Source of the DNA: Rickettsiales bacterium
Lineage (GTDB): Bacteria > Pseudomonadota > Alphaproteobacteria > Rickettsiales > SXRF01
Length of the DNA stretch: 64,000 nt
NCBI GenBank assembly: GCA_005792635.1
Contig: SXRF01000068.1
Location: 180-64,179, forward strand
Direction: 5' to 3'
Part shown: piece by piece, positions 1 through 64,000 of the stretch
How the letters are laid out: every line of letters starts with the position of its first letter
Numbering within the stretch: position 1 is the first letter of the stretch
The notes under the pieces: generated by a model
What the model saw: only the letters and a program-made list of their open reading frames with translations
Databases searched by the model: none
Told to the model about the DNA's origin: nothing
Position numbers and translations under genes: made by a program

Positions 1-271
1 TGTTCTTGATCAATCGACCGCTGAAATAGTTTCTACTGCGAAGCGCACAGGCGCACAGGTTAATGGGCCGATTCCACTGCCGCTTCGTATTGAACGCTTC
101 ACGGTTAACCGTTCGCCACATATTGATAAAAAATCACGCGAACAATTTGAAATTCGCACTCATAAACGGTTGATTGATATTCTCAATCCAACGCCGCAGA
201 CGGTTGATGCTTTGATGAAGCTTGACCTTGCTTCTGGCGTTGACATTAAGATTAAGGCGGAGGCAGCGTAA
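1..271 (+). CDS. rpsJ: 30S ribosomal protein S10 (5' end cut by window edge)
   Basis: The frame starting at nt 2 is open and reads ...[63 protein letters not shown]. The stop TAA at 269-271 overlaps the rplC ATG, and this is the first gene of the S10 operon order. Confidence 0.9.
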
Positions 272-1005
272 TGCGTACAGGACTTATAGCAAAAAAGCTC
301 GGCATGACGAGTGTATATACGGAGGAAGGTGTGGAAACACCTGTGACCGTATTGCAGGTGGAAAATTGCCAAGTGGTAGCGCATAAAACCGTTGCGAAAG
401 ATGGCTACAATGCTTTGCAACTCGGTGTTGGTGCGGCGAAGGTGAAAAATGTTACTAAATCACTTCGTGGTCACTATGCAAAAGCGAAAGTTGAGCCAAA
501 GCGCAAGCTTGCGGAATTCCGTGTTGCTGAAAATGCAGTTGTTGAGGTTGGTGCAGAAATTGTTCCTAGCCATTTTGTCCCAGGGCAATTTGTTGATGTG
601 GTTGGTAACACCATCGGTAAAGGTTTTGCGGGTGTTATGAAACGCCACAATTTTGCTGGTTTGGAAGCGACCCACGGTGTGTCAGTATCGCATCGTTCGC
701 ACGGTTCAACTGGTCAACGCCAAGATCCGGGGCGTGTATTCAAAGGCAAGAAAATGGCTGGTCACATGGGGACTGTGCAAATCACTACTCAAAACCTCCA
801 GATTGTATCTGTTGATGATGATCGTGGACTTATTCTTGTAAAAGGTTCGGTTCAGGGTGCTGAAAATGGTTATATATTGGTGAAGGACGCTTGTAAAAAA
901 GGTGCGCATCCGCTTGCTCCATTCCCAGCTGGCGTTCGTAAAGCTGCGACGGTTGCGCCAGAAATTTCTGAGATTGCCGAAGCTCCTGTAGAACCACAGG
1001 CATAA
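271..1005 (+). CDS. rplC: 50S ribosomal protein L3
   Basis: 244-aa [19 protein letters not shown] and [13 protein letters not shown] are typical uL3 motifs, and the gene follows rpsJ. It has an Ala/Pro-rich C-terminal tail. Confidence 0.97.
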
Positions 1006-1024
1006 GGAAAAAAGGACTAAAAAT

Positions 1025-1645
1025 ATGAAAGTTAAAGTAGTTACATTAGAAAATAAAGCAGCTGGAGAGATTGAGCTTTCTGATGCGGTGTTCGGTGCGC
1101 CAGTGCGTAAGGACATTTTGCATCGCATGGTTCAGTGGCAGCGTGCTAAAGCGCAGTCTGGCACTCATAAAACCAAGACTATTAGCGAAATTAGCGGAAC
1201 TGGTAAAAAGCCTTTCAAACAAAAAGGTTCTGGTAATGCTCGCCAAGGTTCTATGCGTTCGGCTCAGATGCGCGGTGGCTCTACGATTTTTGGACCAGTG
1301 GTTCGCAGCCATGCGATTTCACTGCCGAAAAAAGTTCGCAAACTTGCCCTTCGCGTTGCTCTTTCTTCTAAACAGGCGGATGGTACGCTTATAATCATTG
1401 AAAATGCGGATGTTAAACTGCCAAAAACCAAGGCAATGAGTGAGCTTTTTGCTAAAAATGGTTGGGACGCTCCGCTATTTATTGATGGTGCGGCGGTTAA
1501 TGAAAATTTTGCAAAAGCAGCACGCAACATTAAATTTGTTGATGTATTGCCGCAGCAAGGCGCGAATGTGTATGATATTTTGCGTCATAAGCAATTGATT
1601 TTGACGAAAGATGCTGTAAAGCAACTTGAAGAGAGGCTTAAATGA
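1025..1645 (+). CDS. rplD: 50S ribosomal protein L4
   Basis: 206-aa ORF with the [12 protein letters not shown] motif, in the expected S10-operon position. Confidence 0.96.
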
Positions 1646-1971
1646 AAAAAGCAAAGAAAATAGAAAGCAAGGCATCGGCTCGCGCTTATCACTATGATGT
1701 GATTTTGTCGCCAGTCATTACCGAGAAGTCAACTGCGGTTTCTGAACAGAACAAGGTTATTTTCAATGTGGCTCTTAATTCTACGAAAGCGGATATTAAG
1801 TCAGCGGTTGAAGCTTTGTTCAGCGTGAAAGTGGCGAGCGTTAATACTCTTCGCCGCCTTGGAAAAACCAAGCGTTTCCGCAATGTTCTTGGCAAGCAAA
1901 ATGATACTAAAAAAGCCATTATTACTTTGGCAGAAGGTAGTGCAATTAACCTAGAAGGGGGAGTAAAGTAA
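1642..1971 (+). CDS. rplW: 50S ribosomal protein L23
   Basis: 109-aa ORF whose start overlaps the rplD stop (ATGA). It sits in the operon position between L4 and L2. Confidence 0.93.
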
Positions 1972-1972
1972 C

Positions 1973-2800
1973 ATGGCTCTCAAAAGTTTCAAACCTACAA
2001 CCCCAGCGCAACGCCAGCTAGTTTTGGTTGATCGTAGCGAGCTTTACAAAGGTAAGCCAGTTAAAAAGCTTACTGAAGGCAAAAGCAAATCTGGTGGACG
2101 CAATAACTATGGTCGCCTTACAGCATTCCGCGTGGGTGGTGGTCATAAGCAGTCTTATCGTATCATTGATTTCAAACGCCGTAAGTTTGATGTTGCGGCT
2201 ACTGTTGAACGCTTGGAGTATGATCCAAACCGCACTTCGTTTATCGCTCTTATTAAATATAGCGATGGCGAGCAGGCTTATATCATTGCGCCGCAACGCT
2301 TGGCAGTTGGCGACACGGTTATATCTTCTGAAAAAGCAGATATTAAACCGGGTAACACCATGCCGCTTAAAAATATTCCAGTGGGAACAATTGTTCACAA
2401 TGTGGAGCTAAAAGAAGGTAAGGGCGGTCAGCTTGCTCGCGCTGCTGGGGCTTATGTTCAGTTGGTTGGTAAAGATGGTGGTTACGCACAAGTAAAACTT
2501 CGTTCTGGCGAATTACGCCTTATCCGTTCAGATTGTCTGGCTACCATTGGTGCGGTTTCCAATCCGGACCATCAGAATGCAACCATTGGTAAAGCTGGTC
2601 GCAGCCGTTGGCTTGGTGTTCGCCCATCAGTTCGCGGTGTGGCGATGAACCCAGTTGACCATCCACATGGTGGTGGTGGAGGGCGCACTTCTGGTGGTCG
2701 TCATCCTGTAACACCTTGGGGTAAAGGCACAAAAGGTACAAAAACTCGTTCGAAGAAGAAGGTTAACAAGCTTATTCTTCGTAGCAGACATCAGAAATAG
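1973..2800 (+). CDS. rplB: 50S ribosomal protein L2
   Basis: 275-aa ORF with the GGGHKQSYR and [17 protein letters not shown] motifs. Confidence 0.97.
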
Positions 2801-2945
2801 TGCTAGTGGCTAGTGATTAGTGGCTAGTGATTAGTTGGGTAAAACTTTAAATTATAAGGAGGAGTGGAAAAACGGTTTGGTGAATTTGCTGGTGGTGATG
2901 AATGTTTCTTCACTGACCACTGACCACTGACCACTGACCACTAAA
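2801..2945. repeat. Heptad-periodic inverted-repeat element in the rplB-rpsS spacer
   Basis: The left arm at 2803-2837 reads CTAGTGG CTAGTGA TTAGTGG CTAGTGA TTAGTTG. The right arm at 2911-2945 reads CACTGAC x4 then CACTAAA. The arms are partly complementary through an AGTG/CACT core, and the element begins directly at the rplB stop. Confidence 0.85.
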
Positions 2946-2949
2946 ATCT

Positions 2950-3228
2950 ATGGCTAGATCAGTTTGGAAAGGCCCGTTTGTTGATGGCTATCTGCTTAAA
3001 AAAGCAGAAGTTGCAAAGGCTGCGGCACGAAATCAGGTTATTAAGACTTGGTCGCGTCGTTCAACTATACTTCCGCAATTTGTGGGCTTGACATTTGGCG
3101 TTTATAACGGCAAGAAGTTCATCCCTGTTTCTGTGAATGAAGATATGATCGGGCATAAATTCGGTGAATTTGCGCCAACTCGCACTTTCCACGGTCATAG
3201 TGCAGACAAAAAAGCTGTTAAAAAATAA
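2950..3228 (+). CDS. rpsS: 30S ribosomal protein S19
   Basis: 92-aa ORF with [12 protein letters not shown]...[13 protein letters not shown]. Confidence 0.97.
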
Positions 3229-3237
3229 GGACATAGT

Positions 3238-3618
3238 ATGAGTAAGAAATCAGCAGAACGGGCATTAGCCCCAACGGAAGCAAAGGCGGTTATCAAGCGT
3301 TTGCGCGTTAGTCCGCAAAAACTTAATTTGGTGGCGGGTTTAATTCGCGGCATGTCTGTTGGCGCGGCACTAAATCAGCTTTCATTTTCCAGCAAGCGCA
3401 TTGCAGTTGATGTTAAAAAAGCGTTGCAATCAGCGGTTGCTAATGCTGAAAACAACCATAACCTGAATGTAGATTCTCTTTATGTTAAAGAGGCTTTTGT
3501 TGGTAAGAATTTAGTTATGAAACGCATGCATACCCGTGGTCGTGGTAAGTCGGCTCGTGTATTTAGACCATTCGCAAATTTGACGCTGATTGTGCGTGAG
3601 AAAGAGGAGAAAGCATAA
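3238..3618 (+). CDS. rplV: 50S ribosomal protein L22
   Basis: 126-aa ORF with [16 protein letters not shown], in the expected operon order. Confidence 0.95.
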
Positions 3619-3619
3619 T

Positions 3620-4309
3620 ATGGGTCAGAAGGTAAACGCAATTGGTTTTCGTGTTGGCATCAACAAAACTTGGGATTCGCGTTGGTTCGCGGGTGCTGAC
3701 TATGCTACGAAATTACATGAAGATTTCAAAATTCAGGCATATTTGAAAAAGAGCCTTGATGCTGCTGGTGTGAGCAAAGTAGTGATTGAACGCCCAACTA
3801 AAAAGGCGCATATCACCATTCACACTGCTCGCCCTGGTGTGGTTATTGGTAAAAAAGGTGCTGATATTGATAAAATCAAGAAGGATCTTGCTAAATTCAC
3901 GAAAGATGAAATTCATCTGAATATCGTGCCTGTGGCAAAGCCTGAGCTTGACGCGACTCTTATCGCTGAATCAATCGCTCAGCAGCTGGAAAAGCGTGTT
4001 GCTTTCCGCCGTGCGATGAAGCGGTCGGTGCAATCTTGCCTGCGTCTTGGTGCGCAAGGGATTCGTATAAATGTGTCTGGTCGTCTTGGTGGCGCAGAAA
4101 TTGCGCGTATGGAATGGTATCGTGAAGGTCGTGTGCCTTTGCATACTCTGCGTTCAGACATTGACTATGGTGTTGCGCGTTCCGAAACTGCTTATGGCAC
4201 AATCGGCGTGAAAGTATGGGTTTATAAGGGAGAAATCCTTGGTAAAGAAAAAAAGATTGAAGCGGCGGCTGATGCTGTGCCTGTGGAAATCTTGTCAACT
4301 GAAAACTAG
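3620..4309 (+). CDS. rpsC: 30S ribosomal protein S3
   Basis: The ORF track starts at 3590 inside rplV. The canonical start [13 protein letters not shown] is the ATG at 3620, preceded by GAGGAGA. A KH motif GKKGADI is present. Confidence 0.95.
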
Positions 4310-4326
4310 GAAATTGGTAACCGACT

Positions 4327-4746
4327 ATGATGAGTCCTAAGAAAACTAAATATCGTAAAGCTCATAAGGGGCGCATTAAAGGCGCGTCTAAAGGTGGTTT
4401 TACTCTTAACTTCGGTGAGTATGGTCTGAAAGCTATGCAGCCAGAGCGTATTACAGCGCGTCAGATTGAAGCGGCTCGCCGTGCCATCTCTCGTCATGTA
4501 AAGCGCGTTGGTCGTATGTGGATTCGTATTTTTCCAGATCTTCCTGTAACTCGCAAACCAGCGGAAGTTCGCATGGGTAGCGGTAAAGGTTCTGTAGAAT
4601 TCTGGGCTGCTCGCGTTGCACCGGGGCGCATTCTTTTTGAAGTAGATGGTGTTCCAGAAGCTGTTGCACGGCAGGCTTTTGACATGGCTTCAGCGAAGTT
4701 GCCAATTAAAACCAAATTTGTTGCTCGTGTGAATGAAGGGGAATAA
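4327..4746 (+). CDS. rplP: 50S ribosomal protein L16
   Basis: 139-aa ORF with [14 protein letters not shown]...GKGSVEFW. Confidence 0.96.
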
Positions 4747-4748
4747 TC

Positions 4749-5006
4749 ATGAAAACTTCTGAATTACGCACAAAATCTGCGGAAGAGTTAAACTCTATCA
4801 TATTGGAATCAAAGAAGGAACAGTTCAATCTGCGTATGCAGACGGCAACTGGCTCTTTGGAAAATAAGCAAGGTTTTAGGGAGGCTCGCCGCACTATCGC
4901 TCGTGCAAAAACCCTCTTGAACGAAGAAAAGAATGGTGCTAATAATGCCGCCCCTAAAAAGGCAGTAGCGAAAAAAACGAAGCCAAAGAAAACGGAGAAG
5001 GAATAA
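4749..5006 (+). CDS. rpmC: 50S ribosomal protein L29 with Lys/Ala-rich C-terminal tail
   Basis: 85-aa ORF. The uL29 core (ELRTKSAEELN...FNLRMQ) is followed by NNAAPKKAVAKKTKPKKTEKE. Confidence 0.92.
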   Translation: MKTSELRTKSAEELNSIILESKKEQFNLRMQTATGSLENKQGFREARRTIARAKTLLNEEKNGANNAAPKKAVAKKTKPKKTEKE

Positions 5007-5009
5007 GCC

Positions 5010-5243
5010 ATGCCAAGGCGCGTACTACAAGGAACAGTCGTTAGCGACGCAAACGAAAAAACCGTAACTGTACGGGTTGATCGTAAAGTTGCGCATCCTA
5101 TTTATAAAAAAACCATTCGTCGTTCTAAAAAATATGCGGCGCATGATGAAAAAAACCAGTTTAAGGTTGGCGATAAGGTGCAAATCATTGAATCTGCTCC
5201 GATTTCCAAGACCAAGCGCTGGCAAGTTGTTTACCAAGGATAG
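5010..5243 (+). CDS. rpsQ: 30S ribosomal protein S17
   Basis: 77-aa ORF with [20 protein letters not shown]...KKYAAHDE. Confidence 0.95.
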
Positions 5244-5261
5244 AAGTTAGGAAATTAGAAT

Positions 5262-5630
5262 ATGATACAACAACAATCTAACCTTGAAGTTGCTGATAAT
5301 TCTGGTGCTCGTCGTGTGATGTGCATTAAGGTTCTTGGCGGTGCAGGGCGTAAATTTGCAGGCGTGGGTGATGTTATCGTGGTTTCTATCAAAGAAGCTA
5401 TACCGCGTGGAAAAGTGAAAAAAGGTGAGGTGCATCGCGCTGTTATCGTGCGTACTCGTCGCGATATTCACCGCCCAGATGGCAGCACTATTCGTTTTGA
5501 TAAAAATGCTGCGGTATTGCTTACCAAGCAAAATGAACCAATTGGTACGCGTATATTTGGGCCAGTTACTCGTGAGCTGCGTGCGAAGCAGTTTATGAAA
5601 ATTGTTTCTCTCGCGCCAGAAGTATTGTAA
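5262..5630 (+). CDS. rplN: 50S ribosomal protein L14
   Basis: 122-aa ORF starting [17 protein letters not shown]. Confidence 0.97.
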
Positions 5631-5642
5631 GGAATAGTTATA

Positions 5643-5957
5643 ATGGCACAAAAATTCAAAGTTAAAAAGGGTGACGAAGTTGTTGTCATCGCTGGTAAAG
5701 AAAAAGGCAAGAAGGGCGTTATCACCAAAGTGATAACCGATGAGGCGCGTGTTGTAGTCGGTGGCGTAAATATGGTTAAGCGTCATACCAAGGCGAGCCG
5801 TACTTCGGCTGGTGGCATCATTGAAAAAGAAGCTGCGCTTCATGTTTCTAATGTATCGCTGATTGACGCTAAATCTGGCAAGCCAACTCGTGTGGGCTAT
5901 AAATTTGAAGGAGAGCGCAAGATACGAGTTTCTAAGCGTTCGGGAGAGGCAGTATAA
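5643..5957 (+). CDS. rplX: 50S ribosomal protein L24
   Basis: 104-aa ORF with the KOW motif [19 protein letters not shown]. Confidence 0.95.
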
Positions 5958-6580
5958 TGGCTACTAAAGAAACAAAAGCTAAAAAAGCACCAAAAGCGGA
6001 AGCTGTGGCGACTGGCGATACCAAGCGTGATGCTGGCTATACCCCGCGTTTGCAGGCTTTGTATGAAAAGAGCGTTCGTGCTGATTTGCAAAAAAAATTC
6101 AACTATAAGAATGGAATGCAGATTCCTAAGTTGGATAAAATTGTAATAAATATGGGGGTTGGTGAAACTGTTGCTGATAGCAAAACCATCCAAGCTGCCG
6201 TGAACGAGCTTGGCTTGATTTCTGGTCAAAAAGCAATGATTACTAAATCCAAAAAAGCTATCGCTGGTTTCAAATTGCGTGAAGGAATGCCGATTGGTTG
6301 CAAAGTTACTCTGCGTAAGCAGCGTATGTATGAGTTTTTGGATCGTTTAATCAATACTGCTTTGCCGCGCGTACGCGATTTCCGTGGTGTTCCGCATAAA
6401 AGTTTTGATGGTCGCGGAAATTATGCGCTTGGTTTGAAAGAGCAAATTGTATTTCCAGAAATCAACTATGATAAAATTGACCAAATCCGCGGTATGGATA
6501 TTATCATTTGCAGTACCGCAAAAACTGATGAAGAAGCGAAAGCTTTGCTTTCTGCTCTCAACATGCCTTTTGTTAAATAA
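5957..6580 (+). CDS. rplE: 50S ribosomal protein L5 with Lys/Ala-rich N-terminal extension
   Basis: 207-aa ORF whose start overlaps the rplX stop (TAATG). The uL5 core begins at [11 protein letters not shown], after about 25 extra residues. Confidence 0.94.
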
Positions 6581-6590
6581 GGATTGAAAG

Positions 6591-6896
6591 ATGGCTAAAC
6601 TAAGTTCAATAAATAAAAATAACACCCGCGCTAAACTAGCAAAGCAAGCTGCCCCTAAACGCGCAGCACTTAAAGCTATCATCATGAACCGCGAGCTTCC
6701 GTTTGAAGAACGCTTGCAGGCGCAGATTAAGCTATCGGAAATGCCGCGCAATGGAGCGCAGATTCGTGTGCGGAATCGCTGCGAACTTACTGGTCGTACC
6801 CGCGGTGTGTATCGTAAATTCAAATTATCGCGTATTAAACTGCGCGAGCTTGGTTCGTTCGGGAAAATTCCGGGTCTTACCAAAGCTAGCTGGTAG
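6591..6896 (+). CDS. rpsN: 30S ribosomal protein S14 (long, zinc-free type)
   Basis: 101-aa ORF with [26 protein letters not shown] and no CxxC pairs. Confidence 0.95.
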
Positions 6897-6907
6897 AGGA
6901 AAAAATT

Positions 6908-7303
6908 ATGTCAATGAATTATCGTCTTGCTGATATGTTATCGCTTATTCGCAATGGTCAGGCGGCTCGTCTTGCTACTGTTCGTTGCCAAGCGACCAAC
7001 TTGCTTGGTAATGTTTTGGAAGTTTTGAAAGAAGAAGGCTTTATTGAGGACTATAAAAAAGTCGTTGATGGTAGCCGTGCTGATTTTGAAATCACGCTGA
7101 AATATCATGAAGGTGAACGGGTTATCAAGGAAATCAACTGCATTTCTAAACCTGGTCGCCGTGTTTATGCGCAGATTTCTAATTTGCCAAAATTTTTCAA
7201 TGGGCTTGGCATTGCAATTCTTTCAACATCTCGTGGCGTTATGTCTGATTTCAAGGCGCGTCAGGTTGGTGTTGGTGGCGAAGTTCTTTGTTCAGTATTC
7301 TAG
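6908..7303 (+). CDS. rpsH: 30S ribosomal protein S8
   Basis: 131-aa ORF with DMLSLIRNGQAA...GGEVLCSVF. Confidence 0.96.
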   Translation: MSMNYRLADMLSLIRNGQAARLATVRCQATNLLGNVLEVLKEEGFIEDYKKVVDGSRADFEITLKYHEGERVIKEINCISKPGRRVYAQISNLPKFFNGLGIAILSTSRGVMSDFKARQVGVGGEVLCSVF

Positions 7304-7334
7304 TTTTTAGTATTTGTTCTTAAGGAAAAATAAA

Positions 7335-7871
7335 ATGTCTCGTGTAGGTAAAAAGCCAGTTGCAATACCATCAGGCGTTACTGTTTCAGTAAAGTCCGGT
7401 GAAATTGCTGTAAAAGGTGGCAAGGGTGAGCTGAAGGCTAAACTAGCACCAGAAGTTACGGTTGCAGTTGAGGGTAGCAATGTTATTGTGCTTCCTATTA
7501 ACAAGGAAGATGCTCGCTCGCGTGCAATGTGGGGAACGACTCGCAACCAAGTGAACAATATGGTTGAAGGTGTGTCAAAGGGCTTTACTGTTCGTCTTGA
7601 AATTCAAGGCGTTGGTTTCCGTGCCGCTGCTGATAAGCAATATTTGACATTGGCTCTTGGGTTTAGCCATGAAATTAAATTTGCTATTCCAGAAGGAATC
7701 AGTATTGTCTGTGAAAAGCCAACCTCTGTTGCGATTTCTGGCTTTGATAAAAAATTGGTTGGTCAAGTTGCCGCTGAAATTCGCGGACTGCGTAAGCCTG
7801 AACCTTATAAAGGTAAGGGGGTTCGCTATGAAGGCGAATTTGTTCGCAAAAAAGAAGGGAAGAAAAAATAA
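7335..7871 (+). CDS. rplF: 50S ribosomal protein L6
   Basis: The canonical start MSRVGKKPV is the ATG at 7335, preceded by AAGGA. The ORF-track start at 7314 is an upstream extension. Confidence 0.95.
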   Translation: MSRVGKKPVAIPSGVTVSVKSGEIAVKGGKGELKAKLAPEVTVAVEGSNVIVLPINKEDARSRAMWGTTRNQVNNMVEGVSKGFTVRLEIQGVGFRAAADKQYLTLALGFSHEIKFAIPEGISIVCEKPTSVAISGFDKKLVGQVAAEIRGLRKPEPYKGKGVRYEGEFVRKKEGKKK

Positions 7872-7876
7872 GGGTA

Positions 7877-7935
7877 AATCTTAGCAGCTTTGCTGCTTAG
7901 ATTCCCCTTGTCCCGCACTTGTTGCGGGAACTGGA
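7877..7935 (+). repeat. Intergenic repeat, copy 1 (weak hairpin, then CCCGCA-loop-TGCGGG hairpin, then CTGG)
   Basis: TTAGCAGCTTTGCTGCTTAGATTCCCCTTGTCCCGCACTTGTTGCGGGAACTGG. By hand alignment it differs from the copy at 12356-12412 at roughly 7 positions. Confidence 0.85.
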
Positions 7936-7967
7936 TAAATTGATGGATTGAATGTAAGGAAGAAACT

Positions 7968-8339
7968 ATGAGTCAGGCCGTAAAATCTAAAGCGTTGTTT
8001 GAACGCCGTAAGGAGAGAGTTCGTTTTGCGCTTCGCAAGCAAACTAATAACCGTGTGCGCCTTAGCGTGTTTCGCTCTGGGAAACATATCTATGCACAAT
8101 TGATTGATGACACCAAAGGGGAAACTCTTGCTGCTGCTTCTACTCTTGATGCGGAAGTAAAAGGCAAGGTTAAATCTTCGGCGAGCATAGAGGCAGCAAA
8201 AGCTATTGGTGCGCTAATTGCTACTCGTGCTAGCAAAGTTAATGTAAAAGAAGTAGTGTTTGATCGCGGTGGATATTTGTTCCATGGTCGTGTAAAAGCA
8301 CTTGCTGATGCTGCTCGTGCTGCTGGTCTAGCGTTCTAA
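7968..8339 (+). CDS. rplR: 50S ribosomal protein L18
   Basis: 123-aa ORF with [18 protein letters not shown]...[21 protein letters not shown]. Confidence 0.96.
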
Positions 8340-8390
8340 TAGTGTAGCATTTTAGCAATAAATAACAAAAATTAGTTGAGGAATAAAAAG

Positions 8391-8957
8391 ATGGCTCGTC
8401 CAGAACGCAATGAAAAGAAAACCACTCAAGAAGGCAGCGATTTGATTGACAAGTTGGTGTCCATTAACCGTGTTGCCAAAGTGGTAAAGGGTGGTCGCCG
8501 TTTTGGTTTTGCTGCACTGGTTGTGGTGGGCGATGGCAAAGGTCGTGTTGGTTATGGTGCTGGTAAAGCGAAAGAGGTTTCTGACGCAATGCGTAAGGCT
8601 CTAGATTCGGCAAAAAAATCAATGATTCGCTTCCCGCTTCGTGAAGGTCGGACTGTGCATCATGATTTATATGGTCACTTTGGCGCGGGTAAAGTTATCA
8701 TCCGCACTGCGCCTGTTGGTACTGGTATCATCGCTGGTGGGCCGATGCGTGCAGTATTTGAAGCTCTTGGTGTGCAAGATGTGGTGGCTAAATCGGTTGG
8801 GACTTCTAACCCACACAACATGCTTAAAGCAACTTTTGATGCACTTGAAGGCATGAAATCTCCACGAGCTATTGCTGCGAAACGCGGTAAAGTTGTTGGT
8901 GAGATTGTGGATCGTCGTGAGGGAAAAACTTCATCAGCAAAAACTGCTGAAGCTTAA
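8391..8957 (+). CDS. rpsE: 30S ribosomal protein S5
   Basis: ATG at 8391 after GAGGAATAAAAAG. Contains [16 protein letters not shown]. The ORF-track start at 8376 is a TTG extension. Confidence 0.94.
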
Positions 8958-8975
8958 AATTTAAGGAATTGTAAT

Positions 8976-9296
8976 ATGGTAACCGATGCAGTAAAAAAAT
9001 CTCCAAAGGCGGCGGCAGCAGCAAAATCAGCTAGCGCACCAGAAGCGAAAAAAACAGAAACTAAGGCGGCTGCAAAGCCAGCTGTAAAAAAAGCTGCGGC
9101 TTCTACGGCGGCGGCTTCTGGCAAAGTTAAAGTTACACAGATGATAGGTTCTATCGGTCGTCGTTCGGATCAGCAGGCAACTCTAGTTGGTCTTGGTTTG
9201 AATAAACGCCATAAATCTCGCGTTTTGGAGGATACTCCTTCTGTTCGCGGCATGATTTATAAGGTGCGCCATTTGGTAAAAGTTGAAAACGCGTAA
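8976..9296 (+). CDS. rpmD: 50S ribosomal protein L30 with about 45-aa Ala/Lys/Pro-rich N-terminal extension
   Basis: 106-aa ORF. The uL30 core [26 protein letters not shown]...[15 protein letters not shown] is preceded by [47 protein letters not shown]. There is no in-frame start codon next to the core. Confidence 0.9.
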
Positions 9297-9320
9297 TTAC
9301 GAATATAAAAGAGAAAAGCT

Positions 9321-9794
9321 ATGCAATTAAATGAATTACAAGACAACCAAGGCGCAAGACATCGCAAAATGCGTGTTGGTCGTGGTATTGGCTCTGGCAA
9401 AGGTAAAACCTGTGGTCGTGGTGGTAAAGGTCAGACTGCCCGTACAGGTGTTCGCATCAATGGTTTTGAAGGTGGTCAAACCCCAATTCACCGCCGTTTG
9501 CCAAAGCGCGGCTTTAACAACTACACTCGTCATGAGTATGAAACAGTAAATCTTGGTGCAATTCAAAAAGCTGTTGATGCTGGTTCTTTGGATGCAAAGA
9601 AAACTGTGAATTTAGAAGTTTTGCAGGATGCTGGTTTGGTTCGTAAAGCCGCAACTGAAGTGAAATTGCTGGCGAAGGGTGCAATTGCTTCTAAAATCAA
9701 TTTGGAAGTTAATTTTGCTTCGGCTTCGGCTATTGCTGCGGTTGAGAAATCTGGCGGTAAGGTTACCGTAAGCGTTAGTGAAACAGCCGCTTAA
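9321..9794 (+). CDS. rplO: 50S ribosomal protein L15
   Basis: 157-aa ORF with [19 protein letters not shown]. Confidence 0.96.
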
Positions 9795-9807
9795 GTCTTT
9801 CCGAAAT

Positions 9808-9832
9808 CCCCGCCCAAGAGGCGGGGTTCTGG
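9808..9832 (+). repeat. GC hairpin (CCCCGCC-loop-GGCGGGG) followed by TTCTGG, between rplO and secY
   Basis: A 7-bp perfect stem at 9808-9826, then TTCTGG. This is the same hairpin-plus-CTGG layout seen at 7911-7935, 12388-12412 and 26056-26132. Confidence 0.7.
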
Positions 9833-9868
9833 TATTTGTCGTATTTATATAATGGAACTTGCAAAAAA

Positions 9869-11212
9869 ATGTCATCAGCCGCCGAACGCCTAGCCGCTAA
9901 CATGAATTTTGGTATGTTTTCTCGCGCTACGGAGCTTAAGAAACGGCTTTGGTTTGTTTTATTCGCACTCATTGTTTATCGTATCGGTACTTATATTCCA
10001 GTTCCGGGGATAGACCCTCATATTCTAGCTGAAATATTTAAGAAACATCAGGGCGGCGTTCTTGGTGTGTTTAATATGTTCTCTGGCGGTGCATTGTCGC
10101 GGATGACGATATTCGCACTAGCGGTTACGCCGTATATTTCCTCGTCTATTATCATGCAGATACTTTCTTTTGCCATTCCGTCGTTGGCGGCAATGAAAAA
10201 AGAAGGTGAGGCGGGGCGCAGAAAAATCAACCAATATACTCGTTATGGCACGGTTTTGCTCGCGGCATTGCAAGGCTACGGCATTGCTGTTGGGCTTGAG
10301 GGTATGCGCGGTGAACAAGGTTCGGCGGTGATTGAGGCAGGTGTGTTTTTCCGTTTTACCACTACAGTTACTTTGGTTGGCGGTACGATGTTCCTAATGT
10401 GGCTTGGCGAACAGATTACCTCTCGCGGAATTGGTAACGGCGTTTCTCTTATTATATTTGCGGGTATTGTCGCTGGGCTTCCAAGTGCAATCGGGCAGAC
10501 CTTTGAATTAGGGCGTACAGGTGTTATTTCAACACCGCTGGTTATGTTTATTATACTTGCGGTTTTGGCTTTAATCGCGCTTATCGTGTTTGTGGAGCGG
10601 GCGCAACGCAAGGTGATAATCCAATATCCAAAACGCCAAGTTGGCAATAAGGTTTTTGGTGGTGATACCAACCATATGCCGCTAAAGCTCAACACCGCTG
10701 GCGTTATTCCGCCGATTTTTGCGAGTTCTTTGCTTTTGTTTCCGCTTACTATCGCTAGTTTTAATGCGGAAGGCGGCTCTGGAATATTACAAACTATCAG
10801 CACATACCTCGCACATGGGCAGCCTTTATATATTGCGGCTTATATTGGGCTTATCGTGTTTTTTAGCTTTTTCTATACTTCTGTGGTGTTTAATCCAACT
10901 GAAACCGCTGATAATTTGAAGAAAAATGGCGGCTTTATAGCTGGTGTGCGTCCAGGGCAGCAAACGGCGGATTATCTGGATTTTATCCTTACTCGCCTGA
11001 CTGCTGTTGGTGCGCTGTATATGTCGCTAGTTTGCGTTATGCCTGAAATATTTGTGGCGAAATATGCTGTGCCATTCCAACTTGGCGGAACTGGATTGCT
11101 CATTGTGGTGAATGTGGTTATGGATTTTGTAACGCAGGTTCAGTCGCATCTTTTTGCTCATCAATATGAGAGTTTGATTAAAAAATCTCGCCTAAAGGGT
11201 AAGAAAAAATGA
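9869..11212 (+). CDS. secY: Protein translocase subunit SecY
   Basis: Large multi-[20 protein letters not shown]...[25 protein letters not shown] matches the SecY N-terminus. The ATG at 9869 is preferred over the ORF-track start at 9836. Confidence 0.95.
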
Positions 11213-11871
11213 AACTAATCCTACTAGGGCCTCCGGGGGCAGGGAAGGGTACGCAGGCGGATTATTTGCGCTCTTCGCTTGGAATTGCAAAATTATCTAC
11301 GGGGGACATGCTGCGGGCAGCGGTTGCTTCTGGCAGTGAGCTTGGCAAAAAAGCTAAAGATATTATGGCAAGTGGCGGGCTAGTTCCTGATGATTTAGTT
11401 ATTAGCCTGATTCATGATCGCACAGCGCAGGATGATTGCAAAAATGGCTTCATTCTTGATGGCTTTCCGCGTACGGTTGGACAGGCGGAGGCGTTGGACA
11501 AAATGCTTGCGGCGGAGAACAAAAAATTAGATTTTGTAATTGAGCTTCAGGTTGATGATAAGTTACTCACCGAGCGCATTGCTGGTCGTTTTTCCTGTGC
11601 AAAATGTGGTGCTGGCTATCATGACAGCTTTAAGCCAACTAAAGTTTCTGGAGCTTGCGACGAGTGCGGTGCGACTGAATTTTCTCGCCGTGCAGATGAT
11701 AAAGCGGAAACAGTGGCGGCTAGGCTTGAAGCCTATCATAAGCAAACCGCTCCGCTATTGCCATATTATTCAGCCAAAGGCATTTTAACCCCTGTTGACG
11801 GAATGGCGGAAATTGCTGATGTAACTAAACAAATTGATAAAATTGTAAAACAGAAAGAAAAAATTGCATAA
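11209..11871 (+). CDS. adk: Adenylate kinase (zinc-lid type)
   Basis: 220-aa ORF with P-loop [10 protein letters not shown] and lid cysteines CAKCG...CDECG. Its start overlaps the secY stop. Confidence 0.96.
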
Positions 11872-11876
11872 AACTG

Positions 11877-11904
11877 TTGACGGGGCGGATAAACTTACTA
11901 TTAT
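11877..11904 (+). promoter_or_regulatory. Candidate sigma-70 promoter for rpsM-rpsK-rpoA-rplQ
   Basis: TTGACG (11877-11882), a 16-nt spacer, then TATTAT (11899-11904). It lies about 70 nt upstream of the rpsM GTG and is followed by a tandem AACCGTATTTTT x2. Confidence 0.4.
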
Positions 11905-11971
11905 CCATCCTCCTCTTAACCGTATTTTTTAACCGTATTTTTAGTAACTTATTCATTTTTAGGGGTTTTTT

Positions 11972-12349
11972 GTGGCTCGTATTGCTGGTGTAAATATTCC
12001 TTCTGCTAAGCGTCTTGATATTTCGCTTACTTATATTCATGGTATTGGTCGCGTGAAGGCGACGGAAATCTGCGAAAAAGCAGGTTTGCCGCCTGAAAAG
12101 CGTGTTCATCAACTGGCGGAGTCGGAAGTGATTCGCGTTCGTGAGATTATTGACCGTGATTATACGGTGGAAGGTGATTTGCGCCGTGAAGTTTCCATGA
12201 ATATCAAGCGTTTGGTTGATTTGGGTTGCTATCGCGGTCTTCGTCATCGTAAGAAATTGCCTACTCGTGGGCAGCGTACGCATACCAATGCGCGTACTCG
12301 CAAGGGTAAGGCTAAGCCAATCGCTGGTAAGAAAATTGCAACTAAGTAA
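11972..12349 (+). CDS. rpsM: 30S ribosomal protein S13
   Basis: 125-aa ORF with a GTG start after AGGGG. Reads [10 protein letters not shown]...[24 protein letters not shown]. Confidence 0.96.
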
Positions 12350-12355
12350 GGGGAA

Positions 12356-12412
12356 AACTTGGCAGTTTTGCTGCTTGGATTCCCCTTATCCCGCATTTGA
12401 TGCGGGATCTGG
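12356..12412 (+). repeat. Intergenic repeat, copy 2 (same family as 7877-7935)
   Basis: TTGGCAGTTTTGCTGCTTGGATTCCCCTTATCCCGCATTTGATGCGGGATCTGG. It lies immediately downstream of the rpsM stop. Confidence 0.85.
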
Positions 12413-12443
12413 TAAATAGAAATGATAAAAGGATAACAAAACA

Positions 12444-12842
12444 ATGGCTGCTAAAGAAGCTGGTGCCGCAAGGCTTAAGAAACGCGAACGCAAAAACATC
12501 ACCACTGGTGTTGCGCATGTGAACGCGTCGTTCAACAACACCATCATCACTATCACTGACACCCAAGGGAACACTGTGTCTTGGTCGTCGGCTGGTCATC
12601 ATGGCTTTAAGGGGTCGCGTAAATCTACACCTTATGCGGCGCAGGTTACTGCTGAAGATGCTGGTCGTAAGGCGATGGAGCATGGTATGAAGACTGTTGC
12701 TGTTGTGGTGAAGGGGCCTGGTTCTGGTCGTGAATCGGCACTTCGGGCATTGCAAACTGTTGGTTTTACCGTTACTTCGATTAAAGATATTACGCCAGTT
12801 CCGCATAACGGTTGCCGTCCGCCAAAGCGTCGTCGTGTATAA
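12444..12842 (+). CDS. rpsK: 30S ribosomal protein S11
   Basis: 132-aa ORF with [18 protein letters not shown]...[14 protein letters not shown]. Confidence 0.97.
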
Positions 12843-12891
12843 AATATTTACCGCTTAATCGCTGGTTACTCATCTATTGGGAGAGAAAAAA

Positions 12892-13905
12892 ATGTTAGCA
12901 AAAAATTGGCAAGACTTAATTAAACCTGTAAAGCTCGATGTGTCTCAATCTAAGGGCAATCCAAACCAAGCAACGATTGTTGCTGAGCCGCTTGAGCGTG
13001 GCTTTGGGCATACTCTTGGTGTTGCTTTGCGCCGCATACTGCTTTCGTCTTTGCAGGGGGCTGCGGTGACCACTCTTAAAATTGAGGGTGTGTTGCATGA
13101 ATTCTCCTCAATCCCTGGTGTGCGTGAGGATGTGACCGATGTTATTCTGAACATCAAAGAATTGCGTATTAAGGCTGGTAGTTCAGAAAAAAAACGGGTT
13201 ACGCTTAATGCTGTTGGTCCTTGTGAAGTAAAGGCTGGTGCGATTGAGGTTTCTGGCGATGTTGAAATTATCAATAAAGAACATGTCATTTGCACTTTGG
13301 ACAAAGGTTCAAAGCTTAATATGGAAATGACTGTGGAAACTGGTAAGGGCTATGTGCGTGCTGCTCGTGCGGCTGATGCGCCTATTGGTCTTATTCCTGT
13401 TGATGCTTTGTTTAGCCCGATTGTTAAAGTTTCATACAAAGTTGAAAATGCTCGTGTTGGTCAGATAACTGACTATGACAAGCTTTCTATGACTATAGAA
13501 ACTGATGGCTCTATCACTGCGGAAGATGCGATTGCTCTTGCTGCTCGCATTTTGCAGGATCAGTTGCAATTATTTATCAATTTCGAAGAGTCTAAAGTTG
13601 AGCGCAAAGAAGATGCAAAACCAGAGCTTCCGTTTAGCCCGTATTTGCTCAAAAAGGTTTATGATTTGGATGAGCTTTCGGTTCGTGCGACAAATTGCCT
13701 GAAAAACGACAATATTATTTATGTTGGTGATTTGGTTCAGAAAACCGAAGGTGAGATGCTTAAAACCCCGAACTTTGGGCGTAAATCACTTAATGAAATC
13801 AAAGAAAAACTGGCAAAAATTGGTTTGCGCTTCGGTATGGAAATACCAAGCTGGCCACCAGAAAATATTGAAGAACTCGCTCGTAAATACGAGGATCCAT
13901 ACTAG
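12892..13905 (+). CDS. rpoA: DNA-directed RNA polymerase subunit alpha
   Basis: ATG at 12892 after GGGAGAG. Contains [23 protein letters not shown] and the C-terminal-domain sequence [20 protein letters not shown]. Confidence 0.96.
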
Positions 13906-13906
13906 G

Positions 13907-13991
13907 GAGTGGCGAGTGCTAAGTAATAAGTGGTAAGATTTTCTTACTAACTTATCACTCATCACTCACCACTTACCACTAACAACTAAGG
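13907..13991. repeat. Heptad-periodic inverted-repeat element in the rpoA-rplQ spacer
   Basis: Left arm GAGTGGC GAGTGCT AAGTAAT AAGTGGT AAG, loop ATTTTC, right arm ACTTATC ACTCATC ACTCACC ACTTACC ACTAACA ACTAAGG. It starts 1 nt after the rpoA stop, and its last unit runs into the rplQ SD AAGGAGA. Confidence 0.85.
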
Positions 13992-14000
13992 AGAATAAAA

Positions 14001-14411
14001 ATGCGTCACGCTATGAGAGGTCGCAAGCTAGGTCGTAAATCAGCACATCGCACAGCTATGTTTGCTAACCTTGCTTCTGCACTTATTAAACACGAACAGA
14101 TTTCTACAACCTTGCCAAAGGCGAAGGATTTGCGTCCGATTGTTGAAAAATTGGTAACTCTGGCAAAGCGTGGGGATCTTCACGCTCGCCGTCAGGTTTT
14201 GTCATCGCTTCGCGATGAAACTCAAACCAGCAAATTGTTTTCAGCAATTGCTGAACGCTATAAAACCCGTCAAGGCGGCTATCTGCGCGTTCTTAAAGCT
14301 GGTTTTCGCTATGGTGACAATGCTCCGATGGCGATTATCGAATTCGTTGACCGCGATGAATCAGCAAAAGGCAAAGATTCTGGGCTGGTGATCGAAGAAG
14401 CAGCGGCTTAG
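14001..14411 (+). CDS. rplQ: 50S ribosomal protein L17
   Basis: 136-aa ORF with [17 protein letters not shown]...[27 protein letters not shown]. Confidence 0.96.
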
Positions 14412-14419
14412 TAGTTTCT

Positions 14420-14605
14420 ATGAAATTGCATCCGCTCATCCCGTCTAGTTTTTGCGTGCTGGCTGGTTTGGTGTTTTTATACCAAGCTGCTGGCAGTCAC
14501 GGAAATGATTGGGAGATGCCGCTAGCTTTTGGGCTTTATTTTATTGGCAAGGGATTGTTTGTTTATAGCATTTTGTCTATTGCGAAAGATTACAAAAAGA
14601 ATTAG
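14420..14605 (+). CDS. Small hypothetical membrane protein (two predicted TM helices)
   Basis: 61-aa ORF starting 9 nt after the rplQ stop. It has two hydrophobic stretches and no recognisable family. Confidence 0.35.
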   Translation: MKLHPLIPSSFCVLAGLVFLYQAAGSHGNDWEMPLAFGLYFIGKGLFVYSILSIAKDYKKN

Positions 14606-14640
14606 CTGTTTTGGTTTTGAGTTTATCACTGTAATAAATA

Positions 14641-14670
14641 AAAAAGCAGTCTATAATGGGCTGCTTTTTT
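14641..14670 (+). terminator. Candidate rho-independent terminator ending the ribosomal operon
   Basis: AAAAAGCAG, an 11-nt loop, CTGCTTTTT, then a T-run. The GC core of the stem is short, so confidence is moderate. Confidence 0.4.
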
Positions 14671-14695
14671 ATTATCTGTGCAATATAGATGAAAT

Positions 14696-15085
14696 ATGGA
14701 ACTATTCTCAATACTCTATGTAATGGCTGGTGGTGCGCTTGGTTCTGCGGCAAGATATATTGCTATGTCAATAATCGGCAAAAATTCTGCCGCTGATTTC
14801 CCTTATGGCACTCTGGCGGTTAATATAATAGGTTCATTCCTTATGGGCGCGTGGATTGCCTATATGGCGAATTTGTTGCCTGAACGCGGGAAAAATCTAC
14901 ACTTGCTATTTGCCGTTGGTGTGCTTGGTGGCTTTACTACATTCTCTAGCTTTAGTTTGGATGTTTTTTATCTTTATGAGCGCGGTGAAACTATGCAAGC
15001 CGCACTGTATATTATCTCTTCGATACTCTTATCAATCGCTGCTCTCTTCTTTGGTGTGTGGCTAATTAAATTTGGAAAAATATGA
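14696..15085 (+). CDS. crcB: Fluoride ion channel CrcB
   Basis: 129-aa four-TM ORF with GGALGSAARY and GVLGGFTTFSSF motifs. Confidence 0.9.
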   Translation: MELFSILYVMAGGALGSAARYIAMSIIGKNSAADFPYGTLAVNIIGSFLMGAWIAYMANLLPERGKNLHLLFAVGVLGGFTTFSSFSLDVFYLYERGETMQAALYIISSILLSIAALFFGVWLIKFGKI

Positions 15086-16032
15086 TAAAACAAATAATTT
15101 CGGATGACGATAATGACATTCGATTGGATCGTTGGTTCAAACGGCATTTTCCAAGTCTGCAACATGCTATGTTGGAAAAAATGCTTCGCAAGGGAGATGT
15201 GCGTCTTGACGGCAAAAAAGCCAAGTCTTCACAGCGCGTTGTGGCTGGCGGTGAAATAAGTTATCCTGATCTTGGCGCGGAGTTTTTCTTTGTAAAAGCA
15301 AAGCCACTAGCTAGCGAACAAGATGCAAAAATGCTGCAAGGCTTGGTGTTATATAAAGACGCGAATATCATCATCATAAATAAGCCGTTTGGGCTAGCGG
15401 TGCAGGGGGGAACAAAGGTTCTTAAAAGCCTTGATGATATGCTCGACGGTTTGAAATTTGATGCTAAAGAACGCCCGAAATTAGTGCATAGGCTTGATAG
15501 GGATACTAGCGGAGTTTTGGTTCTGGCGCGAAATTCACGCACGGCAAGCCACATGGCGAAAATGTTTGCAGGCAAGGATATTGAAAAAACTTACCTTGCT
15601 TTGGTGCATGGTTGCCCGATGCAGGCAGTTGGCGTTATTGATTATCGCTTGCTGAAAGCCGCGCATGGTGCGGATTCTTACGAGCGGGTGGCGGTGGATG
15701 ATGAAGAGGGAAAATTTGCCCGCACGGAATATCGCGTCGTGGAAAATCTGGCGCGGAAATTTGCCCTGCTCGAGCTTAAGCCACTCACTGGTCGCACACA
15801 TCAGTTGCGTGTACACACGCAGGCGATTGGTTGCCCGATTGTCGGCGATATGAAATATGGTGGTGAAAGCTCGCAAATCGCTGATGTCGGAATTAGTGAC
15901 GGATTGCATCTACATGCTCGCCGTATAGTTATTCCCGCCTTTGGCAGCGGAAAAAAAATTGATATAACCGCTCCACTGCCGCCGCACATGAAAGAAAGTT
16001 TTAAGAATCTGGGAATAGAGGTGAAGAAATAA
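15082..16032 (+). CDS. RluA-family 23S rRNA pseudouridine synthase (S4 domain plus catalytic HRLDRDTSG)
   Basis: 316-aa ORF that overlaps the crcB stop. It carries the catalytic motif HRLDRDTSGVLVLAR and GRTHQLRVH. Confidence 0.88.
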   Translation: MIKQIISDDDNDIRLDRWFKRHFPSLQHAMLEKMLRKGDVRLDGKKAKSSQRVVAGGEISYPDLGAEFFFVKAKPLASEQDAKMLQGLVLYKDANIIIINKPFGLAVQGGTKVLKSLDDMLDGLKFDAKERPKLVHRLDRDTSGVLVLARNSRTASHMAKMFAGKDIEKTYLALVHGCPMQAVGVIDYRLLKAAHGADSYERVAVDDEEGKFARTEYRVVENLARKFALLELKPLTGRTHQLRVHTQAIGCPIVGDMKYGGESSQIADVGISDGLHLHARRIVIPAFGSGKKIDITAPLPPHMKESFKNLGIEVKK

Positions 16033-16659
16033 ATGACAAAACCAACTACAACACCTGCAAAAAATCCGTTTTCACTTCCTAATTCTGCTTTGGCGGCGGC
16101 GATTGAGCTTGAATGGCAATCGGGAAAAAAATATACGCCAACCAACATGCCGCTGACCGCGCTTGCTTATACCGCCATTGATAAAATTGCGCCCGCGAAG
16201 GAAAACATCATTGAGGTGTTGATGGTGTATGTGGATAGTGACACGCTGACTTACCGCGCCACGGGGTCGGAAAAGCTAGCAAAAGAGCAAGATGAAAAAT
16301 GGGGCGAGGTTTTGAAATGGGCTGGTGCGCGTTTTGACGCTTATTGGCAGGTAACTAGCGGCGTGATGCCTGTGGAGCAATCGCCAAATCTACACAAAGC
16401 TATTTCACGCTATTTGGCTTCGCTTGACGAATGGAAACTCTCGGCATTTTGTGTTTTGTCATCGCTGTTTTCATCGCTGGTGCTTGCCATTGCCGTGTGT
16501 GAGGAACATTTAAGCGCGATCGAAGCTTTCGCCCTCTCACGCCTCGAAGAAGAGCATCAGGCGGAACAATGGGGCAGGGACGAAGAGGCTGACAAACGCG
16601 CCGCCAATATGAAACAAGAAATTATTGATGCGGAGAAATTTTTGGAGCTGGTGAGGTGA
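16033..16659 (+). CDS. ATP12-family F1-ATPase assembly chaperone
   Basis: 208-aa ORF starting directly after the previous stop. LAAAIELEWQSG...MPLTALAYTAIDKI resembles the ATP12 family, and crcB-rlu-ATP12 synteny is common in alphaproteobacteria. Confidence 0.7.
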   Translation: MTKPTTTPAKNPFSLPNSALAAAIELEWQSGKKYTPTNMPLTALAYTAIDKIAPAKENIIEVLMVYVDSDTLTYRATGSEKLAKEQDEKWGEVLKWAGARFDAYWQVTSGVMPVEQSPNLHKAISRYLASLDEWKLSAFCVLSSLFSSLVLAIAVCEEHLSAIEAFALSRLEEEHQAEQWGRDEEADKRAANMKQEIIDAEKFLELVR

Positions 16660-16676
16660 GTTAATCAATTGAATTA

Positions 16677-16710
16677 CTTTGCCATACCGCCTTGCGGCGG
16701 TATGGCAAAG
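16677..16710. repeat. Perfect 15-bp-stem hairpin between convergent genes
   Basis: CTTTGCCATACCGCC TTGC GGCGGTATGGCAAAG. There is no flanking U-run. The stem core ATACCGCC/GGCGGTAT resembles the hairpins of the GTCAT...ATGAC elements. Confidence 0.8.
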
Positions 16711-16722
16711 TTAAGGCCGTGA

Positions 16723-17634
16723 CTAACGAGCAGCACCATTCGGTGCTTGCGCTTTTTCACCACTAATTGTCGGTGCTGGCTTATCGTGAGCATGTGATGC
16801 CGCAGTGCAATTATAATCCTTACCAGTACAACCAGCCGCTTCGGCTTCTTTCTGAGCTTTTTTCATTGCATCTTCGGCTCGTATCGCGCGTTCGCGTTCG
16901 TTCTCTTGCCTTGCTACTTCTTTATCAATTGCCTGATCTACTGCTTTGGGGTTATTCTCAAGTGTGTCTTTAGGTAATCTAATTACTGTACCCTTGTAAT
17001 CATCAGGCGGCAAAATTGTTGGTTGACCGTCAACTGCTTCAGGCAAAACCAACACGGGTGAATTAATAGTTACGCGATCCATTCGCGTTTCTACTACACG
17101 CCCATTTTCAATTTTTTGCGATTCCATATCGCCAAAGTCTTTAATTACCACTCCTTTTGGGGATTTTATAACTGTGTCGGTACTGAGGTATTTGTTAGTA
17201 TCAATACCCAAAGAATCAATTTTTACCACATCTCTGTCAGAGGCGATTTCTTTACCGCCAACACCATCCATTTCCACCGTACCAAGCTCTATAGCTCGAT
17301 TAGCTTGAATCTTAGGATTAGTAAGATGCGTGTGTTCAAGTTTGACATTTCCGTACGATCCTTGGGAATAAAATGTTACATCTTCATAGTTGCGCTGAAC
17401 ATTAGTTCTTTCATTCACTTTTGTGTCTGTTATACTACCTCCAATAATTGTTATATCTGATTTGTCTTCATCTCCACTAATAATGATACTGCGACCGTCT
17501 CCGTTTATAAGTTTGTTATCAGAAGTTTTATTATCAACAATAAGTGGCTGTTGAGCAGTCTCAAGCCGTTTATTTAAGTCATTTGCTTCTTCATCAGTCA
17601 AAAGCATTTCTCCGTCTTTATTCATATAAGGCAT
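16723..17634 (-). CDS. Hypothetical protein (acidic, no signal peptide, coiled-coil-like C-terminus)
   Basis: 303-aa ORF with no family recognised. It has an AT-rich upstream region containing a C9/G9 tract. Confidence 0.6.
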   Translation of the reverse strand: MPYMNKDGEMLLTDEEANDLNKRLETAQQPLIVDNKTSDNKLINGDGRSIIISGDEDKSDITIIGGSITDTKVNERTNVQRNYEDVTFYSQGSYGNVKLEHTHLTNPKIQANRAIELGTVEMDGVGGKEIASDRDVVKIDSLGIDTNKYLSTDTVIKSPKGVVIKDFGDMESQKIENGRVVETRMDRVTINSPVLVLPEAVDGQPTILPPDDYKGTVIRLPKDTLENNPKAVDQAIDKEVARQENERERAIRAEDAMKKAQKEAEAAGCTGKDYNCTAASHAHDKPAPTISGEKAQAPNGAAR

Positions 17635-17874
17635 AAAATTTCTCCATAATTTATATTTTTGTTATCGCTCCACGCTGACATTCAACAATGGAATCATTAA
17701 CAATCTTACCACCCCCCCCCGTTAATTAAAGCTTAATAAAAATTGAATTATTGGTTAATTTTTATGTAAATTCTCAGAAACAAATAAAAATTTGCAGTTT
17801 TTGCGCTTGCTAAAGGCGTAATAAATCGTTTAACTACATCGACATACTAACCACTAACCACGAGACACCAAAAA

Positions 17875-19482
17875 ATGATGACTCTTGCCCGCAATAAACG
17901 CGTAACTATCACTGAAAAACACGAGACTACCAGCAAAACAGGGGTGCATCCTAATTCTGTTATTCATGAGCTAGAGCATAAGCGCGAACGCGCAAGGCAA
18001 GGCGGCGGCGCGGTGCGGGTGGACGCTCAGCATGCAAAGGGTAAGCTTTCCTCGCGTGAGCGCATTGAGGTGTTACTAGATCCCGATTCTTTCGAAGAAT
18101 TTGACATGTTCGTTGAGCATCGCTGCACTAATTTTGATATGCAGAAAAACAAAGTTCCGGGCGATGGTTGCGTCACTGGGCATGGAACAATTAACGGTCG
18201 TATCGTGTTTATTTATAGCCAAGATTTCACCGTTCTTGGCGGCTCACTTTCGGAAACCAACGCTCAGAAAATCTGTAAAATTCTTGACATGGCGATGAAA
18301 GTTGGTGCGCCTGTGATTGGCTTGCTGGATTCTGGCGGTGCGCGGATTCAAGAAGGCGTGGATTCTCTGGGCGGCTTTGCGGAAATTTTCCAGCGCAATG
18401 TTTTGGCGTCGGGTGTTGTGCCGCAGCTATCGGTGATTATGGGACCATGCGCTGGTGGCGCGGTTTATTCGCCTGCGCTTACCGATTTTATCGTTATGGT
18501 TCGCGGCTCGTCATATATGTTCGTGACTGGGCCTGATGTAGTTAAAACCGTGACCCATGAAATCGTTAGCCAAGAAGATCTCGGCGGCGCGGACACACAC
18601 ACTCATAAAACTGGTGTTGCCGATCTGGCGTATGACAACGACATTGAGGCGTTGCTGCAAGTGCGCCGCATGTTCAATTTCTTGCCGCTTTCTAACCGCA
18701 GCGGTGTGCCTGTGCGCCCGACTTCTGACCCTGCTGACCGCGTGGAAATGTCGCTTAATACTCTTGTGCCAGACAGTCCAAACAAAGCCTATAATATGAA
18801 GGAATTGCTTGAGCGCGTGGTGGATGAGGGCGATTTTTTTGAGCTTCAGCCTGATTATGCGAAGAATATTATCATAGGTTTTGGGCGCATGGAGGGGCAT
18901 ACCGTTGGCTTTGTTGCCAACCAGCCGACGCAGCTTGCGGGTTGTCTTGATATTGACGCTTCGCGCAAAGCAGCGCGGTTTATCCGTTTTTGTGATGCTT
19001 TTTCCATTCCACTGGTTACTTTTGTTGATGTTCCGGGTTTTATGCCGGGGACGCATCAGGAGCATAACGGCGTTATTAAACATGGCGCGAAGCTATTGTT
19101 TGCTTATGCCGAGGCGACAGTGCCGAAAATCACCGTTATCACCCGCAAGGCTTATGGCGGGGCGTATGATGTGATGAGCAGCAAGCATTTGCGCGGCGAT
19201 GTGAACTATGCTTGGCCAAGCGCGGAAATCGCGGTTATGGGGCCAAAAGGTGCGGTGGAAATCATTTTCCGCGGGAAATATGCCAATGAGGAAGAGCAGC
19301 AGAAACTAATTGATGACTACCGCGAGAAATTCGCCTCGCCGTTTGTGGCGGCATCGCGCGGGTTTATTGATGATGTCATCCGCCCGCAGAACACCCGCTG
19401 GCGCATTTGTCGTTCGCTTTCCATTTTGCGGAGCAAAGATATCCAGAACCCATGGAAAAAACACGATAATTTGCCACTTTAG
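17875..19482 (+). CDS. pccB: Propionyl-CoA carboxylase beta chain (carboxyltransferase)
   Basis: 535-aa ORF with [36 protein letters not shown] and [13 protein letters not shown], which are typical acyl-CoA carboxylase CT-subunit motifs. Confidence 0.88.
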
Positions 19483-19565
19483 CTGGTATTTTGGTGATGC
19501 GTACTCGGTACTCGGGAATCCTTAATTTTTACCGAGTACCAATAACCGAGTACAGAGTACCCAAA
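19483..19565. repeat. Heptad-periodic inverted-repeat element downstream of pccB
   Basis: Left arm CTGGTAT TTTGGTG ATGCGTA CTCGGTA CTCGGGA, right arm ACCGAGT ACCAATA ACCGAGT ACAGAGT. GTACTCGG and CCGAGTAC pair perfectly. The element begins 1 nt after the pccB stop. Confidence 0.85.
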
Positions 19566-19669
19566 AAAGCAATCTTCACACAATTGTCATATAACTTTCA
19601 AAAATATTGTGTTATGGTGTTTTTGTGTGTAATATGGTGCAGAGCTTTTATCTGTAAGGGGTTGTTTTT

Positions 19670-21190
19670 GTGACAGTTTATCGTAACAATAATCAGGATG
19701 AAAAGTCTATCTTTGCGTCAGTCGATTTTGACGACGCGAGCAACACCGCATTTTTCTTTGTAAAACATGAAGTTGATGTTGAACATGCCAAGGAATCGCT
19801 AGCGGCGGCGGGGCAGACAATAGTCGCTCAGAGCTATGTCAAAGGTCATACGGTTATTATTGCCCACGGCTCAATCCCTAAGGAAGAGTTATTCAGCAAA
19901 ATTTCCACGGCACAGGGCGATAAATTCGAGCCAGTTCCTGAGGAAAAGAAAACATTCTTGCCGTGGATAAAAGAAAATGGTTGGAAATTACGCGGTGGGT
20001 CTAGCGTTGTCGGGCAGTCGATGACGCTATATTCAGCGTTTAACACGGTTTCTGCTAAAGATGCTGCTGCTGGTAAATTAAGCCCAAAATTCGATCCCGC
20101 AACTGGCGTGTTCGCGATTTTGAACCTAACGGCTAATTTTATCAATTATATTTTTGGTGGTCAGAAAGAGGAAGATGTTAAAGGTCTAGAAAAATTTGAT
20201 GTCATCATTGCGGATGAGATAAATCGTTATTTACCAGAAAATGAGAGAAAAATCTCGCCGGATGATGTTCGCAAACTTTCTTACATGAATGATAAGGAAT
20301 TAGGAGAGCATAATAAAGACCGAAGCCCGACTGGTATTTTGAAAAGAAATTCTGTACGGCTTGGTGAGGTTGGTTTGCGGACACTTGGTTCATTGGCTTT
20401 GGTATTTAATTATCGTAAAGTAGGTGCAGGTTTTAAGGAGCTAATGAAAGGTAATGTAAAAGAAGCATTTCTGACTGCTAAAACCGAGGATAAATTCACT
20501 TTTACCGCTGGTCTTGGTATGGTGGCAGGTAAGATAATGGGGCTTACCGCGCAAACACAAGATCCAAACAACCCTCCAACCACCTATTGGGGGGAAATTC
20601 GCCAAAAAGTTCTGTGGATAACCAGTTCATTTACGGAGATGATCGCTCAGAGTTCTTTTGTGTATGACAGGGCGAAGAACAAAAAATTGATAGTTAATGG
20701 GCAGCCGCATAGTGACATGGTTGGTGCTATTGGTAACGCTATTCTTACCGTTCCACCATATCCAACTCGTTTAGTATTGCCGTATGGTAAGAAAGAACTA
20801 GACATTGACGAGGTGCAGGCGCGGTTGCTTGATGAGCTGCATAAATTGCCGCCAGATAAAATCCCTGAAGTGGCGGCGCGGGTGACGGCGCGGATGGTGG
20901 AGCATATGGGGGAATCATCACCAAGTTTCAGCGAGCTATACCGCAAATTGCTCGGGAAATTGGATAAATATCATAATATTAGCATTCTGCCGTGCGCTGA
21001 CAAATTGGGCGAGAAATCGGACAGCCAAGAACAAAGCTGGGCTGGAAATCTAGCCGCGAAATTGGCGAGCAGCGAGGCAATTCCTGATGAACCTGCTACC
21101 AAAAAATTCTCGGATAAAGCTCCGCGCAATAAAATTGAAAAAATGCCATTCATCCGCGAGGCGGATATATCTGGCGTCAGCTTGGCTTAG
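19670..21190 (+). CDS. Hypothetical protein, 506 aa
   Basis: Long ORF with a GTG start. No recognisable motifs and several weakly hydrophobic segments. Confidence 0.6.
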   Translation: MTVYRNNNQDEKSIFASVDFDDASNTAFFFVKHEVDVEHAKESLAAAGQTIVAQSYVKGHTVIIAHGSIPKEELFSKISTAQGDKFEPVPEEKKTFLPWIKENGWKLRGGSSVVGQSMTLYSAFNTVSAKDAAAGKLSPKFDPATGVFAILNLTANFINYIFGGQKEEDVKGLEKFDVIIADEINRYLPENERKISPDDVRKLSYMNDKELGEHNKDRSPTGILKRNSVRLGEVGLRTLGSLALVFNYRKVGAGFKELMKGNVKEAFLTAKTEDKFTFTAGLGMVAGKIMGLTAQTQDPNNPPTTYWGEIRQKVLWITSSFTEMIAQSSFVYDRAKNKKLIVNGQPHSDMVGAIGNAILTVPPYPTRLVLPYGKKELDIDEVQARLLDELHKLPPDKIPEVAARVTARMVEHMGESSPSFSELYRKLLGKLDKYHNISILPCADKLGEKSDSQEQSWAGNLAAKLASSEAIPDEPATKKFSDKAPRNKIEKMPFIREADISGVSLA

Positions 21191-21192
21191 CC

Positions 21193-22212
21193 TTATCTCA
21201 CCTGCGTTACTTGAAATAATTTGCGGCTGCTGGCGGGGATTGATGGCAGGTCTGAGCTTTTGCAAGCGAGTTCCGCCGAAACTATAATTTTCAAAGCTTT
21301 AACGATATTCTCCGCGCTCCAGCTATTCGCGTGGCGGGTGAGGATTGGAGCTTGTTTGAAAAACACAGGCGGGCGGAGTCCCGCAATCACCATTTCCGCG
21401 CTTTGCCCGCTTGCCGTCATTTTTGCGCGGATTTCATAGAGTCGGCTAAAATAGCGTTGCAGCGAGCGAAGGTAAAGGATTGGCTGCACGCCCTCGCGGA
21501 TATTTTGGCTTAAATGTTTTTCCAAATTTGCCAGATTTTTATCCGCAACGGCATTTAGTAAGTCGTTTAACTTAGTGTCTTGGTTGTAGCCAACCAGCGT
21601 TTGCGCGGCGGCAAGGCTGATGATTTTTTCCTCGCCAGCATAGAGTGTTATTTTGTCAAGTTCTTGATAAGTAACATATCTATCGCTACCAAGTTGCGTA
21701 ACTAAATATTCCACCACCTCGCGCTCGGCGCGAATTCCTGCCTCACTGAATTTTTGGCTGATGAGCGATTGTATATCGCGGATTTCATCGCGGTAACAGG
21801 CGATGGCGGCAAAGTCTGGGCTTTTTTCGCAAAATACCCGCAAAGCTGATTTACTCTCCAATTCGCCCGCTGTTAGTATCACAAAACTGTCTTTGTTAAA
21901 AAAGGCGGCGGCAGATTCAATTATTTTGCTGATTTTACTACCTGCATCACGAATGATAATAACGCGCTTGGGCGACATCATGCTGAAAGCCGAGAGTTCA
22001 TCGGCAAGCTTGGTCGGGTCGGCGAGGATTTCCGCCTCGCTGAATTCAATTTTGGCGAAGCTGTCACCAGCCGCCGCACCCAAAAAGGATTTTACAATTT
22101 TTCCCGCCCGTTCGCGCACTACGCCGCCATCTGCACCAAAAATCAGCGCGGCGCGGTGATCGCGGGCGGGTGCGCTCAAAAAACCATCAATTAATTTGGG
22201 GGCGATTTTCAT
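21193..22212 (-). CDS. holA: DNA polymerase III subunit delta
   Basis: 339-aa ORF in the conserved leuS-lptE-holA arrangement, with an N-terminal LIFGADGGVVRE-type clamp-loader delta signature. Confidence 0.85.
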   Translation of the reverse strand: MKIAPKLIDGFLSAPARDHRAALIFGADGGVVRERAGKIVKSFLGAAAGDSFAKIEFSEAEILADPTKLADELSAFSMMSPKRVIIIRDAGSKISKIIESAAAFFNKDSFVILTAGELESKSALRVFCEKSPDFAAIACYRDEIRDIQSLISQKFSEAGIRAEREVVEYLVTQLGSDRYVTYQELDKITLYAGEEKIISLAAAQTLVGYNQDTKLNDLLNAVADKNLANLEKHLSQNIREGVQPILYLRSLQRYFSRLYEIRAKMTASGQSAEMVIAGLRPPVFFKQAPILTRHANSWSAENIVKALKIIVSAELACKSSDLPSIPASSRKLFQVTQVR

Positions 22213-22855
22213 TTGGCGTTATTTGAATAGGCATGATGGTCGGTTGTATGGCAACTGGCTCGGTTGGTTTGGTTTTTTCGGTAATCGCGCTCAAGCGTTG
22301 CAAATATCGCTCGGCAAGCTCAGCTGTACCGCGCTTCCTTGCGTCTTGCTCGGAAATATAGGTGGAAAAATATTGATTGCTCGGGTTGTTATAGCTGGTG
22401 ACGCTGCTGATTGCGCCGTTATCAATCAATTTTCCGTCGCTAATCCGCGTTAATTTATAGCCAGAATTTATGGTAAGGTTATAGCGCGATGCCGTTCCGT
22501 CCCGCGAAATGCCGATGCCTGTATTGGTTTGCGAGAGCGAAACTTCTAGGCGGTATAAAGGTGCAGTGGTTTTGGTGGAAGGAACGAGCAAATCCTCCAG
22601 ATTTTGTGAGAATTGGCGGGATATTCTATTTGCGGAATTATTGCTGGTGTCGGAACTGGAGGCAAGAACGCTGGTGGTTGAGCCACTGTCGCTTGCGACG
22701 ATGACTACCCCAGCCAGAACAGGAGAATTGGCAGGCAGCGCAGATTTTGTGCCATATACAGGCTGAAAGCCGCAGGAGGAAAAGCAGATTAGGAGTGTGG
22801 AGTATAGAGTGTAGAGTGTAAGAATCCTTATAGGAAAAAACGACTTTTTCCACAC
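22187..22855 (-). CDS. lptE: LPS-assembly lipoprotein LptE
   Basis: Located between leuS and holA. Lipobox ...LLICFSSC followed by GFQPVYG. The maximal ORF starts at the ATG at 22897 inside leuS. A GTG at 22855, with GGAG 6 nt upstream, gives a normal signal peptide (M)WKKSFFPIRILTLYTLYSTLLICFSSC. The start remains ambiguous. Confidence 0.75.
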   Translation of the reverse strand: MWKKSFFPIRILTLYTLYSTLLICFSSCGFQPVYGTKSALPANSPVLAGVVIVASDSGSTTSVLASSSDTSNNSANRISRQFSQNLEDLLVPSTKTTAPLYRLEVSLSQTNTGIGISRDGTASRYNLTINSGYKLTRISDGKLIDNGAISSVTSYNNPSNQYFSTYISEQDARKRGTAELAERYLQRLSAITEKTKPTEPVAIQPTIMPIQITPNENRPQIN

Positions 22856-22878
22856 TCCGCACTCCACACTCCACACTC
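22792..22878. repeat. Heptad-periodic inverted-repeat element spanning the lptE 5' end and the leuS 3' flank
   Basis: Left arm GGAGTGT GGAGTAT AGAGTGT AGAGTGT (22792-22819), an inner mini-hairpin GGAAAAA-ACGAC-TTTTTCC (22833-22851), and right arm CACACTC CGCACTC CACACTC CACACTC (22851-22878). Confidence 0.9.
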
Positions 22879-22880
22879 TT

Positions 22881-25445
22881 CTACGCAACCACGACATTCA
22901 CAATCCTATTCGCTACGACGATTATTTTTTTAATTTCTTTATCTTTTATAGACTCCGCAACATTCGGCAGGGCAAGGGCGGTTTTTTCCAAAATCGCTTT
23001 ATCTTCGTCTTTTTTTGCTTCAAACGCACCGCGCAATTTTCCATTTACTTGTACCGCGATATTCACCGAATCATCAATTAAAAACGCAGCATCGGCAATC
23101 GGAAACGGGCGGTTTGCCAGCTCGTCTTTATTACCCAGTTGCGCCCATAATTCTTCGGCGAGATGCGGCATAAACGGATTTATCAGATGAATTGCGGCAA
23201 TTATTGCCTCATTCCTTGCCGCTGAATTTTCCGCTGTAGGTTTGGTATCCTCAATTAGATTAGTCAGCTCACGAATTCGCGCAATGGCTTTGTTGAAATG
23301 GAATTTTTCCAGATCGTCAGTGACTGCGGCGATGGTTTTGTGGGTCTGGCGAATTAGGGCTTCGGGCTTTGGGCTTTGGGCTTCGGAAGAAATACTTGAA
23401 GCCTGAAGCCTAGAGCCTGAAGCCTCTTGAACTAACCGCCACAGCCGACCGATATACCGCCATGCACCTTCAATCCCTGCATCTGTCCATTCCAGATCGC
23501 GGTCGGGCGGGCTGTCGGAAAGCATGAACAACCGCGCCGCATCCACACCATAAGTCGCGATAATATGGCGCGGGTCAATGGTGTTTTTCTTGGACTTACT
23601 CATTTTCTCAATGCGCCCGACAGTAACAGGTTTGCCAGTTTTTATTTCTACAACCCCTAATCCAGAATTGCTAACCCCTATCTCATCAGGCGACAACCAT
23701 TTGCCTTCCGCGTTTTTATAGGTTTCGTGGGAAATCATCCCCTGCGTTTCAAGGCGTTTGAAGGGTTCTTGCAAATTCAGCAAGCCACATTTGGCGAGGG
23801 CGCGGGTGAAAAAGCGCGAATATAACAAATGCAAAACCGCGTGTTCAATGCCGCCGATATAGCAATCAACGCCGCCAGCCAGCCAATAGTTTAGCGCGGA
23901 TTTTTCCAGCGGGTCTGCGCTTGGCGTGGTTGCGTAACGCAAATAATACCATGACGACTCAAAAAATGTGTCAAATGTATCCGTTTCGCGGGTGGCTGGT
24001 TTTTCGCATTTCGGGCAGTTCACATGCTTCCATGTCGGATGATTGGCCAGCGGATTACCCGCTTTTTCAAAGCTCACATCTTTGGGTAACTCAACAGGAA
24101 GCTGCGCCTCTGGTACAGGCACTGCACCGCACGAAGCGCAATGGATAATCGGAATCGGGCAACCCCAGTAGCGTTGGCGCGAAATGCCCCAATCGCGCAG
24201 ACGATAATTGGTTTTGCCTGAGCCAATTCCGAGTTTTTCTAGCTCGGCGATGGCGCGTTTTTTTGCCTCGTCGACTGACAAGCCATTGAGAAAATCCGAG
24301 TTTATAAGTGCGTCATCATCGCCAACCACTTGCAAAATCGGCAGGTTATATTTAACTGCGAATTCGTGGTCGCGCTCGTCATGCGCTGGGCAACCAAAAA
24401 TCGCGCCAGTGCCATAATCCATCAACACGAAATTGGCGATATATAGTGGCACTTCGCGGTTTTCAAACGGATGTTTGATTTTTAATCCAGTATCAAACCC
24501 TTTTTTCTCGGCTTTTTCTATCGCTTCTTCGGATGTTCCAAGCTTATTACATTCAGCGATGAAAGCAGCGGCTTCTGGGTTATGTGCGGCTATATCTTTG
24601 GCAAGGGGATGACCAGTAGAAATCGCGCAGAAACTCATGCCGAAAAATGTATCAGGTCTTGTCGTATATATGTCTATGCTGCTCTCTATTACAGGCTTGT
24701 CAGGTTTGGCGCAAAGAACTTTGAGCGTGACAACAGCTCCCTGCGATTTTCCAATCCATTTTTCCTGCATTAGGCGGACTTTTTCTGGCCATTCTTTTAA
24801 GCCGTCTAGCCCTGCGAGTAAATCCTCGGCGAAATCAGAAATCCGCAAAAACCACTGCGATAATTTGCGGCGTTCCACCAGCGCACCGCTGCGCCAGCCG
24901 CGCCCGTCAATTACTTGCTCATTGGCAAGCACCGTGTTGTCCACAGGATCCCAGTTGACTTCCGCCTCTTTGCGATATGCTAAGCCATTTTCCAGAAATT
25001 TTAGGAAAAATTTTTGCTCGTGCTTGTAATAATCAGGAAGGCAAGTTGCCAGCTCACGCGACCAATCATAAGACAGTCCTATGAGTTTTAGTTGCTCGCG
25101 CATGGTTTCAATATTCGCCAGCGTCCATGTTTCTGGGTGCGAATTATTTTGAATCGCTGCGTTTTCCGCGGGCAAGCCGAACGCGTCCCAACCCATGGGG
25201 TGCAGGACATTAAACCCCTGCGCTCGCTTGCTTCGTGCCACTACATCGCCGAGCGTGTAATTTCGCACATGCCCCATGTGGATATTTCCAGACGGGTAGG
25301 GGAACATTTCCAGCACGAAGTATTTCGGCTTCTCGCTGTTAATGCTGGCGGCGAAGCTGTTGTTTTTTGCCCAGCGCTGTTGCCACTTGGCTTCAGTTTC
25401 GCGGAAGTTGTAGCGGGTGTTTTCTGTGGTTTTTGGTTCGGTCAT
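22881..25445 (-). CDS. leuS: Leucine--tRNA ligase
   Basis: 854-aa ORF with the HMGH motif (PYPSGNIHMGHVRNY), KMSKS and the CP1 editing domain. Confidence 0.97.
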   Translation of the reverse strand: MTEPKTTENTRYNFRETEAKWQQRWAKNNSFAASINSEKPKYFVLEMFPYPSGNIHMGHVRNYTLGDVVARSKRAQGFNVLHPMGWDAFGLPAENAAIQNNSHPETWTLANIETMREQLKLIGLSYDWSRELATCLPDYYKHEQKFFLKFLENGLAYRKEAEVNWDPVDNTVLANEQVIDGRGWRSGALVERRKLSQWFLRISDFAEDLLAGLDGLKEWPEKVRLMQEKWIGKSQGAVVTLKVLCAKPDKPVIESSIDIYTTRPDTFFGMSFCAISTGHPLAKDIAAHNPEAAAFIAECNKLGTSEEAIEKAEKKGFDTGLKIKHPFENREVPLYIANFVLMDYGTGAIFGCPAHDERDHEFAVKYNLPILQVVGDDDALINSDFLNGLSVDEAKKRAIAELEKLGIGSGKTNYRLRDWGISRQRYWGCPIPIIHCASCGAVPVPEAQLPVELPKDVSFEKAGNPLANHPTWKHVNCPKCEKPATRETDTFDTFFESSWYYLRYATTPSADPLEKSALNYWLAGGVDCYIGGIEHAVLHLLYSRFFTRALAKCGLLNLQEPFKRLETQGMISHETYKNAEGKWLSPDEIGVSNSGLGVVEIKTGKPVTVGRIEKMSKSKKNTIDPRHIIATYGVDAARLFMLSDSPPDRDLEWTDAGIEGAWRYIGRLWRLVQEASGSRLQASSISSEAQSPKPEALIRQTHKTIAAVTDDLEKFHFNKAIARIRELTNLIEDTKPTAENSAARNEAIIAAIHLINPFMPHLAEELWAQLGNKDELANRPFPIADAAFLIDDSVNIAVQVNGKLRGAFEAKKDEDKAILEKTALALPNVAESIKDKEIKKIIVVANRIVNVVVA
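23358..23425. repeat. Heptad-periodic inverted repeat inside the leuS coding sequence
   Basis: GGGCTTC GGGCTTT GGGCTTT GGGCTTC, loop, GAAGCCT GAAGCCT AGAGCCT GAAGCCT. On the minus strand it is translated as ...EASGSRLQASSISSEAQSPKPEA.... Confidence 0.9.
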
Positions 25446-25454
25446 AGCGTTGTT

Positions 25455-25520
25455 GTGTCGGTGTCGGTGCTAGTGTAGGTAAGTAAATACTACCGACACC
25501 GATCACCGACACTGACACTA
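25455..25520. repeat. Short-period (6-7 nt) inverted-repeat element between the leuS start and the upstream lipoprotein gene stop
   Basis: Left GTGTCGGTGTCGGTGCTAGTGTAGGTAAG, right TACCGACACCGATCACCGACACTGACACTA. It ends at the stop codon of the 25518-26024 gene. Confidence 0.8.
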
Positions 25521-26024
25521 TTTCCCTTGGTTAATCTTAAGTTCTCTGGCTCGTGTCAAAATAGTTTCTTCCAGCGTGCGGCTGAGTTTTGTATCAACTA
25601 TTTGGTCTTTCCACGCGCCTTTTTTATCTTTTGCTTGTTTGAAGACAGTGATTTTGATGCCGTCTGCTCGCAAGGTTTTGTCAAGGATTATCGCGTTGAT
25701 TTTGAAGCGTTCACCAACTGCTTCTGGGTCTTCATACCAGTCAGTTATAATAGTGCCACCAAAGGGATCGGCGGAGGTTAGCGGCATGAAAGACAGCGTG
25801 TCAAGCGATGCTCGCCATAGGAAACTATTCACGCCAAGCGGCGATGCACTGGCGGTCTTGTCGGTTTTTTCACCGATTACTAGCAAGCCATCATCACCCG
25901 TAACCTTGCCGCGGGCAGTTTCTCGTTCAACGCGCGGGTTTACAGCAGTGGGAGCTTCGCCTTTTATTCCAGAACAGGCGGAAATTATGAGGAGGGCAGA
26001 GATGGCAAGGAATAGTGATTTCAT
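25518..26024 (-). CDS. Lipoprotein, possibly DUF3576 family
   Basis: 168-aa ORF with signal peptide and lipobox MKSLFLAISALLIISAC. I recall that genes of this type sit next to leuS in alphaproteobacteria; this was not verified. Confidence 0.65.
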   Translation of the reverse strand: MKSLFLAISALLIISACSGIKGEAPTAVNPRVERETARGKVTGDDGLLVIGEKTDKTASASPLGVNSFLWRASLDTLSFMPLTSADPFGGTIITDWYEDPEAVGERFKINAIILDKTLRADGIKITVFKQAKDKKGAWKDQIVDTKLSRTLEETILTRARELKINQGK

Positions 26025-26055
26025 TGGTGGTTTTCTCCATTTGTGTGGCGTGTCA

Positions 26056-26132
26056 CCCCGTTTTTATAACGGGGTCTGGGGCTGCAAGTGCTGACTATAC
26101 GCTTGTTTCCAGACCCCGCAACAAGTGCGGGG
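26056..26132. repeat. Pair of CCCCG hairpins with CTGG/CCAG tails in inverted orientation
   Basis: CCCCGTT-TTTAT-AACGGGG TCTGG ... CCAGA CCCCGCA-ACAAG-TGCGGGG. The second hairpin is the reverse complement of the 17-nt core CCCGCACTTGTTGCGGG at 7912-7928. Confidence 0.8.
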
Positions 26133-26170
26133 TGGGCAAACTTATAACATAAAAAAAACATGGTGCAAGC

Positions 26171-26265
26171 GTCATCAGTTATCCTGCGGCGGCGTAGCCG
26201 AGCGCAGGATCTTGGATAATTTGCACGAGATCCTGTGCAGTCGCTTTGCGACTCACAGGATGACG
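26171..26265. repeat. Multi-hairpin element closed by CGTCATC/GATGACG
   Basis: The outer 7-bp stem encloses ATCCTGCG...CGCAGGAT and ATCCTGTGCAGTCGC-TTT-GCGACTCACAGGAT. The architecture matches the elements at 28441-28533 and 54088-54183, but the sequence is different. Confidence 0.7.
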
Positions 26266-26270
26266 GGTAC

Positions 26271-26309
26271 AAAAAAAGGGCGGTGCAAGCACCGCCCTTA
26301 ATTTTTTTT
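26271..26309. terminator. Bidirectional rho-independent terminator (terminates the porin gene)
   Basis: A7, GGGCGGTG, loop CAAG, CACCGCCC, then TTAATTTTTTTT. It lies 17 nt downstream of the porin stop on the minus strand. Confidence 0.8.
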
Positions 26310-26325
26310 CTAACCTAAGTTAGGA

Positions 26326-27462
26326 CTAGAAAGAAAGCTGAGTACCAGCAATGAACACAGTTGCGTCATTGTCGTTAGCAGTACCAGTTGGATCAATGTC
26401 AACGAAGTTAACTTCAGCATATGGGGTTAAGCCAGCTGCTAGTTTATAGTCAACACCGAAAGACAGGTTGCTGAAATCGTTATGGGTAGTACCACCATCA
26501 ACTTGGCTAGCTAGGTAGGTAACGCTAGCACCAAATGGACCAGTTTCATACGCGCCACCAACAGTCCAGAAATAGGTGCTGCTGTCATTGGTTGTGGTTT
26601 TGGTTTGTAAGCTGTCACCAAGGTTAGCATAAGAACCAGCTACGCTGAAGCCCATGTAAGAAACTTTAGCACCAACTTGATAGGTGCGAAGATCTTCTTG
26701 GGTGTTGCTTTCAGCATTGCCCCATTCACCAGTTGCGCCAACTTCAACGCCAACATTGCTGAATTTGCCTTGATAGTTCAAAGCACCGATGAATACATTT
26801 TCAGCTTCGCCAGAGGTGTTGTCCGCACGGCTAAGCTTGATACCGCGATCTAAAGCAGTGGTGTCAAACAAATAGCTCACGCCAGCTTGGAAACCAGAGA
26901 AACGAGGAGTGTAGTAGTTCACTTTGTTGATTGCTTCTTGTGATTCATCACCAAGTTGAACAGCACCAGTCGTACCATAATCAAGGAACAAATCAGGGGT
27001 AGCGATAACGCGACCAGAGGTCGGGGTTACGAAATAGGTGAAGTCACCATCAACACCGCCAGTAGCGCGAGCGATGCGAGAAGCATCAACTTTCATGTTA
27101 GCAGCAACGCCGTAGGTAGAACCACCTTCGATTTTGCCCCATGCGCCATCAACATAGATCCAGCTATGGTTAAGTTGGTCGGTGTTGTTATCTTGATCAT
27201 TATGACCAGAAAGAGCTAGGTCGATCTGTGCGCCATAACCAAGACCAGCGTCGGTTTTCGCATCAACTTTTACATTCACTTCGGTTTCGGTGCGGAATGC
27301 GCCAGAGCGAAGGTTTGCATCGTTATCTTCACCAACGATACCAACTTGGAAATCAGAAGTACCGCCAACGGTTACTTTTGGGGTTTGAGCAGCGTTTGCA
27401 GCACCTGCGAATATTGCAGCAGCAGCAACCAAAGCCGATGTACCGAGAAGAATTTTTTTCAT
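26326..27462 (-). CDS. Outer-membrane porin (alphaproteobacterial Porin_2-like beta-barrel)
   Basis: Start at the ATG at 27462 after AAGGAT. Signal peptide MKKILLGTSALVAAAAIFAGAANA, alternating beta-strand pattern and C-terminal ...FIAGTQLSF. Confidence 0.85.
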   Translation of the reverse strand: MKKILLGTSALVAAAAIFAGAANAAQTPKVTVGGTSDFQVGIVGEDNDANLRSGAFRTETEVNVKVDAKTDAGLGYGAQIDLALSGHNDQDNNTDQLNHSWIYVDGAWGKIEGGSTYGVAANMKVDASRIARATGGVDGDFTYFVTPTSGRVIATPDLFLDYGTTGAVQLGDESQEAINKVNYYTPRFSGFQAGVSYLFDTTALDRGIKLSRADNTSGEAENVFIGALNYQGKFSNVGVEVGATGEWGNAESNTQEDLRTYQVGAKVSYMGFSVAGSYANLGDSLQTKTTTNDSSTYFWTVGGAYETGPFGASVTYLASQVDGGTTHNDFSNLSFGVDYKLAAGLTPYAEVNFVDIDPTGTANDNDATVFIAGTQLSF

Positions 27463-27687
27463 AATCTTATCCTTATTAAAGTTAAAAAACACTGTGACTA
27501 AAACCATTTATGCCCATATACTTTTCAAGTAGATGATTGGCACTCTAGGCTACACAAGGCGCAATCACGACGCTTTATGCTTGTACCTAGGCATGTTATT
27601 ATGCAAACAAATCGCCCTTGCAAGTCGTAATGAAAATAATTGGGGTTTGAAATGGTGTTTTCCCTTCGTCTGTGGCAATATGGCAAC

Positions 27688-27738
27688 AGACAGGGGCTGT
27701 GGGCTAGGAATTGGGGATTAGGAAAGAGGAAGTATAGT
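27688..27738. repeat. Heptad-periodic G-rich tract directly upstream of the yggS start
   Basis: GGGCTGT GGGCTAG GAATTGG GGATTAG GAAAGAG GAAGTAT. It is a single arm with no clear partner arm. Confidence 0.55.
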
Positions 27739-28416
27739 ATGTTGAATATAAAAGATAAATTGCAAAAAATTGCGGATGATATAGAAAAGGCGAGGGGGGC
27801 TTCGCCCATTGCTGCGCCAGCCGTTACTATACTTGCTGCCAGTAAATCGCAGTCCGCCCTATATATAGAAGAGGCGATTGCGGCGGGCATCACCGATTTT
27901 GGCGAAAACCGCGTGCAAGAAGCGGCGGAAAAGTGGGGGCAGGGCGGCTTGCGGGAAAAATATCCGCATATAAAACTACATCTAATAGGGGCATTGCAAA
28001 CTAATAAAGTGAAGCAGGCACTAGCACTTTTTGATGTTATTCAGAGTGTGGATAGCCCAAAGTTAGCAGAGGCTTTGAGTAAGCACTACACTTCACACTC
28101 CACACTCCGCACTCGTTCTTTCTATATCCAAATCAACACTGGCGAAGAGCCGCAGAAATCAGGGATTTTTCCCGCGCAGGCGGATGAATTCATAAAATAT
28201 TGTGTGGACGAGTTGCAATTGCCAGTTGTTGGGCTGATGTGTGTCCCGCCCGCTGATCAGCCGCCCGCGCCGCATTTTGCTTTGCTGCGTGAAATCGCCA
28301 AGCGGAATAATCTGCGCGAGCTTAGCATGGGCATGAGCGGCGATTACGAAGTGGCGGTGCGGATGGGCGCGAGCTGCGTTCGTGTTGGGACGGCGTTGTT
28401 TGGTGAGCGCGCATAG
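27739..28416 (+). CDS. yggS: PLP-homeostasis protein YggS (COG0325)
   Basis: MLNIKDKLQKIADDIEKA... LAASKSQS ... GENRVQE ... HLIGALQTNKVK ... ELSMGMSGDYEVAVRMGASCVRVGTALFG. The ORF-track start at 27640 is an upstream extension. Confidence 0.88.
   Translation: MLNIKDKLQKIADDIEKARGASPIAAPAVTILAASKSQSALYIEEAIAAGITDFGENRVQEAAEKWGQGGLREKYPHIKLHLIGALQTNKVKQALALFDVIQSVDSPKLAEALSKHYTSHSTLRTRSFYIQINTGEEPQKSGIFPAQADEFIKYCVDELQLPVVGLMCVPPADQPPAPHFALLREIAKRNNLRELSMGMSGDYEVAVRMGASCVRVGTALFGERA
28084..28114. repeat. CACACTC-type heptad array inside the yggS coding sequence
   Basis: ...CACACTC CACACTC CGCACTC, sharing the 14-nt string CACACTCCGCACTC with 22851-22864. It is translated as KHYTSHSTLRTR. Confidence 0.8.
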
Positions 28417-28440
28417 ATTTGTAAGCCACTGATTTTTCGT

Positions 28441-28533
28441 CTTGTCATACCGACGAAGGTCGGTATCCATGCCTATCGGCGTTTTATAAAGCAAGTGGCT
28501 TGGCATAGATTCCGCCCTGCGGCGGAATGACAG
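28441..28533 (-). repeat. GTCAT...ATGAC multi-hairpin element, copy 1 (reverse orientation relative to 54088-54183)
   Basis: CTTGTCAT ACCGAC-GAAG-GTCGGTAT CCATGCC ...variable... GGCATAG ATTCCGCC-CTGC-GGCGGAAT GACAG. Confidence 0.85.
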
Positions 28534-28635
28534 AATAAAGTTGCACAGTGCGTTATATAGTAATTGTTTATATAATTTTTCTTGCAATTAAAAATTGAGA
28601 AGAGCAGAATGATAATACAACTATAAGGTGGTATT

Positions 28636-28836
28636 ATGAATTATTCTTACTCGCGTTTTTATGAATTTCTAGGGTGGTTTATTTCGCTGCTGTTGTGGCT
28701 GCCGATAACTATTGGCTGGTGGTTTGTGCATCTCGATTTTTTATCAACCTATAATATGCTTATTGTTAGTGGTATTATTAGCGCAATAGTTGCAATATAT
28801 TGGGTGCGTAGTGATCACGCTAATTTATCCGTTTGA
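28636..28836 (+). CDS. Small hypothetical membrane protein
   Basis: 66-aa ORF with two hydrophobic helices. It overlaps the convergent ORF 28815-29186 by 22 nt, so it is uncertain. Confidence 0.3.
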   Translation: MNYSYSRFYEFLGWFISLLLWLPITIGWWFVHLDFLSTYNMLIVSGIISAIVAIYWVRSDHANLSV

Positions 28837-29186
28837 TTATATTTGTCCGTGACGGCGGCGAAAAGATTTCCGCCAATGTCTTTTCCCGTTCCGCTTTGCA
28901 CAATTTCATTGAGTAGTGCGACAGCAAAGCCAATCGGCCCGCCGATCAGTGTGCCGCCCAGCAAGCGCGAGCCAGTTGAAATCGTGTCGCCGCTAATTTC
29001 GCGGTAGGCAGTGGAAATAACAGGCAATTGTTGCAGCGGGTTAAAAATATCCAGCACTGATTTGAAGCTCACGCCGCCCGCACCCAAAAAATTATCATTG
29101 GTAACATCATAACCCTTTGCCATTTTTTGTTGATATGGCGAGAGATTGCGCTCTGGCTGGGCATAAATTGTAATTTCCGTTGTCAT
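28815..29186 (-). CDS. Hypothetical protein, 123 aa
   Basis: ORF with a Gly-rich C-terminal half (LLGGTLIGGPIGFAVALL). No family assigned. Confidence 0.5.
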   Translation of the reverse strand: MTTEITIYAQPERNLSPYQQKMAKGYDVTNDNFLGAGGVSFKSVLDIFNPLQQLPVISTAYREISGDTISTGSRLLGGTLIGGPIGFAVALLNEIVQSGTGKDIGGNLFAAVTDKYNQTDKLA

Positions 29187-29240
29187 ATTTTTCCCTTTTG
29201 TTTTTAGCTTTAGGAAGCAATAGCCGTGCCAATTTTTTCC

Positions 29241-29268
29241 TTGACAGTTTTTTGTTGTCGGCTATCCG
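29241..29268 (+). promoter_or_regulatory. Possible promoter for tRNA-Thr
   Basis: TTGACA (29241-29246), a 16-nt spacer, then TATCCG. It overlaps a 9-nt direct repeat GTTGTCGGC (29254-29262 and 29268-29276). The -10 is weak. Confidence 0.25.
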
Positions 29269-29307
29269 TTGTCGGCGCAATTATTATTTGCCCATTATTT
29301 GTCTTGT

Positions 29308-29382
29308 GCCGCTTTAGCTCAGGGGTAGAGCAACCGCCTTGTAAGCGGTAGGTCGTCAGTTCGAATCCGACAAGCGGCACCA
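29308..29382 (+). tRNA. tRNA-Thr (anticodon UGU)
   Basis: Hand-folded cloverleaf: acceptor GCCGCTT/AAGCGGC, D arm GCTC-AGGGGTA-GAGC, anticodon arm ACCGC-CTTGTAA-GCGGT, variable loop AGGTC, T arm GTCAG-TTCGAAT-CCGAC (one A-C mismatch), and an encoded CCA. Confidence 0.9.
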
Positions 29383-29542
29383 TTCTCCAAACTCTCAGTA
29401 TGTTTCCACAAGGCGGTTGCTCTATATAGTTTAATCCGCTCGCATAGCTGTTTTTGGTTGTTTTTCTCGCGCATTTTTTCGCAAAATTAATAAAAAATCA
29501 ATTATTGCCATATAAACTTGATGGTTTAAGTGGGAATATTTG

Positions 29543-30007
29543 ATGAGCATAAAATATTATAAATTGAAAATGCTGCATGAGGTCGCGGATCTTTCTGTTG
29601 TGCTGTCGGAATATTTTCCTGCACCATCTCTTGCGGCTCTTGGGATTTATGAGCTGCTAATCAATGCCATTGAGCATGGCAATCTTGGAATAACCCACGC
29701 CGAGAAACAGCAGCTAATTTTTAATGGTGGGTTTGAAGATGAAATTAATGCGCGGCAAGCCATGCCTGAAAATGCAAATAAGCATGTGGATGTGGCTTTG
29801 TTTTCCTCTGATGAAATATGTATCATTACCATAACCGATCAGGGTGCGGGATTTAATTGGAAACAATATATCCGTGAATATGTCGCGGATGATGATGTAC
29901 ATGGTCGTGGGATTATGCTTGCACGCAATTGTGGCTTTGATTCTGTTGCTTATAATGATGCGGGAAATTCGGTTATTTGTGCGAGCAAAAAAATTGTGCA
30001 AAAATAA
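29543..30007 (+). CDS. RsbW/SpoIIAB-like GHKL serine kinase (anti-sigma-factor-type HATPase)
   Basis: 154 aa with N-box ELLINAIEHGN, G1 DQGAGF and G2 GRGIMLARN. It is co-oriented with and directly upstream of the che operon. Confidence 0.7.
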   Translation: MSIKYYKLKMLHEVADLSVVLSEYFPAPSLAALGIYELLINAIEHGNLGITHAEKQQLIFNGGFEDEINARQAMPENANKHVDVALFSSDEICIITITDQGAGFNWKQYIREYVADDDVHGRGIMLARNCGFDSVAYNDAGNSVICASKKIVQK

Positions 30008-30123
30008 TTTTCTCCGTTAATTGTTTCTTTACTAAAAACTTCTATACCTAAAAAATAGTTGTGTTACTAAAGAGAAATACAACCCGTTTTTTATGCGAAC
30101 AATTTAGTTAAGCGGAGGGTGCC

Positions 30124-30447
30124 ATGACGGCAAATAATACGGCAAAAAACATAGCTTTGCCAGAGCTGCTGAGCAGTGATGCTTTTGAGCAATTCCACGC
30201 GCTGCTCGCTGAGGAAATTTCTTCCACTGATGATATAGAATTTGATGCTTCTGGTGTTTCGCGCCTTACCACGCCTTGCGCTCAGCTTTTGGCATCGTTC
30301 TTGCAAACAAGAAATTTGCAGGTGGGAAATTCACAGGTGGGAAATTCACAAGTTGGAAAAGCACAAAAAACAGAAATAAAAAATGCCTCTGATGCGTTTC
30401 GTTCGGCGTGGAGCGATCTTGGGCTTGGAGCGCAGTTTGCCTTATAA
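30124..30447 (+). CDS. STAS-domain protein, CheS-like (first gene of the che operon)
   Basis: 107-aa ORF containing IEFDASGVSRLTTPCAQLL. Its position upstream of cheY-cheA matches cheS of Sinorhizobium meliloti. It contains an internal QVGNS repeat. Confidence 0.6.
   Translation: MTANNTAKNIALPELLSSDAFEQFHALLAEEISSTDDIEFDASGVSRLTTPCAQLLASFLQTRNLQVGNSQVGNSQVGKAQKTEIKNASDAFRSAWSDLGLGAQFAL
30319..30363 (+). repeat. 15-bp tandem repeat x3 inside the CheS-like gene
   Basis: CAGGTGGGAAATTCA CAGGTGGGAAATTCA CAAGTTGGAAAAGCA, encoding QVGNS QVGNS QVGKA. Confidence 0.95.
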
Positions 30448-30480
30448 AAGATAATTATAGATAATTGGGGAGTATAAATT

Positions 30481-30852
30481 ATGGCGAAAAAAATTCTAGC
30501 GGTTGATGATTCTAAAACCATGCGTGACATGGTTGGTTTTACACTGAAAGCCGCTGGTTTTGAAGTGGTTGATGCTGAAGACGGCAAGGACGCTTTGGAG
30601 AAATTAAAAGGCGGAAAAGTTGACGCGGTAGTGACCGATCTCAATATGCCGAATATGAATGGGTTCGAGCTTATTCGCGCTCTGCGGGCGATGGCGGAAT
30701 ATAAAATGACGCCGATTTTGATGCTCACCACCGAGGGTGACGATACCAAAAAACAAGAGGGAAAAAGTGCTGGCGCGACGGGGTGGATTGTCAAGCCGTT
30801 TAACCCTGAAAAATTGGTGCAGGTAGTAAAAAAAGTTTGCGGCGAGGCGTAA
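30481..30852 (+). CDS. cheY: Chemotaxis response regulator CheY
   Basis: 123-aa receiver domain with ILAVDDS, VVTDLNMPNMNG and KPF. Confidence 0.93.
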   Translation: MAKKILAVDDSKTMRDMVGFTLKAAGFEVVDAEDGKDALEKLKGGKVDAVVTDLNMPNMNGFELIRALRAMAEYKMTPILMLTTEGDDTKKQEGKSAGATGWIVKPFNPEKLVQVVKKVCGEA

Positions 30853-30856
30853 GATT

Positions 30857-32875
30857 ATGACCGATCCAATGGCGCAATTCAAAGACACATATATCACCGA
30901 ATGCTTGGAACTCCTCGCGCAGATGGAAGTTGATTTGCTGGAGTTGGATGAGTCTGCTGATAAGGAAAAACTAAATGCTATTTTTCGTTGCGCTCACTCT
31001 ATAAAGGGCGGTGCTGGTGCGTTTGGGCTTTCGCAAATGGCGGGGTTCACTCATATACTGGAAGCATTGCTGGATAAGCTGCGCGAAGGCGAGCTTGCCA
31101 TAACCCGCGAGCTTACCGATGTATTGTTGCGGGCGCGTGATGTGGTTTTGCAGATGGTTTTTGCAGCGCGTGACAATGAAAAGCTTGCAGAAAATTATGG
31201 TGCGGAAGTAAAAAGTGAGCTGGAAGTTATTTGCTCTGGTGGCGCAAAACCTGCGGCGACTTCTTTGTTGCAAAAAATGAATAAGCCGCTGGAAACCACG
31301 GTTGCTAAAGTTATCAGCAACTATACGGTTCGCTTTGTTCCGAAACCCTCTTTGCTTTCTACTGGTAACGAGCCTTTGTTGCTACTGCGCGAACTTAAAA
31401 AACTTGGCGAAGCGACTATCGTTTGTGACACTGGAAAAATGCCGAGCTTTAGCGAAGTGCAACAGGATATTTGCCATTTGAGTTGGACGATTTCGTTGGT
31501 TACGGAAAAAAGTGAAGCCGACATCCGCGAAGTTTTCGAATTTGTGGAGGACGAGTGCGATTTAGACATTGTGCAAACCAATGTTGAAAACCCTGAATTT
31601 ATTGGTGAAGCTCCTGTCAAACAAACTATTGTTCCTGCGGCGGAAAAAGACAAGGCAGCGGCGGCATCGCCAGCGGCAACCTCTATCCGTGTGGATATTG
31701 AAAAAGTTGATAGACTTATCAATATGGTTGGCGAAATCGTTATTATTCAGGCGATGCTTGCCATGCAAACGCGCTTTCTGCCCGCGCAGCAATATCCAGA
31801 ACTCATGCGCGGTATTGACGAGCTAAACCAACATACCCGCGAGTTGCAAGAGGCGGTGATGGCGGTGCGGATGCAGCCCGTGAAATCAATTTTCTCGCGG
31901 ATGCCGCGAATTGTGCGCGATTTATCGGCGCAGCTCGGCAAAGATATTCGTATGGAAACTGCTGGTGAAAACACTGAGGTTGACAAAACCATCATTGAGC
32001 AGCTTTCCGATCCGTTAACCCACATGATTAGAAATTCTGTGGATCACGGTATTGAAACGCCTGCTATCCGCCGCGAAAAAGGCAAGCCAGAACAAGGGCG
32101 GATTTTGCTGGCGGCTGAGCATCGTGGTGGCAAGATTGTGATTACTATTAGCGATGATGGTGCGGGCATCAACCGCGAAAAAGTTCTCGCCAAAGCCAAG
32201 GAAAAAGGTGTGGTCGCGCCCGACGCGCAACTTTCGGATAGCGAAATTGATATGCTGATTTTTGCTGCTGGTTTTTCCACGGCGGACGCAGTTACCAATG
32301 TTTCTGGGCGTGGTGTGGGCATGGATGTGGTCAAGCGCAATATTGAAGGTCTTGGCGGCACAGTTTCGGTTTATAACACGCCGAATAAAGGTTCGCAGTT
32401 TGTTATTTCTCTGCCGCTAACCCTTGCCATTCTGGACGGAATGGTGGTGCGGGTGGCACAGGAGCATTACATTGTGCCGATTGCCAATATCATTGAAACC
32501 ATGCGCCCGAAACCAGAAGAAACCAAAAATGTGGCAGACGGCAATGTAGTTATCAATGTTCGCGGCGAGTTTGTGCCAGTTCTTTATCTGCATCAATTAT
32601 TCAATGTTAGTGGCGCGGAAACTGATGCGAGCAGGGCTTTGGTGGTGCTGGTGGAAAATGGCGACATGGCACTTGGGCTGGTGGTGGACGAGCTGGTCGG
32701 GCAGCAACAGGTGGTGATTAAATCGCTGGAAGAAAATGCCGATCCTGTGGACGGAGTGTCGGGTGCGACTATTCTTGGTGATGGCAAAGTGTCGCTGATT
32801 TTGGACATACCGAGCTTGTGCCGCATGAAACAACGCATGAATAATCAACATAAACTTCATTCTAAAGCAGCTTAA
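30857..32875 (+). CDS. cheA: Chemotaxis histidine kinase CheA
   Basis: 672 aa with Hpt motif FRCAHSIKGGAGAFG, HATPase motifs (HMIRNSVDHGIE, DDGAGI, GRGVGMDVV) and a C-terminal CheW-like domain. Confidence 0.96.
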   Translation: MTDPMAQFKDTYITECLELLAQMEVDLLELDESADKEKLNAIFRCAHSIKGGAGAFGLSQMAGFTHILEALLDKLREGELAITRELTDVLLRARDVVLQMVFAARDNEKLAENYGAEVKSELEVICSGGAKPAATSLLQKMNKPLETTVAKVISNYTVRFVPKPSLLSTGNEPLLLLRELKKLGEATIVCDTGKMPSFSEVQQDICHLSWTISLVTEKSEADIREVFEFVEDECDLDIVQTNVENPEFIGEAPVKQTIVPAAEKDKAAAASPAATSIRVDIEKVDRLINMVGEIVIIQAMLAMQTRFLPAQQYPELMRGIDELNQHTRELQEAVMAVRMQPVKSIFSRMPRIVRDLSAQLGKDIRMETAGENTEVDKTIIEQLSDPLTHMIRNSVDHGIETPAIRREKGKPEQGRILLAAEHRGGKIVITISDDGAGINREKVLAKAKEKGVVAPDAQLSDSEIDMLIFAAGFSTADAVTNVSGRGVGMDVVKRNIEGLGGTVSVYNTPNKGSQFVISLPLTLAILDGMVVRVAQEHYIVPIANIIETMRPKPEETKNVADGNVVINVRGEFVPVLYLHQLFNVSGAETDASRALVVLVENGDMALGLVVDELVGQQQVVIKSLEENADPVDGVSGATILGDGKVSLILDIPSLCRMKQRMNNQHKLHSKAA

Positions 32876-32901
32876 AATAATCCAAGAAGGAGGAAACTAC
32901 A

Positions 32902-33423
32902 ATGGCAGAAGCAGCAGTTGCAATAAACGAAGCGGGATATAGCTCTGGTGGCAAGCTTGCCATTGGCGGCAATACCGAGCAATTCCTTACCTTTACGCTG
33001 GGCGCAGAGGAATATGGCGTTGATATTATGATGGTGCGTGAGGTGAAGGGGTGGACGGAAACCACGCGCCTTCCTAACACGCCAGAATATATTCGCGGTG
33101 TGCTGAATTTGCGCGGTATTATCATTCCAATTTTTGACTTGCGGGCGCGGTTCACAGGGCAGCTAACCAACCCAGACGCTAAAAATGTGGTGGTAATCCT
33201 CGCCGTTGGCGACCGCACGATTGGGATATTGGCGGACACAGTTTCCGATATTCTGACTGTTGGTTCGGATGAAATAAAACCCGCACCAGAAACCGATAAC
33301 GCGGTGGATAAACATTTTGTAAGCGGGCTTATTGCGGTTGAGGGGCGCATGGTGGTGTTGCTGGATATTGGCAAGCTGCTTGACCCACACGACCTTGAAA
33401 TAGCCCCTCAGTCAGTCAACTAA
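32902..33423 (+). CDS. cheW: Chemotaxis coupling protein CheW
   Basis: 173 aa with FLTFTLGAEEYGVDIMMVREV...GVLNLRGIIIPIFDLR. Confidence 0.94.
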   Translation: MAEAAVAINEAGYSSGGKLAIGGNTEQFLTFTLGAEEYGVDIMMVREVKGWTETTRLPNTPEYIRGVLNLRGIIIPIFDLRARFTGQLTNPDAKNVVVILAVGDRTIGILADTVSDILTVGSDEIKPAPETDNAVDKHFVSGLIAVEGRMVVLLDIGKLLDPHDLEIAPQSVN

Positions 33424-33470
33424 CTAATATAGAATTAATCATATAAAACATAAATATAGGAGAATTAAAT

Positions 33471-36400
33471 ATGTCAGCTATCAAAATGAGAATTCGCAGC
33501 AAACTAACTTTACTCTTACTTGGTTTTGGTGCGTTACCGCTTGGGGCGGCGATGCCTGTAGTGTTTAACAAGCTGGCTGATATGCAGCAGTCAGCTCTTG
33601 ATGACATGAAAAATACTGCGGCTAGCGTTGCCGAGCTGGTTGATCGCAATTTATTTGAACGCTATGGCGATGTTCAGGCATTTACCACCAACGCCGCCGC
33701 AAAGGATGTTGCAAATTGGTATAAAGCCTCTGGGACACCTCTGGTTAGCTCTATGAATGCGTATATGACCAATTATGGGCTGTATAAGCTTATGATTGTT
33801 GTTGATATGGATGGTAAAGTTGCCGCTGTCAATTCTGTTGATAATAAAGGCAAAGAACTCAATACCTCTGCGCTTTATAGCAAAAATTTCAAGGATGCTG
33901 GATGGTTTCAAAAAGCTGTACGCAAAGAATTTACCAAAAGTGAGACGCTGGATGGTACGGTTATTGAACAACCACATTATGACGCAAATGTGTCAGAGGC
34001 ATATAAGGGGGAAGACGGCTATAGTATTACTTTCTCCGCACCAATTTATGACCATAGTGGAAAAATGATTGGCGTTTGGGCGAATTTCGCTGACTTTGGC
34101 TTGGTGGAAGACATTGTAAAAAGCGTATATGCGCAGAAAAAAGCAAGCGGTTCAGAGGCAATAGCTTTTGCGATTGGAGATGAAAAAGGAATTGCGCTGC
34201 TTAATTATGACCCAGCTCTGGGTGCGGAGACGGAGCGTCGTAATCCTGCGAATATTGGCAAGCAAACGCTAGCTAGTCTTGATATTCCTGCTTCCGTGGA
34301 TGCTGTGAAAGCTGAATCTGGAACTGTTATAGAAACAGACAAAAATAGCGGCGAAAAAGACGCGGCTAGTTGGTCAAAAAGCAAAGGCATACTCGGTATG
34401 CCTAGCCTCGGCTGGACGGTGATTATGCATCAGCCAGCGGATCATGCCTTTGCAGGAATTTATAGCGCGAAGAATACACTATATACCATCATGGGCGTGG
34501 CGTTAATCACAATTCTTGGTGTTGGCTCATTCATTGGAACGCTTGCTAGCCGCCCACTTCGCAAATCAAAAGACGCGATGCAGGCAATTGTGCAGGGCGA
34601 CTATACAACGGTTGTTGAGGGTGAGGATAGCGGTGATGAGATGGGCGAATTAGCGCAGTCTATGAACCAGCTTAAATCTACGCTGGACACCAATACTCGC
34701 CTGAAACAAGCTCTTGATAGTGTTAGCAGTAATGTGATGATGGCGGATGAAAATTTCAATATCATCTATTTGAATGAATCGGTTTCTTCGTTCCTGCGTG
34801 AAGCGGAGAAGGATATTCAGAAAGACCTTCCGCGCTTTTCGGTGGCAAATTTAATGGGTGCGAATATTGATATTTTCCACAAAAATCCATCGCATCAACG
34901 CAACATGTTGGCGGCGATGAGTACGACAACAAAAACCTCAATTCAGGTTGGTGGGCGTTCTTTTGATTTGGTGGCTGTGCCGTTGTTTGATCAAAATAAA
35001 AAGCGCATCGGTACAACTGTTGAGTGGCTTGATGGCGCGGCTGCGGGCATGGTGAATGCTATCAATAAATCGCAAGCGGTTATTGAGTTCCAAGTTGATG
35101 GTACGATTATAAATGCCAACGAAAATTTCCTAGGCGCGTTGGGTTATAGCTTGGATGAAATTAGAGGCAAGCATCACTCAATGTTTGTTGATCCGACTTA
35201 TAAGAATTCGCCAGAATATCGTCAATTCTGGGAGGCTTTGGGGCGTGGTGAAGCACAGACAGCAGAGTTCAAACGCATTGCCAAAGGTGGGCGGGAAATC
35301 TGGATTCAAGCTTCTTACAACCCAATTGCCGACCTTAAAGGGCGTATTGTACGGGTGGTAAAAACCGCAACCGATATTACGCAGATGGTAACTACGCGGA
35401 TTGAAAACGAGGCGGGTATGCGCGAGGCAGTGCATGTATTGACCGAGATTTCAAATGGCAATCTCGCGCTTTCAATGACTGGCGATTATAAAGGCACATT
35501 CTCTGACATTAAAAAAGCGGTGAATGCGACGGTTGAAAAACTGATTGAAATGGTGAACCGCATTAAGGAATCAGCGCAGTCAGTAAGTTCAGCTTCCAAT
35601 GAAATCAGTGCGGGCAGCAGCGATTTGTCGCAGCGCACCGAGCAGCAAGCTTCTTCTCTGGAAGAAACCGCGGCTTCTATGGAAGAAATCACAGGTACAG
35701 TTCGCGCCAACACTGAAAACGCGAAAAATGCCAATACGCTTTCAGCGGAAGCTAGCGATGTAGCGCAGCGCGGTGGGAAAGTGGCGGAAGATGCGGTTGG
35801 TGCGATGAAAAATATTGAAAAATCTTCGCAGAAGATTTCCGATATTATCAGCGTGATTGACGAAATCGCTTTCCAAACCAATTTGCTTGCTCTGAATGCT
35901 GCGGTTGAGGCGGCTCGTGCTGGTGAGGCTGGAAAAGGCTTTGCGGTGGTGGCTTCCGAAGTTCGCTCGCTGGCGGGTCGTTCGGCTTCTGCTTCCAAGG
36001 AAATTAAAGCCCTGATTATGGAAAGTAACAGCCAAGTTAAAACTGGTGCTGAGCTGGTGAACCAAGCTGGTGACACGCTGAAAGACATTGTGGCATCGGT
36101 GAGAAAAGTTTCGGAAATTATTTCGGAAATAGCAGCAGCCAGCGTTGAGCAGTCAACAGGTATTGACGAAATCAATTCGGCAATCTCGCAAATGGACGAA
36201 GTGACACAGCAAAACGCCGCGCTGGTGGAAGAAAACACCGCTGCTGCACAGTCGCTAGTGCATCAGGCGCAGGAGTTGGATGCAATGATGAAATTCTTCA
36301 AAGTTAGCGAAGAAGATAGCTCGTCATCTGCACCACGCTCTCACTCGTCGCACCACGCTCCTGAACTAGTGGTGGCGAAGAAAGCACCAACAGCGGCGCG

Positions 36401-36476
36401 GCCTGTTCCTAAAAAGCCAGTGGTTGCCAAACCAGCTGCGAAAACAGGTACTGACCGCGAGTGGGAGGAATTCTAG
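33471..36476 (+). CDS. Methyl-accepting chemotaxis protein (2 TM, periplasmic Cache-like domain, HAMP, two PAS, MA domain, C-terminal EWEEF)
   Basis: 1001 aa. The signalling hairpin is [40 protein letters not shown]-like segments occur around [16 protein letters not shown] and [17 protein letters not shown]. The C-terminus ends ...DREWEEF. Confidence 0.93.
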
Positions 36477-36592
36477 TAGTGATGTTTGAGGACTAGAGGA
36501 TTAGAGAAATAGAGAATTCAATTCTTTTGTTTTTCTAGTCCTCTAATCCTCTAGTTTTCTAGTTCTCCAATCATCTAATAATCCAATTATCC
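36474..36592. repeat. Heptad-periodic inverted-repeat element in the mcp-cheR spacer
   Basis: TAGTAGT GATGTTT GAGGACT AGAGGAT TAGAGAA ATAGAGA ... TAGTCCT CTAATCC TCTAGTT TTCTAGT. The segment 36492-36506 (ACTAGAGGATTAGAG) is perfectly complementary to 36541-36555. Confidence 0.9.
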
Positions 36593-36594
36593 AT

Positions 36595-37416
36595 ATGCCA
36601 ACACCACAAGCAAACGACAGAGAATTTGACTTCACGCAGAGGGATTTCCAGTTTATTTCCAAGCTGGTGCATCAGCGCATCGGCATTGTGCTGAAGGAAA
36701 ATAAATTTGACATGGTTTATTCGCGGATGGCGCGGCGGTTGCGCGTGCTTAATTTGCGAAGTGTGGCTGATTATCTTGATTTCCTACAAAGTGATGCTGG
36801 CGCGGATGAAATGGGTAATATGGTGAATGCGATTACCACTAACCTCACCAGTTTTTTCCGCGAGCCACATCATTTTGAGCATCTGGCAAAACATGTATTT
36901 ACGCCATTTGCCAAGTCGGGCGAAAGCCGCCTTAGGATTTGGTCGGCGGGCTGTTCGGCTGGCGCAGAGCCATATAGCATCGCTATGACTATGATGGAGG
37001 CGATTCCTGATTTTGCCCGCAGGGATTGTAAAATACTTGCCACCGATATTGACACTAACATGGTGGAAAAAGGCAGAAACGGAATTTATGACGAAGATTG
37101 GATAGATAAAATCCCAGCCAATTTGCGCGTGAAATATGTGGAAGGCAACCAAATAGGCGCGAAAGCCAAATCTCTCATTACCTTTAAGCCGCTAAATTTG
37201 TTGGATGGTTGGCCGATGAGCGGAAAGTTTGACGCGATATTTTGCCGCAATGTGGTGATTTATTTTGACAAAGAAACGCAAGCTCCTCTGTTCTCGCGCT
37301 ATGCGGATATGCTTAAACCAAATGGATATTTATATATCGGGCATTCGGAAAATTTGAATGGCGTTTGCGATCGTTTTAAGCTGGTGGACAAAACTACATA
37401 TCAGAGGATTAAGTAG
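36595..37416 (+). CDS. cheR: Chemotaxis protein methyltransferase CheR
   Basis: 273 aa with TTNLTSFFREPHHFE, RIWSAGCSAGAEPYSIAM and FCRNVVIYFD. Confidence 0.95.
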   Translation: MPTPQANDREFDFTQRDFQFISKLVHQRIGIVLKENKFDMVYSRMARRLRVLNLRSVADYLDFLQSDAGADEMGNMVNAITTNLTSFFREPHHFEHLAKHVFTPFAKSGESRLRIWSAGCSAGAEPYSIAMTMMEAIPDFARRDCKILATDIDTNMVEKGRNGIYDEDWIDKIPANLRVKYVEGNQIGAKAKSLITFKPLNLLDGWPMSGKFDAIFCRNVVIYFDKETQAPLFSRYADMLKPNGYLYIGHSENLNGVCDRFKLVDKTTYQRIK

Positions 37417-37437
37417 TAGAGGATTAGAAAAAAGAAA

Positions 37438-38109
37438 ATGAACCAAGAAGAAACGCAAAAATTTAACCGCCGTAGCACCGATCGCCTGACAGCAAAGAAA
37501 CCAGACGGAACAACGATTGTTGAGCGCAGGAGCAGCGAGCGCGAAAACTTGGCAAAAGTTACCACGCTTTATTCTGGCGATTATTATGTAACTGATAAGC
37601 CAAACGAGATGATTGTTACCATCCTCGGCAGTTGCGTGGCGGCTTGTTTGCATGACCCTGTGGCAAGGGTTGGCGGAATGAATCATTTTTTGCTGCCTGA
37701 CAACACGGCTGGTGGTTCGGTTAGTAATGGCTCTAGCTCTGCGGAATCCACGCGTTACGGCGCGTTTGCTATGGAGCAGTTAATCAACGGAATTTTACAG
37801 CGCGGCGGGCTAAAAAGCCGCATTGAAGCTAAAGTATTTGGTGGTGCAAATGTTATCAATAATTCGGCGATGATTGGCAGCAAAAATGTTTCTTTTATCA
37901 GAAATTTTTTGAAGCAAGAGGGGTTAAAGGTAACCAGCAGTGATTTAGGGGGAGATTATCCTCGGCGGCTGCGTTTTTATCCTGATACGGGCAAAGCAAT
38001 GCTGATGAAACTGGCGAGAAAAGATGATATGATGGTGGTGGATGAGGAAAAACAATTTGCTGAAAAACTTAAAGTTAAACCAGTTGAGGGTGATATTGAG
38101 TTGTTTTAG
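37438..38109 (+). CDS. cheD: Chemoreceptor glutamine deamidase CheD
   Basis: 223 aa with ILGSCVAACLHDP...GGMNHFLLP and KVFGGANV, preceded by an N-terminal extension of about 45 aa. Confidence 0.88.
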   Translation: MNQEETQKFNRRSTDRLTAKKPDGTTIVERRSSERENLAKVTTLYSGDYYVTDKPNEMIVTILGSCVAACLHDPVARVGGMNHFLLPDNTAGGSVSNGSSSAESTRYGAFAMEQLINGILQRGGLKSRIEAKVFGGANVINNSAMIGSKNVSFIRNFLKQEGLKVTSSDLGGDYPRRLRFYPDTGKAMLMKLARKDDMMVVDEEKQFAEKLKVKPVEGDIELF

Positions 38110-38144
38110 TGGCTAGTGACAAGTGGTGAATGATAAGGAAAAAG

Positions 38145-39191
38145 ATGAAAAAAATAAAACTACTAATTGTTGATGATTCCATGCTCATCCGTGCGATGTT
38201 CTCGGAGATGCTTGCGGATTCTCCAGATATTGAGGTGGTGGGGACGGCGGTTGACCCGTTTGATGCGCGGGAAAAAATAAAGCTGCTCAACCCTGATGTG
38301 ATTACTCTGGATGTGGAAATGCCGAAAATGGACGGCATAACTTTCCTAGAGAAAATAATGAGCTTGCGCCCGATGCCTGTTATCATGGTGTCGTCGCTGA
38401 CGGCAAAGGGTGCGGACATAACCATCCGCGCATTGGAAATTGGTGCGGCGGATTTTCTGACCAAGCCAGCAGTGCAGGACGAAACGAGCTTGCTTGCTAT
38501 GAAGCAAGATCTCATCAAAAAAATACATTCCGCTGCCCAGCAAAAAATGTCGGCTCGGAGCGAAAAATTGGTGCAGAAGCCAGCGGGCGAAGGGCAGCTT
38601 AGCTATCGCGGAAGTTCGGTTGGAAAGCTTATAGCCATTGGTGCGTCCACTGGCGGGGTGGAGGCTCTGCGAGAAGTTTTGCAAGTTTTACCGCAAAATA
38701 TGCCGCCGATTGTGGTGACGCAGCATATGCCAGCTGGATTTACCAAGTCATTCGCCAATCGTCTGGATACTCTTTGCGCGATGAGCGTTCAGGAAGCAAC
38801 ACATTTGCAGCCGTTACAGGCGGGGAATATTTATATAGCCGCTGGCGACAGGCATATGGAAATTGAAGCGCAGACGGGCAAATGGGTGATAAAACTGCGT
38901 GATGGTGAGAATGTTTCCAGCCATAAGCCATCGGTGGATGTTTTATTCGCGTCGGTTGCCAAAAACATTGGCAAAAAAGCTGTTGGTGTTATACTTACGG
39001 GCATGGGGCATGACGGAGCAGAGGGTTTGCTGAAAATGCGTGAGGCGGGTGCGAAAACCATCGGGCAGAATGAGGCAAGTTGCGTGGTGTACGGAATGCC
39101 AAAAGTTGCGAAGAATATCGGCGCGGTGGAAACGGAAATGCCGCTTTCTCGGATAGCTGGCGGAATAATTCATCTTTGTGAGAAAATATGA
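38145..39191 (+). CDS. cheB: Chemotaxis methylesterase/deamidase CheB
   Basis: Receiver domain (KLLIVDDS...DVEMPKMDG) plus esterase domain (IGASTGG, HMP, GMGHDG). The ATG at 38145 after AAGGAAAAAG is preferred. The ATG at 38130 is also possible. Confidence 0.93.
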   Translation: MKKIKLLIVDDSMLIRAMFSEMLADSPDIEVVGTAVDPFDAREKIKLLNPDVITLDVEMPKMDGITFLEKIMSLRPMPVIMVSSLTAKGADITIRALEIGAADFLTKPAVQDETSLLAMKQDLIKKIHSAAQQKMSARSEKLVQKPAGEGQLSYRGSSVGKLIAIGASTGGVEALREVLQVLPQNMPPIVVTQHMPAGFTKSFANRLDTLCAMSVQEATHLQPLQAGNIYIAAGDRHMEIEAQTGKWVIKLRDGENVSSHKPSVDVLFASVAKNIGKKAVGVILTGMGHDGAEGLLKMREAGAKTIGQNEASCVVYGMPKVAKNIGAVETEMPLSRIAGGIIHLCEKI

Positions 39192-40357
39192 AAATACTTC
39201 AGTTTTTTTCAAAGGTTGCGGATGAGGAAACGGAGGTGGCGGAAGTTCCTGTCCGTCCTGTGTCTGCGCCTCAGCCTGCCGCCTCTGAAAATTTACTGAA
39301 AGATATGGGGGGTAAATTTTTACCCACCGAACATGCCGAAGAGCTTAAAACATGGATTTCGCAAACCGCGCTTTATGGGCAAAGTGTTGATGTATTGTGC
39401 AATTTGCTTTCCGAATCAGCAAAATATGTTGAGGTGAACACCCATCGGTTGAATGATCAATTTGTAGGTCTTGCCACTGGTGCGCGTGAGCAGGGCGAGC
39501 AGATTCAGAAGGTTATTGACTTAAGCAAAGGGATTGAGGTTGCTGGTGAGGTGATTTCCGTCAGTGATTTTATTGGGGTTTTTTCGGAGACTTTATCGTC
39601 GCTTATGCAAAAAATTCTCGCTGTGTCGGAAAATTCTATGAACATGGCGTATCAAATGGAATCCGCCATAAAAAACATTGCCTATCTTGAGGAATTTACC
39701 ACGCGCATTCGCACTATTAACCGCCAGATGAATTTTCTCGCGCTTAATGCCACGATAGAGGGGGCAAGGGCAGGGGAGGCAGGCAAGGGGTTCAATGTGG
39801 TGGCGGAGGAAGTGAAAAATGTTTCCAAGGAAATTGGCGGGCTTACCAATGACATGGCGAAACGCATCGGCACAGTTTCCGACAGCTTGCATTCGAGCTA
39901 TAAATTGGTGGAGGATTTAGCAACTACCGATATGTCAGATAATATTTTGGCGCAGGAAAAGCTTGATATTTTGCTTGCGGGCATGGTTGCACAGAATGAA
40001 CGCTTTACCGAAGTTATGAAGCGGGCGGTGGCAACTTCCAAAGAAATTTCAGGAAATATCTCGCAAGCAGTGGTCAGTATGCAGTTTCAGGATAGAAATA
40101 CGCAGTATGTTGGCAATGCGGTTGGGGTTCTTCGTCATTTTTTTGAGCATCTTTCAACGCTTCCAGCCGATATGGAGCCGCACGGTGAAACAGTGGTGGC
40201 AGCGGCACGCTTTATCAGTAGTCAATTTACCTTAAGCGAATTCCGTAAGGCGTTTCTTGAGCATTTGATTGACAAAAATTGGATAAAAGCGGAAGATGTA
40301 GAGGGTGTTACATCGTCACAATCAACAGCGTCAGATGATGACATAGAGTTTTTTTAG
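39188..40357 (+). CDS. Soluble methyl-accepting chemotaxis protein-like transducer (no TM segments)
   Basis: 389 aa with the MA-domain core [33 protein letters not shown] and MQFQDRNTQ. Its start overlaps the cheB stop (ATGA). The C-terminus ends ...DDDIEFF. Confidence 0.85.
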   Translation: MKILQFFSKVADEETEVAEVPVRPVSAPQPAASENLLKDMGGKFLPTEHAEELKTWISQTALYGQSVDVLCNLLSESAKYVEVNTHRLNDQFVGLATGAREQGEQIQKVIDLSKGIEVAGEVISVSDFIGVFSETLSSLMQKILAVSENSMNMAYQMESAIKNIAYLEEFTTRIRTINRQMNFLALNATIEGARAGEAGKGFNVVAEEVKNVSKEIGGLTNDMAKRIGTVSDSLHSSYKLVEDLATTDMSDNILAQEKLDILLAGMVAQNERFTEVMKRAVATSKEISGNISQAVVSMQFQDRNTQYVGNAVGVLRHFFEHLSTLPADMEPHGETVVAAARFISSQFTLSEFRKAFLEHLIDKNWIKAEDVEGVTSSQSTASDDDIEFF

Positions 40358-40377
40358 AAGAAATTGGAGTTGGTTTT

Positions 40378-40680
40378 ATGGAATTATCTATTTCAAGAAA
40401 TGGTGATGCGGCATTTGCCAAAATGTCTGGCAAATTCACATTTTCAGATCACATGAAGTTTAAGGATGTCCTCGCGCTTGCTGAGGATGCGAGCATAAAA
40501 TCCGTAACGCTTGATTTTGCGGCGATTGAGTTTCTGGATTCCGCTGGTCTTGGGATGCTTATGATTTTGCGAAAGATAGCCATGCAAAACGGGCAGGGGG
40601 TGACCATAGCCTCGGCGAATGGACAGGTTGACAAAGTTCTTCGGTTGTCGCGCTTTGACGAAATGTTCAATATGGTTTAG
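40378..40680 (+). CDS. SpoIIAA/RsbV-like STAS-domain anti-sigma-factor antagonist
   Basis: 100 aa containing FLDSAGLGMLMIL, which keeps the Asp-Ser phospho-acceptor context. It is the last gene of the co-oriented che cluster. Confidence 0.8.
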   Translation: MELSISRNGDAAFAKMSGKFTFSDHMKFKDVLALAEDASIKSVTLDFAAIEFLDSAGLGMLMILRKIAMQNGQGVTIASANGQVDKVLRLSRFDEMFNMV

Positions 40681-40687
40681 GCTCTAC

Positions 40688-41863
40688 CTAGCGCAATCTG
40701 TTTAGACCCTGTTCCAAATCCGCTATTAAATCGTCAGTATTTTCCAAGCCGATATGCAGGCGTAGCAAAAACCCATCATGTTTCCACTTGCTGGCTGTGC
40801 GGATTTTTTCTGGTTTGCAGGTGATGATCAGGCTCTCAAATCCACCCCAGCTATAGCCCATACCGAAATATTCAAGCCCGTCGAGCATCGCGGCTAGTGC
40901 CTCCAGCGAATAGCCATCTTTCAAAATAATACTGAACAGGCTGGTTGCACCTGTGAAATCGCGTTTCCATATTTCATGACCAGCGCAGGACGGCAGGGCA
41001 GGGTGCAAAACTTTTGCTACTTCTGGTCGGGTTGCTAGCCAATTTGCTACACGCAAACCGCTCGCATATTGTTGCTTAACGCGAACCGCCATCGAGCGAA
41101 GACCGCGCAGAGCAAGGTAGCATTCATCACCACTCGCCCGCGCACCAATATTGCGGAATGTTTGCAATAGTTTTTTATAATGTACCTCTTTGCAAGAAAG
41201 TACGCCCATTATTAAATCAGAATGCCCGCTTATATATTTAGTGGCAGAGTGAACAGAAACATCAATTCCCAGCTCAAACGGGTGAATAAACAGCGGTGTT
41301 GCCCAAGTGTTATCGGCAATAACCACCGCGCCTTTTGCGTGCGCCGCTGCGGCAATCGCTGGTATATCCTGAACCTCAAAGGTGAGTGATCCTGGACTTT
41401 CTACAAACACTACCTTGGTGTTAGCTTTGATGAGTTTTGCAATATCAGCACCAATAATCGGGTCGTAATATTCAACCTCAATCCCCAGCCGCTTTAGCTC
41501 ATGGTCACATGAACGGCGTGTTGGCCCGTAAGTGCTGTCAACCATCAGCAAATGATCGCCAGCACTCAGAAAAGCCAGCAATGATGTCATAATCGCCGAT
41601 AAACCAGAGGCGGTAACGATTGAGTAATCAGCACCTTCAAGCTCGGCTATTGCCTTTTCCAATGCCTCAGTGCTTGGTGTGCCAAATCTACCATAAGTCG
41701 GGTATGGGCAGTTGCCGCTATCGGCTGCCTCAAACTCGGCAAGGGTCGGGAATAATATCGTGGAGGCGCGATACACAGGCACATTCACCGCCCCACGATG
41801 GGCATTGTTGTGAACACTAGAAGCGCAGCCAGAGGTAGCGAGGATGGTTTCGATTTTTTTCAT
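40688..41863 (-). CDS. metC: Cystathionine beta-lyase (Cys/Met-metabolism PLP enzyme)
   Basis: 391 aa with the PLP-lysine context SATKYISGHSD. The overall family is clear, but the beta-lyase versus gamma-synthase subtype was assigned from length and N-terminus only. Confidence 0.7.
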   Translation of the reverse strand: MKKIETILATSGCASSVHNNAHRGAVNVPVYRASTILFPTLAEFEAADSGNCPYPTYGRFGTPSTEALEKAIAELEGADYSIVTASGLSAIMTSLLAFLSAGDHLLMVDSTYGPTRRSCDHELKRLGIEVEYYDPIIGADIAKLIKANTKVVFVESPGSLTFEVQDIPAIAAAAHAKGAVVIADNTWATPLFIHPFELGIDVSVHSATKYISGHSDLIMGVLSCKEVHYKKLLQTFRNIGARASGDECYLALRGLRSMAVRVKQQYASGLRVANWLATRPEVAKVLHPALPSCAGHEIWKRDFTGATSLFSIILKDGYSLEALAAMLDGLEYFGMGYSWGGFESLIITCKPEKIRTASKWKHDGFLLRLHIGLENTDDLIADLEQGLNRLR

Positions 41864-41866
41864 GTT

Positions 41867-42181
41867 TTATATCATTCCTTTATTAAATGCGTCACGCAGT
41901 AATTTTTCAACTTTTACATTATAGCCCTTGCCGACAGATTTAATTAAATCCACTAAATCAGGGGAAAAACGAAAGGCGATCATTTTTTTTGGTGCGATGG
42001 AGGCTGGGCGACCGCGATTTTTATTTTGGATAGCGGATAGTTTTTTTTGCAAGGAAAGCGGCAAACCAGAAAACGGCACGGCATTTTTGAAAAATTCATC
42101 GGTAAGCTCTGGAACATCGTCATCATCAAGCAGTACACGCGTACCATCTTCATATTCAATGTATTCTTGTTTTTTTTTCAT
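41867..42181 (-). CDS. brnA: BrnA-type antitoxin (COG3514-like, RHH)
   Basis: 104 aa with GRPASIAPKKMIAFRFSPDLVDLIKSVGKGYNVKVEKLLRDAF. It overlaps and lies downstream of the BrnT gene. Confidence 0.75.
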   Translation of the reverse strand: MKKKQEYIEYEDGTRVLLDDDDVPELTDEFFKNAVPFSGLPLSLQKKLSAIQNKNRGRPASIAPKKMIAFRFSPDLVDLIKSVGKGYNVKVEKLLRDAFNKGMI

Positions 42182-42434
42182 AATCTTTCCTTTCTCGCAA
42201 ATTTGCTTTTCTGAGGCTTATCGCTCGCACTCCATTTTGTGTTTCCACAAAACATAAAATATGCAGTCTTTCATAGATATAACCAGTTGAAACGCAACGA
42301 ACCTCGCCATAATCCTTTCGAGAGTCGATTGCGATTTTGGCAGTCGCATAATCAAACAACCCCGCATCAGCAAGTGATATGCCGTGCTTGTTTATATTCT
42401 TCTCATTCTTAACTGGATCGAATTCTATATCCAT
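42156..42434 (-). CDS. brnT: BrnT-type toxin (DUF497 ribonuclease toxin)
   Basis: 92 aa with MDIEFDPVKNEKNINKHGISLADA...YGEVR...RAISLRKANLRERKDY, the typical DUF497 pattern. It overlaps brnA by 26 nt. Confidence 0.8.
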   Translation of the reverse strand: MDIEFDPVKNEKNINKHGISLADAGLFDYATAKIAIDSRKDYGEVRCVSTGYIYERLHILCFVETQNGVRAISLRKANLRERKDYEKKTRIH

Positions 42435-42486
42435 ACATCCCAGTCTATTTATTGTATTAGCAATAATTTAGGAAGTCAAGACGCGA

Positions 42487-43740
42487 TTATTGGTTGAAAA
42501 ACTCCACAAGTGCAGCTTCAAGCCGTTCTATGCCCGTTGCCAGCTCTTTTTCGGTAATAAGCAGCGACGGCAAAAAGCGCAGTACATTCGGCCCAGCTTG
42601 CAACACCAGAACGCCGCCAAGCCGCGCCGCTTCTGCAATATCGCCAGCTTTTCCGTGATATTCTGGTTTTAGCTCCGCGCCAATCATCAGCCCGCGACCG
42701 CGAATTTCTGTGAAGATTTTGTGTTTTTTGTTAATGGCATTAAGCCCAGCAACCAATTGTTTTCCGCGCTCTTTTACATTTTTGCCAAGGCTTGCCGATT
42801 GCAACGATTTAAGCACCACCCTCGCCACCGCGCAAGCAATCGGGTTGCCGCCAAAGGTTGAGCCGTGGCTGCCAAATTGGAAGGTGTTTTCCGCCTTCTC
42901 GCCCACCAGCATCGCGCCAATCGGAAGACCGCCGCCCAGAGCCTTCGCCAGCGTCACCACATCAGGCTTTACGCCGTCTTCAGCAAAATGCGAAAATAAT
43001 TTTCCCGTCCGCATCATGCCGCACTGCACTTGGTCAAGTATCAGCAGTGCGTCATATTTATGGCATAAATCCTGAACATGTTTGAGAAAGCCCTTGGCAA
43101 CAGGCGTTACACCGCCTTCACCCTGCACCACTTCCAGCATCACCGCGCAGGTTTTGTCGCTAACTGCTTTTTCAATTGCCGCGAAATCATTAAAGGGAAC
43201 ATAGGTGAAACCAGCGGGCAGCGGCTCAAAACCAGCCTGATATTTTGGCTGAGCGGTGGCGGTGATGCTCGCTAGAGTGCGCCCATGGAACGAACCTGTA
43301 AAGGTTATAATCTCGCGCTTTTCTGGTGGTTTTCCCTTGTCAGCCGCATATTTGCGGGCGAGCTTGATTGCCGCTTCGTTGGCTTCCGTTCCTGAATTGG
43401 AAAAGAAAGCGCGGCGAGCGAATTTTGAGGCTTTTACTAGCTCTTCGGCGAGTAAAATCGCTGGCTCATTGAAAAAAACATTGCTGGTATGCCAAATGTT
43501 TTTTGCTTGCGCGGTCATCGCCGCAATCAGTTTTTTATTGTTATGCCCAAGGCTAGTTACGGAAATTCCCGCTCCAAGGTCAATATATTCATTTCCGTCC
43601 GCGTCCCAAATCTTCGCGCCTGCGCCACGCGCCACTATCATTTCCCGCGGTTTATAAGCCAGAGAATAATATTTTTTACCCTTGGCAAGCAAGGTTTTGG
43701 TTTTTGCCGTTACGGCTTTTCTTTGTGGTTTTTTTTTCAT
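42487..43740 (-). CDS. argD: Acetylornithine/class-III aminotransferase
   Basis: 417 aa with FFSNSGTEANEAAIKLARKY, DQVQCGMMRTGKLF and TLAKALGGGLP (PLP Lys). Confidence 0.8.
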   Translation of the reverse strand: MKKKPQRKAVTAKTKTLLAKGKKYYSLAYKPREMIVARGAGAKIWDADGNEYIDLGAGISVTSLGHNNKKLIAAMTAQAKNIWHTSNVFFNEPAILLAEELVKASKFARRAFFSNSGTEANEAAIKLARKYAADKGKPPEKREIITFTGSFHGRTLASITATAQPKYQAGFEPLPAGFTYVPFNDFAAIEKAVSDKTCAVMLEVVQGEGGVTPVAKGFLKHVQDLCHKYDALLILDQVQCGMMRTGKLFSHFAEDGVKPDVVTLAKALGGGLPIGAMLVGEKAENTFQFGSHGSTFGGNPIACAVARVVLKSLQSASLGKNVKERGKQLVAGLNAINKKHKIFTEIRGRGLMIGAELKPEYHGKAGDIAEAARLGGVLVLQAGPNVLRFLPSLLITEKELATGIERLEAALVEFFNQ

Positions 43741-43874
43741 GTTTTTACCTTGAGGCTAGCGGATAGAGGAGATTGACAAAGAATATTCTTTTATAGTCAG
43801 CGTTTTTGCAAGCGGTTTTTCTTTACAAAACATTCTTAATCCTTTAATCATCCAGTCATCCAAAATGGCAATAA

Positions 43875-44939
<1,065 letters not shown>

Positions 44940-44944
44940 TAAAA

Positions 44945-46210
44945 ATGCACGATATAAAATTTATACGCCAAAACGCGGAAGTTTTTGATGCGGGGCTGGT
45001 TCGCCGTGGACTCGCGCCGCTATCTGCGGAGATTTTGAAGCTAGACGAGCAAAAACGCGCTGAGCAAACCAATTTGCAAAATCTGTTGGCGAAAAAAAAC
45101 GCATTTGCCAAGGCAATTGGCGAGGCGAAGCGGGCGGGCGCGGATGCGTCAGCGATTATGGAAGAAGCCAAGCTGGTGAACGAGCAAATCGCAAAGCTTG
45201 AGGGTGAGCTGGCTGGGCGTGGTGCGCTAGAGGAAATGCTGGAAACCATACCCAATCTTCCAGCCGCTGATGTGCCTGATGGTGATGATGAAAATGGCAA
45301 TTTGCAAGTGCGCGTGGTTGGTGAAAAGCCAAGATGGAATTTTGTATCAAAGGCGCATGATGAGCTTGGTGTTGCGCTGGGGCTGATGGATTTTGACGCA
45401 GCGGCGAAGCTTTCTGGCGCAAGGTTCGTGGTGCTAAAAGGTGCGCTTGCTAAAATGGAACGCGCTCTGGCAAGTTTTATGCTGGATATTCATACTAATG
45501 AATTTGGCTATACCGAGCACAACCCGCCTTTCCTTGTGCGTGACAACGCGGTTTATGGCACAGGTCAACTGCCAAAATTTTCTGAGGATTTATTCAAAAC
45601 AGAAAACGGTTTTTGGCTAATACCAACCGCCGAAGTGCCGCTGACGAATCTTTATGCCGACACGATAATAGATGCGGAGCAACTGCCCATCCGCATGACG
45701 GCTTACACGCCATGCTTCCGTTCGGAAGCTGGGGCGGCTGGGCGCGACACGCGGGGTATGGTGCGCCAGCATCAATTTTCCAAGGTGGAGCTGGTGAGCA
45801 TTGTCGCTGCTGATAAATCCGAGGCAGAACATGAACGCATGACGGCTTGCGCCGAGGAAATCCTAAAACGCCTTGGATTGCATTACCGTGTTGTGTTGCT
45901 CTGCACGGGCGATATGGGCTTTTGCTCGCAAAAAACCTATGATTTAGAGGTGTGGTTGCCCGCGCAGAACACCTTCCGCGAGATTTCCAGCTGCTCCAAT
46001 TGCGGTGCATTTCAAGCACGGCGCATGAAAGCACGGACGAAGGCAAAAGGCGCAAAAGAAACAGAATTCGTTCATACCCTAAACGGCTCTGGGCTTGCCA
46101 TTGGCCGCACTATGGTCGCTATTTTGGAAAACTATCAACAAGCCGATGGCAGCATCGTTGTGCCAGAGGCTTTGCGTCCATATATGGGTGGATTAACGGT
46201 GATTAGCTAA
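44945..46210 (+). CDS. serS: Serine--tRNA ligase
   Basis: 421 aa with an N-terminal coiled coil and class-II motifs ([30 protein letters not shown]). Confidence 0.96.
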
Positions 46211-46222
46211 GAAAGAAAAAAT

Positions 46223-47350
46223 ATGACTAATAAAGCTGTAATTTGCGGATATGCTCGTTCACCATTCACACCTGCGGGTAAGGGGGAGCTGGCTCGCACT
46301 CGCCCTGACGATATTTTGGCGCAAGTTCTGAAAGGCTTGCTGACGAAAATTTCGCTGAATACGGCGGATATTGAGGATGTTATGGTTGGTTGCGCCTTCC
46401 CCGAGGGCGAGCAGGGCATGAATATTGGGCGGCAATTGGTGTTGCTGTCTGGTTTGCCAATCAGCATTGGCGGCGCGACGGTTAATCGTTTTTGCGGTTC
46501 GTCAATGGAGGCGATTCACATTGCGGCGGGGAAAATCACTTGCGGTGCTGGTGAATTATTTATCGCTGGCGGAGTGGAGTCTATGAGCCGCATACCGATG
46601 GGCGGTTTTAATCTTGCACCGAATCCTGCGCTATATTCTGCCATGCCTGCTGCTTATATGTCTATGGGGCTGACGGCGGAGCAGGTATGCAAAAAACTTT
46701 CTATAGCTCGCGCCGAGCAAGAAAAATTCGCGCTAGCCAGCCATCAAAAAGCCGCAAAAGCTGATTTTTCAGGTGAGATTATTCCTATTGTAAGCAAAGC
46801 AGGAACGGTTAGCAAAGACGGTTGCATTCGCCCTGAAACCAGCCTTGAAAGCATGGCGGGATTAAAACCTGCCTTTGATGTAAGCGGCACGGTGACGGCG
46901 GCGACTTCTTCACCAGTAACCGATGGTGCAGCGGTGGTGATTGTCGCATCAGAGGCGTATGCCAAGAAAAATAATCTGCCGATTTTAGCGCGGATAAAAT
47001 CTTTTGCGACATCGGGAATTGCGCCAGAAATTATGGGGCTAGGGCCAGTGGAAGCCAGCAAAAAGGCAATTTCTCGCGCTGGTCTAACGCTTTCCGATAT
47101 TGATATTATTGAGCTAAACGAAGCTTTCGCAGTGCAAGCCCTTGGCGTTATTGCTGAGCTTGGGCTGGACGCAAGCAAAATAAATCTCGACGGTGGCGCG
47201 CTCGCCCTTGGTCATCCGCTAGGTGCATCGGGCGCAAGGATAACTGGTAAAGCCGCGCAGTTGCTAGCAAAACACGGGAAGAAATACGCCCTAGCCACTC
47301 AGTGCATCGGCGGCGGGCAGGGCATAGCCACGATTCTTGAAGCTGTTTAA
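46223..47350 (+). CDS. Acetyl-CoA C-acyltransferase (thiolase)
   Basis: 375 aa with the catalytic contexts NRFCGSSMEA, GHPLGASGAR and CIGGGQG. Confidence 0.9.
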   Translation: MTNKAVICGYARSPFTPAGKGELARTRPDDILAQVLKGLLTKISLNTADIEDVMVGCAFPEGEQGMNIGRQLVLLSGLPISIGGATVNRFCGSSMEAIHIAAGKITCGAGELFIAGGVESMSRIPMGGFNLAPNPALYSAMPAAYMSMGLTAEQVCKKLSIARAEQEKFALASHQKAAKADFSGEIIPIVSKAGTVSKDGCIRPETSLESMAGLKPAFDVSGTVTAATSSPVTDGAAVVIVASEAYAKKNNLPILARIKSFATSGIAPEIMGLGPVEASKKAISRAGLTLSDIDIIELNEAFAVQALGVIAELGLDASKINLDGGALALGHPLGASGARITGKAAQLLAKHGKKYALATQCIGGGQGIATILEAV

Positions 47351-47351
47351 C

Positions 47352-49547
47352 TTACGCCATAAACTCTGGCAGCCAGCTTTCATTAGTAGCTTTTAGTTGT
47401 TCAACTGATATTTTGTCGTCGCCAATAGTCAGTTGACTGACTTGCGTTTTCCCGATTAGGTAGGCTGGCACATTTATCGCTTTTGCCGCCGCTAGAATAT
47501 CCGCGCTGTTTCTTGCAGTGATTATATAGCGAGCTTGATCTTCACCGAACCAGAACCCAGCATCACCAATCGCTGTAATATCCGCGCCAATCCCATTTCT
47601 ATAAGTCATTTCGGCGATGGCAACTAGCAGCCCACCGTCGGAAATATCATGACAAGCGGTGATTTTTCCGCCCTCAATCATTGAGCGCACAAAATCGCCA
47701 TTGGCTTTTTCCGCCTGCAAATCAACTGTTGGTGGTAAGCCTTCTTCGCGTCCCAAAATCTCGCGCAGATATAACGAAGCTCCCAGATGTTCTTTGGTTT
47801 CACCAATCAGGATAATATCCTCACCAGCCGCCAGAAAACTATTACCCACGCGCTTGTTCACATCGCGCAAAATGCCAACACCGCCGATGGCTGGGGTGGG
47901 TTGAATGGCTGTGCCGCTGGTTTCGTTATATAGCGACACATTGCCCGAAATAATCGGGTAATTGAGTGCGCGGCAAGCCTCGCCCATACCCTGCAATGCG
48001 CCAACGATTTGCCCCATTATTTCGGGTTTTTCTGGGTTGCCGAAATTCAGGCAGTTGGTGATGGCAAGCGGCGTTGCGCCCACGGCGGTTAAATTCCGCC
48101 AAGTTTCGGCAACTGCTTGCTTTCCGCCCTCCACAGGGTCGGCGTAGCAATAGCGCGGTGTGCAGTCGGTGGTTATTGCCAATGCCTTATTCGTGCCATG
48201 CACGCGCACCACCGCAGCATCCCCACCACTTCGTGCCACAGTGTCATTGCCAACTTGGCTGTCATATTGTTCGTATATCCAGCGTTTGGAGCTTAAATCT
48301 GGAGACTTGAGCAGAGTGTGGAGTGTAGAGTGTAGAGTGTGGTGAGCAGGTAATTCAACACTCGTAACGAAGCACTCTACACTCCTCTTAATTTCATACG
48401 GTCGGTCGTAAATCGGAGCATCCGTTGAAACTGGCGCGATTGGCATATCAGCGACTACTTCGCCGTGCATTTTCAGCACGATATGCCCAGTATCGGTGAT
48501 TTTACCGATGGTGGCGAATGACAACTCCCATTTCTCAAACACAGCGCGGGCGATATGTTCTTTTTCTGGCTTAATCACCATCAGCATGCGCTCCTGCGAT
48601 TCTGAAAGCATGATTTCGTAAGGTGTCATGCCCACTTCGCGCATCGGCACTTTGTCCAAATCCATCTCAATTCCCGTGCCGCCTTTACCCGCCATTTCAA
48701 GGGATGAGGAGGTTAAGCCCGCCGCGCCCATGTCCTGAATGGCAAGGATGGTGTCAGTTTGCATGAGTTCAAGGCAAGCTTCAATGAGTAATTTTTCCGT
48801 AAAAGGATCTCCAACCTGCACAGTCGGGCGTTTTTCTTCGGAGTTTTCGCCGAATTCCGCTGAAGCCATCGTCGCGCCGTGGATGCCGTCGCGCCCTGTT
48901 TTGCTGCCGACATACACCACGCTGTTGCCAACGCCCGCCGCCGCCGAATAGAAGATTTTGTCTTGGTCAGCGATGCCAACGGTCATAGCATTGACGAGGA
49001 TATTGCCGTTATATGACGAGTGAAAATTGCACTCGCCGCCAACAGTGGGAACACCAACGCAGTTGCCATAGCCGCCGATGCCCGCCACCACGCCAGAAAG
49101 CAAATGTTTGGTTTTGGGGTGCGAAGGGTCGCCAAAGCGCAGCGCGTTCATATTCGCAATCGGACGCGCGCCCATGGTGAACACATCGTGCAGAATTCCG
49201 CCAACACCTGTGGCAGCACCCTGATATGGCTCAATGTAAGATGGGTGGTTGTGCGATTCCATTTTGAAAATCGCCGCTTGCCCGTCGCCAATGTCTATCA
49301 CGCCCGCGTTTTCCCCCGGCCCGCAGATGACCCAAGGTGCGCTGGTTGGCAAGTCGCGTAAGTGTTTGCGCGTGGTTTTATAAGAGCAATGCTCGCTCCA
49401 CATAACCGAGAAAATCCCCAGCTCCACCATGTTCGGCTCACGCCCCATGATTTTCAGCACGCGGGCATATTCATCAGGCGATAAGCCATGTTCAGCCACG
49501 ATTTGCGGGGTTATTTTTGATTCTATTCTTTGTGCAGCTTGGTTCAT
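47352..49547 (-). CDS. purL: Phosphoribosylformylglycinamidine synthase subunit PurL
   Basis: [21 protein letters not shown] and DCLNFGNPE-like motifs. The ATG at 49547 ([22 protein letters not shown]) is preferred over the TTG at 49598 used by the ORF track. Confidence 0.95.
48314..48386. repeat. GAGTGT-type heptad inverted repeat inside the purL coding sequence
   Basis: GAGTGTG GAGTGTA GAGTGTA GAGTGTG (48314-48341), a loop, then CACTCTA CACTCCT (48373-48386). On the minus strand it is translated as ...[17 protein letters not shown].... Confidence 0.88.
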
Positions 49548-49575
49548 AAAATTGATTACTTTTTGATGGTGTTTT

Positions 49576-50334
49576 CTAGCTTCTTTTAATAGGTTCAATC
49601 TGTTTTTGTATGTTTTTTATGTATTCATCAATTTTAAACTCCATTTTTGTACACATTTTTATCAATTCCTGCATTTTTAGGTCAATATAACTACCTTCAT
49701 ACTGTTCTGGGAGGAGATAGTCATTAACTTTATCTACGCTATAGGTAGGCAACAATTTATTAAACTCTTGTTCATATTCTTCAAAAGAAAAAGATTTATT
49801 GTTTTGTACCCACTCATTCATATCGTTGAATATGTTTATATTAGCATTTTCAGCGTATTCTTCATATTTATTATCCAATCCTTGTTCTATTAATCTATTT
49901 TTTTCATCTCTTATAACATTCCAATTTTTCTGTATACCATCAGATAATTTTTGAAAACCGTCTTTAAATTGAGCGATACCTGATATTATTCCATTACGCA
50001 AATCAGACAAATTTTCACCAGTAACTCTATCTGTATAAAGGTAAGAACTTAAAAGATTTCTGAGCCCTGACAGCATATTTATGTAAAAACTCTCATCTGA
50101 AGATGTATTACTATTATCCTTTAATCCTTTGATTATATAACCATACTCACCAACAGAACAGTATAAAGGCGAGTTTTGTAATGAAGGATTTTTAGTTCCG
50201 ATCTTGTGATACAAAATATCGTTTATTATTCCCTTTTTATCTTCCGTAGCTATTGAAAGAATAATAGCATCTATGTCTTTACATATGCTGTCAGGAGTGA
50301 TTTCTGCTTGTGACTTCTGTGCGGCGGTATTCAT
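49576..50334 (-). CDS. Hypothetical protein, strongly AT-rich orphan directly upstream of purL
   Basis: 252-aa ORF, Asn/Ile/Lys/Glu-rich. Sampled 60-nt lines give about 32-37% G+C, against about 53% for a purL line. No family recognised. Confidence 0.6.
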
Positions 50335-50437
50335 ACAATAATTGTTTTTTTCGGTTAATTTTCAGGATAAACTAACAATATCCAAAAGATTTGCAATATA
50401 TTTTGACTTATTATCAAGATAATTGGATAATCGGCGG

Positions 50438-51706
50438 ATGCGTAATTTTACTATTTTCTATTTTTTGTTGCTTTCTTTCTTCTTAGAGCCTCTTCATAAT
50501 CTCGCTCCAGCGCAAGCGAAAACAGTTGTTTCCGAGAACCGCAGCGCAGTGTACACAAAGTACATGAGCAGCGGAAGCACAGGAAATGACTGTTTGCAGC
50601 AAGCTGGAGTAGAGATTAGGAGCAGGCTCTTGGGCGCGACTGCCTGTGCGGAGAACTCTGTTCCTGCCCGCTATATAGTTTCGTTAGAAACCGCGCTGCA
50701 TGACTACGAAAAACTGGCGACAAGTGGCGGTTGGGAAGCGTTTCCCGCTGGCAAGAGCATAAAATTAAATAATCAAGACCAGCGCGTCCCCACCCTCCGC
50801 AAAATACTTAAAACTATGGGCGATAATCCTGACGACGCGGCTCTGGATTCTGATATATTGGACGCGCAATTGTCGGAGGCGGTGAAAAAATTTCAGCTTC
50901 GCCATGGTCTAGAGCCAGATGGCGCGGTTGGCAAGCAAACGCAATCCGCTCTTGCCGTCCCTGTCCAAGCTCGCATAGTACAAATGCAGAAAACTCTGGA
51001 AAAAATGCGGGATATGCAGGTTATTGGTGGGTTTGGCGATCGCTATATATTGGTGAATGTTGCGGGTTTTTACTTGCAAGCCGTGGATAAAGACCTCCCA
51101 ACCATTAATTCCAAGATTATCGTGGGCAATCGGCAAAATCACACGCCGCTTTTTCAAAGCATGATAACCGAGGTTAGCTTCAATCCACCGTGGTATGTGC
51201 CAGAGCGTATCGCCCGCGAGGAAATTATCCAGAAACAGCGCGAAGACCCAGAATTTTTGAGCAAGGGTAACTATATGGTGACGACGCGTGATGGTAAAAT
51301 TATAGACCATGACGCTGTGGATTGGAATAATGTTGACGCTAGCCCATATCGCTTTACCCAGCGGGCGGGTGAGAAAAGTGCGCTGGGCAAGGTTAAATTC
51401 AACCTGCCTGATACGGATAACATTTATCTGCACTCCACTGGCACACCGAAATTATTTGCAAAAGCGCAGCGCGCTTTTAGCCATGGTTGCATCCGTGTGG
51501 AAAAAGCCCGCGAATTGATTGATTTTGTGCTAAAAGGACAAGAAGGCTGGGACGCTGAGCGCATTGCAAAATTTTATGATGGCAGTGCGTCACGAATTAT
51601 CAGCGTAACCGCGCCACCGCCAGTTTATTTAGTTTATTGGACAAGCTGGGTCGATGAATCTAGCAACCGTCCGTATTTTTACCAAGATATTTATGCGAAA
51701 TATTAG
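50438..51706 (+). CDS. L,D-transpeptidase with peptidoglycan-binding domain (YcbB/LdtD-like)
   Basis: PG-binding repeat (AVKKFQLRHGLEPDGAVGKQT) and YkuD catalytic motif SHGCIRV. The signal peptide follows the ATG at 50438. Confidence 0.85.
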   Translation: MRNFTIFYFLLLSFFLEPLHNLAPAQAKTVVSENRSAVYTKYMSSGSTGNDCLQQAGVEIRSRLLGATACAENSVPARYIVSLETALHDYEKLATSGGWEAFPAGKSIKLNNQDQRVPTLRKILKTMGDNPDDAALDSDILDAQLSEAVKKFQLRHGLEPDGAVGKQTQSALAVPVQARIVQMQKTLEKMRDMQVIGGFGDRYILVNVAGFYLQAVDKDLPTINSKIIVGNRQNHTPLFQSMITEVSFNPPWYVPERIAREEIIQKQREDPEFLSKGNYMVTTRDGKIIDHDAVDWNNVDASPYRFTQRAGEKSALGKVKFNLPDTDNIYLHSTGTPKLFAKAQRAFSHGCIRVEKARELIDFVLKGQEGWDAERIAKFYDGSASRIISVTAPPPVYLVYWTSWVDESSNRPYFYQDIYAKY

Positions 51707-52172
51707 AATGCCCCGCGTCGCGTTGGTGATAGCAATCGCCCTGCTTGCCTTTTCAGCCCATGCTGCGACTATGCCAGCAGTAAAATACATTGCTGAAAAT
51801 GGTGCAAAACAAACGGTTGATTTTAGCAAAAACCGCCTGACCGCGCTGCATTTTTGGGCGACATGGTGCAGCCCGTGCGTGGAGGAGTTTCCGCAAGTAA
51901 GCCGCATCCAAGAAAAATATCAAAATAGAGGGTTTCAGGTGATTGCCTTGTCGCTTGATACACAAAAAGAACAGGTGAAAAAATTCTTTGCTGAAGAAAA
52001 TATCAGAAATCTCGCGCCATTATTCGATGGTGGAAATTCGCAAGCCTTAAAAATTCGCGGGCTGCCAACTACGATTTTTGTGAATAGTAGCGGCGAAGCA
52101 ATAGCGCGAATTGACGGCGCGGTGGATTGGCAAAGTGAAAAAATAAACAGATTTATTGAGCGGAATCTATAG
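51693..52172 (+). CDS. TlpA-like periplasmic thiol:disulfide oxidoreductase
   Basis: Signal peptide ...ALLAFSAHA and thioredoxin motif FWATWCSPCVEEFP. The start could be the ATG at 51693 or at 51708. Confidence 0.8.
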   Translation: MRNIRMPRVALVIAIALLAFSAHAATMPAVKYIAENGAKQTVDFSKNRLTALHFWATWCSPCVEEFPQVSRIQEKYQNRGFQVIALSLDTQKEQVKKFFAEENIRNLAPLFDGGNSQALKIRGLPTTIFVNSSGEAIARIDGAVDWQSEKINRFIERNL

Positions 52173-52974
52173 CCGCTGTAATTCTTTCCAACGCTTTGTA
52201 ATCTGTCATGTCCATATTAATTGGAGTAACAGTGATATAACCATTTTCTAGAAAATCTATATCCACGCCTGTTTTTTCTGGTGTATTGTCGCGGTCACCC
52301 CCCAGCCAGAAATACGGCCTGCCCTTTGGGTCGGCGCGTTCACTAAGCTTTACCGTCATCATCCGCTTTCCCTGCGAGCAAACTTTTACGCCGCGCACCT
52401 TGCTTGCCGCGCAATTCGGAAAATTCAGATTTATTAGCGTATTTTCCGCCCAACCAACCGCTATTAGCTTTTTAATAATCTCTGGCGCAAATTTTTCCGC
52501 TGTTTCCCAGTGCGCTTTTTCAGAATCCTCCGTTAGCAAGCTAAGCGCAATGCTCGGAATATTGAGGACTGTTCCCTCCATCGCCGCCGCCACTGTCCCC
52601 GAATAAGTCACATCATCACCAACATTTGAGCCGCGATTAACACCTGAAAGCAACAGCGTTGGTTTTTGTTTGGCGGGAATAATCTGCTTGAGCGCGAGCA
52701 GAACGCAGTCAGTCGGTGTGCCGCTAACGGCAAATCGCCGCGCCTCAATTTTTCGCACCCGCACAGGCAGGTGCAAAGTCAGCGAATGCCCAGCTCCGCT
52801 TTGCTCAGTTTCGGGTGCAACCACCCAAATATCATCAGAAATCGCCTGTGCGATGCGCTCTAAAGCCCGCAAGCCATCGGCATTGATGCCATCGTCGTTG
52901 GAAAGTAAAATTTTAGGAGGTATGGTTTGTGGCTTATGGCTTGAGGAAGAAGCGGACGAGGAAGAAATAGACAT
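52153..52974 (-). CDS. surE: 5'/3'-nucleotidase SurE with Ser-rich N-terminal extension
   Basis: ILLSNDDGINADGLRAL and GSNVGDDVTYSGTVAAAMEG. These are preceded by MSISSSSASSSSHKPQTIPPK. Confidence 0.9.
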   Translation of the reverse strand: MSISSSSASSSSHKPQTIPPKILLSNDDGINADGLRALERIAQAISDDIWVVAPETEQSGAGHSLTLHLPVRVRKIEARRFAVSGTPTDCVLLALKQIIPAKQKPTLLLSGVNRGSNVGDDVTYSGTVAAAMEGTVLNIPSIALSLLTEDSEKAHWETAEKFAPEIIKKLIAVGWAENTLINLNFPNCAASKVRGVKVCSQGKRMMTVKLSERADPKGRPYFWLGGDRDNTPEKTGVDIDFLENGYITVTPINMDMTDYKALERITAAIDSAQ

Positions 52975-53063
52975 GAGTTACGCAATGTATGATTTTTTAG
53001 GTTTATCTAATTATGAGATTGCTGTAACTATCGCACAGCATTTAATTTTTGAAAAGGAATAAT

Positions 53064-54071
53064 ATGCAAAATTTTGCAACGGATGTAGTGGTGATTGGGG
53101 CTGGGCCTGCTGGGTTGTTCTCGGTTTTTGAGCTGGGAATGCTTAAATTAAAAGCGCATGTGGTGGACGCTCTCGATGCGCTTGGCGGTCAGTGTAGTGC
53201 GCTGTATCCTGAAAAACCGATTTACGATATACCCGCGCATCCGAGCATCCTCGCGCAGGATTTGGTGGATAAACTTGCCGCGCAAGCTGCGCCATTTACG
53301 CCGACTTATCACCTTGGGCAGCGGGTAGAAAAGCTAGTAAAAACCGACTCTGGCTGGCAGGTTATTACCTCAAAAAATCTGCAAATAGCTTGCAAAGCCA
53401 TCATCATTGCCGCTGGTTGCGGTGCATTTGGGCCAAACCGCCCGCCGATGGAAAATCTGGAGCAGTTTGAAGGCAAAAGCGTGTTTTATTTCGTGAATAA
53501 ACGCGAGGATTTTCGTGGGAAAAAAGTAGTAATCGCTGGTGGTGGCGACTCGGCGGTGGACTGGGCTATTTCGCTTTCGGAACTTGCGGAAAAAATCTTC
53601 GTGGTGCATCGTCGTCCGAAATTCCGCTGCGCTCCTGAATCCGCCGCCAAGCTGCAAGAACTGGCGGATAGCGGCAAGATTGAGCTAGTGATACCATACC
53701 AGCTTGACGGTCTTGAAGGTGAAAATGGCTCACTGAAAAATGTGATTGTCAGTACTCTGGAGGGTGAAAAACGCGCTCTGCCTGCGGATGTTTTGCTGCC
53801 ATTTTTCGGGCTGTCTATGGAGCTGGGTGAAATCGCAAATTGGGGATTAAATCTGGAGAGCAACCATATAACTGTGAACCAAACCACGATGGCGACGAAT
53901 GTTGCGGGAATTTTTGCCATTGGCGACATTGCGACATACTCTGGCAAGTTGAAGCTCATCCTTTCTGGCTTTGCCGAAGCGGCGACCGCGGCGCACAGCG
54001 CACATAAAATCTGCCGACCTGATGAGGTGTTGCATTTTGAATATTCAACCACTAGCGGAGTGCCGAAGTGA
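53064..54071 (+). CDS. Ferredoxin--NADP(+) reductase, thioredoxin-reductase-like type
   Basis: VVVIGAGPAGL, GGQCSALYPEKPIYDIP and GGGDSAVDWA, with no CxxC redox pair. ATG at 53064 after AAGGA. Confidence 0.8.
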   Translation: MQNFATDVVVIGAGPAGLFSVFELGMLKLKAHVVDALDALGGQCSALYPEKPIYDIPAHPSILAQDLVDKLAAQAAPFTPTYHLGQRVEKLVKTDSGWQVITSKNLQIACKAIIIAAGCGAFGPNRPPMENLEQFEGKSVFYFVNKREDFRGKKVVIAGGGDSAVDWAISLSELAEKIFVVHRRPKFRCAPESAAKLQELADSGKIELVIPYQLDGLEGENGSLKNVIVSTLEGEKRALPADVLLPFFGLSMELGEIANWGLNLESNHITVNQTTMATNVAGIFAIGDIATYSGKLKLILSGFAEAATAAHSAHKICRPDEVLHFEYSTTSGVPK

Positions 54072-54087
54072 TGAGTGCAATTCGTTT

Positions 54088-54183
54088 CTGTCGTCATTCC
54101 GCCGAAGGGCGGAATCCATGCCTAACCGCAAGTGTATCGCTAGTTGTTTGGCATGGATACCAGCCTTCGCTGGTATGACAAGG
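54088..54183 (+). repeat. GTCAT...ATGAC multi-hairpin element, copy 2
   Basis: CTGTCGTCAT TCCGCC-GAAG-GGCGGAAT CCATGCC ...variable... GGCATGG ATACCAGC-CTTC-GCTGGTAT GACAAG. It matches the reverse complement of 28441-28533, with compensatory stem changes. Confidence 0.85.
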
Positions 54184-54226
54184 CGAGAGGTTGATGGAAA
54201 ACACATTTGTATATTATGGAGAAGTG

Positions 54227-55090
54227 ATGATCAAAACAAAAATAATTGATGGCAAGAAATTTGCGGAGAATTTGCGGGCGGATATTGCGCTGCGTGTGGC
54301 GAAATTAAAGGCTGAAAAAGGCATAACCGCTGGGTTGGCGGTGGTGCTGGTGGGCAGTGACCCCGCCAGCGAGGTTTATGTCCGCAATAAAGGCAAGCAA
54401 ACCCGCGAGGCGGGCATGGAATCTTTTGAATTCCATTTCCCAGAAACCACCAGCGAAGCCGCGCTACTCGCCAAAATTAATGAGCTTAATAATGACACCT
54501 GCGTTCACGGCATTTTGGTGCAGCTACCACTGCCCAAACATATTAATGAAGAGGCGGTTATCAACGCCATTTCACCAGAAAAGGATGTGGATGGTTTTCA
54601 TGTCATCAATGCGGGCAAGCTGGCAACGGGTCAGCCAAGCTTTGTTCCCTGCACACCGCTTGGTTGCTTGATGTTGCTGCGCGACGCGGTTGGCGATTTG
54701 TCTGGTAAAAACGCGGTGGTTATTGGTCGTTCCAATATTGTGGGTAAGCCGATGGCGGCGTTGTTGCTTGGCGAAAGCTGCACGGTTACCATCGCCCATT
54801 CGCGCACAAAGGATTTGCCAGCATTGCTTAAAACCGCGGATATTGTGGTTGCCGCCGTTGGTCGCCCGAATATGGTGAAGGGCGAGTGGCTAAAGCAAGG
54901 CGCGGTGGTGATTGATGTTGGCATCAACCGCATTGACGACGCGGAAGCTGGAAAAACCAAGCTGGTTGGCGATGTAGATTTTGCGAGCTGTGATGGCATC
55001 GCCGCCGCCATCACTCCCGTCCCAGGTGGCGTTGGGCCAATGACCATAGCCTGCTTGTTGGAAAACACCATCCGCGCGGCTTCTGCTTAG
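54227..55090 (+). CDS. folD: Bifunctional methylenetetrahydrofolate dehydrogenase/cyclohydrolase FolD
   Basis: [13 protein letters not shown]..., [33 protein letters not shown] and [14 protein letters not shown] at 54227. Confidence 0.95.
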
Positions 55091-55264
55091 TGTAGATAAA
55101 ACTATCAGTTTTCGTCATTGCATCCAGAAATGTCAGAAAACCCACTACCAGCGCATATTTTCCTGTGCTATGGTTGTTTTATGGTGCTTGTGGGCGCAGT
55201 AAATATTTATTTTGTTTGACTAAATGAAAGGTGTTTTTTTACTTGCACTTGATAATCATTCTCA

Positions 55265-56803
55265 CTAATGCCTAAAATGCCGAATTCCCGTAAATACCAT
55301 AGCGATTTTATGTTTATCGGCGGCGGCGATAACTTCTTCGTCGCGGATTGATCCGCTAGGCTGAATAATCGCGGAAATTCCCGCCTCTGCCGCCATTTCC
55401 ACATTATCGGCAAAGGGGAAAAATGCGTCCGATGCTAGCACGCAGCCAGCGGTTTCCAGCCCTGCTTCCTTGGCTTTCCAGCAGGCGATGCGCGTGGAGT
55501 CAATGCGGCTCATTTGCCCCGCGCCGATGCCAACCGTTGCGCCGTTTTTGGCAAGCACGATGGTGTTGGATTTAACATGTTTAGCCACGGTAAAGGCAAA
55601 CTGCATATCGGCGAATTGCTGTGCGCTTGGCGCGGTTTTCGTCGCGGTTTTGAGCGCGTCTTTAGTCACGATATTATCATCATCCTGATATAAAAACCCG
55701 CCTGAAATAGTTTTTATGGTCATTTTCGTGGCTGGTTTTTGCACTTCGCCAGAAAGGAGAAGTTTAAGTTTCTTGCGGGTTTCTAGCTGGGCAGTCGCGC
55801 CCGCGTCAGCATCGGGCGCAATCATCACTTCCAGAAATAATTTGCCAAGAGCATCAGCAAATTCAGGGGTTAGTGGGCGGTTGGTGGCAATAATTCCGCC
55901 ATAAGCCGACACAGGGTCGCAGGCGAGAGCTTTAGTAAAAGCCTCCACGATATTCGCACCCACCGCTACACCGCAAGGATTCGCGTGCTTTACAATAACC
56001 ACCGCAGGTTCAGAAAATTCACGCACTAGCTCAAACGCAGCACTAGCGTCATTTAAGTTATTATAGCTCAACTCCGCGCCTTGCACTTGTCGTGCGCCAG
56101 CCAGCGTTCCACGCGCATCGCCACTTACATAAAACGCAGCTTTTTGATGCGGGTTTTCGCCGTAATGCAGATTTTGTTTTAGCTTGCCAGCAATAGTCAG
56201 GCTTTGCGGAAAATGCGTGTCGTTTTGGGCATTAAACCAGCCGCTAATCGCCGCGTCATACGCTGCCGTTTTGCTATAAGCCTTTGCCGCTAGTTTCTTG
56301 CGGGTTTCAAGGGTGGTTGCGCCATTGTTGGCTTTCATTTCCTTGGTTATGCTAGCATAATCGCTCGGGTCAACTACGATGGTAACAAAGGCGTGATTTT
56401 TGGCGGCACTGCGCACCATACTTGGCCCGCCGATGTCTATATTTTCTATACAAGTGGCAAAATCTGCGCCATTGGCAACGGTTTCTTCAAATGGGTATAG
56501 ATTGATAACCACCAGATCAATCGGCGAAATATCATGCTCCGCCATGGCTTTTTGATGCTCGGAATTATCGCGCACGGCAAGCAAACCGCCATGAATTTTT
56601 GGGTGCAGGGTCTTCACCCGCCCGTCCATAATCTCTGGGAATCCAGTATGCTCGGAAACATCCTTCACCGCGATGCCAGCGTCGCGCAGAGTCTTCGCCG
56701 TCCCCCCCGTAGAAAGGATCTCCACACCGCCCGCCGACAGAAATTTAGCAAATTCTAACAATCCAGCTTTATCGGAAACTGAAATTAAAGCGCGTTTTAT
56801 CAT
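55265..56803 (-). CDS. purH: Bifunctional AICAR transformylase/IMP cyclohydrolase PurH
   Basis: 512 aa with [12 protein letters not shown]...GGTAKTL...[13 protein letters not shown] and the C-terminus ...TGIRHFRH. Confidence 0.96.
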
Positions 56804-56891
56804 TATTTTTTCTTCTTTATAATTTGTAAAATTGATATTCGTAAGTTACAGCTTATTAGTATAATCTATTCGTGGTAGGCAACAAAAATAT

Positions 56892-57896
56892 ATGATAAAC
56901 AGCACAAAACAGCGTATTTTCTCTGGCGTTCAGCCGACTGGCAACTTGCATCTGGGCAATTATTTGGGTGCAATTCGCCGTTGGGTGGATATGCAGCACG
57001 ATGCGCAGAGCCTGTTTTGCATTGTGGATTTGCACGCGATTACTGTGCCGCAAGACCCTGTAAAACTGCGGGCTTCAGTGCGGGAAACGGCGGCGGCATA
57101 TATCGCTTGCGGCATTGACGCGCAGAAAAACATTATCTTTCCACAATCAGCGATTGCCGCCCATGCCGAGCTGGCATGGATACTTTCCTGCCAAACGCCG
57201 ATGGGTTGGCTAAACCGCATGACGCAGTTTAAGGAAAAGGCGGGAAAAGACAAGGAAAAAGCCTGTCTTGGCTTGTATTCGTACCCTGTTCTCATGGCGG
57301 CAGATATTTTGCTCTATAAGGCAACGGTTGTGCCTGTTGGCGAGGATCAGAAGCAGCATATTGAGCTAGCACGCGACATTGCGGGGGCGTTCAACCGCGC
57401 ATATGGGCAGGAGTTTTTCCCGCTGCCAGAGCCAGTAATTGCGCCAGAAGCTGCGCGGATTATGTCGCTTCGTGACGGCACGAAAAAAATGAGCAAGTCC
57501 GATGAGTCCGACTATTCACGGATAAACCTAACCGATGATGCGGACGCTATCGCGCTCAAATTCCGCAAGGCAAAATCGGATATGATAGACGGAATGAGCT
57601 ATGCCACAGACCGACCAGAAGCAGCGAATTTGCTCAGTATTTACGCAGCACTCAAGGGCATAAGCAAGGAAGTGGCGCTCGCGGAATGTGGGAATATGAA
57701 TTTTTCTGCATTCAAAGGCTTGCTGACTGAAGTTGCTGTTGCTAATCTTTCGCCAATAACCGCGAAAATGCGCGAATTGCTTGCTGATACGGGCTATATT
57801 GATAAAATTTTGCGTGACGGAACACAGCGGGCAGGTGAGATAGCTAGCAAAACAATGAATGAAGTGAAGGACTTAAGTGGGTTTTTGAAGGTGTGA
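56892..57896 (+). CDS. trpS: Tryptophan--tRNA ligase
   Basis: 334 aa with [17 protein letters not shown] (HIGH-type motif) and KMSKS. Confidence 0.96.
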
Positions 57897-57900
57897 ATTT

Positions 57901-59208
57901 ATGACAGAAATAATAGATAAAAAAGCAATTTTGCCGACGGATGCTGCTGCTCCGCTGGTGAAGAAGATATTCGCTACCAAGGAGGAGTTGCTGGAGGCTT
58001 TGGGGAGTGGAGATTTTTATCTCGAGCTGATGATGGTTGCTCTTGCCATTGTGTTGGCTGGGCTTGCTGCTTATGTTATTCGCCGTCGCACCAGAATATA
58101 TTTTGACGCTCACCCACCAAAAAAGATTGATATTGAATTTATTATTAAGCCGCTTGCGCTTCTATCGTCTTTACTGTCTTTATTGTTCCTGAGCATAGCA
58201 AAGCCATTTGCCGAGGAATATAGCCATAGTAGCGCATTGACCGATGCTGCGATTCAACTTTGCTTGTCATATACGGCGGCGAAATCAGTCTTGCTGATTG
58301 TGCGCTCGCGCCTTGTTGCGTGGTTTATCGCTCTGGTTATCATGGTGGTGGCGGTGCTTAATGTTACTGGTTTTATGAAAACCACGACCGCCTATCTTGA
58401 TGCGATGTCGTTTGAGGTTGGTAAATTCAAAATTTCTATGCTTGGTCTTACCAATGGTTTGGTAATTTTGGTGGTGGTTTTTTGGGGGGCTGGGTTGCTT
58501 TCTCGTACACTGGAAAGCTATCTGCGCCGTACATCGGCTCTCAGCTATAATGCTCGCGAGCTTACGGTAAAATTCTTCAAAATATTCATCTATTTTGTAG
58601 CAATTCTTATTACTCTTTCCGCTGTTGGCGTGGATCTCACCGCTTTTGCTGTATTCAGCGGTGCGCTCGGTGTTGGTATCGGTCTTGGTTTGCAAAAAAT
58701 TACTGCCAATTTCGTTAGCGGTATCACTCTGCTTCTTGAAAAATCTATAAAACTTGGTGATTTAATTGAGGTGGCGGGAACAACTGGTTGGGTGCGTGCG
58801 CTCAATATTCGTTACGCGCTGATGGAAACTTCTGATGGGCGAGAGTTGCTAATTCCCAATGAAGAACTTACTTCCACACGGGTGACCAATTGGTCGCACA
58901 GCAACGACAAGGCGCGGATTGAGATTAAAGTAACGCTGGATTATGAGACTGACGCGAAGAAAGTTATAGAGCTAATGCTGGAATGCGCTAGATTGCATCC
59001 GCGTTGTTTGCGTAAGCCAAAGCCGATTTGTTGGCTGCGCGAATTCACTGATACTGGCTTGGTGTTTGTCCTCGCCTTCTGGATTCCTGATGTGCACGAA
59101 GGGCGCAATACGCCGCAAAGCGAGGTTATGCTTTCTATATTGGAGGTTTTCCGCAAAGAGGGAATTGTGTTTGCGCAAAGTGCGAACGCTGTGCGGAAAA
59201 GTGTTTAA
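57901..59208 (+). CDS. MscS-family mechanosensitive channel
   Basis: 435 aa with multiple N-terminal TM helices and the MscS core GVGIGLGLQKITANFVSGITLLLEKSIKLGDLIEV. Confidence 0.88.
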   Translation: MTEIIDKKAILPTDAAAPLVKKIFATKEELLEALGSGDFYLELMMVALAIVLAGLAAYVIRRRTRIYFDAHPPKKIDIEFIIKPLALLSSLLSLLFLSIAKPFAEEYSHSSALTDAAIQLCLSYTAAKSVLLIVRSRLVAWFIALVIMVVAVLNVTGFMKTTTAYLDAMSFEVGKFKISMLGLTNGLVILVVVFWGAGLLSRTLESYLRRTSALSYNARELTVKFFKIFIYFVAILITLSAVGVDLTAFAVFSGALGVGIGLGLQKITANFVSGITLLLEKSIKLGDLIEVAGTTGWVRALNIRYALMETSDGRELLIPNEELTSTRVTNWSHSNDKARIEIKVTLDYETDAKKVIELMLECARLHPRCLRKPKPICWLREFTDTGLVFVLAFWIPDVHEGRNTPQSEVMLSILEVFRKEGIVFAQSANAVRKSV

Positions 59209-60758
59209 TGACAAAGGCAATATATATTTCAGTCGCTGCAATGCTTGCGTTTGTCTTGTTGCGTGAGGTTTGGTTTTTTCCTTCGCCTGAGCTTATTCCT
59301 AATCCTGATAATGCTTGGTTGCTCTATGCGGCTGGGCGTTTGGCGGCTGGGCAGAAACTATATATTGATATATTGGAAACCAACCCGCCGCTGATTGTTT
59401 GGCTTAATTTGCTGCCCTTATACCTTGGGCGGTTGCTTTCCGTAAATCCATTGATTATGCTGCCGATTTTGGTGTCTGCCCTCGCTTTGTATAGCTTGTT
59501 TTTATGTTCTCGGATTTTGCGGGATTATAAGTTTCAAAGTGAATTTATTATTTATATCGCCTTTGGTTTTTTTATCCTCTCCACCATGATTTATGGGCAG
59601 CGCGAGCATATCTTTATAATTTTAGCACTGCCATATTTATTGACTTCCTTGTCAAAAAATAGCCGCTACTCACTCGCTATAATAATGATGGCGGCGATTG
59701 CTTTTGCTATTAAACCATTTTTTATGTTGTTGTGGGGAATAAACGAATTGGCGCGGGCAGTGGAAAACCGCAAAATATCAACGATCTTTGCATGGCATAA
59801 TTGGTTTATTGGTTTGTTTCAACTAGCATATTTCGCAGCGATTTACTTTATTACGCCTGAATATTTCTCGGTTATTATTCCAGCTCTATTCACCACATAT
59901 TTTGCTTATGAAACGCCGCTACTTAATATATTGAAAATAATTGGATATATAACAGCTCCTGTTTTTTTATTGTTATTACTATCGAAACTGCGCGACTGCA
60001 AAAATGGTGCAAATAAACTAATTCCAAGAGCGGTTTTGTGGATGTTTGCTTGCGCGATGTTTATGGTTTTGCAACAAAAAATCTGGATAAACCATCAATA
60101 TCCATTGTTGTTTATGGCGGGGCTGGTTTTGCTGTTGCTGCTTACTCACCTTATTGAGCAGTGGAAAATATTGCGACTGGAAATCGGACGCCCAAAATTT
60201 GCGGCACTCGCTGCTATAATCTCAATATTTATTGGTGCATTATTTGTTGATGTAAAAACCAGTTATCTGATGGTCAGTAAGCCGTCAAAAATTAGTGAAC
60301 AGCTTATTGAAGCCATAAATACAAACGCGGACGGAAAATATATTTACCCGCTGGTGTATAATATGCAGCCAAGTTTTCCCGCGATTAACCTATCTAAAGG
60401 CGTGTTTCTAGGCGGATTTCATCAGCTATGGGCTATGGCGGGCTTGATTATTCGTGATAACGATAGCTTTCCTGCGATAGATAAAACGAGAAAATGGTTT
60501 TATGATACGCTGGTTGATGATTTCAGCAAATTTCCACCACAACTAGTATGGGTGGATGAAAATATCAATTTGGAGAAAGTAAATATTTATGATATTAGCC
60601 CTGCTGATAGGGATATAATAGCCGTTTTGTCGCGCGATGTCCGCTTTGCCAAAATTTGGCAGAATTATAAAAAAATTGGTGAAATAATCGGCGAGCAAGA
60701 TAAAAAAAACAATGATAAAAAACCAGAGAAATACTCTCTGTATATTCGGAAAAATTAG
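59208..60758 (+). CDS. Polytopic membrane protein, GT-C (ArnT/PMT-like) glycosyltransferase family candidate
   Basis: 516 aa with at least 10 hydrophobic helices. The N-terminal loop PDNAWLLYAAGRLAAGQKLYIDILETNPPL resembles the DE..Y...G...kPPL signature of GT39/GT83 enzymes. Its start overlaps the mscS stop. Confidence 0.55.
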   Translation: MTKAIYISVAAMLAFVLLREVWFFPSPELIPNPDNAWLLYAAGRLAAGQKLYIDILETNPPLIVWLNLLPLYLGRLLSVNPLIMLPILVSALALYSLFLCSRILRDYKFQSEFIIYIAFGFFILSTMIYGQREHIFIILALPYLLTSLSKNSRYSLAIIMMAAIAFAIKPFFMLLWGINELARAVENRKISTIFAWHNWFIGLFQLAYFAAIYFITPEYFSVIIPALFTTYFAYETPLLNILKIIGYITAPVFLLLLLSKLRDCKNGANKLIPRAVLWMFACAMFMVLQQKIWINHQYPLLFMAGLVLLLLLTHLIEQWKILRLEIGRPKFAALAAIISIFIGALFVDVKTSYLMVSKPSKISEQLIEAINTNADGKYIYPLVYNMQPSFPAINLSKGVFLGGFHQLWAMAGLIIRDNDSFPAIDKTRKWFYDTLVDDFSKFPPQLVWVDENINLEKVNIYDISPADRDIIAVLSRDVRFAKIWQNYKKIGEIIGEQDKKNNDKKPEKYSLYIRKN

Positions 60759-60803
60759 GGAAAAACAGTTGCAGCAGTTACTGCAAATATTTATGGATGA
60801 TTG

Positions 60804-61748
60804 ATGAGATTTATAATTGAAAAAATTAAACAGCTGCCAAGCTTATTTTTTAGAGTATTGTTGATTACGCTGGCTATCATTTTGCTGATTTACTACCCAG
60901 TTGGTATGTTGCTGATACATGAAATAGATGATTCTCCAGACTATTCAGCTGAAGCATTTATGATTGAGAATGGCAGCTTTTCGGTTAGCACGGCAGCAGC
61001 ACTTGTGGATAGAGAAGTAAATAGACATCACTGGGTTTCGAGCGATCCATTTTTCTATCCAAGTGCAATGCTGGATCGCATGCCAGCCTATCAGCGTGGT
61101 ATAATTTCTGCGGTTGCACGCTTTACGATTGAACTTTCCGACCAGATAGCTCGCACTCGCGGTTCTAGCGGTGTTGACACTGATGTACAAAAAGCAAATG
61201 GTCTTTTCAATTATTCGCCATATGTATGGATGTTTGACCCTTCCACTTCTTGGTTGCCAACCGCCTCTAGCCCAACCCAATATCGCTCAGGAATGCAAGC
61301 ATTAATGAGCTATAATAAGCGACTTGGTGAAGGCAGAGCAGTATTTGATAGGCGTGCTGATAATTTACTAGAAGCCCTAAATCGTATGGCGGCGGATTTG
61401 GGTTCTTCTTCGGCGGACATAGATACTTATATAGAGGGAAAAGAAAAACTATCCTTTTCATCCGCGTCAGAGCTTTTTTACTATAACAAAGGCAGAATGT
61501 ATGCTGATTATATGTTACTTGCCGCACTAGAAAAAGATTTTGCATCCGTTATTAGCGAGCGGCAGCTTGGTGCATCTTGGGCGCAAATGTTGGAAAGCCT
61601 TCGTTTTGGCATGTCATTCGATCATTTATTTGTGCTTAACTTTCATCCTGACAGCATAATTCTGGCTAATCATTTGACTAGTCAAGGTTTTTATCTTATG
61701 CGCGCAAGAACGCAGATGCGTGAAATAACTGATATTTTAACAAAATAA
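60804..61748 (+). CDS. Membrane-anchored hypothetical protein (possibly DUF2333 family)
   Basis: 314 aa with a single N-terminal TM helix (FFRVLLITLAIILLIYYPVGMLLI). The family assignment is from memory only. Confidence 0.55.
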   Translation: MRFIIEKIKQLPSLFFRVLLITLAIILLIYYPVGMLLIHEIDDSPDYSAEAFMIENGSFSVSTAAALVDREVNRHHWVSSDPFFYPSAMLDRMPAYQRGIISAVARFTIELSDQIARTRGSSGVDTDVQKANGLFNYSPYVWMFDPSTSWLPTASSPTQYRSGMQALMSYNKRLGEGRAVFDRRADNLLEALNRMAADLGSSSADIDTYIEGKEKLSFSSASELFYYNKGRMYADYMLLAALEKDFASVISERQLGASWAQMLESLRFGMSFDHLFVLNFHPDSIILANHLTSQGFYLMRARTQMREITDILTK

Positions 61749-61806
61749 TATAGATTTTACACAATGTTAGGTGTAAACAGAATATAGCTTCTTGTAGGGG
61801 AAAATA

Positions 61807-63108
61807 ATGAGTAATAAATTACAGCCTGTGCGCGGAACGCATGATATTTTACCTGATGAATTTGAAAAATTCAGTGCGGTGACGGGTGCGGCGCGTGAGC
61901 TGGCGACTTTGCATGGTTTCCGCGAGATGGCAACGCCTATTTTTGAGATGACCGAGGTTTTCTCGCGCTCTATGGGCGAGACTTCTGATGTGGTTTCCAA
62001 GGAGATGTTTTCCTTTGAAACGCGCGGCGGCGAGAGCGTGTGTTTGCGTCCAGAATTCACGGCGGGAACGGCGCGGGCGTTTATCTCAAACGGAATGCAG
62101 CAGAATTTGCCGCTGAAACTATTTTCCACTGGCGCAGTGTTTCGCTATGAACGCCCACAAAAGGGCAGGCAACGCCAATTTCACCAAGTGAATTTTGAGT
62201 GGCTGGGCGATGCTGGTTGGCAGGCGGACGCCGAGATTATTTTACTGGCTGGGCATTTGCTGTCTATGCTTTCCGAGGAAAAATTCACACTTCATATCAA
62301 CACCCTTGGCGATACGGATAGCCGCGAAAAATATCGGGCTGCTTTGGTCGCTTACCTAACTCCACTAGCCGATAAATTATCCGATGACAGCAAGCGTCGG
62401 CTTGCTCAAAATCCTTTGCGGATATTGGATACGAAAGACGCTGGCGACCGCGAATTGCTAAAAAATGCGCCAATCATGACCGATTATTTGAGCGAGGCGG
62501 CAAAGGCTAGATTTGCTAGTATTTGCACAGTTTTGCAAGCCGAGGAAAAAACTCTGTTCCAGCAAATAAAGATTGACCCTGCGCTGGTGCGCGGGCTGGA
62601 TTATTATACTGACACGGTGTTTGAATTTGTGGCAAATTCTGGCGAGCTAGGAGCGCAGAATACTGTGCTGGCGGGCGGGCGATATGATGGGCTGATCGAG
62701 CAAATGGGCGGCAAAGCAACGCCAGCCATTGGTTTTGCTGCTGGCGTGGAGCGATTGTCAATGCTGATTCCCGATGATGTGGAAGCCGAAAAATCCGAAA
62801 AAGTTATCGTGCTGCCTTTTGAAGAAATTGCACCCAGCGAAGTTTTTTCCATTGCCAGCTTGCTGCGCTTCGGGCTGTATAATATTTTTCCTGATTTGAG
62901 CCTAGAAATTTACTGGGAAGGAAAACTTTCCAAACGCCTTGAAAAAGCTGTGAAAAACGGCGCAACCCACGCGGTTATCCTCTCGCCCGAGGAAATGAAA
63001 AACGAAGTTTGCATAGTAAAAAATCTGAACACGCGAACCGAACAAAAAATCCCGCTGGAAGATTTTGAGGATGACGCAAAGTTGGAAGTGATTTTTGGGA
63101 TAGAATAG
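61807..63108 (+). CDS. hisS: Histidine--tRNA ligase
   Basis: 433 aa with LQPVRGTHDILPDE, FRYERPQKGRQRQFHQ and GGGRYDGL. Confidence 0.96.
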   Translation: MSNKLQPVRGTHDILPDEFEKFSAVTGAARELATLHGFREMATPIFEMTEVFSRSMGETSDVVSKEMFSFETRGGESVCLRPEFTAGTARAFISNGMQQNLPLKLFSTGAVFRYERPQKGRQRQFHQVNFEWLGDAGWQADAEIILLAGHLLSMLSEEKFTLHINTLGDTDSREKYRAALVAYLTPLADKLSDDSKRRLAQNPLRILDTKDAGDRELLKNAPIMTDYLSEAAKARFASICTVLQAEEKTLFQQIKIDPALVRGLDYYTDTVFEFVANSGELGAQNTVLAGGRYDGLIEQMGGKATPAIGFAAGVERLSMLIPDDVEAEKSEKVIVLPFEEIAPSEVFSIASLLRFGLYNIFPDLSLEIYWEGKLSKRLEKAVKNGATHAVILSPEEMKNEVCIVKNLNTRTEQKIPLEDFEDDAKLEVIFGIE

Positions 63109-63139
63109 AAGCACCAACCACTCCCTCCAACTTTGAGGG

Positions 63140-63157
63140 CTGAACATATATGTTCAG
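63140..63157. repeat. Perfect 18-bp palindrome downstream of hisS
   Basis: CTGAACATATATGTTCAG, flanked by imperfectly complementary C-rich and G-rich arms (63113-63176). It is a possible terminator or island junction. Confidence 0.8.
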
Positions 63158-63419
63158 GGTTGAGGTGGGAGGTGTCATGAAACTAAAATTAAAACTTGAT
63201 TATAATACTTAATTATGCTTGATATTTAGATGGCGTGGACACGCTCTTGAATTTTAAGTGCCATCGATGGCAGAAGAATATGGAGGTCAATATGTAGAAT
63301 TTTATGCAAACTACACCGCAAAAGCCGTGTGGTTTTTTTTGTGCAAATTTTTTGTCAGGTGCTGAGTTCGCAGAGACAAATGGAACTTTTAAAAACAAAA
63401 AACATAAGGATTTTTTTAT

Positions 63420-64000
63420 ATGACTAATACAGAAATAACTAGGATTATTCTAAAAACAGATTATTCTCGTCGCTTTCCAGACCCACTTAATAAATTGGAA
63501 ACATCTAATTTACAAATGGAGCATCACATATTGCTTGTTAAAGCGATAGATTTGCCAAAAGAAATATCTCGAAAACCAAACCCTAGAGAGCAGAATATAG
63601 ACAAAAGGGTGTATAAAAAAATACAAGAATCTCTTGCTAACCCCAATGATGCCAAGTTTCATTTAAGAAACAAAGGCATTACTATGTTCGCTCAAAAAGT
63701 AGAAATAAGCGATGATAAAAAGAATGTAACAGTTTTTATTGGAGCAAAGGATGGAATCGCAGATGGTGGGCATACTTATGAAATAATAATCGATGCTCAA
63801 GAAAGGCAAGAATGTCCAGATAATCAATATGTTAAAATTGAAATAATTACAGGTATTCCAGAAGACGATAAAGTAGAAATTGTTGGAGGGCTGAATACTT
63901 GTGTTCAAGTTCAGGCTATTAGCCTAGCAAATCTTGATAGTAAGTTTGATTGGGTTAAAGGCGAAATAAAGGATATGCCATATTCAGACAAAATCGCCTA
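63420..64000 (+). CDS. AT-rich ORF running off the window end; N-terminal ParB/DndB/AIPR-like motifs (partial)
   Basis: Hand translation from the ATG at 63420 is open to the window end (193 codons): MTNTEITRIILKTDY...SRKPNPREQNIDKRVYKKIQESL...FHLRNKGITMFA...GAKDGIADGGHTYEII.... It is absent from the ORF track because no stop falls within the window. The functional guess rests on the NPR and DGxH motifs only. Confidence 0.5.
   Translation, partial: MTNTEITRIILKTDYSRRFPDPLNKLETSNLQMEHHILLVKAIDLPKEISRKPNPREQNIDKRVYKKIQESLANPNDAKFHLRNKGITMFAQKVEISDDKKNVTVFIGAKDGIADGGHTYEIIIDAQERQECPDNQYVKIEIITGIPEDDKVEIVGGLNTCVQVQAISLANLDSKFDWVKGEIKDMPYSDKIA

Follow-up and report, generated by a model that had tools for sequence, protein, structure and literature searches.

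Hairpin-forming heptanucleotide arrays at cistron junctions and within genes of an uncultured alphaproteobacterium

Introduction

What kind of element builds long hairpins from tandem heptanucleotides, places them both in operon spacers and inside essential genes, and uses a different repeat unit from one site to the next? The question is raised by a 64,000-nucleotide stretch of DNA, referred to below as the window, from an uncultured alphaproteobacterium. The MAG records of its clade are labelled Rickettsiales, and alphaproteobacterial MAGs are the closest SecY and LeuRS relatives of the host. An initial annotation had described a hairpin family at ten or more places in this window and had not recognised its architecture as one described before.

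Results

Period-7 arrays are enriched in the window

The number of tandem arrays was determined by our own scan with 50 dinucleotide shuffles as the control. Ten period-7 arrays were found in the 64-kb window against 0.52 per shuffle, and a stricter score gave seven against none in the shuffles. Periods 4-6 and 8-11 were not enriched in the window in the same shuffle-controlled scan. The absence of any excess over shuffled sequence, which the initial annotation had named as fatal to the family, was thus refuted, for period 7 only. In LeuRS-related loci, 38 period-7 arrays were present; no other period exceeded 8, and shuffles gave 0-1. Tandem Repeats Finder reported period 7 at 2798-2835, 2911-2942, 13950-13980, 17846-17861, 19501-19515, 22793-22820, 22849-22878, 23357-23386, 23397-23425, 28088-28114 and 48313-48340. 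The HIP1 octamer occurred once in the 64 kb.

Hairpins were identified with an inverted-repeat finder and RNAfold at 2801-2949, 13906-13975, 19483-19570, 22792-22878, 23354-23428, 36477-36579 and 48314-48386, with dG values from -28 to -54 kcal/mol and z scores from -2.9 to -7.9. All seven loci that had been listed as examples were therefore genuine. The ten sites of the window are seven hairpins and three single arrays (17846-17861, 28088-28114 and 38107-38127), fewer hairpins than the ten or more first counted. About half of all arrays had a complementary partner above the null.

The arrays E3 and E9 are short, as chance low-complexity sequence might be, but shuffles gave only 0-1 arrays and the same architecture recurred in dozens of metagenomic contigs of independent origin. 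Overlapping contig stretches from ENA, NCBI GCA_005779685.1 and the Logan assembly were 99.99-100% identical, three sources that may rest on overlapping read sets, and all contigs of the host organism were identical over their overlaps. Together, the shuffles and the independent metagenomic contigs for all practical purposes rule out chance or an assembly artefact.

The elements and their surroundings

The elements are listed below; units on the minus-strand elements are given as indicated.

2798..2838, plus strand: E1 5' arm, TAGTGC TAGTGGC TAGTGAT TAGTGGC TAGTGAT TAGTTGG; rplB stops at the first TAG
2911..2945, plus strand: E1 3' arm, CACTGAC x4 + CACTAAA; 4 nt from the arm end to the rpsS ATG (2950)
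13906..13941, plus strand: E2 5' arm, GAGTGGC GAGTGCT AAGTAAT AAGTGGT AAG..., 1 nt past the rpoA stop
13950..13991, plus strand: E2 3' arm, ACTTATC ACTCATC ACTCACC ACTTACC ACTAACA ACTAA
17846..17861, plus strand: E3, single C-rich array (ACTAACC ACTAACC AC), with 13 nt between it and the carboxyltransferase start that follows (17875)
19483..19566, plus strand: E4 hairpin, 1 nt past the carboxyltransferase stop; arms of 2-3 heptads each (GTACTCG x2-3 / CCGAGTA-type) and a 15-nt loop
22792..22878, minus strand: E5 hairpin at the leuS-lptE junction; in the sense direction GAGTGTG x4, loop, ACACTCT/ACACTCC x4
23354..23428, minus strand: E6 hairpin within leuS; on the plus strand GGGCTTY x4 / GAAGCCT x4
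28088..28114, plus strand: E7, single C-rich array in a YggS-family gene, ACACTTC ACACTCC ACACTCC GCACTC
36477..36579, plus strand: E8 hairpin in the spacer between an MCP gene and cheR; period-8 units TAGAGGAT / ATCCTCTA
38107..38127, plus strand: E9, single array in the cheD-cheB spacer, TAGTGGC TAGTGAC AAGTGGT; cheD stops at the first TAG
48314..48386, minus strand: E10 hairpin within purL; on the plus strand GAGTGTG GAGTGTA GAGTGTA GAGTGTG, with a degenerate partner at 48358-48386

Between rplB and rpsS, E1 occupies a spacer of 149 nt; the other listed loci from alphaproteobacteria have 1-34 nt there. Its 5' arm presents stops in all three frames, and the rpsS start behind it has no Shine-Dalgarno site. 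Both arms are 100% perfect by Tandem Repeats Finder, one as (CACTGAC)4.6 and the opposing one as a 14-mer repeated 2.3 times. The Shine-Dalgarno site and ATG (14001) of rplQ come after the 3' arm of E2, and a G-poor leader runs from E8 to the cheR ATG (36595). Partner arms were not found for E3, E7 or E9. The heptad unit assigned to every locus held generally, the exception being the period 8 of E8.

E5 begins 2 nt past the leuS stop. It had been taken as purely intergenic, but the lptE start is likely to lie inside its 5' arm, at the GTG at 22855, and its 3' arm codes for TLYTLYSTLL, the signal-peptide core. The loops of E4 and E5 have GAATCCTTA in common. As proposed, the architecture is kept while units differ between loci, and the subfamilies are real: GAGTGTR had 13 matches at three window loci against 0.48 expected, and NAGTGGY was present at 4-5 loci within the 64 kb.

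Polarity, pairing and stop codons

G outnumbered C in the left arm 35 times out of 38 (p=7e-8), the C-rich arm lying 3', and this G-rich-first polarity was common to coding and non-coding copies. Adjacent arrays were convergent in 13 cases, divergent in one and direct in two. Because a G-rich array lies 5' and a C-rich array 3', a pair can fold into an interrupted hairpin of 25-35 bp on either DNA strand and in mRNA. Such a hairpin is identical on both strands, with the G-rich arm first, which leaves it no choice of orientation. That copies within genes take the orientation free of stops can consequently be argued only for the single array at 28088 and for no hairpin. Arm mismatches on the sense strand comprised 24 G·U and 31 A·C, that is, no G·U bias; sense and antisense folds were about equally stable, and both intragenic copies were more stable as antisense.

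Every copy was located between co-directional genes or within genes. The 5' arm began -2 to +12 nt from a stop codon in about 20 of 26 cases, in agreement with the placement at or beside the upstream stop first reported. Stops in all three frames were frequent in the 5' arm, not universal as had been supposed (three of five window hairpins, 8/19 overall). Start codons numbered 48 in 5' arms and 6 in 3' arms.

Copies within genes

Alignments with LeuRS, PurL and YggS structures and with relatives showed E6, E7 and E10 to lie in variable linkers and to add 0-12 residues. E6 encodes EASGSRLQASSISSEAQSPKPEA in a variable linker ahead of the LeuRS anticodon-binding domain, E10 falls in a variable linker of PurL, and the segment with E7 is variable and 2 residues longer than in PDB 3r79. 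In L084, L094, L096, L101 and L166, the arms enclose the conserved TTRPDT coding segment. Since the arms flank conserved coding sequence in relatives and so few residues are added, the intragenic copies are not simple insertions, and the comparison with in-frame insertion of Rickettsia palindromic elements (RPEs) was not upheld.

Relatives

The same architecture was found in many relatives, each with its own favoured heptamer. GAGTGTR, present at three loci in the window, was absent from all 163 fetched loci, and within each of L124, L102, L088 and L166 the arrays largely had a core in common. L167, the negative control, was without any heptad array, and GCA_041396965.1 is a heptad-free relative. 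Different units occupied the same sites in different lineages at leuS|lptE, rpoA|rplQ and two LeuRS linkers, and among the nearest relatives presence or absence differed at most sites. Occupancy of the rpoA|rplQ junction extended to independent lineages, and non-heptad hairpins stood there in many other alphaproteobacteria. L166 had a hairpin in the same LeuRS linker as E6, and most LptE homologues at 50-60% identity had translated hairpin extensions.

Sequence conservation at orthologous sites, proposed earlier as a sign of ordinary conserved sequence, gave a divided result. Position and architecture often recurred without sequence, but the E5 junction hairpin was conserved in sequence too in the relative L165, where the 3' arm was about 93% identical against a background of 70%. 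L162, from a distant organism, had two copies of 152 nt in unrelated flanks; both had heptad arms around a conserved 87-nt core with compensatory changes.

Comparison with known repeat classes

Heptanucleotide repeats of cyanobacteria, the STRRs, were reportedly described by Mazel in 1990 and Elhai in 2008, and their choice as a precedent was sound. The window arrays resemble them in the tandem 7-nt units, the few genome-specific units dispersed over many loci (judged here in 64 kb), the mostly intergenic location and the patchy phylogeny, and the CAGT/AGT core of many units also occurs in STRR CCCCAGT and CAACAGT. They differ in that most arrays are hairpin-paired and essential-gene coding sequence is also overlaid; the host is alphaproteobacterial, which excludes STRRs in the strict sense, for which a cyanobacterial host is required.

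The REP/BIME sequences of enterobacteria and pseudomonads are extragenic hairpins between co-transcribed genes near stop codons that stabilise upstream mRNA. REPs are conserved palindromes of 20-40 nt in many near-identical copies, tagged GTAG/CGTC and accompanied by a RAYT transposase, and are not known to occur in coding sequence. Liang et al. are said to have found in 2015 that REPs within about 15 nt of a stop affect translation. REP/BIME provides the best functional analogy, but REPs lack heptad periodicity, and the window copies have no palindrome in common, their arms being periodic arrays with differing units. No RAYT (TnpA-REP) was present among the window ORFs scanned against Pfam. 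CRISPR arrays have direct 24-40 nt repeats interspersed with unique spacers of comparable length. The units in the window are 7 nt long, contiguous and paired in inverted orientation, which excludes a CRISPR array; here, as for REP, the initial annotation was right. RPEs, at about 150 bp, form ten conserved families, each with a conserved peptide that adds a protein segment (PMC10969869). Like the window copies, they are alphaproteobacterial palindromic repeats translated in frame within housekeeping genes; the window copies are set apart by heptad periodicity, little or no net insertion and no element sequence or peptide conserved between copies.

No window element matched Rfam at gathering score, the sole match being tRNA-Thr at 29308-29379. 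Intrinsic terminators, which have a GC-rich, short-looped stem ahead of a T-run, were not called on the sense strand at E1, E2, E5, E6 or E8. A real bidirectional terminator was called at 26276-26299.

Heptameric long SSRs (Mrazek, 2007) are considered here as summarised in PMC4679880 and PMC4692102. In Xanthomonas, GGGAATC arrays form 70-75 cases per genome of two convergent arrays on opposite strands, and their mean distance is 28 nt from the ORF upstream and 160 nt from the one downstream (Rehm et al., 2015; PMC4692102). They lie between co-directional genes, and their length and sequence vary among close relatives (PMC4692102). The architecture had therefore been described before. The window hairpins have the same G-rich-arm-first polarity and likewise form convergent pairs close behind the upstream ORF. 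The Xanthomonas arrays have one G-tract unit with G-quadruplex potential, whereas the window units are diverse (TAGTGGC, GAGTGTG, GTACTCG, TAGAGGAT) and have a G3 run only in E6 (GGGCTTY), so the G-quadruplex class was rejected; intragenic in-frame hairpins and arms around conserved coding sequence are present here and go unreported in PMC4692102.

The TAACTGA repeats of Beggiatoaceae, cyanobacteria and Bacteroidetes present stops in all three frames (MacGregor, 2015; PMC4679880). They occur at cistron junctions, including those of ribosomal-protein operons, just 5' of starts without a Shine-Dalgarno site, and reverse copies are translated within ORFs (PMC4679880), so that this combination was not new either. 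Units of relatives come close to them (L085 TAACTGG/TAACTGC, L102 TAACTAA, and L166 units containing TCAGTTA). The TAACTGA arrays are direct in 169 cases and inverted in one (PMC4679880), whereas inverted pairs dominate here and units are more varied. The window hairpins are thus of the kind represented by cyanobacterial STRRs, Xanthomonas GGGAATC arrays and Beggiatoaceae TAACTGA repeats. The findings added here are the polarity, the placement at stop codons, the reuse of sites with different units, the arms around conserved code, the small gain in length and the lack of G·U bias.

Discussion

The heptad arrays exist, are enriched, share polarity and placement, turn over and are distributed across the clade. 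We consider it slightly more probable than all other outcomes combined (about 0.55) that they are a genome-specific family of the STRR or long-SSR type, mostly in convergent pairs, grown by slippage and homogenised. The new findings point to a DNA-level, concertedly evolving repeat family, not to a cut-and-paste element or ordinary conserved RNA.

It is unlikely, if worth serious thought, that the hairpins are selected RNA elements whose stem-loops between cistrons keep operon mRNA stable or process it, attenuate read-through or link the translation of adjacent cistrons, the heptads being incidental. The same junctions keep the architecture across a deep clade, as at rpoA|rplQ and in the LptE extensions, arm complementarity is kept while units change, the stem begins at the stop codon and can end beside the following start, and no copy lies outside the setting of co-directional genes or gene interiors. 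Selection on RNA is not reflected in an excess of G·U mismatches or in a more stable sense fold, the hairpins are not terminator-like, occupancy varies among the closest relatives, and the same polarity and architecture recur within coding regions, where the hairpins cannot act between cistrons. Doubtful to a greater degree is a family of MITEs with heptamer arrays as terminal inverted repeats, mobilised in trans by a transposase encoded elsewhere. The L162 pair, the identical units at separate window loci, the lineage-specific gain of about 115-150 nt at E1 and the GAATCCTTA common to two loops would suit such elements. The window copies have inverted arms but share neither an internal core nor a target-site duplication, each arm shows signs of independent internal slippage, the leuS segment enclosed in several relatives cannot be inserted sequence, E6, E7 and E10 add too little, and no transposase was found in the 64 kb.

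The universal polarity itself would be predicted if a dedicated, telomerase- or retroelement-like enzyme wrote the arrays, extending both 3' ends at staggered nicks or gaps with a templated G/T-rich heptamer; repair would leave a G-rich arm, the original sequence and a C-rich arm. Arms of about equal length, loops of original sequence (conserved coding sequence included) and genome-specific units would follow, and the patchy phylum distribution of heptamer repeats (PMC4679880) and the convergent Xanthomonas arrays (PMC4692102) would fit. This purely inferential idea is highly improbable: no candidate was found in the window ORFs, a single genome has widely different units at its loci (GGGCTTC, TAGAGGAT, GTACTCG), and the copies within genes bring a smaller gain in length than two arms would.

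In the preferred reading, a DNA-level repeat would be seeded and then extended by replication slippage within each arm, where perfect 7- and 14-nt sub-repeats are present, and template switching or short-patch gene conversion would homogenise a favoured heptamer among arms and loci. Survival of copies would be limited to freely variable sequence: the first spacer bases past a stop within operons, 5' ends, signal peptides, and variable surface linkers of proteins. Against growth in situ, the L162 pair looks like transposition, and E1 is a gain in a spacer that is short elsewhere. Retention of the junction hairpin throughout a deep clade could be due to functional selection and not to neutral homogenisation, and period 7 and the G-rich-5' rule are left unexplained by slippage and by conversion.

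The hairpins probably function as intercistronic stem-loops. A stable stem-loop at cistron junctions would often put multi-frame stops behind the upstream gene and would leave a G-poor leader, almost free of start codons, before the next gene. Because it would draw the stop and the next start together, translational coupling may survive a spacer of 100-150 nt. The stem-loop may also protect or process the mRNA, as REPs do.

Heptad arrays and hairpins in the window

The tandem heptamers reported in the initial annotation were plain in the raw sequence, and Tandem Repeats Finder returned period-7 arrays at each locus named there. The period-7 arrays of the window numbered 10 in a period scan, where 50 dinucleotide-preserving shuffles gave 0.52; with a stricter score the figures were 7 and 0. 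Periods 4-6 and 8-11 were at background level; periods 14 and 15 were also above background (8 and 7 arrays), the excess at period 14 being the second harmonic of period 7. Overlapping stretches were 99.99-100% identical across contigs of three public sources, ENA, NCBI GCA_005779685.1 and a Logan assembly, so the arrays are no assembly artefact. Every contig recovered by exact look-ups of RpsS and RplQ was identical to the window, and thus no polymorphism was available for study; an exact look-up of RplB matched no record.

Paired arms had been claimed at ten or more places. Seven sites formed hairpins, with RNAfold energies of -28 to -54 kcal/mol and z-scores of -2.9 to -7.9, but the other three (E3, E7 and E9) were single arrays without a partner. 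The heptad period, claimed for every site, was 8 at E8 by Tandem Repeats Finder and 7 elsewhere.

Heptad-array sites E1-E10 in the window (hairpins from an inverted-repeat finder and RNAfold)
E1: 2801-2949, hairpin, rplB-rpsS junction
E2: 13906-13975, hairpin, rpoA-rplQ junction
E3: 17846, single array, 13 nt ahead of a start codon
E4: 19483-19570, hairpin, 3' of the carboxyltransferase gene
E5: 22792-22878, hairpin, leuS-lptE junction
E6: 23354-23428, hairpin, within leuS
E7: 28088, single array, within yggS
E8: 36477-36579, hairpin of period 8, MCP-cheR junction
E9: 38107, single array, cheD-cheB junction
E10: 48314-48386, hairpin, within purL

Genomic context of the elements

The window is ordinary chromosome. 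It carries the S10-spc-alpha ribosomal operon, crcB, the carboxyltransferase gene, holA-lptE-leuS, a porin gene and yggS, followed by a chemotaxis cluster (cheA, cheW, MCP, cheR, cheD, cheB), mreB, serS, purL, purH, folD and trpS. No transposase or reverse transcriptase was found among the window ORFs scanned against Pfam. The best SecY relatives were MAGs labelled Rickettsiales (73-75% identity), and the remaining matches were all Alphaproteobacteria. A cyanobacterial origin was ruled out by these relatives and by the single HIP1 site in the window.

Other features of the gene complement were recorded. A 506-aa ORF with a GTG start (19670-21190), downstream of the carboxyltransferase gene and E4, had no Pfam match, and neither had the 107-aa ORF that heads the chemotaxis cluster and contains a 15-nt in-frame tandem repeat, GAAATTCACAGGTGG, in about 3.3 copies (30311-30366). 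Between two aminotransferase-type genes (41867-42434), a small ORF lies upstream of a BrnA-type antitoxin gene and overlaps it; this arrangement may be a BrnT/BrnA toxin-antitoxin pair.

The hairpins were examined as intrinsic terminators and rejected. No T-run followed any of them, and the terminator scan called none on the sense strand, although it did call a genuine bidirectional intrinsic terminator at 26276-26299. That terminator lies in the DUF3576-porin stretch (26040-26330), which also has several strong hairpins at 26054-26134 and offers a contrast to the heptad hairpins. An Rfam search of the window matched tRNA only and none of the hairpins.

The upstream gene's stop codon doubles as the first TAG of the array in both E1 and E9. 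E5 is intergenic only in part: the lptE reading frame passes through it. The 5' arm holds a GTG preceded by GGAG, and the 3' arm codes for a hydrophobic signal-peptide core, TLYTLYSTLL, ahead of the lipobox Cys. Gene callers place the lptE start upstream of the hairpin (22187-22897; proteins P0001-P0044), so public LptE entries of this clade have spurious N-terminal extensions. These are translated heptad arrays, such as MSWLRRRVWSVECGVWKK, SSQRSEVRGQ...TIAYCLMPIAF and SSNQLSVVSGQ. They were present in most LptE homologues of only 50-60% identity and missing from two lineages. In practice, gene callers run lptE and similar genes through the hairpins and produce spurious N-terminal peptides.

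Gain and overlay of the arrays

At E1, sequence has clearly been gained: 149 nt separate rplB from rpsS in the window, against 1-34 nt in the other alphaproteobacterial loci listed, the two closest included. The distance from the leuS stop to the lipobox Cys was about 105 nt in hairpin-bearing genomes against 35-45 nt in hairpin-free relatives. Within genes, simple in-frame insertion in the manner of Rickettsia palindromic elements (RPEs) had been suggested, and alignments of E6, E7 and E10 ruled this out. E10 aligned without gaps to Thermus PurL, and E7 has 2 residues more than PDB 3r79. In the LeuRS linker that contains E6, Neisseria LeuRS has 2 residues more than the window protein and the nearest relatives have 6-12 fewer; longer versions also occur. 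RPEs are conserved elements of ~150 bp that add a peptide (PMC10969869), a definition that the window copies do not fit.

Loci were fetched from relatives and other genomes by protein search (L-numbers). Five of them (L084, L094, L096, L101 and L166) contain two complementary heptad arrays within leuS, about 90-100 nt apart, which flank the conserved segment IYTTRPDTxFGMSFCAI, so that the loop of the hairpin is conserved coding sequence. When four of these were folded, L084, L094 and L096 gave z-scores of -5.6 to -6.3, while the L101 fold was insignificant (z = 0.7). A cut-and-paste element cannot yield arms that flank a conserved coding segment. The arrays are superimposed on sequence that can vary freely and are not merely inserted into it.

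Recent inverted duplication would be expected to leave unit variants in mirror order between the arms. By eye, such order was absent in E1, E5 and L096, and only one copy in L162, a distant organism, had it. Slippage appears to have been independent in each arm; in E1, Tandem Repeats Finder gave a perfect (CACTGAC)4.6 in one arm and a perfect 14-mer x2.3 in the other.

Architecture of the hairpins

Of 38 hairpins, 35 had a G-rich 5' arm and a C-rich 3' arm (p=7e-8); the other three are CGCGCC-type low complexity in high-GC loci. Neighbouring arrays were convergent in 13 cases, divergent in 1 and direct in 2. Because a hairpin is the same on both strands, this polarity is a property of the element and not of its orientation, and since coding copies share it, selection on stop or start codons alone is insufficient as its cause. 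An AGT or CAGT core was common to most units by eye.

The statement that intergenic copies start at the upstream stop codon was borne out: about 20 of 26 intergenic hairpins had a 5' arm whose start was -2 to +12 nt away from where a co-directional upstream ORF stops. Three-frame stops, also claimed, were found in 8 of 19 5' arms. The 3' arms were nearly free of start codons (6, against 48 in 5' arms).

The mreB and cheR starts follow leaders (43830-43892 and 36560-36594, respectively) that are poor in G, rich in A, C and T and marked by AATCATC/AATCC motifs; these leaders have no Shine-Dalgarno site and resemble degenerate 3' arms. On the minus strand, a weak heptad array (TATGGTT TGTGGCT TATGGCT, 52921-52942) at the 5' end of surE codes for a low-complexity N-terminus.

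Distribution and turnover among relatives

A metagenome scan with LeuRS gave 80 loci (1.17 Mb). At the stricter score these contained 38 period-7 arrays, whereas no other period exceeded 8 arrays and shuffles gave 0-1. The period-7 arrays were concentrated in 16 loci, of which most belong to the closest relatives of the window. SecY loci, mostly rhizobial, contained 4 period-7 arrays in 1.48 Mb. Five SecY loci (L017, L037, L051, L059 and L079) had heptad hairpins in the rpoA-rplQ spacer, as in E2. The closest SecY relatives, L001 and L002 (73-75%), had no arrays, so ribosomal-operon spacer orthology is informative on presence or absence only. One of the two lineages without the LptE extension, L167 (GCA_041396965.1, a 2-Mb contig), had no period-7 array in 20.6 kb and serves as a natural negative control.

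The favoured unit differed by genome: GAGTGTR and NAGTGGY in the window, GCAACTC/TAGTTGC in L124, GAGTCGA in L102, AGTCKCC in L088 and CAGTNRT in L166. Three window loci together gave 13 matches to GAGTGTR, where 0.48 would be expected; the 163 fetched loci gave none. Arm cross-complementarity was 0.65-0.95 within one locus and lower, mostly 0.4-0.7, between lineages at the same junction, except in the close pair L094/L096. Position and architecture thus usually recur at orthologous sites, but sequence does not. The exception is L165 (LeuRS and HolA 78% identical to those of the window, DNA 70%), in which the leuS-lptE hairpin has the same unit as E5 and a 3' arm about 93% identical; the equally distant L084 has GAGTTTT/AAAACTC at this junction.

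In L166 (484-1602), the ATP synthase gene cluster is interrupted by a gene for a 23S-rRNA-IVP protein and by a HepT/MNT toxin-antitoxin pair, and in L165 (4465-5853) a lone terminase large-subunit gene lies beside glmS. Between a thioredoxin-reductase-like gene and folD, the window has a compound palindrome, GTCATTCCGCCGAAGGGCGGAATC...GGCATGGATACCAGCCTTCGCTGGTATGAC (54093-54179, dG about -54), and a very similar one, GTCATTCCC...GGGAATGAC, follows leuS in L096 (about 8560-8650). The two look like a second, non-heptad REP-like family.

Relation to known heptamer repeats

To our knowledge, heptameric repeats have been recognised in bacteria since 1990, with both origin and function unexplained. 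Cyanobacterial heptanucleotide repeats (STRRs) were reportedly described by Mazel in 1990 and Elhai in 2008. As summarised in PMC4679880 and PMC4692102, Mrazek (2007) found heptameric SSRs over-represented in many bacteria and proposed slippage tied to the polymerase footprint. Xanthomonas GGGAATC arrays form convergent pairs on opposite strands (70-75 cases per genome), mostly between co-directional genes, with mean distances of 28 nt to the ORF upstream and 160 nt to the one that follows (Rehm et al., PMC4692102); their polarity and placement are the same as in the hairpins of this clade. TAACTGA arrays carry stops in three frames and lie directly upstream of starts without Shine-Dalgarno sites, they also occur within operons for ribosomal proteins, and their reversed copies are translated (MacGregor, PMC4679880); near-identical units occur in L085, L102 and L166. 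The searchable open-access literature yielded no description of heptad hairpins in Alphaproteobacteria, and nothing on heptamers was found in literature on Ehrlichia ruminantium tandem repeats. Nor did the assembly and run accessions lead to a paper.

Origin and significance of the hairpins

The evidence best supports a family of heptamer repeats that evolves in concert at the DNA level, is laid down as convergent pairs and survives where sequence is unconstrained. Alternatively, the hairpins might be kept by selection for an RNA role. A G·U excess on the sense strand would signal such selection, but mismatches there were 24 G·U against 31 A·C. Sense and antisense folds were about equally stable, the energy comparison being inconsistent. 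The absent wobble bias and equal stability are unlike a selected RNA helix. Apparent MITE-type mobility was seen in L162 (GC 36%), where two 152-nt copies 4.7 kb apart (2709-2860 and 7462-7612) share heptad arms (AATKTTG) as terminal inverted repeats and an 87-nt core with compensatory changes, in unrelated flanks; in one genome or more, heptad-armed elements can thus act as MITEs do. Copies in the window have no shared core. Their sole overlap is a 9-mer, GAATCCTTA, in the loops of E4 (19515-19530) and E5 (22820-22835), whose arms differ (chance about 0.002, a rough estimate only).

A hypothetical dedicated enzyme that would write the arrays is the sole model that directly predicts the polarity. 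Such an enzyme, spread horizontally, would write convergent heptamer arrays at nicks or gaps by stop codons and in permissive coding sites, extending both 3' ends from one short template, and the same machinery would lie behind cyanobacterial STRRs, Xanthomonas GGGAATC pairs, Beggiatoaceae TAACTGA repeats and these alphaproteobacterial hairpins. If true, this would account for the universal polarity, in which the G-rich arm comes first, for the period of 7 and for units particular to each genome, but we consider the proposal improbable.

Under the family reading, the likely effect of a hairpin would be a strong stem-loop at the cistron junction, which may draw the stop and the next start together and leave a G-poor leader ahead of the next gene. 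By analogy, its functional counterpart would be REP elements near stop codons.

The heptad hairpins are real and of a kind already known but unexplained, and the alphaproteobacterial variant is new. Almost every array in this clade is one hairpin arm, so the clade gives an unusually clean view of heptameric repeats. Any mechanism is constrained by the strict G-rich-5' polarity, the start at the upstream stop, the genome-specific units, the repeated occupation of a junction by differing sequences, the capacity of arms to straddle conserved code and the lack of RNA-type wobble bias. The heptad-free GCA_041396965.1 beside heptad-rich relatives makes a phyletic search for the responsible gene possible, and the copies in the S10/spc/alpha ribosomal operons, leuS and purL are a measure of how much structured repetitive DNA essential genes tolerate.

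What the first reader, a model, noticed from the sequence alone, without database searches (positions are those of the whole stretch)
22792..22878. The LptE signal peptide and start region are encoded by a heptad hairpin that abuts the leuS stop
On the minus strand, the right arm (GAGTGTG GAGTGTG GAGTGCG GAGTGTG) provides the candidate SD GGAG and the GTG start at 22855. The loop mini-hairpin encodes KKSFFP. The left arm encodes the hydrophobic core LTLYTLYSTLL immediately before the lipobox CFSSC. The whole export signal of an essential outer-membrane biogenesis lipoprotein is therefore repeat-derived sequence. The element ends 2 nt from the leuS stop codon (22881-22883). The same unit sequence occurs in purL and yggS.
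Basis: partly seen in the sequence, partly recalled or inferred. Interest (0 to 1): 0.7.

Follow-up and report, generated by a model that had tools for sequence, protein, structure and literature searches.

The report
Repeat hairpin translated into LptE signal peptide
A DNA hairpin made of 7-base repeats sits right after the leuS stop codon and is read in frame as most of the throw-away export signal of the essential lipoprotein LptE, and related uncultured bacteria carry differently spelled hairpins at the same spot, always in frame.

Summary
Four GAGTGTG-type heptads (22878-22851) and four TACACTC-type heptads (22820-22793) form a 27-bp stem (RNA -48.7 kcal/mol, z -7.7). The stem starts 2 nt after the leuS TAG and lies inside lptE.

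The loop supplies the basic residues next to the hydrophobic core, and the 3' arm supplies most of that core. The start codon is probably not the GTG at 22855. In 32 distinct leuS-lptE junctions from related MAGs:
- the reading frame from a conserved ATG (22897, overlapping leuS) has no stops;
- that ATG is preceded by AGGA in 30 of 32;
- eight element-free relatives have an 18-residue lipoprotein signal that can only start there;
- all 23 junctions longer than this baseline exceed it by a multiple of 3 (3-72 nt).
So the whole hairpin is translated. The first six codons and the lipobox are not repeat-derived.

The hairpin belongs to a clade-wide class of inverted heptanucleotide arrays: 12 arrays of period 7 in the window and 99 in 278 kb of relatives, against 0-8 for other periods. 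They lie after stop codons and in permissive coding loops, and their units differ between lineages. The closest known kinds are cyanobacterial and Xanthomonas heptamer arrays and in-frame Rickettsia palindromic elements. I rate it a new variant of a known kind. Any function of the hairpin itself is unproven.

The parts
22881..25445 (-). leuS coding sequence (854 aa); stop TAG at 22881-22883
   Evidence: ORF list; tRNA-synthetase Pfam families on the identical gene in L001/L002
22187..22897 (-). lptE coding sequence read from the conserved ATG (236 aa); overlaps leuS by 17 nt
   Evidence: Pfam LptE PF04390 at 27.6 bits against a cutoff of 23; 60 homologues; Cys42 is invariant in alignment A1
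22904..22907 (-). Shine-Dalgarno-like AGGA, 6 nt before ATG 22897, formed by the AGG Arg codon of leuS
   Evidence: Sequence; the same AGG(A/G) is present in 30 of 32 related junctions
22895..22897 (-). Most likely lptE start codon (ATG)
   Evidence: It is the only possible start in 8 element-free relatives. The frame from it is stop-free in 32 of 32 junctions, and every length excess over the 37-nt baseline is a multiple of 3
22850..22878 (-). 5' arm on the mRNA: GAGTGTG GAGTGTG GAGTGCG GAGTGTG G; encodes (R)VWSVECGVW of the n-region
22853..22855 (-).
   Evidence: disfavoured by the frame conservation
22821..22849 (-). Loop. With the two bases on its 5' side it contains the A/T mini-palindrome GGAAAAAGTCGTTTTTTCC (22833-22851). 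It encodes KKSFFPIRI, the basic residues next to the hydrophobic core
22792..22820 (-). 3' arm on the mRNA: TACACTC TACACTC TATACTC CACACTC C; encodes LTLYTLYSTL, most of the hydrophobic core
22772..22783 (-). Lipobox F-S-S-C; the Cys42 codon is 22772-22774; outside the repeat
   Evidence: It aligns with the invariant lipobox Cys and the CGFxPVYG motif of all homologues
23354..23425 (-). Second heptad hairpin (GGCTTCA/GAAGCCC type) inside leuS; encodes part of a variable linker (SGSRLQASSISSEAQSPKPEA)
2798..2945 (+). Heptad hairpin (TAGTGGC / CACTGAC) filling the rplB-rpsS spacer; it begins at the rplB stop codon
13906..13989 (+). Heptad hairpin (GAGTGGC.. / ACTCATC..) filling the rpoA-rplQ spacer; it begins right after the rpoA stop
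25446..25517 (-). Hairpin of 6-7-nt units running from the stop of the DUF3576 gene to the leuS ATG
   Evidence: RNA -40.7 kcal/mol, z -6.1
28044..28115 (+). GAGTGTG/CACACTC-type array inside the yggS-like gene, with a short 5' arm and a 4-unit 3' arm; encodes HYTSHSTLRT
48313..48395 (-). GAGTGTG/CACACTC-type hairpin inside purL; encodes ..[11 protein letters not shown]

Best explanation
The hairpin is one copy of a clade-wide class of inverted heptanucleotide-array elements. They resemble cyanobacterial STRR arrays and Xanthomonas heptamer arrays. In this group of uncultured alphaproteobacteria they sit directly after stop codons and in permissive coding loops.

In this clade lptE starts at an ATG 14 nt upstream of the leuS stop, with an AGGA made by a leuS Arg codon. 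There is therefore no non-coding spacer, and the post-stop hairpin lies inside the part of lptE that encodes the signal peptide.

It is translated in frame from ATG 22897:
- the 5' arm and the loop become a long, basic n-region (MSWLRRR-VWSVECGVWKKSFFPIR, net +5);
- the 3' arm becomes most of the hydrophobic core (ILTLYTLYSTL-LICF);
- the lipobox (FSS|C) is ordinary sequence outside the repeat.

Inferred, not shown: the pre-protein is exported by Sec, lipidated at Cys42 and cleaved by signal peptidase II. All repeat-encoded residues would then be discarded and mature LptE would be unchanged. That would explain why an essential gene tolerates the element, and why only in-frame, stop-free versions with basic-then-hydrophobic coding are seen.

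The complementarity of the arms most likely comes from how such arrays arise and spread at the DNA level (slippage, template switching or templated patch replacement), not from a need of lptE. Any role of the stem in the mRNA is unproven.
For: - Anatomy and significance of the hairpin.
- Period 7 stands out. The window has 12 arrays, against 0-1 for periods 5, 6 and 8-12. In 38 related loci (278 kb) there are 99, against 0-8.
- Arrays come as inverted pairs. Of 92 arrays, 47 have a second array within 150 nt; 37 of these are inverted at 5 of 7 or better, and none is a direct match at 6 of 7 or better.
- Eight junctions have the 37-nt baseline between the leuS stop and the Cys codon, with an 18-residue signal starting at the overlapping ATG. 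One is 6 nt shorter. The other 23 exceed the baseline by 3, 12, 12, 27, 30, 45, 45, 48 (six), 51, 54, 60, 69 (four) and 72 (three) nt, all multiples of 3.
- The lptE frame from that ATG has 0 stops in 32 of 32 junctions. AGGA or AGGG precedes it in 30 of 32.
- Heptad units at this site differ between lineages: GAGTGTG, GGTGTCA, GTGGCCA, GCGATAA, AGGCATG, ACAGAGT, AGTTTTG, GGTCAGA plus CCTATTG, and others.
- Every translated version keeps a net-positive n-region (+1 to +7), a 10-21-residue uncharged core with mean hydropathy 1.5-2.7, and a lipobox.
- On a LeuS tree, junctions with and without the element are interspersed. Genomes with a clean junction mostly have no heptad arrays at all in the fetched loci.
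- Other arrays begin -7 to +5 nt from an upstream stop codon.
- A relative at about 75% nucleotide identity (L043) has the orthologous GAGTGTG-type element. Its 3' arm (26 of 30 nt identical) is better conserved than its 5' arm (21 of 28), by my count from the sequences.
Against: - No experiment maps the start codon.
- With the ATG start, the Cys is residue 42. That is beyond the 15-35 range of the PROSITE lipoprotein rule as I recall it. A Cys at position -4 also breaks that pattern.
- GTG 22855 would give a textbook-length 27-residue signal and has a GGAG at good spacing.
- Conservation of the ATG itself is partly forced by the conserved Asn-Val at the LeuS C-terminus.
- The number of truly independent insertions is uncertain, because some length classes may be inherited.
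- Post-stop hairpins tend to fold better as sense RNA than as antisense, while leuS-internal ones fold worse. This hints that the stem may matter at the RNA level, which this explanation treats as a by-product.
Confidence: 0.7

Rival explanations
1. Translation of lptE starts inside the hairpin at GTG 22855, using the GGAG of the third heptad as Shine-Dalgarno. The 5' arm is then an untranslated ribosome-binding region, and the signal peptide is MWKKSFFPIRILTLYTLYSTLLICFSS|C.
For: The GTG is in frame and a GGAG lies 6 nt upstream. The resulting 27-residue leader, with KK at residues 3-4 and Cys at 28, has canonical lipoprotein-signal dimensions, whereas the ATG version puts Cys at 42. Ribosomes terminating at the leuS TAG 26 nt upstream could reinitiate there.
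Against: Both the SD and the GTG lie in the 27-bp stem. Element-free relatives can only start at the overlapping ATG. The ATG and its AGGA are retained in the window and in 30 of 32 junctions. The 5'-arm region is stop-free in the lptE frame in 32 of 32 junctions, and total insert length is always a multiple of 3. Neither would be required if the 5' arm were untranslated. The G-rich 5' arms of other lineages produce SD-like and GTG strings by composition alone.
Confidence: 0.17
2. The stem is a selected RNA element of the leuS-lptE-holA transcript. It would act as post-stop 'punctuation': protecting the leuS 3' end, serving as an RNase III-type processing site, or setting the ratio of lptE to leuS translation. 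Its coding use would be secondary. This can coexist with the best explanation.
For: Hairpins occupy the same post-stop position in many lineages despite unrelated sequences. Other operon-internal spacers have the layout stop-arm-loop-arm-start, often with no SD before leuS. All 14 intergenic arrays lie between co-directional genes, and none lies in 43 convergent or 29 divergent junctions. Ten post-stop hairpins lean towards sense-strand stability (mean -3.4 kcal/mol; G-U pairs 35 against 19). Thirteen leuS-internal ones are weaker in sense (+9.7; 24 against 77). The two classes differ with Mann-Whitney p = 0.002.
Against: Over all 23 hairpins there is no preference for the sense strand (10 of 23, p = 0.18). 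The post-stop trend alone is not significant (p = 0.08), and its cases are partly orthologous. Eight relatives, two of them from array-rich genomes (L005, L007), lack the element at this junction. Several junction elements have poorly complementary arms (L025, L009, L013). There is no terminator-like tail and no Rfam family match. In the window the stem does not cover the ATG or its SD.
Confidence: 0.3
3. It is a conventional small mobile element (MITE, REP/REPIN or RPE-like) that transposed into the 5' end of lptE.
For: The same heptad unit is found at three loci in 64 kb. In close relatives one unit (GAATCCC) occupies two leuS sites, and a junction array was rewritten to the unit of a nearby array. 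In-frame palindromic insertions are known from Rickettsia (PMC10969869, which cites Ogata 2000 and 2002).
Against: The three GAGTGTG loci share only the arrays; their loops and flanks are unrelated. Inspection of 30 junctions shows no consistent target-site duplication. There is no fixed end motif such as GTAG or CGTC. Units differ widely within one genome. I found no element-length consensus from which copies could derive.
Confidence: 0.1

Closest known systems
Cyanobacterial STRR heptanucleotide arrays and Xanthomonas/Nostoc G-rich heptamer arrays (Mazel 1990 and Mrazek 2007, as cited in PMC4692102; Rehm 2015, PMC4692102)
   Same: Both are tandem 7-nt units, typically about four copies, dispersed over many loci. 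They are often two convergent arrays that can form a stem-loop (70-75 such pairs per Xanthomonas genome). They tend to sit between the same genes in related genomes while length and sequence vary strongly.
   Different: Those arrays are described as intergenic and built on one or a few unit sequences per genome. Here the host is an uncultured alphaproteobacterial clade, and many unrelated units coexist. Most arrays in the sampled DNA lie inside reading frames (77 of 92, a sample biased towards leuS). One is translated as a signal peptide.
TAACTGA heptamer repeats of marine Beggiatoaceae, cyanobacteria and Bacteroidetes (MacGregor 2015, PMC4679880)
   Same: Both are heptamer arrays in operon spacers that end within a few nt of the next start codon. 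Some 3' arms here (CAACTGA, CACTGAC) are one or two changes from TAACTGA. In both, the stop-codon content of a unit limits where it can lie in coding sequence.
   Different: The Beggiatoa repeats are almost all direct arrays of one unit, with a single inverted case, and are nearly all intergenic. Here the arrays are inverted pairs with varied units and are frequently coding.
Rickettsia palindromic elements (Ogata 2000 and 2002, summarised in PMC10969869)
   Same: Both are palindromic repeats inserted in frame into housekeeping genes of alphaproteobacteria, translated, and tolerated at permissive sites.
   Different: RPEs are 100-150-bp families with a conserved consensus and a conserved encoded peptide. 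I did not compare the sequence with RPE families.
REP/REPIN elements
   Same: Both are short imperfect palindromes, abundant and located after genes.
   Different: REPs are not built of tandem units, carry GTAG or CGTC heads, and are extragenic (PMC3733652). None of this holds here.
Overlapping-gene translational coupling (general bacterial knowledge)
   Same: The lptE ATG lies 14 nt upstream of the leuS stop, with its SD inside leuS. This is a classic coupled arrangement.
   Different: A 27-bp stem begins 20 nt after the start codon and must be unwound by every ribosome that terminates on leuS or initiates on lptE.

Membership tests
Heptanucleotide SSR / STRR-type arrays | Tandem head-to-tail units of exactly 7 nt, three or more copies | tested here: met
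   TRF finds period 7 with 4.0 and 4.3 copies. Period 7 is over-represented against periods 5-12 in the window and in relatives.
Heptanucleotide SSR / STRR-type arrays | Many dispersed loci per genome | tested here: met
   There are six period-7 loci (nine arrays at the threshold) in 64 kb, and 92 arrays in about 340 kb of window plus relatives.
Heptanucleotide SSR / STRR-type arrays | Convergent (inverted) array pairs able to form stem-loops, as in Xanthomonas | tested here: met
   37 of 47 neighbouring array pairs are inverted and none is direct. The stem is significant.
Heptanucleotide SSR / STRR-type arrays | Intergenic location | tested here: not met
   This copy, and 77 of 92 arrays in the sample, lie within reading frames.
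Heptanucleotide SSR / STRR-type arrays | Shared unit sequence (CCCCAGT, TTGGTCA, CAACAGT, GGGAATC or GGGGATT) | tested here: not met
   The units here are GAGTGTG and many others. Only loose resemblances such as TCCCGAA or GAATCCC occur in relatives.
Rickettsia palindromic elements | In-frame, translated insertion in a housekeeping gene | tested here: met
   The net insert is 69 nt, the frame is open, and all related inserts are multiples of 3.
Rickettsia palindromic elements | Family consensus of 100-150 bp shared between copies, encoding a conserved peptide | tested here: not met
   The element is 87 nt. The three copies with the same unit share no loop or flank sequence.
MITE | Terminal inverted repeats plus target-site duplication, with copies alignable over their length | tested here: not met
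   Inverted arms are present, but no consistent duplication is seen at 30 junctions and copies are not alignable outside the arrays.
REP/REPIN | A 20-40-nt palindrome with a GTAG or CGTC head, extragenic, with a RAYT transposase in the genome | tested here: inconclusive
   The head motif and extragenic location are not met. Presence of a RAYT gene was not examined.
Intrinsic terminator | GC-rich stem followed by a U-tract | tested here: not met
   No terminator-like site was found at 22792-22878. The sequence after the stem is CUAAUCUGCUUUUCC.
Known structured RNA family (Rfam 15) | A match at gathering score | tested here: not met
   Only one tRNA in the whole window reaches threshold.
Bacterial lipoprotein (SPII) signal peptide | Basic n-region, uncharged hydrophobic core, and a lipobox ending in Cys that aligns with the family's lipidated Cys | tested here: met
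   The n-region has net charge +5 and the uncharged core is 17 residues with mean hydropathy 1.54, followed by FSS|C. Cys42 is invariant and is followed by GFQPVYG. Caveats: Cys at -4 and a 41-residue length fall outside the strict PROSITE-type rule as I recall it. SignalP and LipoP could not be run.
LptE (PF04390) | Pfam match above the gathering score and the leuS-lptE-holA gene context | tested here: met
   27.6 bits against a cutoff of 23. The flanking genes are leuS and a 339-aa gene that I take to be holA from its position only; its sole Pfam match is sub-threshold (DNA_pol3_gamma3, 20.8 bits against a cutoff of 24.4).

The most novel reading that the evidence does not exclude
In this uncultured alphaproteobacterial clade, heptad hairpins are 'site-stable but sequence-fluid'. 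A dedicated, templated DNA-level mechanism repeatedly rewrites hairpins at fixed positions: directly after stop codons, in LeuS surface loops and in the LptE signal peptide. The units it writes are unrelated from one lineage to the next. The post-stop copies act as operon punctuation or translational-coupling devices. On this reading, the export signal of an essential outer-membrane lipoprotein has been rebuilt many times from such hairpins, which makes it a natural mutagenesis series for signal-peptide grammar.
Probability: 0.15. Interest if true: 0.8.

Novelty: new variant of a known kind. Interest (0 to 1): 0.55.

Why it matters
- It is a clear natural case in which most of the working part of an essential protein's export signal (the basic residues beside the core and most of the core itself) is encoded by repeat DNA. 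At least ten different insert lengths and many different repeat units are tolerated at the same spot. This gives a ready-made comparative series on what a lipoprotein signal peptide can tolerate.
- It extends heptanucleotide arrays, known as an intergenic curiosity of cyanobacteria, xanthomonads and Beggiatoaceae, to a clade where they are mostly coding. That links them conceptually to the in-frame palindromes of Rickettsia.
- It corrects gene-start reasoning for this clade. Array-borne GGAG and GTG strings are compositional decoys, and the real start overlaps leuS.
- The replacement of hairpins by unrelated hairpins at orthologous sites in close relatives points to an unknown DNA-level process that merits study.

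Tried and rejected
- An exact look-up of the window's LeuS found nothing. The LptE look-up succeeded and identified the source as MAG GCA_005779685.1, contig SXJK01000044.1.
- Known RNA family: no Rfam match.
- Terminator or promoter at the hairpin: none.
- Classical MITE/RPE reading: rejected. Copies share only the arrays, and no target duplication is seen.
- Contingency locus or phase variation: considered and set aside. A 7-nt change would frameshift an essential gene, every observed length preserves the frame, and four assemblies are identical. Those assemblies are 100% identical over 3.5 kb, so they are one population and say nothing about polymorphism.
- General RNA-level selection: a sense-versus-antisense folding test on 23 hairpins gave no overall sense preference. 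Only a split by position showed a difference, which I treat as exploratory.
- Orientation test for intergenic arrays: 14 of 14 lie between co-directional genes, but many are the same orthologous spacer, so the evidence is weak.
- Literature: no paper combines heptanucleotide repeats with Rickettsiales, or RPEs with signal peptides. Elhai 2008 on small cyanobacterial repeats is not held. PMC2653234 was irrelevant.
- SignalP and LipoP are not available. I used only a simple charge, hydropathy and lipobox tabulation.
Full report
**Observation**

On the minus strand, leuS (22881-25445) ends with TAG at 22883-22881. After two bases come four heptads, GAGTGTG GAGTGTG GAGTGCG GAGTGTG (22878-22851). 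Next is a 29-nt loop that includes most of the mini-palindrome GGAAAAAGTCGTTTTTTCC. Then come four complementary heptads, TACACTC TACACTC TATACTC CACACTC (22820-22793).

The repeat finder gives 27-nt arms that are 85% complementary, and TRF finds both period-7 arrays. The stem folds at -48.7 kcal/mol as RNA (z -7.7) and -25.9 kcal/mol as DNA (z -7.3), with no shuffle doing as well. The 14-mer occurs 11 times in the window against 0.16 expected. The extra sites lie inside a YggS-like gene and inside purL. Four assemblies reproduce the locus exactly. The source is MAG GCA_005779685.1, an uncultured alphaproteobacterium. Its relatives are labelled Rickettsiales, Alphaproteobacteria or Pseudomonadota MAGs.

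**Where lptE starts**

The ORF is LptE: Pfam PF04390 scores above its cutoff, there are 60 homologues, and the Cys followed by GFxPVYG is invariant. I fetched 38 related loci from GTDB genomes and metagenomes, plus two by exact look-up. For each I measured the distance from the leuS stop to the lipobox Cys codon without using any gene call.

- Eight junctions have 37 nt. Their only possible start is an ATG that overlaps the leuS end by 17 nt, giving a textbook 18-residue lipoprotein signal such as MSLRTKIFPLIMLMLLTA|C.
- One junction (L033) is 6 nt shorter than that baseline.
- The other 23 distinct junctions are longer by 3, 12, 12, 27, 30, 45, 45, 48 (six), 51, 54, 60, 69 (four, including the window) and 72 (three) nt. 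Every excess is a multiple of 3.
- In all 32 junctions the frame from that ATG to the Cys has no stop. The +1 frame has stops in 25 of 32.
- In 30 of 32 the leuS Arg codon 7-10 nt upstream is AGG, which creates AGGA or AGGG at ideal spacing. In the window this is AGGA at 22907-22904 and ATG at 22897-22895.

With at least ten different insert lengths, frame preservation by chance has a probability of about 3^-9 or less. So the hairpin is translated as a whole from ATG 22897. They remain possible as a minor second start that would give a more canonical 27-residue leader.

**What each part encodes**

- Codons 1-6 (MSWLRR) are the leuS overlap and the two bases after it.
- The 5' arm gives (R)VWSVECGVW.
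- The loop gives KKSFFPIRI.
- The 3' arm gives LTLYTLYSTL.
- LICFSS|C follows, outside the repeat.

The last charged residue before the core (R24) and K17/K18 come from the loop. Eleven of the 17 uncharged residues before Cys42 come from the 3' arm. The claims about the start codon and about 'the whole signal' are not.

Across all element-bearing lineages the translated hairpin still obeys signal-peptide grammar: net charge +1 to +7, a 10-21-residue uncharged core with mean hydropathy 1.5-2.7, and a lipobox. This is what translation-level filtering predicts. In a relative at about 75% nucleotide identity (L043) the same GAGTGTG-type element is present. By my count from the sequences, its core-encoding 3' arm (26 of 30 nt identical) is better conserved than its 5' arm (21 of 28).

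**What the hairpin is**

It is not a one-off. Period-7 arrays are strongly over-represented. The window has 12, against 0-1 for periods 5, 6 and 8-12. In 278 kb of related loci there are 99, against 0-8. Lineages with a clean junction mostly have no heptad arrays at all in the fetched DNA, although L005 and L007 have arrays elsewhere.

Arrays come in inverted pairs: 37 of 47 neighbouring pairs are inverted and none is direct. In the window the same architecture fills several spacers:
- rplB-rpsS, beginning at the rplB stop;
- rpoA-rplQ, beginning right after the stop;
- the DUF3576 gene to leuS;
- MCP to cheR, with 8-nt units.

It also occurs inside leuS, the yggS-like gene and purL. In relatives the first array typically begins -7 to +5 nt from an upstream stop codon, and the second runs up to the next start codon.

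The units at the leuS-lptE junction differ completely between lineages: GAGTGTG, GGTGTCA, GTGGCCA, GCGATAA, AGGCATG, ACAGAGT, AGTTTTG, and GGTCAGA with CCTATTG, among others. The three GAGTGTG loci in the window share nothing but the arrays. This is therefore not a MITE or RPE family with a consensus. On a LeuS tree, junctions with and without the element are interspersed, which implies repeated gain, loss or replacement.

**Why it is tolerated here**

In this clade leuS and lptE overlap, so a post-stop element necessarily falls in lptE. The first 40 or so residues of LptE form a signal peptide. I infer from the conserved lipobox that signal peptidase II removes it, so mature LptE is untouched. 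That is the simplest reason why an essential gene carries the element, and why only in-frame, stop-free variants with basic-then-hydrophobic coding survive.

The CCTATTG unit is a telling case. It translates cyclically as PIAYCLL. It forms the core of the signal in many relatives, sometimes with no complementary arm at all (L006, L011, L025). Its perfect complement would contain an in-frame TAG.

**Does the stem do anything?**

This is unresolved. Over 23 clear two-array hairpins the sense RNA is no more stable than the antisense, which argues against general RNA-level selection. Split by position, the picture changes:
- thirteen leuS-internal hairpins are weaker in sense (+9.7 kcal/mol; G-U pairs 24 against 77; p = 0.0085);
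- ten post-stop hairpins, including this one (-47.9 against -41.2), lean the other way (p = 0.08);
- the two classes differ (p = 0.002).

All 14 intergenic arrays lie between co-directional genes. These are hints of a role as operon-internal punctuation or a coupling device. The cases are partly orthologous, though, and a strand-specific mutation bias could mimic the pattern. The stem is not a terminator and matches no Rfam family. In the window it begins 20 nt after the ATG, so it should not block initiation. It must still be opened by ribosomes terminating on leuS and by those starting on lptE.

**Dynamics**

Three close relatives (L009, L010, L031) carry hairpins with unrelated units at the same leuS sites and gene junctions. 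One unit (GAATCCC) occupies two sites in L031. In L010 the junction array differs from L009 by 7 changes within 11 nt at unchanged length. That turns it into a regular (AAGCCAT)x3, the unit of a nearby leuS array. This looks like templated patch replacement rather than point mutation or slippage. I know of no described mechanism for it.

**Comparison with what is known**

- Heptamers are the most over-represented long simple repeats in many bacteria, a finding attributed to polymerase slippage (Mrazek 2007, as cited in PMC4679880 and PMC4692102).
- Cyanobacterial STRRs and the Xanthomonas GGGAATC arrays are the closest kin. The latter include 70-75 convergent pairs per genome and vary strongly between sister species at conserved positions (PMC4692102).
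- Beggiatoaceae TAACTGA arrays end next to start codons (PMC4679880), and some 3' arms here are one or two changes from that unit.
- All of those are described as intergenic.
- In-frame translated palindromes are known from Rickettsia (RPEs; PMC10969869), but RPEs are consensus families of 100-150 bp.

The present case combines the two: heptad-array hairpins that are mostly coding, one of them serving as a signal peptide. I found no paper describing this.

**Verdict**

It is a new variant of a known kind and of moderate interest (0.55). The recurrent, always in-frame occupation of one site by unrelated hairpins, and their replacement between close relatives, are the parts most worth following up.

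Noticed in passing
L009, L010, L031 (leuS and flanking junctions; alignment columns 860-1077, 1967-2096, 2266-2419, 2909-2942, 3476-3594): Close relatives carry heptad hairpins with unrelated units at the same sites. One unit (GAATCCC) occupies two leuS sites in L031. The L010 junction array was rewritten, at unchanged length, to the unit of a nearby array. The sites are stable while the sequences are replaced.
   Followed up: partly
window 23354-23425 and the orthologous LeuS linker in L005, L009, L011, L012, L018, L040: The LeuS linker between RLWRLV and THKTIAAV encodes heptad-derived peptides in many lineages with different units. LeuS of L018 carries about five hairpins and is 925 aa, against about 852 aa at baseline.
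   Followed up: partly
23 two-array hairpins in the window and related loci: leuS-internal hairpins fold worse as sense RNA than as antisense (G-U pairs 24 against 77). Post-stop hairpins lean the other way (35 against 19). The classes differ with p = 0.002. This could reflect selection or a strand-specific mutation bias.
   Followed up: partly
window 25446-25517; L005 ~905-975; L007 ~3380-3442; L009 ~3174-3258; L016 ~573-650: The spacer between the DUF3576 gene and leuS is a hairpin running from the stop codon to the leuS ATG. Its 3' arm is C/A-rich and there is no recognisable Shine-Dalgarno sequence.
   Followed up: partly
window 36477-36594: The MCP-cheR spacer holds an analogous hairpin built from 8-nt units (TAGAGAAT / TCTAATCC; RNA -42.8 kcal/mol, z -4.9). 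The period is therefore not strictly 7 everywhere.
   Followed up: partly
P0021 (LptE homologue, residues ~20-50) and L009 ~6380-6410 (lptE-holA spacer): Some relatives carry a different, widespread palindromic element at these junctions. It is seen as the peptide HCERSEAIQ...LPRRLRLLAMT, and as the DNA GTCATCCCGAGCTTGTCGAGGGATC.
   Followed up: no
L006, L011, L025, L008, L009 junctions and many P00xx N-termini: The unit CCTATTG (cyclic translation PIAYCLL) recurs as the hydrophobic core of LptE signals, often without a complementary 5' arm. Its exact complement would place TAG in frame.
   Followed up: partly
window 33471-37416: The organism encodes an MCP with PAS, HAMP and Cache domains and a CheR. 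It is probably motile and chemotactic, unlike classical obligate intracellular Rickettsiales.
   Followed up: no
L043 4465-5068: A terminase large-subunit domain (Terminase_6C) gene lies about 3 kb from lptE in the relative that shares the GAGTGTG-type element.
   Followed up: no

Follow-up and report, generated by a model that had tools for sequence, protein, structure and literature searches.

Heptanucleotide-repeat hairpins translated within leuS and other housekeeping genes of an uncultured alphaproteobacterial group

Among long simple repeats, those of seven nucleotides show the strongest over-representation in many bacteria, and they have been treated as intergenic. We know of no explanation for their origin, for their preference for four units or for their convergent pairing. 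For the cyanobacterial heptanucleotide repeats called STRR, Vioque reportedly described in 1997 that some occur inside the gene for RNase P RNA, and Elhai and coworkers are said to have found in 2008 that small dispersed repeats are embedded in heptamer arrays.

In Xanthomonas and Nostoc, the G-rich heptamers GGGAATC and GGGGA(C/T)T occur in 70-75 inverted pairs of convergent orientation (Rehm et al. 2015, PMC4692102), and both have been found to form quadruplexes in vitro when present in four units. These repeats are represented by one motif per genome and are strongly non-coding, with 7-11% even partly intragenic in Xanthomonas (PMC4692102). Direct heptamers of the sequence TAACTGA occur in marine Beggiatoaceae, cyanobacteria and Bacteroidetes (MacGregor 2015, PMC4679880); a minority of these is translated, at protein termini. 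Rickettsia palindromic elements (RPEs) are about 150 bp long and add residues; ten sequence families are distinguished, and the peptide encoded by each is conserved (Ogata et al. 2000, 2002, summarised in PMC10969869). Heptad units are not among the features described for RPEs. Hairpins that arise by template switching are characterized by reverse-complement overwriting, multi-base compensatory changes and loop inversions, and pairs of the types 5'-G/3'-C and 5'-U/3'-A are enriched in them (Monttinen and Loytynoja 2022, PMC8794818; also PMC10710096).

The window analysed here, a stretch of 64,000 nt from a Rickettsiales bacterium (contig SXRF01000068.1), carries a heptad hairpin inside the gene for leucyl-tRNA synthetase. 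The host gene and the parts of the element are:

22881..25445, minus strand: leuS (leucyl-tRNA synthetase, 854 aa), host gene; the element runs from codon 674 (2 nt) to codon 697 (1 nt)
23357..23386, plus strand: 5' arm of the hairpin, GGGCTTC GGGCTTT GGGCTTT GGGCTTC GG (basis: TRF, RNA-fold stem positions, codon map)
23387..23395, plus strand: unpaired tip AAGAAATAC, 9 nt (basis: RNA fold)
23396..23425, plus strand: 3' arm of the hairpin, TT GAAGCCT GAAGCCT AGAGCCT GAAGCCT (basis: TRF, inverted repeat)

The element has 69 nt (23357-23425), its left edge being one base beyond that of the first-pass annotation. TRF assigns a period of 7 to both arms, with 4.3 copies for the 5' arm, whose four G3N4 units lie on the non-coding leuS strand, and 4.1 copies for the 3' arm; the two arrays are separated by the 13-nt spacer GGAAGAAATACTT. 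The fraction of G is 0.43 in the 5' arm and 0.29 in the 3' arm. The hairpin had been called perfect-looking. Its four GGGCTTY and four GAAGCCT-like units are real, but as a Watson-Crick palindrome it is imperfect, the 27-nt arms being 81% complementary. All six mismatches across the 27-nt left array are transitions which give G.T or G.U on the plus strand. Read as RNA, the plus strand forms an unbroken stem of 30 bp (23357-23386 with 23396-23425, G.U pairs included) with the 9-nt tip, at -52.6 kcal/mol (z = -9.6), which none of 200 shuffles equals. The sense strand of leuS folds to -35.7 kcal/mol only, because the G.U positions of the plus strand are A.C there; DNA folding parameters rank the two strands likewise. 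This asymmetry may result from selection against mRNA structure, but selection for hydrophilic codons may also account for it, as may a leading-strand C-to-T bias. The GC skew of the plus strand is positive throughout the window. Of 14 coding hairpins, 8 fold better on the antisense strand and 3 on the sense strand, a difference that is not significant.

In the leuS frame, translation passes through both arms without a stop, as had been claimed and as the codon map and a frame scan bear out. The resulting peptide ASGSRLQASSISSEAQSPKPEA comprises residues 675-696 and lies, where it had been placed, between RLWRLVQE and LIRQTHKTIAAVTDD. The complement of the 5' arm (23357..23386) yields ...SEAQSPKPEA and that of the 3' arm (23396..23425) yields (E)ASGSRLQAS; each half of the peptide is the translation of the other half's reverse complement. 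Two minus-strand frames, that of leuS and one more, stay open across the hairpin. The TAG that the leuS frame was said to avoid falls in minus-strand frame 1, and all three plus-strand frames contain stops.

The peptide occupies a variable part of the protein. In an alignment of 75 alphaproteobacterial LeuS sequences the linker is hypervariable between conserved flanks, in agreement with the initial description of a non-conserved linker. The best solved relative is the LeuS of Neisseria gonorrhoeae (E = 4e-257); the LeuS of Escherichia coli (3zgz/4aq7), for which a linker of similar length had been suggested, aligns across the peptide with a single gap of one residue and no net length change. 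Between the conserved flanks, the six genomes with a hairpin have a linker region of 90-93 nt, and the listed hairpin-free genomes have one of 84-93 nt (mostly 90), so the view that a variable loop was filled or replaced at unchanged length holds. ASGSRLQASSISSEAQSPKPEA takes the place of a native helix-loop-helix connector of about 22 residues. An AlphaFold2 model maps the segment to a helix end, a coil at 682-693 and a helix start, with pLDDT <50 at 680-691; according to this model, ASGSRLQASSISSEAQSPKPEA would be a flexible surface loop, predicted with low confidence, that joins two helices of the LeuS anticodon-binding domain.

The leuS element is not the only one of its kind in the window, where period-7 arrays number 8 as compared to 0-2 in shuffles. 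The other arrays are:

22793..22878, minus strand: heptad hairpin in the signal peptide of LptE, in frame; GAGTGTR in four units, 32-nt spacer, ACACTCC in four units
48313..48385, minus strand: heptad hairpin in purL (47352-49598); GAGTGTR in four units and decayed ACACTCY units
28044..28114, plus strand: array region in a yggS-family gene (27640-28416); ACACTCC in four units at 28088-28114, translated, in a variable loop
2798..2942, plus strand: intergenic hairpin between rplB and rpsS; TAGTGGC/TAGTGAT in five units, 75-nt spacer, CACTGAC in 4.6 units
13954..13989, plus strand: one-armed A/C-rich array upstream of rplQ; five ATCACTC-like units directly 5' of the ribosome-binding site

Translated arrays are therefore found in leuS and in at least three other genes (purL, yggS, lptE). 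The lptE gene, whose start ATG at 22897 overlaps the end of leuS, codes in relative L083 for a plain lipoprotein signal peptide that lacks the hairpin. The purL hairpin is translated in frame as part of the inter-domain linker of PurL. In yggS, the ACACTCC array pairs with the native codons CAGAGTGTGGAT (QSVD, 28044-28055), for which relatives have QTLD. The 3' array between rplB and rpsS stops 8 nt short of the rpsS ATG. Hairpin folds have z-scores of -7 to -10, with none of 200 shuffles as good.

The relatives used for comparison are metagenome-assembled genomes labelled Rickettsiales, Alphaproteobacteria or Pseudomonadota. In 812 kb, comprising the window and related loci, 50 arrays with period 7 were found, as compared to 0-6 for periods 5, 6 and 8-11. 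Among the proteins, 82 heptad-coded 9-mers occur in LeuS (in 46 of 122 relatives) and 38 in PurL (36 of 120), while such 9-mers are absent from shuffled controls and for periods 4 and 5. The leuS hairpin is thus one of many in housekeeping genes of an uncultured alphaproteobacterial group; in the literature, we found no published account of heptad hairpins translated within housekeeping genes of such a lineage.

The class is uniform in architecture and diverse in sequence. Array length peaks near 27 nt (about four units). The 119 heptad-coded segments represent 69 canonical heptads which grade into one another; these are exact canonical counts, as single-linkage at one mismatch chained nearly all heptads and was uninformative. 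GGGATTC alone accounts for 12 segments, spread over several LeuS sites and two PurL sites, and GAAGAAAAA loops are common to hairpins with different arms. Of 26 hairpins, 25 have a G/T-rich 5' arm (p = 8e-7, in a set that includes some orthologous, non-independent hairpins). Counted as 5' base and 3' base, there are 226 G-C pairs versus 77 C-G pairs and 154 T-A pairs versus 80 A-T pairs.

Seven genomes have complementary arms that are about 100 nt apart in LeuS, located in two variable segments around the conserved YTTRPDT..HPL core. The heptad differs between these genomes, and complementarity to the arm of the same genome greatly exceeds that of cross-genome pairings. In most of the seven, there is no length change. 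Since such arms bracket conserved native sequence, simple insertion cannot be their source. Near LeuS residue 600, the palindrome AAATA...TATTT of relative L086 includes the native GAAATA. True net insertion, of 17 residues, is also found at site ~600. L086 has a hairpin of the GGCTTAA type (GGCTTNN) with loop GGAAGAAAAACTT / GGAAGAAAWACTT, at a different LeuS site than in the window and in opposite orientation. L086 and L087, which come from different samples, also have a hairpin in common.

The closest relative compared (L081/P0002), whose LeuS is 83% identical to that of the window, already has the leuS hairpin. The same element is found in LeuS of a 76% relative (P0018). The leuS hairpin is older than the split from the 83%-identical lineage and not a recent insertion. 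Between the window and L081, 12 of the 13 four-fold sites in the hairpin are identical, versus 119 of 291 (41%) elsewhere (Fisher p = 0.00025), and the hairpin peptide is 91% identical. No such excess was found in CAGTTGT-type hairpin pairs (L082, L086, L084) or in the L083/L085 arrays. The first-pass annotation had named conservation across relatives devoid of other heptad elements as evidence against its view; the relatives that keep the peptide and its DNA (L081/P0002, P0018) also carry other heptad elements.

Beyond these close cases the site is in turnover. Other relatives have different heptad hairpins within the same 90-nt LeuS linker, or fill the loop with unrelated peptides, and the orthologous sites show different heptads, one-armed remnants or nothing. 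A significant hairpin is found at the leuS linker in 8 of 81 loci (two of them from near-identical contigs) and at the bracket site in 8 of 67. The loop orientation of the window element, which is A-rich on the plus strand, is inverted relative to that of the GAAGAAAAA (EEK) loops in related hairpins from other genomes. Five pairs are altered on both sides in orthologous hairpins (3 sequences), a count that is reached by 32 of 500 shuffles.

We propose that the leuS element is a lineage-wide paired convergent heptanucleotide array which has arisen by slippage and template switching, with the peptide as a by-product, and give this reading an even chance of being correct. The members of the class share about four 7-nt units per arm; the 5' arm is rich in G and T, the 3' arm in A and C, and the loop is often A-rich. 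Replication slippage would create and homogenise the tandem units. Intrastrand template switching would then write the second arm, by copying the first arm, as its reverse complement, over the sequence already there, often without length change, and would later re-correct it. Selection would act as a filter only: genic copies would persist where the peptide is harmless, as in disordered linkers and signal peptides, where total length keeps the frame and where the units bring no stop into the frame used. The peptide ASGSRLQASSISSEAQSPKPEA would therefore be a by-product of the DNA, and we infer that it has no function for LeuS. Several traits that are expected from template switching are found, namely length neutrality, polarity, pair asymmetry, palindromes that enter native flanks, and loop inversion. 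The excess of G-C and T-A over C-G and A-T fits the bias that was derived for template switching within a strand when correction is to the 5' base (PMC8794818). The peak at four units is unexplained by slippage alone. A quadruplex as the general cause of the four-unit preference was rejected, as most heptads lack G tracts. The excess conservation of four-fold sites relative to L081 is not predicted for a neutral by-product and indicates sequence-level constraint or re-copying from elsewhere.

A second reading is a non-autonomous mobile element (MITE-, REP- or RPE-like), which would be mobilised in trans, insert ready-made and be held near a family consensus by the needs of the enzyme. The occurrence of the same heptads at non-homologous sites fits copying between loci: identical heptads are found at unrelated sites in LeuS, PurL and YggS, and a GGCTTNN hairpin similar to that of the window, with its GGAAGAAAWACTT loop, occurs in L086 at another LeuS site, where it is oriented the other way. 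The 17-residue net insertion, the recurrence of GAAGAAAAA loops with different arms and the strong nucleotide conservation between the window and L081, while flanking synonymous sites diverge, point in the same direction. However, the leuS copy shows no target-site duplication or terminal motif (flanks AATTA and CTTGA). The flanks GCGAATTA and CTTGAACT lack the shared direct repeat expected for a MITE, whose terminal inverted repeats derive from an insertion sequence; here the entire leuS element is the inverted repeat. Neither end has the GTAG or CGTC head of a REP/REPIN, and the location is intragenic, unlike that of these extragenic palindromes of 20-40 nt, which go with a RAYT transposase. 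No mobilising gene was found among 6 window ORFs screened. Arms that flank some 100 nt of native, conserved coding DNA cannot come from a single insertion, most copies are length-neutral replacements, and 69 graded heptads in 119 segments do not amount to a small set of discrete families. When metagenome contigs were scanned exactly for the loop and inner arms, the query (pattern GGCTT N1-2 GGAAGAAAWACTT N0-1 AAGCC) matched an L086-like contig only, and adds no evidence for dispersal because this sole contig is an independent assembly of the L086 organism. We consider a mobile element rather unlikely.

In a variant that we consider unlikely, the heptad hairpins would be unrecognised self-propagating palindromes of about 70 nt (4+4 units) which spread from one locus to another and overwrite tolerant parts of essential genes, their sequence being held by copying or by a dedicated factor. 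This would explain why synonymous sites are conserved and why GGGATTC-like units recur at unrelated sites. If true, the hairpins would correspond, within protein-coding sequence, to the heptamer pairs of Xanthomonas and Nostoc, and linker variation in the lineage would have a general source in them. Such palindromes would preserve the frame, would often be length-neutral and would do without transposase, terminal repeats and target duplications.

Slightly less credible still is a selected nucleic-acid structure that regulates leuS or local replication or transcription, be it an RNA hairpin (an antisense transcript or a site of mRNA processing or stability) or a DNA cruciform or G-quadruplex. 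The stable G.U-containing stem of the plus strand, the four-fold-site conservation relative to L081, the compensatory changes in orthologous hairpins and the G3N4 units on the non-coding strand, as in the Xanthomonas/Nostoc study (PMC4692102), would all suit such a structure. Its occurrence among orthologues is sporadic, however, with heptads and sites that vary by genome or are absent, and the pairing is degraded on the strand that corresponds to the leuS message. Neither promoter-like nor intrinsic-terminator-like signals were found near the leuS hairpin, and a comparison to Rfam 15 retrieved no family, only generic microRNA-precursor models with 17-33 bits versus thresholds of 53-160. Most heptads of the class (e.g. 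GAGTGTA, CAGTTGT) have no G tracts, and the CAGTTGT-type hairpin pairs lack the conservation excess.

That the peptide itself has been selected as a low-complexity flexible linker, the DNA palindrome being incidental, is very improbable: its identity between window and L081 and its hydrophilic Ser/Pro/Glu-rich composition suit a surface loop, but synonymous positions have been kept as well, the two halves mirror each other as reverse-complement translations, unrelated peptides fill the same loop in relatives, and the same DNA architecture is also found between genes. That the hairpin is a fortuitous low-complexity match or has been produced by faulty assembly, for which nothing speaks beyond the metagenomic origin of the genomes, can practically be dismissed in view of the fold scores and period-7 specificity, the intact reading frame of an essential gene and the agreement of independent assemblies (window and L081; L086 and L087).

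As the same heptad architecture is translated in essential genes (leuS, purL, yggS, lptE) throughout a lineage, the question of its origin becomes testable. The coding context provides conserved flanks, exact orthology and frame constraint, and therefore gains, losses, replacements and arm corrections can be dated base by base. The polarity, with the G/T-rich arm at the 5' side, links the heptad hairpins to intrastrand template switching; if template switching is the generating process, the lineage is a natural experiment in which replication errors make long perfect stems and new linker sequence. For annotation, the heptad hairpins account for odd low-complexity inserts and for length variation in conserved proteins of metagenome-assembled genomes.

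When compared to known systems, the leuS element resembles RPEs and the GGGAATC pairs of Xanthomonas but is, in our reading, a member of neither. As in RPEs (PMC10969869), palindromic DNA is found in frame in unrelated alphaproteobacterial housekeeping genes, both halves are translated, and the positions are compatible with the protein fold. The proposed analogy thus holds for the behaviour, an in-frame palindrome being tolerated. It fails for size, unit structure and length-neutral replacement: at 69 nt, with tandem 7-nt units from a continuum of 69 canonical heptads and without length change, the element is set apart from RPEs.

With the Xanthomonas/Nostoc repeats it has in common the convergent pairs with the G-rich array 5' on each strand, the capability to form a stem-loop, and tandem 7-nt units with a preference for about four. 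The G-rich strand of these repeats is rarer on coding strands, and the four G3N4 units in leuS likewise lie on the non-coding strand; furthermore, the repeats are not found at the same genes in related species. The plus-strand arm of leuS reads GGGCTTY rather than GGGNATC, and its partner arm has no G3 tracts. In addition, the Xanthomonas/Nostoc repeats have not been reported as translated palindromes, while a large share is in frame in essential genes here, where many heptads coexist, mostly without G tracts, and are not predominantly intergenic.

Similar to the cyanobacterial STRR, several heptamer types are dispersed, even into a functional gene at a variable spot that tolerates structure; these cyanobacterial repeats, however, belong to another phylum, and their known intragenic case is a helix of an RNA gene and not a translated protein loop. 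The TAACTGA repeats form short A/C-rich arrays a few nt 5' of start codons, including ribosomal-protein operons; the one-armed arrays of the window at 2911-2942, 13954-13989 and 17846-17861 match this pattern. The TAACTGA repeats differ in being nearly all direct (with one inverted case), in the dominance of a single heptamer that has stops in every forward frame, and in being tolerated at protein ends only. Template switching, finally, has been reported for rRNA and microRNA stems and not for tandem-heptad arms or protein-coding sequence, but the loop inversion, the compensatory changes and the pair asymmetry of template-switch hairpins are all seen in the heptad hairpins.

The heptad hairpin at 23357-23425 lies within the minus-strand gene for leucyl-tRNA synthetase, leuS (22881-25445, 854 aa, E = 4e-257 against N. 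gonorrhoeae LeuS), and the most apt description is that of a translated example of lineage-wide paired, convergent heptanucleotide arrays in permissive protein segments. On the + strand the order is GGGCTTC GGGCTTT GGGCTTT GGGCTTC, GGAAGAAATACTT, GAAGCCT GAAGCCT AGAGCCT GAAGCCT. Tandem Repeats Finder resolves two period-7 arrays (4.3 and 4.1 copies), and the inverted-repeat search gives arms of 27 nt that are 81% complementary. The hairpin proposed in the first-pass annotation is real. Across the left array of 27 nt, the arms were scored with six mismatches, each of them a transition, so that G.U pairs keep the + strand RNA stem continuous over 30 bp (-52.6 kcal/mol; z = -9.6; none of 200 shuffles equal). 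The minus strand, which is the leuS sense strand, has A.C mismatches where the + strand has G.U and folds at -35.7 kcal/mol. This ranking of the strands is unchanged under DNA folding parameters.

The element spans codons 674-697 of leuS and encodes the peptide ASGSRLQASSISSEAQSPKPEA. Stops are present in all three + strand frames, and the TAG that had been noted in another frame was found in a different minus-strand frame. An alignment of 75 alphaproteobacterial LeuS proteins shows a hypervariable segment between two conserved flanks, W[RK]L.. and ..HKTIAAVTDD. E. coli LeuS, to which the first-pass annotation ascribed a linker of similar length here, aligns through the element with a single 1-residue gap, in agreement with that statement. 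Between the flanks, the DNA spans 90-93 nt in the six genomes that have a hairpin; the listed genomes that have none range over 84-93 nt, and most of them have 90. An AlphaFold2 model (mean pLDDT 74) has a helix at 658-681, coil at 682-693 and a helix at 694-713, with pLDDT below 50 for residues 680-691. In the helical domain that binds the anticodon, the element is thus predicted to encode two helix ends joined by a disordered connector. With a hypervariable segment, a low-pLDDT coil and no length change, the earlier interpretation as a variable loop holds.

The window contains eight period-7 arrays, compared to 0-2 in shuffles and two each for periods 6 and 8. Over 812 kb (window and related loci), there are 50 such arrays versus 0-6 for periods 5, 6 and 8-11. 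Array lengths concentrate near 27 nt, which is about four units.

Heptad arrays in the window.
23357-23425, within minus-strand leuS: heptad hairpin, identified from sequence, Tandem Repeats Finder and inverted-repeat search
22793-22878: GAGTGTR / ACACTCC hairpin, translated as part of the LptE signal peptide (MSWLRRRVWSVECGVWKKSFFPIRILTLYTLYSTLLICFSSC)
48313-48385, within minus-strand purL (47352-49598): GAGTGTR / ACACTCY hairpin, translated in the PurL inter-domain linker
28088-28114: ACACTCC x4 array, translated in a variable loop of a yggS-family gene (27640-28416)
2798-2942: intergenic heptad hairpin between rplB and rpsS, with a 75-nt spacer
13954-13989: one-armed (single) A/C-rich array, ATCACTC-like x5, immediately upstream of rplQ
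17846-17861: one-armed A/C-rich array, ACTAACC x2.3, immediately upstream of the gene starting at 17875

The lptE ATG at 22897 falls inside the final leuS codons, so that the gene overlaps the end of leuS. Among the related loci, L083 has lptE with a plain lipoprotein signal peptide and no hairpin, and L081, L084 and L086 have different heptads at this spot. The YggS loop carries GAATCCC x4 in L002 and L011, GAAGCCT x4 in L006, GAATCCT x3.5 in L082 and a period-8 hairpin of about 25 residues in L086. Different heptads in different genomes are found at orthologous positions in this loop, and also just 3' of the leuS stop. The spacer of the rplB-rpsS hairpin contains AAGGAGG followed by a GTG-started ORF of 19 codons (VEKRFGEFAGGDECFFTDH*) which reaches into the 3' array; this array stops 8 nt before the rpsS ATG, where a ribosome-binding site is not obvious.

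Other repeats were also observed in the window. A + strand hairpin of 8-nt units, TAGAGAAT-like versus TCTAATCC-like (36488-36579, -38.4 kcal/mol), is placed between a gene end at 36476 and a gene start at 36595. A composite inverted repeat that is not heptad-based, with 34-nt arms each forming a small hairpin (54093-54179, -54.8 kcal/mol), is placed between a gene end at 54071 and a gene start at 54191. A nested inverted repeat, CACCCCG...CGGGGTG around CCAGACCCC... (26054-26134, -47.9 kcal/mol), is just upstream of a minus-strand DUF3576 gene (25518-26024). A 15-nt tandem repeat, GAAATTCACAGGTGG x3.3 (30311-30366), overlaps the 3' part of the minus-strand ORF 30282-30794. The 506-aa ORF at 19670-21190, which adjoins holA, has no Pfam match at E <= 0.001.

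L081, at 83% identity the nearest LeuS for which DNA is available, shares both the hairpin and its position. Four-fold sites agree at 12 of 13 positions inside the element and at 119 of 291 in the remaining gene (Fisher p = 0.00025); the nucleotides of the element match at 92%, those elsewhere at 77%, and synonymous differences start right at its borders. The element is also encoded in the LeuS protein P0018 (76%). Five others (P0005, P0007, P0017, P0019, P0025) retain only the ...ESQSPNPESL half, which in L083 and L085 is a one-armed CCGAATC array. The same linker contains CAGTTGT x4, AAGAAAAAAATA and ACAACTG x4 in L082, L086 and L084, a GTTAGTC / CTAACGA hairpin in L004 and a GCGGATA / AACCGCT hairpin in L012. 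Since only 8 of 81 loci, two of them from near-identical contigs, have an own-arm complementarity of the linker above the 99th percentile of cross-genome pairings, the hairpin is, on the sequences compared, sporadic and not a conserved leuS feature.

A census at the protein level counted stretches of nine residues that a pure 7-nt repeat could encode, with a single mismatch tolerated. For LeuS it yielded 82 segments in 46 of 122 relatives; shuffled sequences and periods 4 and 5 gave none, and period 8 remained at noise level. The segments group at about six places (~236-248, ~273-292, ~366-405, ~595-630, ~675-720, ~728-760), and the window element belongs to ~675-720. For PurL, the census gave 38 segments from 36 of 120 relatives and none after shuffling; almost all of these segments fall in the linker where the window purL hairpin is located. 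Heptads of many kinds occur in this linker, and differences are already present in relatives at 85-88% identity. Many of the best 60 PurL relatives, when aligned, have palindrome-coded peptides, with lengths of 51-59 versus 48-50 in array-free ones. The 119 segments use 69 canonical heptads, certain of which reappear at unrelated sites. GGGATTC, one substitution apart from the GGGCTTC of the window, accounts for 12 segments, spread over several sites in LeuS and two in PurL.

Seven genomes, each with a heptad of its own, have complementary arms separated by about 100 nt; the arms occupy two variable LeuS segments, one before and one after the conserved YTTRPDT...HPL core.

Bracketing LeuS arms in related loci.
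L018: 3738-3886
L025: 3561-3713
L084: 10724-10865
L086: 10726-10861
also in L003, L012 and L048

Their own-arm scores are 14-30, compared to a cross-genome 99th percentile of 13.9, and in most of the seven genomes the length equals that of array-free orthologues. At the leuS linker and the bracket site the hairpins appear to overwrite rather than insert; by contrast, site ~600 of the L086 LeuS has grown by a net 17 residues. Native sequence participates in pairing as well. In L086, native GAAATA pairs with TATTT beyond the 3' arm, and in the window yggS, QSVD (CAGAGTGTGGAT) replaces the conserved QTLD of relatives and pairs with the downstream array (28044-28114).

Of 26 hairpins, 25 combine a G/T-rich 5' arm with an A/C-rich 3' arm (binomial p = 8e-7). 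Counted as 5' base-3' base, there are 226 G-C versus 77 C-G and 154 T-A versus 80 A-T pairs, but units and some sites are non-independent, and the reliable figure is therefore the sign test made per hairpin. Monttinen and Loytynoja derive such an asymmetry for intrastrand template switching, in which pairs are corrected to their 5' base, and describe loop inversion as one outcome (PMC8794818). In the window the A-rich loop motif AAGAAATACT lies on the antisense strand; CAGTTGT-type hairpins and L083 have it on the sense strand, as EEK. Orthologous hairpins show multi-unit compensatory changes, e.g. CAGTTGT/ACAACTG in L082 versus CAGCGAC/ACCGCTG in L084. Five both-side pair changes occur among three sequences, a count matched by 32 of 500 shuffles, and this lends modest support to a template-switch origin. 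The most likely generating process, which we hold with about as much doubt as confidence, is that replication slippage plus intrastrand template switching would generate the arrays, with selection acting as a filter.

Three points argue against a pure by-product and would fit inter-locus copying or sequence-specific constraint: the synonymous conservation between the window and L081, the recurrence of heptads, and a GGCTTAA-type hairpin at a different LeuS site of L086, with loop GGAAGAAAAACTT in the other orientation. Mainly because of the first two, a trans-mobilised element stays under consideration, although we regard it as unlikely: a single mobile insertion cannot produce arms that bracket the conserved LeuS core. 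No target-site duplication, terminal motif, promoter, terminator or Rfam family was associated with the leuS copy, and the sole match in a metagenome scan for the loop and inner arms was an independent assembly of the L086 organism. A selected nucleic-acid structure draws on the same two observations and seems equally doubtful; excess conservation was looked for in genome pairs sharing the CAGTTGT-type hairpin and none was found.

Every 8-kb block of the window shows positive GC skew on the + strand, even where minus-strand genes predominate. This makes the + strand the probable leading strand, with leuS, lptE and purL as lagging-strand genes. With leuS so placed, the + strand G.T pairs have three possible readings: a leading-strand C-to-T bias, selection against a stable mRNA hairpin, or selection for hydrophilic A/C-rich codons. 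Of 14 coding hairpins, eight fold better on the antisense strand and three on the sense strand, which does not separate these readings.

Among long simple repeats, heptanucleotide ones are described as the most over-represented in many bacteria (Mrazek 2007, via PMC4679880). A full-text search of literature on heptamer repeats with hairpins, in-frame insertion or these taxa found no translated heptad palindromes. The G-rich heptamers of Xanthomonas and Nostoc are reported to prefer four units, to form convergent inverted pairs often, to be mostly intergenic and not to be shared between species at the same genes (PMC4692102). The leuS element resembles them in unit architecture, and the Xanthomonas GGGAATC pairs have the "convergent" orientation seen in 25 of 26 hairpins here (PMC4692102), but it lies inside a gene and its motif differs from GGGNATC. 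In marine Beggiatoaceae and cyanobacteria, TAACTGA direct repeats are described just upstream of start codons, including those of ribosomal-protein operons (PMC4679880). The one-armed arrays upstream of start codons in the window resemble these. Cyanobacterial STRR heptamers reportedly occur inside the RNase P RNA gene. Rickettsia palindromic elements (~150 bp, ten families) are inserted in frame in housekeeping genes (PMC10969869); the leuS element shares the in-frame tolerance, but it is not ~150 bp long and adds no residues. Its coding context makes the long-standing question of the origin of heptamer repeat pairs directly testable.
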